From Glycera tridactyla (taxonomy: Eukaryota): 64,000 nt of DNA. Every line of letters begins with the position of its first letter. The stretch's first letter is position 1. Location of the stretch: the NCBI GenBank assembly GCA_965644265.1, contig OZ286477.1:29450001-29514000 (forward strand), given 5' to 3'. Below, piece after piece: positions 1 through 64,000 of the stretch. A model generated the notes under the pieces. It was not told the DNA's origin and made no database searches. It saw only the letters and a list, made by a program, of their open reading frames with translations. The position numbers and the translations under genes are program-made.

Positions 1-1570
1 GGCAGCATGGCTATCATGTTAGTGTGAATATATTGCTGAATTCCCGTGGTTTGTGACTTTACTGGTGTGTCAGCAGACTAACTCTAAACCTGAGAAATTC
101 AGTCTAGGAACTAGTCAAGTAGATATTTCATCGATTTTTTATCAGCATACTCTTGATGGTACCACTTCACTGTTTTTTGTGTTACAGAGGATTGAATCTC
201 TTCGATACAGTGTGAAGATCAGATCGTTTATCTGGTCAAGTAGATCTCCTTCAAAGTCTTCTTGAAAATATATCCTCGAGGCAGCAAGCTCCGGTTGTGA
301 ATGTTTGCTCTCACTCATCCTCAAGAGGTAAGACATCAGTGAGTTCCTTTGATTCCTCCTTCCAACGATAGTAAAAACAACCTCAGGCACGCTGCCTGAC
401 ACATTTTTCAAACAAATCATGCTATATTCGCAGCCATTTCTTTCTTAAATTGGAGTAGCTTACATACACATTTCCTCCAGAATGTTCTCAATTTGAGGAT
501 GATATTTTGTGATGAATTCTCTCATGCAGCACGAATGACTTTCATCAGAGATGGCTGTGCCAAAGGAGATACCTCATCAAAGATAGCTGCATCGACGTTG
601 GTAGAAATCCGGCAGCATCAAGCCGGTCATATTGAGGCAGCAGTCAAGTCAGTATTTCTCATACTGGCTCACAAGCGGTTGATGGTAAGGTATAAGATTC
701 ACAGTCACTTGCTAATGAAAGGAATATATTTTCATACGTTTCAAAATAGCAGTTAGATGTCGAAGATGTATGATCGATGTCTTCCTATCATTCAATGGTA
801 ACGTACAGAACACGAACTGTCTTTTTGAAAGTGATGGCTTGATTGAACAGAATAGTGAGTGTCAAACATATTCGGCTAGATGGTTCAGCAGGGTGGGGTG
901 AAGTTCTGGAAATGAAAGCTCACATATATTTCGCAAAACAGGAATGACCATAAACCCTACCAAAAGGGTGAATCCATGCCCCACCCAATCCTATCGGCAT
1001 AAGGAACAAGGAGTTATTTCTGCCCATACTCCAACTGCTAGGTCTCCAACAGATGATGAAATCAAAATCAGACTTACAGCGTGTCATTTAAAGTGCAGCA
1101 GGCAGGTGAAGAGTTGAGTTGGTGACAAGCTAATGTTGCTGAGGATGGGTTGATGATTCCTGAGGAATGGGCAAGTCTGTTTTGTGAAAGAATTTACAAC
1201 ATATCCCTAACAACAGCTGTGACATTTCGAAACACCCAAGTGAAGGATGTGTGAGCGATAATTCCATACTCCCTCTAGATCTTTGGTAAAATGTGGATTA
1301 GGAGTTGAAGCTCGATCATGTTTATATACTGGTACCAATGCAAATAGAATCAACATGCCTATACTGTTTGTGCACGCCTGTGTGCCTGTTAGTATGTGTG
1401 CATACATCATGCCTACCATGATTGCTGATAATTGCATGTGGTTTGATACATGAGCCAGCAAAGATAATTGATCACCTACTGCAAAGACGGATCATACCTC
1501 ACACATCCCAGCCTAGTGAGGTGTCACATTCACATTGAGGAGAAGTGGTAGACCCTCAACCTGATTGATT
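1..1570 (-). pseudogene. L: Viral L polymerase-like pseudogene, copy 1, N-terminal part (continues off the window to the left)
   Basis: Homologous to 9800-10530 and 19357-20195. Contains ORF fragments 142-420 and 1207-1461. Many stops; the putative start runs into the N gap. Confidence 0.55.
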
Positions 1571-1710
1571 GTCCTCTTCNNNNNNNNNNNNNNNNNNNNN
1601 NNNNNNNNNNNNNNNNNNNNNNNNNNNNNNNNNNNNNNNNNNNNNNNNNNNNNNNNNNNNNNNNNNNNNNNNNNNNNNNNNNNNNNNNNNNNNNNNNNNN
1701 NNNNNNNNNN

Positions 1711-2130
1711 NCAGAAACACAGACAGACAGAGAAAGAAGTTAGGGAGTGGGGGAGAGAGGTCAATAGTTGGCCTTCGGATAGATGGATGGATGGATGACT
1801 GGATGGATTGCTAGATGGATGAATGAATGGACGGTTGGATGGATTGATGGATGGATGAATCGGAGGATGGATGGATGGATAGATGTATGGATGGATGGAT
1901 TGATGAATGGATGGATAGATGGATTGATGAATGAAGTGATAGTGAATAGACAGAGAGTGATACACACTAGGAGGATCAGGCGGACTACCATAATCATATG
2001 GAAAATGGAAAATGGAAATGTTGAGGTTTTAGGTCCACTTTTTGCGGATAGACAGAGAGACAGGCAGACAAACTGACAGACACACAAACACAGATGTTGA
2101 AGAAGAGTGGTTGAAAGGTAGGGTATCACA
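1711..2130. repeat. (GGAT)n/(GACA)n microsatellite-rich host-like spacer with a SINE tail
   Basis: Simple repeats plus ggaaatgttgaggttttaggtccacttt (SINE 3' end, ~2015-2045). Homologous spacers at ~10530-11040 and ~20200-20600. Confidence 0.75.
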
Positions 2131-2139
2131 TAATCGACT

Positions 2140-5100
2140 CTACATAGAAATGTCTGTTTTGTGCAAAGTACAGATCCTACCGATCCATGAAGATCTGGGA
2201 GCCCTGCTTTGAATAATTGACAATGCTACACAGTTGATAAGCAGCATGACAGCACTTGCCAGGCTCCCACCACTACTCCAATATCTGCTTAAGTGGGGTA
2301 TAAATGTGTGAAGGTACAACAATACGAGGACATCAAGTCGTATATACTGCTTTCATTGCGTTCCTACATAGTTTGTGGTCCCTTTTTCGCTCTCAATAAT
2401 ACATGACAATCACAGTTATGTGATCGCAATGGAACTAACAGAATGGCTTTTTTTTCATAATATAGCAAGAGAGACTGCATTCTAACCTTAGCCCAATCCG
2501 GCCTTCGATGTCGCTATGGGATGGACATATCTACCATTAATTATGATGCTTAGTTATTGGATATAGTCAGACCTGTGCGAGAGACTGTGTCATCCAATGA
2601 TCACTCACCTACAAAAGTCATTCTAAGCAGTAACCAGGATAATACTGCTGTAGAAAGGTCAATCTGCTACAGAGGCCCATTCTGGTGTGCCTAAGGATGG
2701 TCCTTGGACACAGTTTCAACTGTAGTTTCGTTGAATATAAGCATGAACAGTTTGTGGCATATTATACCTGAGATACAGAGGAATGGGTACAATCATCGGG
2801 AGGTTATGTTTGAGGACAAATGATGTATTTGAGGATCTGCTTCAGATCACTGAGAAATACACAAATTTAGACAATGATAACTGCACCCAGTCTGAAATTG
2901 AAGTTGACATCCAGTCATCATGTTGCTTCAATAAATCAATGAATATAATCGATACAAGCTATTGGCTGTTCAAAACTTTCCCTGTCAGTTACTGGAGATA
3001 CTGTTGTTATTACCTGATCAAACTTTCCTCATCTATCCGTCCTTGTATGTACTATTATTTGTTTCACCATGCCATGTTATATTGTATGGCTCATCTGTTT
3101 TGTTTCACGTTGACTCAAAGAGGAACTCCCCTCAGAGAATATCAATAATCTTTTCTGACTTCAAACTTGAAACCTTCGAATGGTATTTCATATCATCTTG
3201 ACGTGATGGAGATAATGAAATATGACAACTGACCTCATCCTTGATAGAGGTGAGGCAAACTTTACCCACCTGAAAGTAAATACACATTTCGAAATATTAG
3301 CTTGTCGAGATATCGTTGAAAGCTCCGATATATATCGTCCTCGAATACCATAATAGATGATGTCATGCATGGCTTGTTCAAATGCGGAAGAGCAAGATTT
3401 CACAGGGGGACACACAGGTTTCAAATAAGGAATCTTCTCTTCATGATTTGACGATTGATCACTATCACAATGCTGGTAAATATATGCATTTTCTCTTTTA
3501 CATTACATGTTCACATTTTTCAAAATACCAATGCAAGATTGGTCGAAATGTTCATATGATATCCACCTTTGGGTGTAGTATTCACTGTGTATCTCATGTA
3601 TTACTCGGGGTGAGGTATATATCTTGGGTTGTAGGTGGGAGTAAATATTGTTGTTCATATAATATCCACCTTGGGTTGTAATATTGATTGTGTTTTTCAA
3701 TTATTACTTAGGGTAAGGTATATATTTTGGGTTGTAGGTGGGAGTAAATAATGTTGTTCATATAATATTCACTTTGGGGTGTAGTATCAATTGAATTTTT
3801 CATGTATAACTCAGGGTGAGGTATACATCTTTGGTTGTAGGTGGAAGTAAATATTGTTGTTTGCCAGTGAGGTAACATTGTAAGTGGTCAAGATTGCATG
3901 ACTATCTATATGCAATTGGGTGATAAAATGAACGATAGTGACCACAACCCTGCGGTGTATACACATGAAGCTCTTGGGAATAACACAACATGTTCGAGGC
4001 ACCTGTAAACCATCGAATATTTCATATCCATTTAAACACGATCCTCAATGGAACCAGGTCTTTGTCTGATGCACGACCTTATTCACTTGGAGGCAATATT
4101 GATGTATTAAATCGGGGTGTCCTTGCAAATATTCTCTTTTTAGCATTGCATATGTGCATCTAATGCTTGGCAGGCGAGTACCATACTCCAACAATTCGAA
4201 ACTTCACCTGCTTTCAGAAGAAGAATGGGGACGACCTTGCCTGAAAACACTCAAGATGCGACAGATCTATACATAAATTGGAGTTATTTAATGATTCATT
4301 TAAATTATCGATTTCCTTTCAGCTAAGCACATTGTGTGTATGTGTAAATCTTGTGCCTTGTTCAAGGTCACTTGTCACAACTGCTGTGTCATATAGATTC
4401 GAGCAAAATAATGGATACAGAGGCTTGTTTCCACACTCATATCTTCATATCTGAAAAGTTCTATCAGGGAGGAGGGAGCAAGTGATATGGTATACGAGAA
4501 TGTTAGCACAATCCACGGCCATCCTCCAGATGTGATATACTGATTCATTCCTGGTGGATGATTAGATGATGCCAACTACCTGCATATAAATTTTACATGG
4601 CAATACCTCTCAGATTAATCCCCTTGATAGTTCTGGATGATGAAATTTGAGAGAAGCAGCAGATGGATTTGACACCAGGAAGAAGTGCAATCATGATTAT
4701 AGTTTGGAGGTGAAGTCCTGTCTGGTAGCGAGCAGTCAACCTTTTTTGTCTATCTCCCAACAATTCTGGATCCTTTCCTCAATGATGTGAAAAGCTGTTC
4801 TGAATAGAACGGTATTGAATGTACCTAATCTACTTACTATCCTGTGTTTGGATATACGTCGAAATCATCATCATTACTAGCATTATCATCAGGATGTCGG
4901 AGAGAGTAACATTGTAGACACAGCAAACGTTTCGATTATATAAGTCTGGACAAAGCTAGATCTCAACTTCGAGTGACAGCCTCAATTTGAACAAGCTGTT
5001 GTTGAGTAAAGATTCCTGTTGAGGAAAATGAAGGTGATGATGGAGGCGCTGATGATAGTGGCAATGCTGATTATGATAATGAATGAGATCTTTTATGTGC

Positions 5101-5250
5101 GATGGCCACCCGTGATGTATTTGGCTGTAGTGCAATGTTACACTGGTACACATGTCATCAGCAGAAGCCACACAATGGCCTGCACAACGACAAATGCTAC
5201 TAATCAAACACAGTGGTGGCCTGGTGTAGCATCAGCCAGTGTGTTGAGTG
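2140..5250 (-). pseudogene. Non-L degraded coding region of the unit, copy 1 (glycoprotein-like X1 ~5200-2940, X2 remnant ~2900-2140)
   Basis: Minus-strand hydrophobic run ISFIIIISIATIISASIITFIFLN at ~5020-5095, Cys-rich fragments downstream, and hydrophobic [19 protein letters not shown] in ORF 2140-2322. Product identity and strand are uncertain. Confidence 0.35.
3550..3862. repeat. 103-bp unit triplicated inside the viral-like unit
   Basis: atatccacc/atattcac starts at 3559, 3662 and 3765. Single copy at the homologous 23150-23260. Confidence 0.85.
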
Positions 5251-5259
5251 AGCCATGAC

Positions 5260-8200
5260 CCAGCTGATAAAACCACATAGTGAAGTCAGTATGCAGACCC
5301 TTTACTAATCCACCATTCTTCTTATATTCGATTCAGTATTGTCCCATGAGTTGGATGTGACATTTGCTTGACTGCATTCAATGTCTAAGAAGCTGCTCCG
5401 AAAGATACCTGTGATTCTGTGTACATAGAATCATGGTTTATTCTTGTGTTATGATTGTGGTCAACTATGTGGTAGCGGTTCGAACAGCATCATTTGAAGT
5501 TTCTGCTCGGGCCCTCAAATGTCAACAATTACGTGATGATGTGTATATGATGCCTTCTTTGTGTTGCAATCAAAACTATGAAGTGAATTGACCTGTCATA
5601 TTGTCCACAGTCTGGGGAAGATATAATTCACTGCATACAGGCCAGCTGTCTCTACACTTGTCTTGTTATCATCCATCCCATCTCATCAGATTTGCCTAAT
5701 CTGGTTGGTGGAATCACACAAAATGACGTCATAATTTCTGGAAGGCATAATTTATTGAAATGTGTCTTGTTATCCAATGTTTGGTTGGTTCTAGGTCAAC
5801 CTCATATCTGTGCCATGTGAGCTATATTCATGGAAGGAATCATTCAAGACTCCTGCTTCTGGATGTCTGATAGAGAGTGAGAGGATGAGATTCATGGATC
5901 TTGTTATCAGATCTGATAGATCGTTCATTGATGGTCTATACCCTCACCCTATCATGCACCATGCAGCGAATCATATTTGGTCACAAATGATTCAGAGAGG
6001 CGGATACTTCATCACTAACAGCAGCACGCCTGATGAATTTTGCCTGTTGGATTTCTGCAAATCATCCCCAATTCTGACTGACTGATAAATCCATCATGAT
6101 AATTGACATCGTTGGTTGGGGATGAGAAACCAGTCATTCGGCATTAAAGCCACCATCAAGATGGCTGGGGAGGAATAGAAAGGAGTGACAGTAGCTATGG
6201 TGATAATAATAGGAAGCTTAGACACATTACTGCAATTACATCGATTTGATGTATTATAGGGATAATCAGGAGAGCAATCATATGATTTGCATAATCTCCA
6301 ATTATTAGGATTTTGATAACGCATTGTGTTCATTCCAATAATTGTAGTTGGTATAATAGTCTGATATGCCTTATATTGGTTTATCGGTTTTGTGTTGTGT
6401 GTGAATGAAATATCACCCACTCACACTTGGTTAACTTTCTGGCCCTAAATCAACTTTGTAATCTGCCTGCATTGGATATCCGTACTGTCATGATGGTGCA
6501 AGTCTAATTGTTAATCTCAACTATGAATTTTCTGCGTAAATTGCCGATGTTGAACCTGTGAACATGAAATGGCTCTTTTCGAGCCTAATACTAGTTCACT
6601 TATCTGAATCCAATGAATAACTGTAACCTTCGCCCTGTGAGTTGTATTCATAGTTCCAGTTTAATGATCTGTTCTGAATGTATTACAACTGTTGAAGGGA
6701 GATAGATGTACGGTACGACACCTTCACGGGCAGTTTCTGTCAATGGAGCGAGGAACCTCTATGCCAGCCTCATGCTCCATAATTTCAATTTCGAGAACAA
6801 TTGATACAGACGCTCATGGGGTTACATTTTACTTGTGCTGCGTGCTGCGTGACTTGATGCAATTAAGATAATGAGGCAAAAGTAGACATTGGTTCGAACT
6901 GGCGTGATCCAATCACAGAGTAGAGCTCTTATCATGGCTGCATATACAATCCCATGTGATTGGGAGATATGGGGAACTGAAATGGAGGCGTTCAGTCAAG
7001 TCAAGAGACACACTAGCTTTTTCCAATCTAGTGCCAAGTCATGCATCGTATTTGTGATGAGTGTACAAGATGAAGGTTTCATAATGATAAACTATACTCG
7101 AATTGATGAGCAAAGATAGAAAAATCATTGAAAAACATCAAACTTCATGCAGTCTCAATACAGAAGTAACATATGCTGTCAGTGAATATGTTGGCTCCAT
7201 CACAAGTATTGTGATCAAAATCGAAATAAAAGCCCTACTGTGATGTGACTATATCCCAGGGACAGGTAGCGAGTAATTTTTTCTGATTTTTCCAAGCATG
7301 GGCAAATTCTTTTTGAACCTTCGACACTACAGCACTCAAATCACATAGAAGAGTGTGAGAAGTTGTATCGTTGGATCATCAAGACTCTGAAAGCATGAAC
7401 TTTCTGAATCTCCATTGCGAATAGTATATTTATGAATCACAGCAAGAAATACATGATGGATGAGTGGGTTATGAGATCTGTGAATAAGCTTATGTGCATA
7501 CTTCAGGCTCCATTCATAAGGGTTCGGGAAGAAAAACAAACCTTTTGATGCGAGCATATGAGTCTATGGTGGATGTGTGAGCTGTGTTGGAATGTTTCAT
7601 TTTGTAGGATGCATGATTGAGTTTGATCTTGGCAGAAAATTGATCAGTCAGGCTTAACACTTTCACCTCCCATGTCCATTGCCTTGGCGTCTCAAAAGAG
7701 CCCAGGTGGCCCTTGTACAGCATCAAACAACCAACCAGACATCATGTGTTGTTTGTCTGCTTTCACCTTGCTCGTGATTGAGAGCGGTTTTTCTGGATAA
7801 TCTCACACACAATTATAGGGGCCTTTCAATGTAGTCGTGCTGGTGCTCAAGACATTGAACGACCAGGCAAGCAAATCTATCATTCAATCCAATCGCATAT
7901 AGTTGATATGGATGGGAACTGTGATTGATAGATGAGAACAAAAACCATGTGTAGCAATTGGACGCAATTGTTGTTCTTTTTTGGCCAAATGTGCATTTGT
8001 CTCTGTACTCAATGATGCACGAAGATCTCGGGAATGAGAAATTGGTGGAGTGACATATCGCTGACAGGAACCCTTTTATAATACATGTGCATACGGCGTT
8101 TTTGTAATCTATGTCTAATTAAGACAAGCTCTTCTTTGGATTAGGCCTTGTTTCATGGTGAGTTGTGATGCCTTTTCTTTTCTCAAATCACTACCTTATA

Positions 8201-10530
8201 GACATGCTGACGGAGATAAAGAAACTGACAAGACATACAGCCAGTCTGGTGGGAAAAGGAATGTAACAGTCTTCTGTGTTTGCTTTCTTATTGTGATTGT
8301 GATCATCCTTCTTTCCACCCAAAAGCAGGCGACTGTCCTGGGAATTATCAAATAGTGAAGAGGGTCCTCCATGGAGAAGCATACAGATAAGGGGAGAGGA
8401 AGAGGGGAGGAGGGGAGTAAGATGAAGCAGAGAAAAGGAGGTACAATCAGTCAAATACAATGTAATGAGAAGAGGTGGGTGTGTCATATCATATTAATAC
8501 AATCTCACTTCAATATGATGGATACCCTTTGTCAGTGACTGTCTAATATGCAATGTGAGGGTAGCCTTTTCCGTGTCAGTAGCTATGCCAGTTGGTGTTG
8601 ATCATACAAGCAGACCAAGTATATGGTACACCGATACCTGACATTCCAATGCTACAAATAACTAATAAGTGTGAAAAAAAAGTGATCTGTCCACACTCAC
8701 GGAGATAGATACTTATCAGGATATGCCAATTAGCATTTAAATGATGTAAACCTTCCAGAGATGTGGCTCTATTCACAATTGGTAAAGATTGACAACTAAT
8801 CGAGAAAGATGAGTGGCATTAGTTGGAGGAAAATGGTTGATTCATTATGAATCCTTTTTTGTTGTCACAAGCTGTTGCCTCGCTAGACTTGTGCCATCAT
8901 GAACAGAAACCAATATTAGTAGCCATTTACTGGTCTTATTGGAAAGAACCCCACTACAAATCTCATAATTTGCCACACAAGAGAAGTTGGATTTCTTTTT
9001 CATTTTTCATCAGATATATCACCATTGCCATCCGCGGATGGATGTGAATTGAGAGATAATTAAAAGATGGCTGAAAACAAATCAATATTTTGTATTCAAG
9101 CAGCCATATTCACCGAGGCCTTGAGACAGCAAGGGGCATATAAAAACCTTCTTCACCTTAATGCATGAAGAAAACAGTGCATGCTGGGATCAGGGTTAGG
9201 GATTTGAATATTCCAGTGCAAAAATTTCACTCCTGTGAAGGATAGATGTAAATCAATTCTCGAATGAATGTCTTGAAATCCTGATTTATATGCTGAACAC
9301 ATTGGAAAATGTATCAGGGAATTCTCGAATACCTCAGTGAATGTATCCACACATTCCTTTCCGTTTTTTCGCATGGTTGATTTGATATCTTTGATCTCTC
9401 CTTGTCATCTAACAACTTGCTATCTTGGAAGTCATCTATAATGAATGATGCTGTGTGACGCTATTACATTTGCAGAGTCATGCTGGGCAGTTTTTATAAA
9501 TGATATATATGGTGGATATCGTTAATGCTAGACTCGTGTTGCAGGTGATTTCTTAGTCATGTGCTGAATAAGTACATACATGACCTCAAAGACGCATAGA
9601 GTCAGTACATGGCAAAGTCCCTCTTCCAGTAGGGACATTGAACTCAATCCGTTGGATAATCTGTTCGTTTTTTCACAGTAAATCTCCAACATTGCAAGGG
9701 GTAGATAATGTCATGGCTACAGTCATTTGGAACATTCCAGGCACAATTATCTTTTGCCATTTTTATTCTAATGGTAACTGTTTCAGCCAAAATCACGAGG
9801 CAGCATGGCTGTCAAGCCTATGATTTTGTCACTGTATGAATACATATTGCTAAATTCCCATGGTCTGTGACTGTACTGGTGTGTCAGCAGAATAACTCTG
9901 AACCTGAGACACTCAGTTTAGGAATCATTGAAATGATTTTTTTCATCTATTTATTATCAGTCACTCATGATGAAAAGGCCTCCATGATTTTTTTGTGGTG
10001 CAGAGGATGTATTCGTTCCCATACAAGGAAAGCAATGGATCGCATGTCTGGCCATTTAGATCTTCTTGAAAATATATCCTCGAGGCATCAAGCTTCGGCT
10101 GTGAATGTTTACTCTCAAACTTCCCCAAGAGGTAAGACATTAGTGAGTTGCTTTGATTCATCCTTTTCTCGATGATATAAACAAACTCAAACTCGCTGCA
10201 CTACACATTCTTCAGAGAAATCATGCTGTATTCGCAGCCCCATCTATTTAAAATTTGCTCAGTTCACATCCCCATTTTCTCCAGAATGTTCCCAAACTGA
10301 CGATGATGTTTTGAGGAGAGGATTCCTCATGCAGCATGAAGGAGCTTCATCAAAGATAAAGATACCTCATAAAAGATAGCTGCATATGCGATAATCAACG
10401 TCGGTAAAAATGGGATGGTTCATTGTTTTTTTGTCCCGGCAGCACCTGAGAGGTTATATTTAGACAGCTGACAAGTCAGTATTTCTCATAAAAATGGGAG
10501 ATGGAAAGGTATAAAATTCACAGCCACTTG
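5260..10530 (-). pseudogene. L: Viral L polymerase-like pseudogene, copy 2 (most complete: RdRp, cap region, methyltransferase)
   Basis: Co-linear motifs on the minus strand: ILNRWGC (~10245, GHP-like); KRDFAMY..SLR (~9610, premotif-A GRxFxxM-like); FTGVKFLHWNIQ (~9205-9240, motif A DxxKWN-like); DGNGDISD..KRNPT (~9000-9035, motif B-like); FMMAQ (~8890, motif C position, GDN not recoverable); CQSLPIVNRAT (~8780); GMSGIGVP (~8630); HQFLIPEIF (~8020); SLKYAHKLIHR (~7490, CSxxLAxxLR-like); MIG*GYRP, HPEAGVLNDSF and NYDVILCDS (5710-5960, MTase-like). Total span ~6 kb including the N-terminal part seen in other copies. Confidence 0.7.
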
Positions 10531-10626
10531 CTAATTAAAGAAAGGGAGTGGGAGTAGGAGAGAGAGAGAGGTCAATAATTGGCCTTCAGATAAATTGATG
10601 GATAGATGAATGGACAAATGGATGGA

Positions 10627-10811
10627 AAAAAACGGAAATGTTGATGTTTTAGGTCCACTTTCTGCACTTGAGTAGGCTAAATCAGACCACCTGCCAAGTA
10701 GGAGCGAAGATGAAGGGTGAAACATTCCTGCATGGTAGGACTGGGGATTGAACCCCAGACCCATTGCACGCCGGCCCAGCATGCTACCACTGAGCCACCA
10801 AGGCAGGCGGC
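10627..10811 (-). mobile_element. tRNA-derived SINE
   Basis: Reverse complement carries A-box TGGCTCAGTGG and B-box GGTTCAATCCC, followed by a non-tRNA body. Near-identical to 22322-22517. Confidence 0.8.
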
Positions 10812-11039
10812 AAATGGATAGGCGGATGACAAATGGATGGATGGATGAGTGATGGATGGATTGATGAAGGGATAGTGAATAGACAGAAAGTGATACACAC
10901 TAGTAGGATGAGGCAGACACACAGGCAGACATATAATCATATGGATAGACAGAGGGACCGACAGGCAAACTGACTAACTCAAAGACACACAAACACATGG
11001 GTTGAAGAAGAGTGGTGGAAAGGTAAGGTCTCACTCATT

Positions 11040-14000
11040 AGACTCTACATGGGAATGTCTCTTTTGTGAGAAGTGCAGAACAAATGGATTTATGACATGG
11101 TGCAGTTTCAAGCATGAACAGTTCGTGGCATATTGAACGTGAGATACAGAGAAATGAAAAACAACCATCGGGGAGGTTATGTTTGGGGACAAATGATGTA
11201 TTTGAGCATTTGTCTGTCAAAGTTTGTTGGCTGCAGATCACTGGAAAATATAAAGCTAAGACAATGAGAACTACACCAAGTCTTAAATTGTAGAAACTTT
11301 GAATCGTTGTTCAATTGTACAGATTGAGGAGCAAGATCATGGAAGAGAAATTTTCCATGAGAATTCAGCGTCACACAAATAGCATCATGAAAAATGACCA
11401 GCATGGGGGGGATTTCATTCCATAGAGAAAAAATCTGTGGTCAATTTTGATGCAGGAACTTGTTGTGGGTGTATTTATGTGTGGGTGGGTGTGAGATTGA
11501 AACAGAAGTACCTCAATGTGCTGAACAGCGAAACATAGTGGTTTGACAAAGTGCCTTCAGTCAAAATTGATGTTGATTGGGCAGGATTGGCCATGAGGGC
11601 TGAATGGATATTATCATCAAGATGAGTTGCCTAGCAACATTGCCTGTGAGTAGGGTATATCAGTACCGTCATGTTTGCTCACCATCTCCATTGACCATAC
11701 ACTCCTCAAATCTGAATATACCCAGTGGCAGACAAGTTTCTTTTCTGATTGAATGTTGGGATCGCCATACTTCTCAGTATTTCAAAAAGACAAGACATTC
11801 ATAATTCCTATCCAAACCTCGCATTTGATGTTCGATTGGTTGTGTGTTTTACATCTTGGTATCATGATCAGAAAAATGGTCAGTCTCATGGGATTTTCTG
11901 CAGCATCACATTGATAAGAGGTGTGATTAGATATGAAAAACTCTGATACAATATCGTATAATGATTACAAGAAGTGAATTTCACATCGATACAGCCTGTT
12001 CGAGGCTATGATCTGCAAAAATGGGCAGTGAATGGTTCGATTGTATGTATGAGCTTTTTCAGGTTCCGGTTTTGTGAAAATTTCAATTACCATGATGTTT
12101 ATATGCCGATCATGTACACAGTTAACTTAACATATCAGAAGTATCTTGTCAGCATTCCTAGGGACCACGACCATGACATATATTCATCATGTTGCTTCAA
12201 TGAAGCAGTGATTGGATTTGATACAAGCTTTTGGCTATTCAAAACTTTCCCTGTCAGTCAATGAATATACCGTTGTTATTGCCAGATCAGATTTTTCTCA
12301 TCTCTATGTCCTTGTATGTACTATTGTCTGTTTTACCATGTCATGTTATACTGTATCGGAGAGTTTAAATGAATATTTCAAATTTCAAACTTGAGATCTT
12401 TCATGTGTATTACATATTATCTCGAAGTAATGTAGATAATAAATGATGGCAACTGACCTCAACCTTGGCAGAGGTAAACAAATTTCACCCACCTAAACGT
12501 GAATACACATTACAATATATCAGCTTGTCATGAAATCGTTGAGAGCTCAGACATATCTCTTCTTCAAATAACATAAAAATCGAGATCATGCATGGCATGC
12601 TTATATGCGAGATTTCACATGGGGAATGGCGACTCTTTTTTTTCCTCCGTTTATGATTGATCACTATCACAGTGCTGACGTATTTTCTCTTTTACATTAC
12701 ATGTTGGCATATTCAAATATTAATCTAGGTTTGGTGCGAATGTTCCCATAATATCCACCCTAGGGTGCAGTATTGACAGGGTATTCCATGTATTACTTAG
12801 GGTGAGATACGAATACATCTTGGGCAAAATTGCATGACTATCTATATGCAATTGGGTGATAAAATGAACGATAGTCTATCTATATGCAATTTGGTAATAA
12901 AATGAACGATAGTGACCACAAGCCTGCGGTGTATACACATAAAAGCTCACGGGAATAACACAACATGTTCGGGGCACCTGTAGACCATAAATCACAATCC
13001 TCAACGGAACCAGGTCTATGTCTGGTGGACGACCTTATTCACTTGGAAGCAATATTAATGAATTAACCCGGGGGTGTCCTGGCAAATATTCTCTTTTTAG
13101 CTTGGCATTGCATATGTGCATCTAGTACCATACTCCAACAATGCGAAACTTTACCTGCTTTCAGAGGCAGAGTGGGGACGACCTTGCCTGAAAACACGTG
13201 AGATGCGACAGATCTATACATAAATTGGAGTTATTTAGTGATTCATCCAAATAATTGATTTTCTTTTAGCTAAGCCCAGTGTGTGTACGTGTATATCTTG
13301 TGCCTTGTTCATGGTCACTTGTCACAACTGCTGTGTCAAATAAATTCGAGCAAAATAACGAATACAGGGGCTTGTTTCCACAGTCATATCTTCAAATCTG
13401 AGAAGTTCTATCAGGGAGGAGGGAGCAAGTGATATGGTATACGAGAATGTTAGCACGATCCACGGCCAGCCTCCAGATGTGATATACTGATTCATTGCTG
13501 GTGGATAATTGGATTATGCCAACTACCTGGTGATAATCCATTCTGCATATAAATATTACATGAGAATACCTCTCAGCTCAATCCCTTTGATAGTTCTGGA
13601 TGATGAAATTTGAGTGAAGCAGCTTATGGATTTGGCACCAGGAAAAAGTGCAATGATGTCACAGACTATTATTTGAATGAGTAAGATGCTTTCATCTTTA
13701 GCTTATAGTTTGGAGGGGAAGCGCCGATCTATGCAAGTCCTGTCTGGTAGCGAACAGTCAACCTATCTTATTTTGATCTCCAAACAATTCTGGATCCTTT
13801 CCTCAATGATGTGGAAAGCTATTCTGCAGAGAACGGTATTGGATGTACCTAACTCACTCACCATCCTGTGTTTGGATATACTTCAAAATTATCTTCAATA
13901 CTATCATCATCAACAACGGTTTTGATTATATAAGTCTTAACAAAGTTACATCTCGAATGACAGCCTGAATTCGAACAAACTATTGTTGATGAAAATGAAG

Positions 14001-14210
14001 GCGATGACGGAGGTGTTGATGATGGTGGCAATGCTGATTATGATAAAAGATGAGATCTTTTATGTGCGAAGGCCACCCGTAATTAATTGGGTTGTAGTGC
14101 AATGTTACACTGGTACACATGTCATCAGCAGAAGCCACACAATGGCCTGCACAACGACAAGTGTTACTAATCAAACACAGCGGGGGCCTACTGTGGCATC
14201 AGCCAGTGTG
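11040..14210 (-). pseudogene. Non-L degraded coding region of the unit, copy 2
   Basis: Homologous to 2140-5250 and 20600-24590. Hydrophobic ISSFIIISIATIINTSVIAFIFIN (~13985-14055); VIVINHKRRKKK (hydrophobic then basic) at ~12635-12675. Confidence 0.35.
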
Positions 14211-14214
14211 TAAA

Positions 14215-14867
14215 TTGAGCCATAACCAAGCTCATAAAGCAACATGGTGGAGTCAGTATGCAGACCCTTCACTAATCCACCATTCTTCCCATATCCGATT
14301 TAGTATTGCCACAATACCTGCTATGTATCTTCTAGTACTCATAATAAATAAATCGATCATCATCAACAACTCAACCCGCTGAGAACAGATCATGCTGCTC
14401 TTGTGATTCAGGTATCGACAGCGTGAATAATCATTCGTGTTGATAAATTCTGATAAACTTGAGACAATCAATCATTTCCAGGTGCAGTTCTTTTCGAGGC
14501 AGCTCCCAATGTGTATGCACAGAACCAGAACCAACCAACCAAGTGTATGCACAGTGTTCAGATTATTGATTGTCTCTATATAACTGTGTTCATATATCAG
14601 CCAAATGGTCAATATTTTGATCAATCACCTGCTAGGCTCATTTTCACAGTGATGCCTGGGCCCCAAACCAGTTCTTTTGCAAATCAACATTTCCAGAATT
14701 TACACTAGACACTAACGTAATGAAACTGCTTCACGAGAGCCCTGTGTTTCTGTGTATATATAATCACGGTTTTTTTTGCCAAGATTGTAGTCAGCTATAG
14801 TAGCTATTTGAGCACCATCGTTTTAAAGTTCTGCCCAGGCCCTCACATCACCACCCTTACGTGATGA

Positions 14868-14926
<59 letters not shown>

Positions 14927-16043
14927 CCTTCGTGTTGTAATCTTAACTATGAAGAGCATGGACCTATCATATAGTCCACCGTCTGGTGAAGATATAAGTT
15001 CACTGCATACAGGCTAGCTGTCCCTACACTTGTTTTGTTCTCATCCATCCCATCCCATCAGGTTTGCCTAATCTGAATGATGGAATCACACAGAATGACG
15101 TCAAGATTTCTGGGTAGCAAAAGTTATTGTCATGTCTCGTTATCCAATGTTTGGTTGGTCCGGGTTTAGTATCAAATCTTTGCCATATGAGTTATATTCA
15201 TGGAAGGAATTATTCAAGACTCTTGCTTCTGGGTGACTGATGGAGTGTAAGATTATGAGATTCATGGATCTTGTTATCAGATCTGCTGGATCATTTATTG
15301 ATGGTCTATACCCTCACACTATCATGCGTCATACATGATCATATTTGGTTACAATTCAGTAAGGCGAATAATTCATCACCAACAGAAGCACGCCTGGTAA
15401 ATGTTGCCTGTTGGATTTCTGCATATCATCCCCAATTCTGGCTGACTGATGAGGCCATTATCATAATTGACACCTTTGGTTGGGAATGAGAAACCAGTCA
15501 TTTGGCATTGAAGCCTCAACAAGATGGCTGAGTAGGAATAGAAATGAGTGACAGCAGCTATGGTGATAATAATAGGAAGCTTAGACGCATTACTGCAATA
15601 AGCACTGGTCTCAATTTGATGTATTATAGGGATAATCATGACAGCAATCATAAAGATTTGCATAATCTCCAATTATTAGGATTTTGATGAGGCATTGTGT
15701 TCATTCCATTGATTGCACTTGGTATAATAGTCTGATATACCTTATATTGGTTTATAGGTTTTGTGTTGTGTGTGAATGAATTATCACCCACTCGCCTTTG
15801 ATTACCTTTCTGGTCATGAACTATCTTGGAATCTGCCTGCCTTGGATATCCGAACTGTCATGATGGTGTTCGTCAAAATGTAAGTCTTAACTGCGAATTT
15901 TCTGCGTTGATTGCAGAGGTTATACCTGTGAATATGAAATCGCTCCTATCAAGCCTGTTGCCAGTTCATGCATCTGAATTCAGGAGAAGTGTGACGTTCA
16001 CCCTGTGAGTTTTATCCATATTTCTAGTGTGATGATCTGATCT
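14215..16043 (-). pseudogene. L: Viral L-like pseudogene, copy 3, C-terminal (methyltransferase) part
   Basis: Homologous to 5250-6660, with HPEARVLNNSF at ~15205-15240. Interrupted by (TA)n at 14875-14922. Confidence 0.6.
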
Positions 16044-16470
16044 ACCACATACCAGATACGATACGATGTGTAATCACTGAAGTGAACGTTAGGTCCCTTA
16101 ATTTTCCAGCTCTCCTCAATAGTCACAATATTTTTCAACGATGCATAAAAAAACAACAATCAAAATGAAAATAGAGCGAATACAATGAATAAATCTCAAG
16201 AATCAATGAATCTCATAGTCCCAGGGAATAAATTACACTACACTGACCAAAGTCTCCATTGTTGAGGGGCCTGTTATTTGAATCCTTCGAAAATATATGA
16301 CCATGAGTCAATTGTATACTGCTATTGGACATGATAGATGAGTCACTCCATGGATCGACCATGTAGTTTCATAATACTTCTTCACCCACTGATTCACTTA
16401 TTGATGTTTTTCATATCCATTTTGCTCGTACATACTTATATGTAACTGTGTCAAGAATATTTCACTGCAG

Positions 16471-19360
16471 GTGGGTATACTTGAGACTCTACTTCTTCGA
16501 AGCAGTCTCAACATCCTTTGTATCAACGAAACCTTTCTCAACAATTCTATCCATGATAACGAGTTGTTCATCCCTGGATATGATTATCATTTTTTTGACC
16601 GTACTATCTCTTCAGGCAAATGTGGCGAAGGTGGTCTTCTAGTATATTTTCAACAATAATATAACATCTCCATTCTTGATGAACTATTTCATTGCTCCCC
16701 TGATGCTGAAATACTCCACATTTGTCTTAAACTCACAAATGCCAGACCTACTTGCATTTTCTGTGTTTATAGACCCCCCAGTGGTTCCATTCCAAAATTT
16801 TTAGAAATTTCAGATAACATCTTGGATAATCAATCTTTCAAGACTCAGGCCAACGTTCTCTTTCTCGGTGACATCAACATAGACTGCATTGACTCCAACA
16901 ATGGTCCACCCAAGATTTACTTGGAATTTATGAAACGACATGATCTCTCCAAAACAGGGGTTTAGCCAGGATCAGAAAACTATGAGCCGAAATATTTGTA
17001 ATTCACCATTTCTACCGAAAAATGTCATTATCCAAATTCAACCAAATCATTAAATCAATAGCCAATGTGTAATTTACCACAATATCGCATGAATTATTTC
17101 ATTAGTACCTGTTTTAAAGGGCTTGCAGCAGGTATGTTGTGGAATTCATCATGAATTTTGTAAATTTTTGCCTAAAACCTTGGCTCATGAATTTAGAAAT
17201 TCATCCTCCCAGTCAGATTTTCATGAGCCGAAACCAAAAAGTTCTAGCCCAAATGGCTCAAGGGCTCATGGCTGGCTAAAAGCCTGCTCCAAAATTATTC
17301 TATCACCCACCAGGATCACTCCTGATACATCCAGTCTCATTGACCACATTCTATCGAATAGACCTGAATACTATACTTCATGGGGTATCCTTGACCCCTG
17401 CTTAAGTGATCACCATCTAATTTATACCACCCGACATAGACGTAGATTGCCCAAAATTGCCTCCTATCAACAGATTTGCTCTTATCGGAAATTTAAGATT
17501 GACCAATTTGAGTCTTCCCTCAGAACTGAACTAAAAAACACTAACATCTCCACTTTGGATCCTGAAATTGCCGCCACCCAATTTCAAATTTCTATCATCA
17601 AGGCACTCAACTCTCATGCTCCCCTCAAGACTATGCCTGTACGTGACAGAGGACAACCCTGGGTCAATCATGACTACATCGGTATCATTGATTGAGAGGA
17701 ATTCCGCAGTAAAAAATATTCTAAAAATCCTTCCATCCTCAATCTTCAAGTCAAACATGAAGCTCGCCGCCTAAGACCATGCCTCAAGTGCTCTCTAAAG
17801 AAATCATATATCTCAGATACCCTATCCAAACACAAGGATGATCCAAAAAAACTTTGGAAGCAAATCAAAAACCTTTGGCCCCTTACCCAAAAATCCCCCC
17901 CCCCCCCCTATCATCCACACCGAACAAAATAACGATCCTACCTCCTCGCTTTTACCCTTTGCAAATGAAGACAATTCATTATTTGCCAATATTGGATGTT
18001 GTCTCAGTACTTACTTCTATATTCAACTTAGCGATCCACAAATGCACTTTCCCTGCTGCTTGGAAAAGTGCCATTGTCACACTCATACATAAAAGTGGTC
18101 CAACATCTGACTTTGGCAATTTTCGTCACATCTCCATTCGGCCAGTCCTTGGTCAAGTGTTCGAACACCTGATTCACTTACAAACCTATGATTTCATCTC
18201 TTCACATGACATACTGTATCCCGGGCAATTCGGATTCAGGAGGGGACACTCCACTGGGACATGCCTCACTGGGCTCCTCGATAAAATTTATCGAGGTGCT
18301 GAGGCGGGCTGTCTCACTGTGGTTCTCTTTCTGGACTTGAAGAAGGTCTTCGATACAGTATGTCATAGTCTACTCCCAAAAAAACTTGAAGCATATGGCT
18401 TTCATAAAAACACCATCGTATGGTTAAAGTCCTATCTCAGTGACAGAAAGTAAGCTTAAAAAATTAAAAGTCAAATGTCCTCCTTCACTCAGATCAACTT
18501 TGGCGTTCCCCAAGGCTCGATTCTAGGACCTCTTTTATTTATTTTATATACCAATGACATGTATCTTAATATTAAATCTTGTGATGTTTTCCTATATGCT
18601 GATGACACCGCTTTGTGCTACACAGGCCGTGACACTCATGATATTGAACTGAAACTAAATGATGATCTCACCACTATTGCTGACTGGTTGGATAAATCAA
18701 AGCTTACCCTCAATACTGCTAAATCATGCTCCATGCTGTTTGGTACTCACCGACGTCTTCACTCATCCTCCCCTATCAATCTCTCATATGGTCATTCTCA
18801 TATTTCTAATGTTAAATCTCACAAATATCTAGGAATCATCCCAGACCCTACACCTAACTTTTCTGAACATATCAACAAAATCATCAACAAAGTTAATCTC
18901 AGACGTTGTGCTTTATTCTTTTTGCACTCCTCCATGGATTAAAAATGGCAATCTATCTTTTCAATTCCCTTATTGAGCCAGTCATCACTTGCTGTGACTA
19001 CATTTATGATGGATGCAATATAGGAGATGGCTCTAGACTTCAAGTATCACACAACAGATGTTTGAGCACCATCAGATGGAGTGGTTGGAACTATTCCGCT
19101 ACACAACTTCGACAAGAACTCCAAATGGAGAAAATTTCCACGCTAATATCTATTTCCACCTCAGTTCAAGTCTACAAGGCCTTGCATGACCTTCTCCCTC
19201 CCGACTCTAGCGATATGTTCACTCTCAGAAATTTGCCTCTTACTATTCAGACCAGATCCTCTAGTAATGGCCACCTTCTTTTGGAAACTCCCTTCAATCG
19301 ACTCTTTTTTTCTGGTCGTAATATTAGACTCAGAGGCGCTCATTTATGGAATTCCCTCCC
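16471..19360 (+). mobile_element. Degraded LINE ORF2 (APE endonuclease + reverse transcriptase), CR1/L2-group-like, 3' end truncated
   Basis: EN motifs LCINETFL, CVYRPP, LGDINID, PTR..SLIDHI, SDH. RT motifs QFGFR, FLDLKKVFD, GVPQGSILGP, YADDT, KYLG. C-terminal GAHLWNSLP. Several stops and frameshifts. Confidence 0.93.
16955..17286. mobile_element. 332-bp MITE, hAT-like (8-bp TSD), inserted in the LINE endonuclease
   Basis: TIRs caggggtttagccag / ctggctaaaagcctg (2 mismatches); TSD ctccaaaa at 16947-16954 and 17287-17294. Removing it restores RHDLSKIILSPTR. Confidence 0.88.
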
Positions 19361-20195
19361 CATTTCTTCCAGAATGTTCTCAATCTGAGGATGATATTTT
19401 GAGAAAAAAATTTCTCATGCAGCATGAAGGAGCTTCATCAAAGATGAAGATATCTCATTAAATTTAGCTGCATATGCGATAATCAACGTCGGTAAAAATC
19501 GGATGGTACATTGTTTTCTTGTCCCGGCAACATCTATCAGGTTATATTCAGACAGCTGTCAAGTCAGTATTTCTCATACTGGCCTACAAATGGTGAATGG
19601 AAAGGTATAAAATTCACAGTCACTTGCAGATAGGGAGAAAAATATTTTCACATGGTTCAAACTAGCAGTCGGATGTTAAGATTTTATGATTGATTCTTCC
19701 CTATTATCAGAGCGGAACGTACAAAACTCGAACTGCCTCTTCGAAAGTGGTGGATTAGTTGAATGGGGTGGCGGGTATCAAACTTCATAGTTGGCTAGAA
19801 TTAGTAGAAAGATGGATATATGTTCTGGAAATTGATACCGACATATATTTCGCAAAACAGGAATTACCATGACTTGCCGATTCCTGTGGATTGAGCGAGG
19901 CTGTTTTGTGAACGAGTTCACAACATATCCTCAACAACAGCTGTGATATTTTGAAACACCCAAGTGAAGGATGTGTGAGCAATCATCCCATACACCCTCC
20001 TCCCGTACGTATGTGTGCATACATCATGCCTATCGTGAGTGTTAATAATTGCATGTGATTTGATTTATGAGCCAGCAAAGATAATTGATCGCCTACTGCG
20101 AAGACGAATTATACCTCACAAATCCAAGACTAGTGAGGTGTCACATTCAGGAGACCCTCAACCTGATTAATTGTCCTCTTCGAAGTTGTGAAGTC
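19357..20195 (-). pseudogene. L: Viral L-like pseudogene, copy 3, N-terminal part
   Basis: Homologous to 470-1570. Minus reading near the start HNFEEDN...SPECDTSL, weakly like L N-termini. Abuts the LINE 3' end directly. Confidence 0.5.
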
Positions 20196-20213
20196 ATATT
20201 TGAGAGAGAGAGG

Positions 20214-20254
<41 letters not shown>

Positions 20255-20599
20255 AGGTAGATGGGGGAGAGACAGACAGATGTATAAACAGATAGGGAGA
20301 CAGACTAACAGACAGACAGAGAAAAAGGTTAGAGACTGGGGGAGAGAGGTCAATAGTTGGCCTTCGGATAGATGGATGGATGGGTGACCGGATGGATTGC
20401 TCGATGGATGAATGAATGGATAGATAGATGGATTGATGGATGGAGTGATAGTAAATAGACACAGACACACTAGTAGAATCAGGCAGACAACCAGGCGGAC
20501 ATATAATCATACAGATAGACAGAGAGACAGGCAGACAAACTGACAGACACAGAGACACAAACACAGATGTTGAAGAAGAGTGGTGGAATGGTGGGGTAT

Positions 20600-23500
20600 C
20601 ACTCGCTCGAATCTACATAGAAATGTCTCTTTTGTGAGATGTGCAGATCCTACCGATCCATATCATGGTGCAGATCCAAGTTCGAAGATCAGGGAGCCTT
20701 GCTTTAAATTCCCACTTGGTAAGCAGAATGACAGCACTTGACAGGCTCCTAACACTAGTCCAATATCACAATAGCAGATATCTGCCTAAGTGGGATGTCG
20801 TTATGGAATGGACATATTTACTATCTTTAATGATGCTTACTAATTGGATACAGTCAAACCTGTGTGGATGTATGTCTCACCCAATGGTCACTCACCTATG
20901 AAAATCATCCTGAGCAGTAACTAGGATAATATCTTCTAAACTACGAAACTGCTACAGAAGCCGATTTTGATGTGCCTAAGAATGATCTTTGGATACAGTT
21001 TCAACTGTAGTTCCATTGAATATAAGTCTGAACAGTTCGAGGCATATTGCACCTGAGATACAGAGAAATTAAAAACAATGATTGGGGAGGTTATGGCCGA
21101 GGACAAATGATGTATTCGACGAATTGTCTGTCAAAGTTTATTGGCTGCAGATAACTGGGAAATACAAATATTCGAACAATGAGAACCACACCCTGTTTGA
21201 AATTATAGAAACTTTCAGAAGGAAGAATTGTGGCTCAAATGTACAGATTGAAAAGCGAGATCAAGGTAGATAATTCCCCATGATAATTTTAGCCATTAAC
21301 CCAACACAATAAATTAACCCAATCTTCAATCGTGGAAAGAGAGGCTTCTGAATATTGTGTCTCGTAGCATTAAAGCATCCCACAAATAGCGTCATGTAAA
21401 AGAATCTGGTTTTAACAGACCAAACATCTTTTTTTTTCTGATTGGATGTCTGGATCGGCATAACTCTGAGTATTTCATGGAAGAAAGACAGTCCAAAATC
21501 ATAACCTCGCATTTCTCATGAGATTTTCCGTAACATCTCATTGTGGAGAGATGTGAATAGATATATCATACAATGAATACAAGAAGTGAACTAGATATCG
21601 ATACAGCCTCTTCGAGGCCAAAGTCTGAAAGAATGGGCAGTGAATGGTGTGACTGTAGGTAGGAGCTATTCTATATTCGGTTTTGCAAAACGTTGAATTA
21701 CCATGTTATTCGTATGTCCATCATGTACACGACTTGACATATCTTCTATCATTGAAATTGATTGCGAGCATATGTCTATACTATCACTCATCCATCTATA
21801 GTGTGCAGAATAATCCTTATTATGAATGGCTGGATGTGGAAATAATTTGCAGGAAAGGTGTGCTGTAATCGACATGGCTGAAACTAAGATTCAAACATAC
21901 TCGAAGCTGATCGAACAGTTCAGCGTATCCAACAGAGAAAAAAACCATCAGAGTTGTCTTCAGATTTAATCTTGTCTACTTGACCTCTGAACTGTCAAAT
22001 CATAACCACAGTTCTTCCCCACAAAATATAAACTGTTAAAACTAGAATGAATCAGAACAAAATGTTCAGATGGACATCGGGAAATGATCTGTACTCCATG
22101 TAAAAATGTGTTTTTCTATCAATTTGATCATTTGCTGTTGGTCACGTTAGAAGTCAAAACTGAGACAAATTAATTCATAAGATTCATGAATATCTCTACA
22201 ATTTACTGACAGCAGTAGTCGTGAACTTGTTTGCACTGAAGTATATCACTTGTTCCTCCGAAATATATGACCCTTTTGGTGTGACCAGATCAATGAAGCC
22301 AGCATTATCTTTTAGCTGAGAGGCCTGCCTGCCTTGGTGGCTCAGTGGTAGCATGCTGGGCCGGCGTGCAATTGGTCTGGGGTTCAATACCCGGTCCTAC
22401 CATGCAGGAATGTTTCACCCTTCATCATCGCTCCTCCTCGGCAGGTGGTCTGATTTAGCCTACTCAAGTGCAGAAAGTGGACCTAAAACCTTAACATTTC
22501 ATTTCAATTTTTTTTTTCAGCTGAATCAAACAGTAGACCAGAAATCTCTAAGCATTCCTTGCGAACAACGACCATCACATCCGGTCATCATGTTGCTCCA
22601 CAACTTAATACAAGCTATTGGCTGTTCCCCTATCAGCTGATGAATATACTGTGTTTATTGACTGATCAGATTTTTCTCACCTACCTGTCCTTGTATGTTT
22701 GTTTTTCCATGTCATGTTATATTGAATTGAATTGCTTATTTGTTTCGTTTCACTAAGACTCGAATTGTGGAGGTAGGGGTGATTTTTCTAGGAACTCCCG
22801 TCGGAGAGTATAAATATATATTTCAAACTTTGAACTTGAAACCTACGATGTGTGTCACATATTTTCTCGAAGTGATGAAGATAATGAAATATGGCAACTG
22901 ACCTCAACCTTGGTAGAGGTAAGGCAGATTTCACCCACCTTTCAGAATATAAGCTTGCCGAGAAATCGCTGGGAGCTCAGACATATCTCTTCCTCAAATC
23001 AATTAAGATGAGATCATGCATGGCAAAATGAGTAAAGAATCTTCTTTTCATGATTTAATGATTGATCATAATCACAATGCTGATAAATATATGCATTTTC
23101 TCCTCCACATTACATATTACAAAAAATCAATGCAAGCTCGGTCAAAATTTTCATATAGTATTGACCTTGGGGAGTAGTGATGACTGTGTCTTTCATGTAA
23201 CACTCAGGGTGAGGTATATATCTCCGATTGTAGGTGGGTGTGAATATTTGTGTTGGCCAACGAGGTAACATTGAAGGTGGTCTAGATTGCATGACCATCT
23301 ATATGCAATTGGGTAATAAAATGAATGATAGTGGCCACAAGCCTGCTGTGTATACACATAAAAGCTCTCGAGAATATCACATCATAATCGGGGGCACCTG
23401 TAAACCAACGAATGATACATATCCATTCGAACACGATCCTGAAGGAACCAGGTCAATGTCTAATGCACAATCTTATTCACTTGGAAGCAATATTAATATA

Positions 23501-24590
23501 TTGAACATGGGGTGTCTTTGCAAATATCTTTTTGCAAATATGCTCTTTTTTGCTTCACATTGCACATGTGCAGCTAATGCACGTACCATAATCAACCATT
23601 CGAAACTGTACATGCTTTTAGAGGCGAAACAGGGACGACCTTGCCTGAGAACAATGTTATTGCCTCTGGGTCCATCAACCTATAATGCGAAAGATTTATA
23701 ACATATCTTGAAGTTATTTAGTGACTCTTTCGGATGATTGATTCCATTTCAGCCAAGCCCAGTGTGTGTATGTTGCGAAGAGCGAAGTTTGTGCCTTGTT
23801 ATGGTCACTTGTTACAGTGACAACAAGACCCTGAGAATCTTTCAGTGTCAACTAAATTCGAGTAAGATAAGAATACAGGGGCTTGTTTCTACACTCAGAA
23901 CTTCATATCTGAGAAGTTCTATCACAAAGGAGAAAGCAAGTGATGTGGTATACGAAAATGCATTCCAGGGCCATTCCTGGTGGATGATTGGATTATGCCG
24001 ATTACCTGGTGATAATCCATTTTGCATATGAATATTACATGAGAATACCTCTCAGGTTAATCCTCTTGATATTTCTGGATGAGTGAATTTGTGAGAAGCC
24101 AGCTTCTGGATTTGGCACCAGGAAAAAGTTATTTGAATGAGTAAAATTCTTTCATCCTCAGATTATGGAGGTGAAGTGCCGATCTGTGCAGTTCTTCAGT
24201 CCTGTGTGGTAGCGATCAAACAACCTATTTCATTTTGATCTCCAAACAGTCCTGGATCCTTTCCTCAATGATGTAAAAAGCTGTTTTGCAGAGAACGGTA
24301 TTGTATGTACCTTACCAACTCACTATCCTGTGTTTGGATACACTTCGAAATTATCACCATTACTATCATCATCATCAGGATGTTTGAGAGAGTAAGAATC
24401 GTAGACACAGCAACAGTATTGATTATATGAGTCTTGACAAAGTTAGGTCTCAACTTCGAGTGACAGCCCTAATTTGAACGAGTTATTGTTAAGGAAAATC
24501 AAGGCGATGATGGAGGTGCTGATGAGGGTGGCAATGCTGATGATGATAGAAGATGAGATATTTTATGTGCGAAGGCCACCCGTGAATAAT
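20600..24590 (-). pseudogene. Non-L degraded coding region, copy 3 (longest): X1 ~24590-22560, X2 ~22100-20600
   Basis: X1: N-terminal hydrophobic ISSSIIISIATLISTSIIALIFLN; Cys-rich fragments (KACTVSNG, DICKDTPCS, SGSCSNG, QACGHY..WSCNLDHLQC); hydrophobic+basic MHIFISIVIMINH.IMKRR near 23060. X2: hydrophobic FILVLTVYILWG near 22030. Confidence 0.4.
22322..22517 (+). mobile_element. tRNA-derived SINE (same family as 10627-10811)
   Basis: ggtggctcagtggtagc (A-box), ggggttcaataccc (B-box), shared body and T-rich tail. Confidence 0.8.
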
Positions 24591-25212
24591 TAGGCTGTGA
24601 CCATGTAGTGTCATGATACTTATTCACGTATTGATGTTACTTGTTGATGTTTATTCATACCCATAGTTGCTTATACATACTTATATGTAACTCAGTCAAA
24701 AGATTTCATTGCATGTGAGTGTAAGGTACCATCCATTAATCAATGCTGATCGATTGAACATGCACCAGTCCTCTCTCAGGACGATACTTCCCACCGTTAG
24801 ATAAGTAGATCCGTACTATCCCACCATTGGTGTCATAAGTAGAGCTACTCTGTGGAGTGACCACGTAGGTATACTGTATCAACTCTTTGATGTCTAGATG
24901 TTGGCATTCTCTTTTTAGAAATCACTCAGAAATACTTGGAAGTAGATCTATCGAAGATGGATGTAATACCATCCAGATAAAATCGAGCCAACTGTTCCTG
25001 TGAAAGTTTCAGTAAAATGTGGTGCACCTTTCTACTACCTCACACTTTGTCTGTCTTTCTGTCTATCTGTTTGTCAATCTGTCAATCTGCCTGCCTGTCT
25101 GTCTGTCTATCTGTCTATCTGTGACAGAAGAAGCCTTGGTTGACAAATGTAACCCCGCTGTGTCTGTGATATTAACTCAGACAATGAGATCACCTGCATA
25201 GATCAGCATGCA

Positions 25213-28200
25213 TTTGGGCAGTTTCTGATGATAAAACAAGGAACATCTATGGTGGCCTCATTCTCTCCATCTCCAATTTCCAAAACAATTGATACACACG
25301 CTCATGGGGTACATTATACTCGTGCTGCGTGACTTGATGCAATTAAGATAATGAGGTGAAAGTAGACATCGATTCGAACTGGCGTGATCCAATCATAGAG
25401 TGGAGCCCTTATCATGGCTGTATACACAATCCAGTGTGATAGGGAGATATGGCGAACTGATATGAAGTCGTCCAGTCAAGTCAAGGGACACACTAGCCTT
25501 TCCCAGTCAAGTGCGATGTCATGCATCGTGTTTGTGATAAGCGTACAACATGAAGGTTCCATCGTAATGGACTTTACTCAAATTGATGAGCAAACATTGA
25601 AAAAAAACACTGTAGATCATGGAACTCGATGCAGTATCAAACACAAAAGCAACATCTGCTGTCAGTGAATATGTTGGCTCCCTCACAAGTAATGTGACCA
25701 CAATCGAAATAAATGACTGTCATGGTCAAGATACATCTTACTAGCCCTACTGCAATGTAACTATATCCTAGTTACAAGTAGCAAGTGATTTTTTCAAATT
25801 ATGTGCAAGATGATATTTCATTTTAACCTTCAAGCCCACAGCTCAAAGTCTCTCAAATCACATAGAAGGGTGAGAATTGTTGTATCGATGAATCATCAAG
25901 AATGATCCTGAAAGCATGATTTTTTTTTAAATTACATTGCCACCATCTCGGATAGTATATTCATGAATTACAGCAAAGACTATATGATGGATGAGTTGGA
26001 TTATGGGTTTGTAGTTATCTTCGGGTAGTGTATATCAAATGACATATGTTGTGCGATTGCCAAGGACATGGATTAGGATCGAATGGCAAATGTCGGAAAG
26101 AACCAGCTTCCATCATCTTGATTTGAACTCGGTGAGAGACACATGTGCCATGTGTAATGTCACATAACAGTAAACAATTTGGGTTCACTACGAGTAGATG
26201 AGACGTGTCTTATAAGTTCATAATAGCTCATCTGATCATCATATATTATACATATGTACACATTGGGATAGTTGCTACTCTGTGGTGGGGCTATATTCAA
26301 TTTGCGGACAGCATGATGTCAACGGTTGCTAAGCTACATAACCTTCTTCAATTCTCGTGATCGTCTTTTGTCACCACGTAAGGCTGGATCCAACACTGAT
26401 ATTGACATGCTATCACACACAACAAGCATTGATGGTGTCTCGCAATACCATATATCTAGCATATATTGACCTTTTATAACAACCATAAACTCGCTAGCTA
26501 TGCCATGCACCAAGCATTTATATTGATTTGCTATACCACGCATCTAGCATTGGGAGTAACATAATGAACTGCATTGATATTGTCTAGCTATGCAATGCAT
26601 TTAGAATTGATATCAAATTGCTATGCCATGCATCTAACATCAACATTGACTTGTTATCACATGCTCTCACAAGAGGGAGATGATTGCAGGCTGTACGCTA
26701 GCACGTGACCTCAGTAGCTCCTTCTTGATGAGTTCAATATCATGTCACACATCAGATAAATGAGTTCGTGTATCCAGTCACAGGATCTTAAATTGCCATA
26801 TTGGAAATGAACATGCAAGACCTATTGATAACAGTTTCGGCAATATTGCCTCACCTCCCCTGGAATCCTCGTTGTATCCTGCACCTACATCTGAATCTAC
26901 ATCTGCATTTACCATACTGTAAGTCACTATTCTGGTCATGGGAGTATCTGTTTCTCCATATACTTGCATCTTATACCTAGCTTGGTCCCCATATCTTATT
27001 TCACAATTTGAATTTGCCATATCGTCTCAGACACATTCATTTTTTGATCAACAAGCATTCGATAGTTGTGACTACACATATGTGGATCTGTAAGTCAACG
27101 AGCTTGGGATTACATGGAAAACACCATTATTCATTCATAGATTCATTTAACGACACATACTGGGTCAGTTTTCGTGTGCTAAAAATTGTTCATATTAGTG
27201 CAGTCCTATGGGTTCAGATGTGTGTATGTGTCGATTGTGTTTGGGTGTATCCAATTTGCGGAATGGATGATTTCAGGTTCATCATGATCTTGGCCGATAA
27301 TTGAAATTCAAGTTCTTCAAGCCTGAGTTCCATTCATTGTTTGAAAGACATACATTAGATAGTTGCAGGTACATACAGCTGTATCTGTGAATAAGCTTAT
27401 ATGCATACTCCAGGCTACAATCATGAGGATTCGGGAAGCAGAACAAACTTACGATTTTTTCTCTGGTGCGCGCATATGAGTCTATGATGGATGTGTGAGC
27501 TGTGTTGGAATGTTTCATTTTGCAGGATGCATAATTGAGTTTGACCCATTCCTCCTATCCATGCCAATTGCATTGGCGTCTCAAAGAGCCCAGGTGGTCC
27601 TTGTACAGCATTGTACAACCAACTAGACATCATGTATTGTTTGTCTACCTCCACTTTGCTCTTGATGAAGAGAGGTGTTTTCTGAATAATCCCACATACG
27701 ATTAGAGGGTGCGTTTCAATGTGGTCGCGTTGATGCTCAGGAGACGTTGAACGACCAGGTTAAACAAATCTATCATTCAATCCCATCGCATATAGTTGGT
27801 ATGGATCAAAACTATGATTGATAGATAAGAACAAAAACGATGTATAACAATTAGACGCAATTGTTCTTCTTTTCTGGCTCAATGTGCATTTGTCTCTGTA
27901 CTCAATAATGCACGAAGATCTCGGAGATGAGAAATTGGCGGGAGTGACATATCACTGGTAGGAGCCCTTTCATAATACATGTGTATACGGCGTTAGTGTA
28001 ATTTATGTCTAATTAAGACAAGCTCTGCTCTGGATTAGGCCTTGTTTCATGGTGAGTTCTGATGCTTTTTCTTTTCACGAATCACAATCTCATGAACATG
28101 CTTGCGGAGAGAGAGACTGACAAGAAATAGGGACAGTCTGGTGGGGAAAGGGAATGTAGATTATTGTAATAGGAGGGAAAGATGAAGCAAACCAAGATAG

Positions 28201-29760
28201 AAAGAAATGGAGATAAATAATCATTTTTTCACCACTCCCTTGATGTAACTGTCTACTGTGTTTGCTTTCTTATTGTGATTATAATCATCCTTCCTCCCCC
28301 CCCCCCCACTCAAAAATAGGCAACCGTCTTGGGAATTATCAAATAGTGAAGAGGGTCCTCCATGGAAAGCATGCAGATAAGGGGGGGGGGGGTGAAGAGG
28401 AAGAGGTGAGTGAGAGAAAGCAGAGAAGTGGTGCAATCAGTGAAATACAATTTAGTGAGAAACTGCATGCGTGATATCGTATTGATATCATCTCAATTCA
28501 ATATGATGAGTACTTTAGATACCCTCCGTCAGTGTCTGTCTATGCAATTTGGGTGAAGCCTTCTCCATGTCAGTAGCTATGTCAGTTGGTGCTGGTTATA
28601 CAAGCAAACCTAGCATGTGGCACACCAATACCCAACATTCCTCCGCTAGAATAACTAATAAGTCTAAAGAAGAGCGCCCACGTGCGCCGGGAGATCTCTA
28701 AGAGAGAGAGGGATAGAGACAAGCCCTCCTTCAGAAATCTGGGGCAGCGGTCCTCCCGATGTGAGTCATGAGCGAGCTACACGTAGATTCGTCTTGTACC
28801 GTTATGGCCATATTTTATCACAAACGGAAGTATTCACCAAAAGTTTGTCAAATCGCCGTCATCCATGCTCTCCGCCTTTGCCCGAGTACTGATCTCTGAT
28901 TGGCTGGTTTTACACAAGCTAGCTACAACTCCATTCATGAATCGGCGCAGAGATCCATGAAACCTGGTGATAAGGTACGAAGAAGAAGCACTACTTTACT
29001 CCCCTACAAACAATCATAGCAACCGAAACACGCACTCACTATTTGTGCGCAGCTATACAGATCCCAGCTGCCGACGTTTGTATGCTTCAGCAATTGGCCA
29101 CAAAAACAAGTATAGAAGGAATTTCGTATTACGTAATCGCTACATTTCCTCAAATTGTCGTTCATCAGATCAATAGATCATCTTAAAATCGTGTTAGATT
29201 AAATCATTTGCATCTCTTACACAGCTCCGATCATGATTCTTTTGATGACATCGGCCTCGAGAGCCAGAATCGGCGAAGTTAATATGCCAGTCGAGCAGAG
29301 AGGTGGTAGCATAAAGATCTCCATCCGCAGGCAGAAATCTCAAAAATGGAGTGATCTCTGCACTCATGGAGGTTGGTGCTCGTCAGAACATGTACATTAG
29401 CATTTGTTGATGAGAAGCTTTCTTCGAAATTGGTAAAGATTGGCATCTAATCGAGAAGGATGAGTGGCATTAGCTGGAGAGAAATTGTCGAGGCATGATA
29501 ATACATTTCTCAATCGTCACAGGATGTTGCCTAGCAACACCTCCTCGGGCTAGATTTGTGCCATCATGATGAAAAACCAACATGAGTAGCTATTCAATGG
29601 TGTTAGTGAAACGAACCCTACTATAAATCTCATGGTGCGCCATACAAGAGCAGTCGGATTACCTTTTTGATTTCCCATCAAATATATCACCATTGCCATC
29701 GTTTGCATGCAAATTGAGAGCTAATTGAAAGATGGCAGCCAACAAATCACTATTTCGTAT
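25213..29760 (-). pseudogene. L: Viral L-like pseudogene, copy 4, central part, with insertions at ~26005-27380, ~28100-28470 and ~28665-29340
   Basis: Homologous to 6725-9100. Motifs GNGDIFDG/QKGNPT (~29660-29700), FIMMAQ (~29560), CQSLPISKKAS (~29420), SSGGMLGIGVPHARF (~28605-28650, LGG..RF-like), CSLEYAYKLIHRY (~27385-27425). Confidence 0.65.
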
Positions 29761-30142
29761 TCAGACAGCCTTTATCGAAGAGGACATAAGACAGAGGATA
29801 GTATTCACGATTTCCTCCTGAATTCAGACAGCCTTCATCGAAGAGGACATAAGACAGAGGATGGTATTCACGATTTCCTCCTGAATTCAGACAGCCTTCA
29901 TCGAAGAGGACATAAGACAGAGGATGCTATTCACGATTTCCTCCTGAATTCAGACAGCCTTTATCGAAGAGGACATAAGACAGAGGATGGTATTCACGAT
30001 TTCCCCCTGAATTCAGACAGCCTGTATCAAAGAGGACATAAGACAGAGGATGGTATTCACGATTTTTCCTCTGAATTCAGACAGCCTTTATCGAAGAGGA
30101 CATATAAGACAGAGGATGGTTTTCACGATTTCCTCCTGAATT
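29759..30142. repeat. 63-bp minisatellite (~6 copies) derived from the L-like sequence
   Basis: Unit attcagacagccttcatcgaagaggacataagacagaggatggtattcacgatttcctcctga. The first unit aligns with single-copy 9093-9135. Confidence 0.85.
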
Positions 30143-30649
30143 GACAAAAAATGTTGAGAACGCAGGGTGCATATCGATGAACAGATGGGTGAATTGATTT
30201 GTTCAATATGAATGTCCCTTAGAATCACTCACTAATTACTCAATGAATTGATACCTCTTATTACAAATGTGCACTCTATGTCTTTCGAAATCTTATGGAC
30301 CTAAAAAGATTGACATTGGAATTTTAATTTCAATTTCGATATGATAGAATAATGCGATGGAGTTTAATGATGGACAGATGATGTGTAGACATGTAACTAT
30401 TGAGGGAAATGAAATTTCTTGGATCGGAGTTCATGAAATTCAGTGAATTCATACCCACTATTCAAATATTTCAACGTGTAAATCCTCATATTGTGAAAGA
30501 TGGTTGTGAATCAACTCTCCACTGTCTGTCGAAAAATGTCTCTTCGAATAATTTTCTAAAATGACAGAAATTTATTGAGTACCTTATTAAATCCAGCAGA
30601 GTGTGAATTCAGAATACGAAACTTAGGTAATACAATGATGGGCGTCTTC

Positions 30650-30650
<1 letters not shown>

Positions 30651-30702
<52 letters not shown>
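30651..30702. repeat. (GTA)n microsatellite
   Basis: Pure gta run. Confidence 0.95.
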
Positions 30703-30704
<2 letters not shown>

Positions 30705-30779
30705 GATTCGTAGTAACAGCATTAGCAGCTGCAGTACTTCATGTAGGACATTATAGTATTCCTTACTGTATATTCTATA

Positions 30780-31474
30780 CAACTTCAAGGGCAGCGGCCA
30801 AAAAGTCTAAATATGTTTATAATTCCAGCAGTCCACGTCGCCATTTCTCTCAGGATGTTCTCACATAGTGGATGGAGATTTGAGAAAAAGGTTCTGATGT
30901 GGCATGAAGGGTCTTGGTCAAAGATAGATGCGTCAAACAAGATACTTCAACGTAGATAGAATCTGTGATGGATAAAACCAGTCAAAATTCTGATGGTTGG
31001 CTCTTCTTGTGTCTGAGCAGCTCACTTTACCAAGACGTCCATCAAGTGAACTCAATCAGTATTCCTGATCCTGGCTCCTCAACGGATGACGAAAAGATAT
31101 GAAACTCATAGGCCTTTGCTAACGGAAAGAAATTTATTTTCACATGGTCCGAAATAGCAAGAGAATATCAAGAATGGGTGATGAATTCAGCCCTATAATC
31201 AGAGGGCAATGAACAGGACTTCAGAAGAGATGGATATTTGGCCAGGGCGTTCAGCAAGATGAGAGGATGTTCAAGAGATGAGACCTGACTCCTGATTCGC
31301 CAAAGTAAAAACAAATCAGCATCAACATTGGGAGCGTTCGTCGATTTGAAATCAATTCATATTATTTGGTGAATCCTGAAGCCAGTCATTGCCCATATGG
31401 GGAAGGGGCAAGCGTCCCAGCATTTTGTTGAAAGTAGACAAGATCACAATGTCCCTTTGACTATTAACAGATAT
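30780..31474 (-). pseudogene. L: Viral L-like pseudogene, copy 4, N-terminal part (most diverged copy)
   Basis: Minus reading DASIFDQDPSC...NILREMATWTAGIINIFRLFGRCP, similar to the IFRxFGHP context of Mononegavirales L. Aligns with 470-900 and 19365-19700. Ends at an N gap. Confidence 0.55.
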
Positions 31475-32079
31475 NNNNNNNNNNNNNNNNNNNNNNNNNN
31501 NNNNNNNNNNNNNNNNNNNNNNNNNNNNNNNNNNNNNNNNNNNNNNNNNNNNNNNNNNNNNNNNNNNNNNNNNNNNNNNNNNNNNNNNNNNNNNNNNNNN
31601 NNNNNNNNNNNNNNNNNNNNNNNNNNNNNNNNNNNNNNNNNNNNNNNNNNNNNNNNNNNNNNNNNNNNNNNNNNNNNNNNNNNNNNNNNNNNNNNNNNNN
31701 NNNNNNNNNNNNNNNNNNNNNNNNNNNNNNNNNNNNNNNNNNNNNNNNNNNNNNNNNNNNNNNNNNNNNNNNNNNNNNNNNNNNNNNNNNNNNNNNNNNN
31801 NNNNNNNNNNNATCACCAGCCACTGTCTGTGTCTGTGCAACCAATTCTGGGGACCTGACGTGAGTAGGCTATGAAAAGTGAATGTAAATGTTGTGTTTGA
31901 AGTCTGATATCCTTCAGTTTACAGCATCTCTTGGCTGGCCTGCTGGCGCTTGGCCCATTCTCGAGTGAGTATAAAACCACATGCATAGAATAAACTGCAG
32001 AGCTGAGCACTATATGTTCCCCATTACTCTCCATCCACGACAGGTTGAAGATAACTGGTGGAGTTGTGGTGTTCCACTC

Positions 32080-33790
32080 ACTCGTCTCTACATAGAAATG
32101 TCTCCTTAGTGAGAAGTGCAGATTCTATAGATGTATGTCATGGTGCAGTTTCAAGCTTGAGGAGTCAACCTTGTCTATGTGGACACCGATCTAACAGAAA
32201 AAACCAGCTCTCAACTGTGGTAAATGCTACATAGTTGAGAAGTGGAATGACAGTGGTTCTTACTAGTATTCCTATATCACAGAGATCTCTGTTCAAGTAG
32301 GGTATAAATGTGTGAAGGTACAACAATAAGGGTACGTCAAGCTGTAGATCCTGCTTTCATTGCAGTTCTTCATCGTTTGTGGACCCATTTCTGCTCTTGA
32401 TAATACATGACGATCACACTAATGTGATCGCAATGGGACTAACAAAATGGCCTCATCCATAACTTATCAGGGAAAGACTATAACCTGAACCCATCATGCC
32501 CTTTTGTGTCGTTGTGGACTGGGCATGTACATCATTGGTTACTATCTTGATATAGTCGAACATTGGGGGAGATCATCTTATCCAACAGCCACATACCTAC
32601 TGAAGTCATCCTAAGCATTAATCGGGATGATATCTTGTGAAGTATAAGGCTGATTTGGTGTGCCTTAAGGTTGTCTTTGGAGGCAGTCACATTTCAGTTT
32701 TGTTAAATCCAATTATGATCCGTTCACAGTATACTATTATAGATTGTTGTTGGCAGATCACCAAGAAATACACAAATTAGGGCAATGAAAGCTACACCTA
32801 GTCTGGAAGTAGAGAAACACAAAGAAATAATAAATGTTTTAGAAGCAAGGTCATGGTTGTGGGTTTGCCGGGAGAATTGTGGTCATTCCCACACCAAATT
32901 CAATCAACTCACTCTTCCGTCAACAGAAGAGGATGAATCGAATATTGTGTCGTGAATGGACCTAATGATAAAATATAATCGTATGCAGGAACTGGTCATT
33001 TCTCACATTGAATGGAATTGTACAACCAAAAACTCTCTAAATGCCCCTGATTTAATGTGAAGATTCACACTAACATGGACTGTCTCCCTTGAAGAGCCTT
33101 GCATATGGTGAAACAGAAAATGGCTTTGATGGACTTCCAGCAGAGACATAACTATTTCTTCATCGAGAACATTCGTCAGTGAGGTGTGATTCGGAANNNN
33201 NNNNNNNNNNNNNNNNNNNNNNNNNNNNNNNNNNNNNNNNNNNNNNNNNNNNNNNNNNNNNNNNNNNNNNNNNNNNNNNNNNNNNNNNNNNNNNNNNNNN
33301 NNNNNNNNNNNNNNNNNNNNNNNNNNNNNNNNNNNNNNNNNNNNNNNNAGCAAGTACCTCAGTCTATGAGTCAGCGGAGAATAGTTGTTTGACAATATGC
33401 CTTCCTCCTAAATTGACGTCAATCAGGGAGGATTGGCCCACGGGGCCAAATGAGTTTTTTTGTAATCATCAAGATGAGTTGCCTAGCAACAACTCCCGTG
33501 AGCAGGTCATATTAGTAGCTTCTTGATTGCTCACCATCTTTATCAACCATTCACTCCTCATATCCAAACATACCCAGTGGCAGACAGGATTGTTACTGGT
33601 TGAATGTACGAATCTGCATATTTCTGAGTATTTCACAGAAGAAGGGCGCTCAGAATTTTCTACAACTTCATTCCACAATTACCTAAATCAGAATTATCGT
33701 CTGCATTGAAGTAGGAAATATGTGAAATGCCAGTGGTATCATATAATAGAATAGTGTTGGTTCTTGGTTGGTTGTATGTTTTACATCTGG
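32080..33790 (-). pseudogene. Non-L degraded coding region, copy 4 (X2 equivalent only)
   Basis: 32085-32820 is homologous to 2140-2900 and 20600-21200; 33440-33790 is homologous to 11560-11860. Confidence 0.45.
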
Positions 33791-34305
33791 GCAGCACATT
33801 CGCGAAAATAGTCAGACCCATGCACTTTGACTGGGTAGGATTATCAGCAACATTGTATTGTATTGTATTGACTTTATTTGAAAACGAAAAAAACAATTAG
33901 TCACAAATTGTGACCTTCTCCAGAGCATCGTTTAGAAGTATGTTTTAGTAATAATAATAGCGGCGACGGTTAGAACAGATAGGAATCACAGGTTTGACAT
34001 GGGAAATGACAAGTGGTGAGGAGAACTGTAAAAATGAAATAAGATAATAAAATAATAAGATAAGATAAGATCCGGGTTCAAGGTGTATTCATCACAATGA
34101 GAAGACTCAAATTGATAGAATTGTGGAGGGATGTGAATTGATATCAAAACCCCAGACATAATAGGATCCAATGAATATGGGAAGTGAACTATATATATCA
34201 TCACGGCCAATTGAAGGCCAGAGTTAGAAGGACCAAAAGTGAATGTTTCTGGTTTCGTGTAGTTGTGATGTGCGTGAAAGTGGTTGAAAGGTATATGGCT
34301 ACCAT

Positions 34306-35098
34306 ACAAGTTAATATCTATAGAGTGCACGAATAATCTCAATTCTGAATCACTGAATACAAGTTAATGTCTATAGAGTGCACGAATAATCTCAATTCTG
34401 AATCACTGAATACAAGTTAATGTCTATAGAGTGCACGAATAATCTCAATTCTGAATCACTGAATACAAGTTAATGTCTATAGAGTGCACGAATAATCTCA
34501 ATTCTGAATCACTGAATACAAGTTAATGTCTATAGAGTGCACGAATAATCTCAATTCTGAATCACTGAATACAAGTTAATGTCTATAGAGTGCACGAATA
34601 ATCTCAATTCTGAATCACTGAATACAAGTTAATGTCTATAGAGTGCACAAATAATCTCAATTCTGAATCACTGAATACAAGTTAATGTCTATAGAGTGCA
34701 CGAATAATCTCAATTCTGAATCACTGAATACAAGTTAATGTCTATAGAGTGCACAAATAATCTCAATTCTGAATCACTGAATACAAGTTAATGTCTATAG
34801 AGTGCACAAATAATCTCAATTCTGAATCACTGAATACAAGTTAATGTCTATAGAGTGCACAAATAATCTCAATTCTGAATCACTGAATACAAGTTAATGT
34901 CTATAGAGTGCACGAATAATCTCAATTCTGAATCACTGAATACAAGTTAATGTCTATAGAGTGCACGAATAATCTCAATTCTGAATCACTGAATACAAGT
35001 TAATGTCTTTAGAGTGCACGAATAATCTCAATTCTGAATCACTGAATACAAGTTGATGTCTATAGAGTGCACGAATAATCTCAATTCTAGATCACTGA
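34306..35098. repeat. 53-bp minisatellite, ~15 near-identical copies
   Basis: Unit aatacaagttaatgtctatagagtgcacgaataatctcaattctgaatcactg. Confidence 0.97.
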
Positions 35099-35129
35099 AT
35101 GTGGGAGTGGTCTGTCTCATGCGTCATAA

Positions 35130-35938
35130 GTGACTTGGCCATCATGCCAGTCATCGAAAAATGGTGTACAAAATTTATATTCGCGGAAAGTCACTCGCTG
35201 GTGCAAGCGATACGACTATCATGCCTTTCATCTATCCATAGCAGACACAAACTGATCTCTCCTTTAACTCAGTCAAGGGTGAGTCCGAGATTTGCTAAAA
35301 AGGGTGTTGTGCCTATATCACTACCAGCCCATTCATTTATTCACAGTGTACATAGGCTAACCCTTTTTCCTACTATGTCTTGTAGGGGTGACCCGCTTCA
35401 GGGTGTTGCAGCAGGCAAGTCAATTACCGTGCTATTAAATATTTAGATTGAACAAAAGTTGATTACTGTTCTTCCTCTATCGAGTTCAGTGCAATGGTAA
35501 CGTTTCAAGATAAGAGTCTTCCACACCATATATTCATCTATTGTGTGTACAGTCTGATTCATCTGGTTCATGCTGATGTGAAGGAGATATACAAGATGAT
35601 TGTGTAGCACACAATGTACCGTCAAACTTGTCCTAAGCATGATGTCAGGGGAAGTGAAAGAAGTGTGTCATGAATCATCAGCCACTCACATCTGGGGCAA
35701 GTTCATGCTTGGGACAGGTCATACTTGGGACATCGCCGCCTCAACCTTATTCATATACATATACATATTTTGCACTCCTCGCACTTTTGCAGTCAGCCAT
35801 CAACCATCATCTACATTTACTAATGAAACTGTACGTATTCATGTTGTATCCGTTCTTGTATATATGTTGACCTTTGGAGCATGTCAAATGACACCTGTCC
35901 ATGCTTACTGAATAAAGTATACTCAATCAAAAAAAAAA
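35130..35938 (+). mobile_element. 5'-truncated degraded LINE 3' end with A tail
   Basis: VIEKWCTKFI...GDPLQGVAAGKSITVLLNI resembles the LINE ORF2 C-terminus. Ends gaataaagtatactcaatcaaaaaaaaaa. Confidence 0.5.
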
Positions 35939-36510
35939 CGATATTCTGGCGTTATAAACAGAATCCTGTGTTGTAGGGCAAGTTCTTGCTTAGGACAAGT
36001 CTTGCTTAGGACAAGTCTGACTGTAACTGCCATCTCAGTCCTCGAGCCATATTGTACACAAGCTCAACTCTGTTCTTGCTCTTTCGTGTTTAGTAGCAAT
36101 GCAGTCAGGTCAGCTTCTACTCATTAATAATGCACACAAGCTTATCTGTATGCCTACCATGTGGATGCGGGTACGGATGTGACATGTATAATACAGCAAG
36201 CACTGAAGCTATCGCCACTTTGCATTGTCTAGACGATCCCGATGCATACAAATTGACCTGGATTCAAAATTCAGATTCAGAATGACTCAAATCGTGTCGC
36301 GTATATACATATGTACAAGTATGCATTCAGCTGAAACGGATTTCTTCCACACACACGAGATACAAAGATTACAGGTGGCAGCTATAGACAATTATGGTAC
36401 AAACCAAATATCCTCCATGTGCGAAGCATCAGGATATGAGGGGTTAATCTGAAGGTTTCAAACAACTGCCTGTGATGCTGTTTTTTGCCCCCCCCCCCCC
36501 CCCCTCCACC

Positions 36511-37130
36511 CGAATGGTGAACATATGAGCATCAGTGAGAGTTTGAACAGCCGAATGGTGAACATTTGATCATCAGTGAGAGTTTGAACTGCCGAACGGT
36601 GAACATATGATCATCAGTGAGAGTTTGAACAGCCGAATGGTGAACATATGATCATCAGTGAGAGTTTGGACAGCCGAATGGTGAACATATGATCATTAGT
36701 GAGAGTCTGAACAGCCGAGTGGTGAACATATGATCATCAGTGAGAGTTTGGACAGCCGAATGGTGAACATATGATCATTAGTGAGAGTCTGAACAGCCGA
36801 ATGGTGAACATATGATCATCAGTGAGAGTTTGAACAGCCGAATGGTGAACATATGATCATTAGTGAGAGTCTGAACAGCCGAATGGTGAACATATGATCA
36901 TCAGTGAGAGTTTGAACAGCCGAATGGTGAACATATGATCATCAGTGAGAGTTTGAATAGCCGAATGGTGAACATATGATCATCAATGAGAGCTTGAACA
37001 GCCGAGTGGTGAACATATGATCATTAGTGAGAGTTTGAACAGCCGAATGGTGAACATATGATCATCAGGGAGAGTTCAAACAGCCAAATGGTGAACATAT
37101 GATCATCAATGAGAGCTTGAACAGCCGAAT
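36511..37130. repeat. 41-bp minisatellite, ~15 copies
   Basis: Unit ccgaatggtgaacatatgatcatcagtgagagtttgaacag. Confidence 0.97.
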
Positions 37131-40114
37131 GCATCGCGCGTTTTCTGGATGGTTGTATGAATAAGATATGAACTATGATAGACATTTCGATCACGAACGT
37201 GACCTATTGTTGCCCCGCATTGCACATACACAGACTACGACAAAAAAGGAGCCGTCCATATGATACCACGCACATCGCCTCAAGACATAGGGAGTCACAG
37301 GGCTCAGTGCTCTCAGCACTCCAAAGATCTCAGGGCCTGGAAGGAAATGTATACAACCATCACGCTCTGTAGAAGATATACCCGATGGGTAAGGAGAGGT
37401 GTTTGCCAGCGGACCCACTCGCGAGTGTAACATAACATAACACAACATGATTTTTATTGCAAAAGAATATACATGAGTATTCACACAAGACCATGACTGG
37501 TCAAATGATGTACTCTTGCAGGCAATTACGTAACAGACAATATACGCATAGATGCAAATGGTGGGTTGCTAGCTTTGGTACAATTCGAATATCAATAGAA
37601 AGAAAAGTGATACAGTAAAGCCCATACTTATAACTGATGCAGATAATGGTATATTCATGCAAATTCAGATCAATTTTGGGAGATTTATGCAAATGATAAA
37701 GTATAGCCCTCATTCATAACTGATGCACAGAATGGTAAATTCATGCAAACTCAAATCAATTTCGGGGGATTGATGCAAATAATATTGAGCACATAGAGTA
37801 TGATGGTGAGACCCCTCACAAGAGTAGGTAGGTCAGTGTAATCGGTTGATAAAAATAAAAACTTTGAGAGCAGAAATGGATGGGTAGGACAATCGTGCCG
37901 ATGAGGAGAGCAATCGTGTGATAATGTCATGGCTGGGTCATCTACCTAGTTCAATAATCTAGGTTAATAATCTTATGGCTTCAGCCAAGATGCTCGGAGA
38001 ATGGCATGTCATAGTGTTTTAGCGATGAATAAATAAAGTATAGGCTATACCTCAATCGGATGGATCTACTTTGGTGTTCCAATTGATGCATTCTTTTAGA
38101 TTGATTCCAACTGGAAGCATCAAAAATCAAAAGATAACGCATTATCCTATCAAGTCGACAGAATGAGATTGCTTTCATTATGCTCCATTATGACGATTTG
38201 CTCGACATGCCTGAAGGCGTGCACCTCACACAGCAGCAGTGCCTGATGATTAGTCCGTTTGTTTAGTTTGTTTGTCTGTCTGTCTGTTTTGACAGTTAGA
38301 TTATAATTAGTAGGATGAGACCTTCTCCCTGTGAGTGAAGTTTTAGATCCCACCCAGCAGATGATTCATGTCTGAGAGACTCACGGAGGAACGGCCGCCT
38401 CATTGATAAGCAAATGCCCTGAGTTGCATACGAAATGACGGATTTGGGACAAAATATTGTGGAAGAGATATGACTCCATATTGGGATCACCCATGCTGGC
38501 CGATATCTCCCCAAAAACCGTGCATTCACAACCACACTTACAGCGTGTAATTCATGAGCAGAAGAGGTCAGGCGCCTTTGTATATGGTCAAATTTCCTCA
38601 CAAGTCCTCGAAAATCAATTTTCTTGGGTCATTTCTTTGTATATTTCTGATTCTTGTCGTCTTTGTATATTTCTGGATTGTTGGGAATGCTATGGAATGC
38701 ATTGAACAATGCAAAATCTGTTATCAATCTGTTATCAAAAACCCTGGTGAGAGTTGAATGCGGTCAGATTATCACCCAAATGTTTGATAGAAATGTTTAT
38801 ATGAGACCTGACAACTTCCTGTCAAATATACTATATTATTCATAGAATGGCATCGCTACGTGGACTTACTCCGCCAAAGCACCACGTGTGGACAGTGTAT
38901 GTATACAGATGAGCAGTAGATTATATCAGTGATTTGCCGGCATACAGATGTAGTATCCATATCAGCAAATACCGGGAAGTTGGACATGTCTCCACATAGA
39001 CATTTTATCTCAACATGGTCTAGCTCTGAGAGTAACTTGTTATACCTTCAAAAGTGACCACCATGAGGTGGAAAGATGATGCAAACCACATGATATTTCT
39101 TTCCACATCATTGTCTCAAGGATAGCCTCAATACGAGTCATATGACATCAGCTGATATTTGCCGATAGATGTATGTTCCCCATTCATTCGCCCAATTTAT
39201 TCCAAGCTGCTCCTATCTTTCACTGGCATTCGATGTAGGAGATATTCAAAAGACATGACAAGCACTACAGCCGCATATGATATATATTTTGCTGATAAAG
39301 TACATATAATTTTTATTATATGAAGCGATTGCTTGGCAAATGAGTCATGGGTACATTTTACCAACTTCGTGTTTTGAACATACTCAGGAAATACATAAAT
39401 CACCCAGTCTGGTTGTTAGGAGACAGAGAATTAAGTTGCAGAAAAGCAAGGATAAAATACAACGATAGATTTCTCACGCTTGAAACGTACACGAGAGGGG
39501 CCTCTTCGACTCAGGTCATTCAATATTTGCCACAGGCTTCTTCAAATTATCGAACGCTTTTGCAGTGCCCATACGATGATCAAATGATCAAAGCCTTAGT
39601 GCCCGAATTATTCAAATCATCATACTTCTTCGAAGATTAAGTATGCATATATATCCCCAGCACCCTAAGCCCCGTAACTTTCATGAACTTTCTCTATTCT
39701 ATGAGCAGTACATGTATTGACGTGTGATGTCCGATGACTAGCCCAAACGACTACAATGATTCCTACTGTTATGTATTATTCCATCCACCTACTCCCCCAT
39801 AAAAGTGGTCCTCTGTCTCATGGTATTTCTATTATAGTTTACAACATCATTACGCTAAGATATATGTTTCTGCACTCGGCGACCCATGTCAAGGACGTAC
39901 CCACAATCAATCAGCATTGGACAGTCACGAGAATATCACATGACCGAGCTAACAATGACGCCTGAATAAGAGGTTTTTCTTGAGCGTGTATGGAGCTATC
40001 AATTTCATGCATGCATGTGCACGCATGTGAGTTTCTGTTACAATACATCATGATTCATTCAAATAGAGATGCACGGTGCTGTTGATGAGTTACCAAGTTA
40101 GTCACTCGTTAAAC

Positions 40115-40385
40115 ACATTAGTTAACCAGTCAGTCAATCAATCAGACAGGTAATCGGTCAGTCAGTAAGTTAGTCAGTCAGTTAGTTAGTCAGCCAGTCA
40201 GCCAGTCAGTCAGTCAGTCAACCAGTCAGTTGGTTACTTCATCAAGTAGTCAGTCATTCGGTAATTCTGCCAGTTCGTCCTTTATTTACCTATTCAGTCA
40301 CTAGGGTACCTAGTTAGTTGGTTCGTTTGTTAGTTACTATTTAGCTAGTCTGTTACCTGGTTAACTAGTTACTTAGCCTGTTACG
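40115..40385. repeat. Degenerate (GTCA/GTTA)n microsatellite
   Basis: Runs of gtcagtca and gttagtta. Confidence 0.8.
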
Positions 40386-42399
40386 TAGTTGGTCTCATCG
40401 TCTTCGTCATTCAACACTATAGTTGAATACTTTGTCCTTTATAGTCTGGTATATGGTGTACCATACATCTGTATGCTGAATCGAACGTAGGCCTTTTCCT
40501 ACGAGGCCTCATGAGACATATAAAGCAAGACAATATTTGCCTCTGCGGGCTGACAAGGCGTTATCAACACGTCGTCCGTTATCATTGACACTGGCATAGC
40601 GTTGTATCTCCTACATGGCCAACCTGCGACCCTCCAGATCGTATAATGTGCTACTGTGAATGATGACTGTAGAATGACTCCAATGTCAGTTTCTGGCTCA
40701 CGAATATGGAATACCTCATTGCTTTTTCACCAATACTGAATTACAAACCAATGCCATCATAATATCTGGTGCTCTCTTTCTACACTCCAGCTTCTAATCC
40801 CTTTGAATGAGGCTCTTCACTATTCTTTTTTTTTCACATATGGTCCATCATGAATCACTCAAACCATCATATTTCATATACTGAAAGATATATCGTAATT
40901 CTGATTAACCAATTCTGATTAACCAATATAAAGAAACTAACTGCCAACTAGTGTCAAGATCCATTGACATTCCATACTCCTGAATGAAATTCAAATCTTT
41001 TCTAGACACAAATTTCATCGAAAGATATGTTTCGTACGACATATTATACACAAGTCTTGATCTGATTCTTGAAAGATTAACGAATTTTCATATCGATCAT
41101 AGCTCATTCATAATACCTGGTCTAATCAAATGTCTTTATTAATCACGCAGTTTCCGTCTTCATCAAACTTAATCATATACTCAGTATCATCGCCCACTTG
41201 CTTCACGATAGAAACAGAGTACCTAACGTGTGGAGAACAATCAGCACACATCTCACCACCAGGTTTCAGGTTAACTGTCGTTAGGAACATCTCAGCAATT
41301 GATAACACATTTTAGACCTTCTTAACACATATATTTATTTGCCTTTCACTGAACTTGTGCCACAAAATGGCATAATGTCATCTGGTATGCACTCAGATAG
41401 CATGATTGAGGCATTGGACTCTACTTGAGTTTCCGAAATGGGCTTTGTATGGTCGTTAAATAGCCACAGGAGATGTATGTATGTTTTGGAGGATCTGCCC
41501 TCTCTCAGGAGAGGATGATGACGGCTAGGGTTGAAAACTGTGTCCATGCCTTGCTGCACTGTGATTATCAATAAAAATACCCTTGTTTTCTCTTCGGAAA
41601 TACTAAGCAATGGATGCACTAGTACTGCAGACTTAGAGACTTACTTTTCATTGAGCAATTGAAAGAAGGAATCTTGAATATTGCCTCGATGTCTCAAAAT
41701 TGGCGAGGCCATGTTGACCGGAGGAAAATATTCGAGCAACCAGTCAACCAATCAACCAACCATCCAACCAACAAACCAATACCAGACAACAATCATTCCG
41801 GCTCATGCACATTATACAAATGATTTATTGGTTGTTTGTTTGATTAACTCATCAGAGGCTATATTGTGACGCTCCTGCAATGAATAAGGGCTGGGTCTGT
41901 CAAAACCTCTGTTACCATCTGGGCTCCCAAATAGATGCAGAAATGATATAAAATCATGGCCATTGGAGGTTTGATTTCGGACAATTGTACAGATGGGAAT
42001 TCAAGAATGCTCTATTTAATATTACGATACATGGAGGGAAGGAAATGGTAGGTGCAGCTGTTACAGTTCTCATGACTACACGGCAACAAAGGCGTAACTC
42101 GAAACAAAACAAGCGAGTGCACCCACTCGATACATTCACACTTTGCCGAACCCTTTGCAATATCAAGTCCTATTCATTGCAACTCCATCACCACTTTCTT
42201 AACAGAAAGGATAGGTACTGTTTTAATGCACCAGCACTAATTCGCACCTGGCAGGACACATTCTCTTCTCATTGGTGGTCATTTACTGTTTCTACATCTA
42301 CATTTACTCGGACACTGCAGCACAGTCGAAGTAGGCATCTAATGCTGAGTGCAATGCATGCAAACGAGATGAAAATTAGTGAAAACTGCGCCTCTCTTC

Positions 42400-43300
42400 G
42401 AAGCTTGGGACGATAGCGCGGTAGCCACCATGTAATCTGCTGAGCCATGGTGAGCAGGTCAGCCTGGGTGGCATCAACTCAGTTGCATAATAGCATACAG
42501 AGTCCAGTTCCCCTTTTTCTTCCAGCCAAAGGTTCCCTTCCCACAATCCAAATTAACCCTGTAAAAGTCCTCGGAGCTTCGTCATTGTTCATGAGTGTAT
42601 GGCAGGCAGGACTACACTGTGCCCCCCCCCCCCCCCAGTTCAACAATATCAATTTTGTTTGGGTATCCAATGCCACTATTCTATATTCTAATATAGGGCG
42701 CACAATGGCCTGGTAGGCAGTTTCCATGAGTTTCATAAACATCGTTTCCCTATAATTACCAACTACTCAACCTTATTGTATACATTCATATGTTTCTGCT
42801 TCAACATTCATTGCACGCTGTATTGGATGGTATAGTCCTATGTGATTTTCACTGATGAGTTAAATTTATTGAACTGTTCGACTAGTGAACTGTACATATA
42901 TTGAACCAACCAACTGACTAAAACTTTTCTAGCAGTAACAAACTTTCTGTTGGCATTTATGCAGGCCGAATGTCGCAATCTGACTGTGCATGCCTTGGTT
43001 CCAGCCTTATGAGGAATGTGTGCATATGAGAGAATCAGTGAATTTGCCAACCAGATAAGACAAACACAGGGGGTGAATGGCTTCAGCATAGGCGATGTAA
43101 TCAGATATTCTTTGGTGGAGGCATGATCTGATAGAATCAATTTTTCGTTTTATAGCATCTGCCCCGTGACCTACATTCTAGAGGCATATTTTTGTCATGG
43201 AACTACCCACTATTCCATCCCATGATCGGACAGACCTTTTGATTCACTCTGCTATACCGTGGGCATAGCGCAACTATAATCGTAAAATCTGGTTTGAAGT
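42400..43300 (-). mobile_element. Degraded LINE reverse-transcriptase C-terminal fragment
   Basis: ORF 42479-42742 has TAYQAIVRPILEY...LIW..LAGRKR, the typical AYxxxVRPxLEY...LxWxxLxxRR pattern. Confidence 0.7.
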
Positions 43301-43913
43301 TGACAGCTCATGATCGAGTACATTGGTTGTGTATCCTCCGAACGCATTGTATTTCATTCAGTTCGTGCTACACTTTGCTAAAATGGAAGAATTGCTAATA
43401 GGCCTGAGTGTCAGCTTTCAGTCAGTCACATAGAATGATACACCATTAAAAAGGATCACTTGTTTCTGTTAAATATTGAGAGAACTGTCACCTACGTTCA
43501 CGAGGTTGCCCATTATTTTTTGTTCAGGGATTGTGAGGGATGCCTACAAGGGACAGACCATCTAGCTTTCGTTGGCCAGGAACACACAGCTCACACAATC
43601 CTTTTGGTTGCTGGATGCCATTCACCCTCAACCAAACCAAACCAAACCTGTTGTTCAAACCCAGCAGAGAAGTATTCGATTAATGGTATTACGGACGGAG
43701 CATGCGGGCAATCTGTTCCCCTCACCCGTTTCGTATGTTGACAGAGTCGAAGCTGGTATTTTAGACCTGGATCTGCAAAATATACCAGACTATGATGAAG
43801 TGTCTTGTAAATGTTGGTAGACTCTTCTCTCACTCGTGTTCATGAGAGTCAAGGCGGGTATTTCAGTCTTTGGGCTGCAGTGTATACAAGAGCATGGAGG
43901 ATAGGCAACCTTC

Positions 43914-44378
43914 CATGAGTGTGACTGAGCGGAAGATAACAAGAATCTGCAGTTACTGCAAGATGGCCTGAACAGTTTGATATTCATTGCCATCTGCATG
44001 AGTGTGACTGAGCAGAAGATAACAAGAATCTGCAGTTACTACAAGATGGCCTGAACAGTTTGATATCTATTGCCATCTGCATGAGTGTGAGTGAGCGGAA
44101 GATAACAAAAATCTGCAGTTACTGCAAGATGGCCTGAACAGTTTGATATTCATTGCCATCTGCATGAGTGTGACTGAGCGGAAGATAACAAGAATCTGCA
44201 GTTACTACAAGATGGCCTGAACAGTTTGATATCTATTGCCATCTGCATGAGTGTGACTGAGCGGAAGATAACAAGAATCTGCAGTTACTACAAGATGGCC
44301 TCAACAGTTTGATATTCATTGCCATCTGCATGAGTGTGACTGAGCGGAAGATAACAAGAATCTGCAGTTACTACAAGA
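43914..44378. repeat. 83-bp minisatellite, ~5.6 copies
   Basis: catgagtgtgactgagcggaagataacaag... starts at 43914, 43997 and onward. Confidence 0.95.
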
Positions 44379-45110
44379 CGGAAATTTCTCTATATGATTA
44401 TTCCATGATCTTGCACCACGTACTCGGAAATTCCTTTCACTAAATTTGTATTTCTATTTTTCTTGCTTGACTAGAGGCTTTTCTCGTGTGGTGTGAGTGA
44501 TTATATTCTGACAAAATACTTATAGGATCATACTTAAAACTTCCTAATAATTCCTTCTTGACATGCAATATTTCATGCTCTCAGCGCCTGGGTTTGCATT
44601 TTCAAATCAGAATGTAACTTGGCAGTATTATAACGTCTTTGGCATCTGTCGATGTGTCATAGAGCTATATTTTGAAGTTTTTGAAGACTGTAGCTGTCTC
44701 TCTGACCTAGACAATTGAAGATTATTTCCCCGTAATCAAAAATCGGTAAAACAAGAGTTTTATATAGCATAAGAGATGTATCTTTAGGTATTACCGGTCT
44801 TAAACGCCCCAGGACTCCTATTTTGCCAATGGTTTATGATTGAATATACGTAACATGATGCAGCTCTTCAACACATTGGTTGCTATGTTACCAATATCAA
44901 CTCTATTTCTACAGCACTCTATCAGCAAAAATAGTATATGGTGGCTGCCAAGGAATTGATTATTCAGATGTATTGCCGCCTTTAACACTCTGTGTAGGCC
45001 ATATAACCTCCAGATTTGTGGTATCTTTCGTCACACTCATGCCAAGACTGTAATACATTATACGTATAGAATATACATGATGCAATCAATACGAACCTGA
45101 TCGCTATGAT

Positions 45111-46282
45111 ATGAGCAGTGTTGAGAGGCATTGGGGATATGTGTTACTGCTGTCTTATGGTATCTTTCCACATTATCACATGAGCTGTGTTGAGAGGCAT
45201 TGGGGATATGTATTACTGCTGTCTTATGATATCTTTCCACATTATCGCATGAGCAGTGTTGAGAGGCATTGGGGATATGTGTTCCGCTGTCTTATGGTAT
45301 CTTTCCACATTATCGCATGAGCAGTGTTGAGAGGCATTGGGGATATGTGTTACTGCTGTCTTATGGTATCTTTCCACATTATCGCATGAGCAGTGTTGAG
45401 AGGCATTGGGGATATGTGTTACTGCCGTCTTATGGTATCTTTCCACATTATCGCATGAGCAGTGTTGAGAGGCATTGGGGATATGTGTTACTGCTGTCTT
45501 ATGGTATCTTTCCACATTATCGCATGAGCAGTGTTGAGATTTTTTTTGTTTGTTTGTTTGAGGTTTAACGGCATGTATCAACCCACAGGATTATTTATGC
45601 CGCAGTGTTGAGAGGCATTGGGGATATGTGTTACTGCTGTCTTGTGGTATCTTTCCACATTATTGCATGAGCAGTGTTGAGAGGCATTGGGGACATGTGT
45701 TACTGCTGTCTTATGGTATCTTTCCACATCATCGCATAAGCAGTGTTGAGAGGCATTGGGGATATGTGTTACTGCTGTCTTATGGTATCTTTCCACATCA
45801 TTGCATGAGCAGTGTTGAGAGGCATTGGGGATGTGTTACTGCTGTCTTGTGGTATCTTTCCACATCATCGCATGAGCAATGTTGAGAGGCATTGGGTATA
45901 TGTGTTACTGCTGTCTTATGGTATCTTTCCACATTATCGCATGAGCAGTGTTGAGAGGCATGAGGTATATGTGTTACTGCTGTCTTGTGGTATCTTTCCA
46001 CATTATTACATGAGCAGTGTTGAGAGGCATTGGGGATGTGTTACTGCTGTCTTATGATATCTTTTCACAGTATCGCATGAGCAGTGTTGAGAGGCATTGG
46101 GGATATGTGTTACTGCTGTCTTATGGTATCTTTCCACATTATCGCATGAGCAGTGTTGAGAGGCATTGGGGATATGTGTTACTGCTGTCTTATGGTATCT
46201 TTCCACATTATCGCATGAGCAGTGTTGAGAGGCATTGGGGATATGTGTTACTGCTGTCTCATGGTATCTTTCCACATTTTCG
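45111..46282. repeat. 69-bp minisatellite, ~16 copies
   Basis: Unit gagcagtgttgagaggcattggggatatgtgttactgctgtcttatggtatctttccacattatcgcat. Confidence 0.97.
45540..45601 (-). mobile_element. 62-bp 5'-truncated retroposon tail inserted in the 69-bp array
   Basis: 12-bp TSD gcagtgttgaga (45528-45539 and 45602-45613). The insert ends in (AAAC)n-A8 on the minus strand. Confidence 0.8.
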
Positions 46283-46774
46283 CCTCTCGCATTGTTGAGT
46301 TGCTAGCTGAGCTCTATTGATCGGAGACTCAATCTCAATTGGTTCATACGAAATCTGGAGCATTTGAATCATTTTGATATTATGGATGGAGGACCTCTCA
46401 GTCCTGAGTCCGATATTTTGTCATTTTTCGAGCTGCTAGGGATGGAGAAGAAAATACCAATCTTCATAATAGAATTGTCAGAAAAATTAATCTTGAGCAA
46501 ATGAAGCTATCACCAGCTGCACTGAGATATCAGTGGAATTCCAGCGGTTTCATATCATTCAACCTTCTCCTGGAGGTTTGAATTATCCCTTCCATGCGTA
46601 TCATTCCACCTTCCCTTTGGGATCCTGGAGATTTGAATGATCCAATCCATGCCCACAGCAATATATATCCTTGCAGGTATTCAAAAGAGGACAAGCAACC
46701 AAGTAAGTACAACCACATATATAGGAAAACTCCTCGTGTGACAGCAAAGTATGTGCTGCCACAAAATGTTTAAG

Positions 46775-47463
46775 ATTCATAAAACATTCTGCACTAGTAC
46801 CAACATGATCCATGTGATACATCAATGAGAGTGTAACAACTGAGAATGATGCGATGATGGTGGTATGTGCAAAATTCATAAAACATTCTGCACTAGTACC
46901 AACAGGATCAATGTGATACATCAATGAGAGTGTAACAATTGAGAATGATGCAATGATGGTGCTATGTGCAAGATTCATAAAACATTCTGCACTAGTGCCA
47001 ACATGATCTATATGATACATCAATGAGAGTGTAACAACTGAGAACGATGTAATGATGTCGCAATGTGCAAGATTCATAAAACGTTCTGCACTAGTGCCAA
47101 CATGATCTATGTGACACACCAATGAGAGTGTAACAACTGAGAATGATGCAATGATGGCGCGATGTGCTTGCATTCTGTTGGCCAACATGATCTATGTGAC
47201 ACACCAATGAGAGTGTAACAACTGAGAACGATGTAATGATGTTGCAATGTGCAAGATTCATAAAACATTCTGCACTGGTGCCAACATGATCTATGTGACA
47301 CACCAATGAGAGTGTAACAACTGAGAATGATGCAATGATGGCGCGATGTGCAAGATTCATAAAACATTCTGCACTTGTGCCAACATGATCTATGTGACAC
47401 ACCAATGAGAGTGTAACAACTGAGAATGATGCAATGATGGCGCGATGTGCTTGCATTCTGTTG
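46775..47463. repeat. ~99-bp minisatellite, ~7 copies with shorter variant units
   Basis: attcataaaacattctgcac... starts at 46775, 46874 and onward. Confidence 0.9.
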
Positions 47464-47464
47464 G

Positions 47465-47720
47465 CCATACATTAGACATGCAACTGTTAATGGAGAGATG
47501 GACACTCCACTCGATTAGCCTTTTAGCACGGCAAACAACTTGATGAGTGATGGTTTGTTTACTCCTGACAAATAGCAAGCTGTGCCAGCAAACTTGTCCA
47601 ACTCGCCTATTGATGATATCTAGAATGCTCTCGGATTTCACTGAAATGGTGATTTTGTAGGCCCAATATCTGGTTTCACTGCCGATACAAGTAAACTCGT
47701 TTGAAATCAAATAGATCATA
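47465..47720 (-). mobile_element. Possible degraded LINE RT fragment
   Basis: FTCIGSE...ILDIINRRVGQ...SCMSNVW loosely resembles the FxYLGS...IxxRIxKA...CxxW region. Weak. Confidence 0.3.
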
Positions 47721-50700
47721 TATTTGGCATGTCACGTGTTCCATAGCATCAATCAGATGGACATGCCCATTGATTCAAGAAAAGGACTGAACAAACAACC
47801 AACCAATTGTCAATCCGAAATCTCTCCTACCTCGTTACGCTCTTGTCACTATATAACACGTCAAGTACATCTTACAATCGATTTACTCTATTCGAATTGT
47901 CCATACTCCAAGTTGGCCATGTGGCTTCCATGCGAGAAGAGTAGATGAACAGCACGGAAGTCAGATATATACTGGCCTGCATGCTACTCTATCAGTCGTC
48001 TCTCGCCCCTCATCTACTCCTGTTGTTATTTGGCATCCGACTGTTGGGTGATTAGGAACTCCAGTGAATCAATATAAGCTATGGATGGGCCTGAGGTTAT
48101 TTCGATCTCCATCTGATTTCACTTGACCTCTGAATTTTGAATAAATTCATGAATACCATAGTTCTCTTTTTATAAGAATGGACTTCCATTCTGAAGCAAG
48201 CTCACAGAATGTAGGCCCTCCTGAACAAGATAATGGTAAAACTAACCGAATAAGTACTTCCTCCTGCAACAATGACATGCGTCATACCAGCACAATATTT
48301 AAATGGCTAAAAATACACTCGAAAGTTTCTTACAAAGTGATTGACGCATGAAGGATCAAATGAGATCAACTACAGTATCGGAGAGATTCCTGCAAGGGCT
48401 GATTAGGTTTCCATTCCAGTACTTCTTTTTCTGAGGTACAGAATCCAAATGAATAGTCATATTGATGGAGTAGATGCAATCAGATATCAAAGTGGCCTTC
48501 AGCCAGCTTATCAGGAATAGCTGGAGTATCTATAGACACAAGTGTAAGTGCACCGTTTTATTAGTCTGGTCAGACCCTGTCAGTAGTTACTCAGCCAACT
48601 CTCGCCTATGCAAACAAAATCACTGGCAGGGTTGTGTGCGCTGAATGATTACAGCTGGGGATGAGGATATTTTTGAACCTCTCATTCCGCATACATCTTC
48701 AGTAGACAATCTCGACAATCGAGGTACATATGCTTAATCACTCTAAGTTCTGAATTTTCATTACCTGCAAGTGCCCTTTCGAAGAATTATTCCGAACACA
48801 GTAATATTCCGAGTTATCGTTCGGACGTTGTACATTTCGACCAGAAGCAGTTTGTACCCTCAGTACAAGTTGCATATTTGTCAGAATCCCCAAATTCCGT
48901 CGCCTCTTCCTCCATGATAATCGTACTTTTTAATTTTCCGTCACAGTGGGGTTTCAATGATACATGACTCACAAACTATGAATGCAATGTCAAATACCTT
49001 ACAGCACCTAACAATGCGTGAACGCTTATAGAAATGAGCAGGCATCTTTTCATCCAACTATCTACCTATTTGTATGGGGTCATATGATGAATAGGTGAAA
49101 GAATTTTACTATGGAATTCGCCAATCGGGGTTCGAGTGAGTGATTCCTGCCGGGGAGGGATCCTCCGGCTTCCATTGACCTAGAACACACAGGCATACAT
49201 AATCCTCTGGGGTGATATACATTCCATTAAACCTCAAACAAACACCATATCTTCGGTTGAATCCCAGCAATCCACTCACTGTCGCCTTAGAATACACAAG
49301 ACAATCTGGTAGATTCCAGTGTCAATTTTTTTTTCCAATTTCATACTATAGAATCCATCGAATGAGAGAAAAACATTGGGAGACTCATCTTAAATTCCAT
49401 GGTTTGAGGTCCTTTGGAAAAAGACCACACAAAAGGTGTCCGCATGCAAGTTGAGAATGCCCCCTTCTTTCTCTGGCAGGTAGTATCAATGTGACCATAT
49501 AAATGCAAGCATTTCTGATGTCGTTTGGGCGTTTGGATTGTTGGGTGAGTTGTTTGGTGTCGATCACCGGCATCTCAACCACATGTCTACTAAATTGTGA
49601 CACCCATGCAATTGGTATTAGAACTTTGAACGGGATGGAATGTGGAATCATACGGAAATTGCCAACACTCAATGTGCCATTCCAGGCACTACTCTGGCTA
49701 ATCAAGGCATTTGCAAGTTAAATTGCTGACCGTCAGTGTGGACACATTGAGTATATCTTGAGTGCATCTGGTAAACATTGAAACTTGGTTAGCAAACATG
49801 GCCACCAATTCACTATTCACATCAAGATACTCAACATCCGGAAAGACTGCAAGCCAAACTAGATGCAATTTCCCTATAATAAAGTGCACACTTGACTGCG
49901 ATTGGTTGGCCAGGGCAAGATGGCAATGAATAAGTGGAAGAGTTTGGCGGAAGAGTTTGGTCTGTTGCTATATTCAGTAGTGTGAAAAATGTCTCGTGGA
50001 GTGGTTTCCAGATTATCACATTGTCATTCAAGAGCCATCAGCGCTTGTCAAACAGCAAGCTGAATGGGGAAATCCAGGTTATATCGATGGATTTTATCTT
50101 AGGTCTTTACCTTGACGGGAAGCAGGGGCAATTCCCCTGTGGAATTAATAGTCTTCGATATGGCCAATTTTCTTCTACCTGATTCAAATGTAAATGTTGT
50201 GGTTTACAGTCTGGTATCCTTGGCAAGTTCACCTGACTTCACAAATACATTCCTTTGCAGGCCTGTTCAAGCTTGAGCCTATCTCAACTCTCTGGGGGGT
50301 ATAGATCCACAAGCACAGAATTAACTGCATGAGCTAAGCACTCTACACTCGCCATTACCGCCTATATGGGTAGTAGCGCAGATCTGTGTAATATGATGAT
50401 GCAGGTCCGGTAAGGAACGGTGAACCTTATCCGCTTTGGTCACCCATCCGAGGAGGAGCCCTGCTCACTGTTGCGAACAGTGCTGCTCAGTTAAGATCCG
50501 GAGTGTTTGCACCTAACTCACCTGGTTAACACATAACCTGGTTTCTCCATCAAATAATGCATTCATTCTCATTGAATCGCCCACTTCGAACTTTAATACA
50601 ATTGAGAATCTTTCTCTCAGATGTCACCATCCCACCATCCGACATCGTAGCGCTCCCCGTGCAAACCGGTGGAACTGCGCTCGCCACGTAAACAAACTCG

Positions 50701-51010
50701 CGCAAGCGCAACTCGTATTTTTCCATTTCGCTTTGCGATAACGGAGCTTTTGATATTCTCACAAGTTTTTGCCAAACTATCTAGGTAAAACAGTTTCGCC
50801 CGCTTTCGAGCTTCACCGTACCGTTAGTTCGGTATCTTAGCTTTGTTCCGCCTTGTTCGGCGAGCGCGCTAGATAATTGTTGTTCTCATTTCAGAAGATT
50901 TATTGTACATGACAACTCTGGTGACCTTATATGACCTTTTGAAATGACCTGACCGGACTGTCCGGCCGAGGGTCTGTGATTTTCATATCATTGTCATTTG
51001 CCTATGTACC

Positions 51011-54000
51011 ATGTCTTCTAAGAACCAGAAGAGAGGCCTATGTGGCTACTATGTTGCCAGTTGGGACGACCACCCTCTCTGTCCCTCTTGCCGTCCGTGT
51101 AGACAGTCCACGGGGGACTATCAGTCAGATGAGGTATTCTGCAATATCTGTTCGGTATGGTCTAGTAATCAGTGAAACAGACACGCAGCTAGGAGAACTT
51201 ACAAGTCAAAAAAGAAATCAGATTCTACTAGGTGTGCGACTGTGTCTAGACCACAAGCTGAGTTTAGTCCCCTTGCTAGGGTAGACAGCTCTAGACCTGC
51301 GTCTGTTACTAGAGAGGTTGTAGGACCCAGATCCTGGAACAAGTTGTCTAAGGGAAAGAGTAGAGGACAGTCTTCTTCAAGTCAGGAGTCTTCTTCAGGA
51401 GTTCCCTTAGTGGGTAGTCCGGTTGTCCGTCCGGTCGTGAGTCCTTTTAAGGACCGCAGACAGACAGCTGGAAGGACAACACCCGTAAGTTTGAGTGACC
51501 AGTCGATGGAGAACCCTCAAGTAGTGTTCTCTCCTAGACATTCAAAGAGTTTGTCCGAGGAACATGTCCGTTCTAGCAGTTCCGTCCGGTCCGGTAGCCA
51601 TCATAGCAGATCCGGAAAGATAACGGCCCAGCCAGCAAGTGGGGATAGTTCTCAGCCTAAAAAGAGGCTACAGGTCCTTCTCAAGAGATCATCAAAGGCT
51701 ATGTCTCTCTTGTCAGGGAAATCCGGAAAATCCACTGAGATCAATGTGTCCAGTGTGTACGGTGAGGCCGGTGTGTCCGGTAGTGCTGGCGAGTCCGGCA
51801 GAGTTAGCGGGTCCGGTCAGAGGGAAGTTAAGATGTCCGGTAGCAATGGTGTGTCTAATAGTTCAGTTGCATCTGGCAGCCCTAGTGTGTCTGGTCAGGC
51901 TGGTCTAGACAAAAGTACGGGTATGTCCGGTGGCACTGGAGTGTCCGGTGAGGCCGGTGCGTCCGGTCAGAAGGTTGTTTCCGGTGTGTCCGGTGAGTCC
52001 GGTGTGTCCGGTGAAGCCGGTGTGTCCGGTACTTTTAGTAGGTCTGAAGGCCGGTCCGGTGGACATTCTAGCAAGTCCAGTAGGCATTCTGTTCGATCCG
52101 GTAGCCTAGCTAGTTCTACACAAGAGAGAGGGAGGAAGAAAGAGAGATCTCCAGCAATTGATCGATCTAAGCCTCACTCCACAGAGACTCATAGGACTCA
52201 TACTAGAGAGAAGTCATGTAGTCAATCAGCTCATTCTGAGGTTGATAAGACTAGTATCAGATCAGCAGGCAAGTCTTCCAGAATGTCTAAAAGCAAGTCT
52301 TCTGCTTCATCAATATCTAGAAAGGCCACTTCTAAAACGGAGCATCAAGGGTTTAGAATCCCCTCTATGACCATTAAGCCTAAACCATCTGTCAAGCCTA
52401 AGACCGTTTCTAAGGTTCATGAAGAGAAATTGGGGACAGATAATGGGGAACCAGCTTCAGAGTTGTTGGAGGAGAAACCTTTGATGGACATTGCGAATAC
52501 TGAAGAGTGTCAGACTTCTCAAGGATATGCCATGGCTTATCTTATACCATCTGCTTTGCTACCAGGTCAGAAACACATCCAAAAAATCGCAGCCCCTGGA
52601 TTAGGGGTTGAGGACGCAAAATCCTTAGCTATACCTGCTTCTCATGGTCTGATAGATGCTACTGAAGCTAGGCAAATTTTTGCTTCCTTTGGTAGAAAGG
52701 TTATCCCTCCGGAGGAACGAATTAGAGAAGGGGCTTCTTTGTCTGAGAGGTTTTCTTCAACAAATTCGGACTCCATGTCTCATTGGATTTCAGACATGGT
52801 TCAGGACTGTCTGGCTAGACCTAAACTTTCTAAAGAGGTGTTTGGCCAGGATTCAGGTTCGGGACATTCAAATGTGAAGTTTCATGTTACTTTCAGTAAG
52901 GAGGGAGAGTCTACGGTAGGGTTAGAATTACCCCGTACAGCAGTTGCTATTGGTCAATCTTCCTATCCTTCAGATGTAGTGGAAATGGAGCCAGAACTGA
53001 ATGTGGATAGATTACGGTCTGAGTCAGTTTATTTTAGTTCAGTTTCACAGAGTTCTTCAGCAGTTTTGGATAGGGAAGAAGAAGAATCTTTAGATAGCTT
53101 TCATAAGTCCAATAGGTTGTCTCAGAGATCGATTATCTCTGTTGGCTCTTCCCCACAGACTTCTATTCCTGCGGTAGTCAGGTTTGCTGAACCTCAGTCA
53201 GGTTCACAGACTTCTTATAAGACCCCTTGTGCTTCCTTTTCTGAGCCTGGGTTGGACAAGAAAGCTGTTCCTAGAACCCCTACTGTGGATATTATGCAAT
53301 GGTGGAATACTCATGGCAAAGCTAGAGTTAGTTCACCAGTAATAGTTCAACCAGTTAAGAAGACTATTCTCCACACTGCAACTCTTTCTCAACATGTGGT
53401 TATGGGAGAAGTACAAGCTTCCACTGTTCCTCTTATAAATCCTCAGTGTACCACTCTCCAACCTGACTCTGCAATTTTGGCTCAGGTAGAGTCCCTGAGA
53501 GAAAGAGACAGTAGAAAGAGATCTTATGATGAGAGTCAATCTATCGTGTCTGGTGAATCCGAAGATGAGGACAGGCCAGACGTTAAAAGAAGAATGGCTT
53601 CCTTTAGGAGATTCACGTCTGAGACTCTTACTAACATCATCAAGGACCCTGACCCTATTTCCAGAGAGGGTATAGGAATATCATCTGGGAAATTTGACAC
53701 TTCTTTTGCTGCATTCAAAAGGAACAAAGATATTGATTCTCTTATTGAAAGTTCCCTCCCTATTTCTCCACTTGTCAACAATGTGCAGAAAATAATGAAG
53801 AGGGCAGTACAGGGTAGAGAAGAGAGTGAGACACCACAGTCGTGGGAAGTACCTTTAGCGGATTTTAAAATTGGCAAAGGGGGTAGGACTGAAGCTCTTT
53901 CAAAAACTTTCAAGAGCGCTTACCCACGTATATATGGGTGTAACTCTCGTGTGTATAAACTGAGACCCTCTGAAGATAGGTCTAAGTTTGTTGTGACTCC

Positions 54001-64000: not shown

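Follow-up and report, generated by a model that had tools for sequence, protein, structure and literature searches.

A decayed tandem array in the genome of Glycera tridactyla probably derives from a paramyxovirus-like virus

The window that we analyzed, 64,000 nucleotides of contig OZ286477.1 from Glycera tridactyla (positions 29,450,001 to 29,514,000), contains a tandem array of a roughly 10-kb cassette. We think that this is probably a dead relic of a paramyxovirus-like virus, with a probable nucleoprotein (N) gene and a near-complete L gene, in a non-chordate invertebrate. The array makes no working protein. The host genome has 62 innexin matches and no connexin over the cut-off, so the host is not a vertebrate.

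The preliminary description of this DNA claimed a tandem repeat of about 10 kb, and the repeat turned out to be real and larger than claimed. Direct repeats with a period of 9.3-11.1 kb occupy positions 1-33,660 of the window and extend about 7.9 kb upstream of it. Three cassettes in the window belong to one age class, and two more are older and incomplete; all are on the minus strand. Cassette A (100-9900, with approximate boundaries) is the most complete, with an N-like gene, a shortened spacer, and an L-like gene that runs from close to its start through to its end. Cassette B (9950-16050) lacks the N-like gene and the 5' end of the L-like gene, and at its break lies a plus-strand LINE retrotransposon (16500-19350) that encodes an endonuclease and a reverse transcriptase (RVT_1, E = 3e-10 and 4e-15). 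Cassette C (19350-30700) has an N-like tract with insertions (~28240-30330), the full spacer, and an L-like gene with an internal deletion (start-like site at 26310, 3' part at 19350-22300). Of the older pieces, cassette D (30790-33660) retains just the 3' third of L (the connector and the methyltransferase or MTase) and has two N-masked stretches inside it, while cassette U1, which comprises the N-like gene, the spacer, and the 5' two thirds of L, has just its start in the window (1-60) and accounts for the 7.9 kb upstream. Farther upstream, about 50 kb from the window, is another partial copy, at contig positions 29,394,400-29,401,300.

Across aligned columns, the copies are 73.6-84.5% identical to copy A, and they often show deletions of 1-4 kb. 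Individual copies bear private insertions (the LINE at 16.5-19.3 kb, SINEs, and minisatellites), which makes it very unlikely that the array is an artefact of assembly. With DNA probes from 2,900-5,400, 5,550-8,250, and 8,260-10,540, long genomic matches were confined to the array locus, which rules out a dispersed transposon family.

The divergence of the copies indicates how the array grew. K2P distances between copies range from 0.17 to 0.44: the three younger cassettes are at 0.17-0.25 and the older pieces are at 0.28-0.44, and the L 3' part that makes up cassette D is 0.33-0.44 from its three counterparts. For the L 3' part at 100-2903, the distance from the younger cassettes is 0.235-0.25, versus 0.28-0.35 for its left neighbor. 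Because this part is closer to the younger cassettes than its neighbor is, the duplication boundary coincides with the inferred junction between the end of L and the start of N, and this placement needs no reading of motifs. We also considered whether the unit was a circularly permuted copy of a circular genome, and we reject this because the K2P distances put the boundary at the end of L. Host DNA in this region is duplicated as well, in 28-kb and 15-kb segments, and the 28-kb segmental duplication (K2P = 0.21) moved one piece of the array about 50 kb away.

We found no sign that the array has been maintained. Minus-strand reading frames show no residual openness (z of +0.39 to -2.49 over 15 tracts, versus -5.3 for a LINE control), and we found no codon periodicity in the copies. 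Stops are common to the copies in all frames. Purifying selection was not seen in any of 4 copy pairs (mismatch periodicity, p = 0.91-0.996), and the divergence among copies is neutral. Given the neutral divergence and the lack of a reading-frame signal, the array is dead, and the shared stops and the neutral pattern of mismatches rule out a domesticated or selected array of endogenous viral elements. This dead relic suggests no host function. One frame is kept over about 400 codons of cassette B (12177-13361).

The map of the L-like gene that we think is likely, from motifs read by eye on the minus strand, has motif F at ~5790-5733, the capping domain at ~4020-3080, and the MTase at 2560-2160, past a seam at 2905|12174. 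Motif F and the next helix (5700-5790) are broken by a frameshift; counted by eye across it, 7 of 15 positions agree with a bornavirus L, which also speaks for an origin from L. The putative palm region (4750-5400) has a motif A-like site at 5385 and a motif E-like S-L-R-K-x-S-R tract at 4788. The catalytic motif C is degenerate: GDN appears in copy C only, where it is not securely placed and fits the landmark spacing poorly, and it is missing from the remaining three aligned copies. Similarly, the HR pair and GxxT are degenerate in the copies. The capping (PRNTase)-like tract (3080-4020) has the tail of motif A at 4017, followed by sites like motifs B, D, and E; a 103-bp triplication (3549-3861) splits the tract. 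All four copies that cover the motif A tail have an exact match to it at one common site, and this pattern occurs at 0.2-0.65 per kb anywhere. The MTase-like tract (2160-2570) was located past the seam, where it had been predicted before inspection. It has the first K site, a glycine-rich site, and the D and second K sites; the distance from K to glycine is 65 nt (66 expected), and stops sit on several of its key positions.

By eye and with hand-picked landmarks, RdRp, capping domain, and methyltransferase are collinear over about 6.5 kb. Seven landmarks spanning 787 residues of measles L fit a slope of -2.99 nt per residue (r = -0.996, largest residual 116 nt), which is partly circular because we chose the landmarks and the frames by eye while already knowing the expected spacing. 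Counting against the map, the L start-like site and GHP are about 400 codons apart, compared with what we take to be ~345 in measles. Exact matches to the full PRNTase motif A or to motif B, as defined in PMC6636387, are absent from the minus strand of every copy. In measles and Nipah L (PMC12019284, PMC4705655), motifs F, A, and E, capping motifs A to E, and the MTase K-GxG-D-K-E have the same order and spacing as in the array. The array copies differ in that stops, frameshifts, deletions, and insertions disrupt all of them and in that their catalytic triplet is degenerate.

This map departs from the preliminary description, which read a series of L motifs along a ~6-kb minus-strand tract. 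The quoted peptides all exist on the minus strand (KRDFAM at 9625, KFLHWN at 9227, MMAQ at 8900, LPISKKAS at 29436, GGMLG at 28644, FLIPEIF at 8041, SLKYAHKL at 7509, G-x-GY at 5952, VLNDSF at 5850, YDVILCD at 5733, and GHP at 4122), but their order and meaning were not confirmed. GHP, which was placed first, falls downstream of the supposed MTase; to precede the rest, it would have to come from the neighboring copy, ~3.5 kb ahead of the next motif. Of the three copies aligned at its site, only copy A has KFLHWN, and two of four copies have DVILCD. The earlier assignments are likely misplaced: the peptide YDVILCD, which was put in the MTase, suits the helix that follows RdRp motif F, and the supposed RdRp tract resembles a nucleoprotein instead. 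Still, some spacings in that description also fit: KFLHWN to MAQ is 109 codons, the same as D605-D714 of VSV, and MAQ to G-x-G is 983 (versus 956). That a different map also has fitting spacings shows how fitting by eye can mislead. The broader claim, that the array derives from the L of a non-segmented negative-strand RNA virus, likely holds, given the resemblance of the capping domain and the spacing of the landmarks. We saw nothing that pointed to the Jingchuvirales, which had been offered as a match. Pfam scans gave no match to a glycoprotein family such as that of chuviruses, and capping motif D, which is HH in the chuvirus type, is degenerate.

The affinity to paramyxoviruses comes from the capping domain, which we compared by eye, without a score, to a published alignment of L (PMC4705655 supplement); this alignment lacks chuviruses and newer invertebrate families. 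VIYGLQVP in copy B (~12995) matches the Nipah row at 7 of 8 residues. Copy C next reads DILES, which matches the measles row at 4 of 5, and then has an aromatic-F-x-P stretch and C-x-L-D. The tract from motif D to motif E in copies A, B, and C has the pattern N-L-x-H, Q, S-R-Y-V, L-x-F-x-I, as in the paramyxovirus rows, and this pattern is absent from the rhabdo-, pneumo-, filo-, and bornavirus rows. Also, all 19 occurrences of YGLE in a table of 225 viruses are in Paramyxoviridae. Overall, the capping tract resembles the rows for Paramyxoviridae and not those of rhabdo-, filo-, pneumo-, or bornaviruses.

Alternatively, the array could be a fossil of L from another mononegaviral family (nyami-, xinmo-, lispi-, or chuvirus-like), or could have the layout of the preliminary description, with the resemblance to paramyxoviruses due to chance and familiarity. 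Such families are expected in an invertebrate host, and mononegaviruses of echinoderms are reported to group with Nyamiviridae. The motif F tract fits the bornavirus row well (7 of 15 positions, by eye and across a frameshift), and VSV fits part of the earlier spacing. But the capping tract matches paramyxoviruses rather than the Nyamanini, Borna, rhabdo-, filo-, or pneumovirus rows, and several of the originally quoted peptides are present in just one or two copies. We consider this explanation unlikely, and we favor a paramyxovirus-like source.

If the source was paramyxovirus-like, which genes did the cassette hold? Its layout is an N-like gene, about 2 kb of spacer, and an L-like gene. The tract at ~8250-9900 in cassette A, which is the former RdRp tract, is probably a nucleoprotein gene; we assigned 8250-9850 (minus strand) by eye, from what we take to be the paramyxovirus N sequence. 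Neither Pfam (PF00973) nor PDB searches gave a match for this tract. The paramyxovirus N motif, F-x4-Y-x3-aromatic-S-aromatic-AMG (PMC2577636), is not intact at ~8640. A chuvirus-style reading of 9600-8600 was entertained early and dropped. The spacer (7480-8250 in cassette A) lacks ~1.4 kb that is present in copy C (26005-27383) and is partly common to both upstream copies. We recognized no P, M, F, HN, or attachment gene in the cassette. In a 15-kb paramyxovirus, with the order N-P/V-M-F-HN-L, the P, M, F, and HN genes occupy about 6.6 kb between N and L (PMC2577636), which the ~2 kb here does not match. With no M, F, or HN recognized, the description of the insertion as near genome-length is unsupported.

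A different possibility is that the virus was compact, with a genome of about 10 kb (N, a small gene region, and L, but no envelope genes), almost all of which is in the cassette. The cassette does run from the N-like start to just past the L-like end, which are about 100 nt apart at the junction; two junction stretches have no poly(A) run above 7; and the ~2-kb spacer is common to old and young copies. However, P, M, F, and HN typically fill that place in a paramyxovirus, part of the spacer consists of a degenerate short repeat, the spacer gave no protein-family match, and loss of 1-4 kb is frequent among the copies. A compact genome seems improbable to us. A broader proposal can be held only tentatively: that the paramyxovirus-like source was an unsampled invertebrate branch of Paramyxoviridae, a family held to be specific to vertebrates, with a capping domain closest to measles and Nipah viruses and a multi-gene cassette from N to L that is possibly a near-whole compact genome without envelope genes. 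An unsampled lineage of some kind, as was first suggested, is likely right.

The preliminary description had staked its reading on a significant hit to the L of a negative-strand virus, and none emerged in any search, none of which was frameshift-aware. In Pfam, 0 of 220 queries (frames with X at stops and natural open stretches, from both strands) matched a mononegaviral family, and the sole row for a viral family was Baculo_E66, below the cut-off (E = 0.22). The L profiles PF00946 and PF14318 had no significant match to single-frame reads, for which HMMER's filters drop weak matches. Ten PDB searches found no L or N, including with a clean alignment (A13) of the best tract, and three word-based searches found 0 matches; five of the PDB queries and one word-based query were alignments that MAFFT had smeared, so these tests were weak. 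A search of 1.84 billion representatives with one frame (5101-8598, without most of the tract that was recognized later) gave 0 matches, as did three family profile searches of the genome. None of 85 pattern matches in viral contigs was confirmed, and the best ESM Atlas scores (0.80 and 0.76) gave no lead. AlphaFold models of reads from the array had pLDDT of 33.4 and 27.1.

These negative results count in favor of another reading, in which the array is non-viral (old duplicated non-coding or transposon-derived DNA) and the motifs arose by chance across three frames and several copies. The lack of open-frame or period-3 signal, a composition close to the background (GC of 0.40), and the region's duplication of host DNA (28 kb and 15 kb) are also consistent with this, and the published motif definitions are no commoner in the array than in control DNA. 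On the other hand, many multi-residue matches are in the correct order and spacing, a predicted domain (the MTase) was found at the expected place, and the boundary of the duplications coincides with the inferred gene boundary. We doubt that the array is non-viral.

A paramyxovirus-like origin suggests the following history. A host retroelement may have copied the viral RNA into DNA, which then entered the germ line in a single insertion. The RNA template would have carried N and L together, either because the genome already lacked the middle genes or because a full copy lost them before duplication. The cassette would then have decayed, and unequal crossing-over would have multiplied it, since tandem duplications arise readily in this region. 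The K2P distances show that duplication took place in rounds, with the older pieces first and the three younger cassettes later. A single integration followed by local duplication, as originally proposed, is likely right.

The published fossils of Paramyxoviridae that we reviewed come from vertebrates, which would make this array unusual. These fossils are rare and are described as single genes. If our interpretation is correct, a tandemly amplified, multi-gene fossil in an invertebrate would widen the past host range of Paramyxoviridae, and it would bear on whether paramyxoviruses arose from viruses of invertebrates, an origin also proposed for other mononegaviral families. The blank searches here would then also show that standard screens miss old fossils. 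In the open-access literature, we found no paramyxovirus fossil from an invertebrate and no tandem N-L array. The vertebrate studies report 19 endogenous paramyxovirus elements each, from vertebrate-only screens of teleost fish (PMC11521997) or of fish, amphibians, and a shark (PMC11089739), and describe loci that preserve single genes (PMC11089739). Those elements are likewise L-like and N-like sequences, many of them divergent or degenerate, whereas here both genes share one tandem cassette in an invertebrate and are too decayed for detection in databases. The chuvirus-derived elements of horseshoe crabs are also old negative-strand fossils in a large invertebrate genome, but they were found by tblastn, were placed with chuviruses by their glycoproteins, and are mostly transcribed (PMC12282059); the word "tandem" is absent from that main text. 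The STORM array of Scheffersomyces yeasts also goes back to a non-retroviral RNA virus that integrated once and was then duplicated in tandem, but it derives from a double-stranded RNA (totivirus-like) virus and is intact and expressed under selection (PMC13756089), in contrast to the neutral decay of the array in G. tridactyla.

Compared with itself, the window shows a direct repeat over 1-33,660 whose units recur every 9.3-11.1 kb. The preliminary description had claimed such a tandem repeat, and it also continues upstream: when we added 160 kb of upstream and 40 kb of downstream DNA, the array extended a further 7.9 kb beyond the window. Across the 2.04-Gb assembly (where the window is G000:C51:29,450,001-29,514,000), long matches to three DNA probes were found at this locus only. 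The copies are 67-85% identical in aligned columns and bear private insertions, such as a LINE at window 16.5-19.3 kb, so the array structure is biological. Some 50 kb from the array there is one more, partial, copy, which belongs to a 28-kb segmental duplication. This duplication is itself tandem (G000:C51:29,373,500-29,423,100; K2P 0.21) and comprises a 20-kb unannotated block and one array piece. A second duplication, with a period of 15 kb, lies near 29,300,000-29,320,000 on the same contig.

We scanned for L (polymerase) motifs as defined in PMC6636387. These patterns occur in the array at background frequencies, and the tail of capping motif A is at one homologous site in all 4 of the 4 copies that cover it. 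We read outward from this site in the copy alignments to make a new L map, which was first drawn on the model of measles L and later checked against printed sequences. In unscored comparisons with the alignment rows in the supplement of PMC4705655, around motif A copy B has 7 of 8 residues in common with Nipah virus, immediately after this motif copy C has 4 of 5 in common with measles virus, and the motif D-to-E tract follows the paramyxovirus rows. That alignment's rows for rhabdo-, pneumo-, filo-, borna-, and nyamiviruses lack this pattern. In the paper's 225-virus table, YGLE occurs 19 times, always in Paramyxoviridae.

The preliminary description had placed the L motifs differently, and two spacings in its map also fit VSV. 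Its peptides are present, but GHP breaks the stated order and several of the peptides occur in just one or two copies. The peptide that it took for methyltransferase (5762-5733) instead shares 7 of 15 positions with motif F and the following helix of a bornavirus L, counted across a single break (again unscored). Against the new map, motif C has no secure site and no score stands behind any match. Relative to measles L positions from PMC12019284, seven landmarks are spaced at −2.99 nt per residue, but this slope is partly circular because the landmarks were chosen by eye. The new map forecast the methyltransferase beyond the 2905|12174 seam, and K, glycine-rich, D, K, and E sites were then seen there by eye. 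The spacings among them are 65, 208, and 120 nt, where the expected values are 66, 279, and 108 nt; E lies on the far side of later insertions. Overall, the gene very probably derives from a mononegaviral L, and a paramyxovirus-like source is probable.

No statistically significant match was obtained. Nothing significant was found with 220 Pfam queries, in 10 PDB searches (five profiles were derived from smeared alignments), or in three family searches of the genome and a viral-contig scan. A PDB search with the best tract, which was a fair test, was likewise blank. A full search of 1.84 billion representatives (with a query that missed 3000-5100), three word-based searches (one with a query from a smeared alignment), and two ESM Atlas look-ups found nothing significant, and two predicted folds were unusable. 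None of the searches in this paragraph bridges frameshifts, and several were weak tests.

Several short stretches within window 9850-8250 are presumably similar to paramyxovirus nucleoprotein, and we lean towards a nucleoprotein assignment for this N-like tract. The N motif as published in PMC2577636 is not intact in it. In the fullest copies, about 2 kb separates the N-like tract from L, and this spacer has no family match in Pfam. In the 15-kb paramyxovirus of PMC2577636, P, M, F, and HN take about 6.6 kb, so the earlier term "near genome-length" is unsupported unless the virus was compact. The spacer contains a degenerate short-period repeat (window 26400-26900; 8000-8700 of DNA piece L015), which predates the duplications because it is common to old and young copies.

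Distances by segment bear on the duplicated unit. The 3' part of L at window 100-2903 clusters with the younger copies (K2P 0.20-0.25), and the parts on its left, N-like and L 5', are older (K2P 0.28-0.35), so the unit runs from the start of N to the end of L. These boundaries fit the gene map and were obtained independently of it. A circular template is not needed, as the segment distances give this unit. Cassettes A (window 9900-100), B (16050-9950, 5' part lost), and C (30700-19350), all on the minus strand, are of the younger class. They are flanked by older pieces: D (33660-30790, minus strand; K2P 0.33-0.44) and the upstream U1 and U2. The array may be tens of millions of years old or more.

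Stops are common to the copies in all frames. By a least-stops path score, 15 minus-strand tracts have no consistent open-frame excess (z = +0.39 to −2.49); two plus-strand tracts scored −2.9 and −3.5, and a LINE control scored −5.3. When copy A is compared with each of four others, the mismatches lack codon periodicity (P = 0.91-0.996), and period-3 power is 0.94-1.20 in five copies and 1.80 and 3.13 in two retroelements. The element decayed before its duplication and evolved neutrally afterwards, and the array is now a relic that makes no functional protein.

The host is likely a non-chordate invertebrate, because innexin has 62 matches genome-wide (an expanded family, with several clusters and intronless copies) and connexin has none over the cut-off (one weak connexin-like match, C18:178003-178269, is below it). 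A host retroelement might have reverse-transcribed viral RNA, with one germ-line insertion of the copy, a route described in PMC11089739. The middle genes would have been lost or never present, and decay would have been followed by rounds of unequal crossing-over. The paramyxovirus insertions reported in PMC11521997 and PMC11089739 are from fish, amphibians, and a shark, in vertebrate-only screens, whereas the host here is likely an invertebrate; our literature searches turned up no paramyxovirus fossil from an invertebrate. Tandem arrays of RNA-virus insertions are known in yeast (PMC13756089), but those described are intact and under selection, while this array is decayed and neutral.

Tandem duplication seems to occur readily in this region. 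Dense minisatellites (units of 53, 41, 83, 69, 99, and 153 bp, some 98% homogeneous) occupy window 34304-47472 and 61963-62574. A DIRS-type retrotransposon with long open frames (51176-57420, plus strand; RVT_1, E = 1e-23; weak Dam match) is bracketed by a 193-bp inverted pair, 96% identical, at 50525-50717 and 57863-58053. A second tyrosine-recombinase retrotransposon with open frames (L018:6978-10000 and L019:1-3391, two other DNA pieces; minus strand) is about 65% identical to it, in the opposite orientation. A 174-bp SINE-like element (10635-10808 and 22327-22500; four local copies in both orientations, 93-95% identical) inserted after the duplications. An insertion in copy C (28954-29323) matches in inverted orientation, at 74-76% identity, an element present twice some 70 kb downstream.
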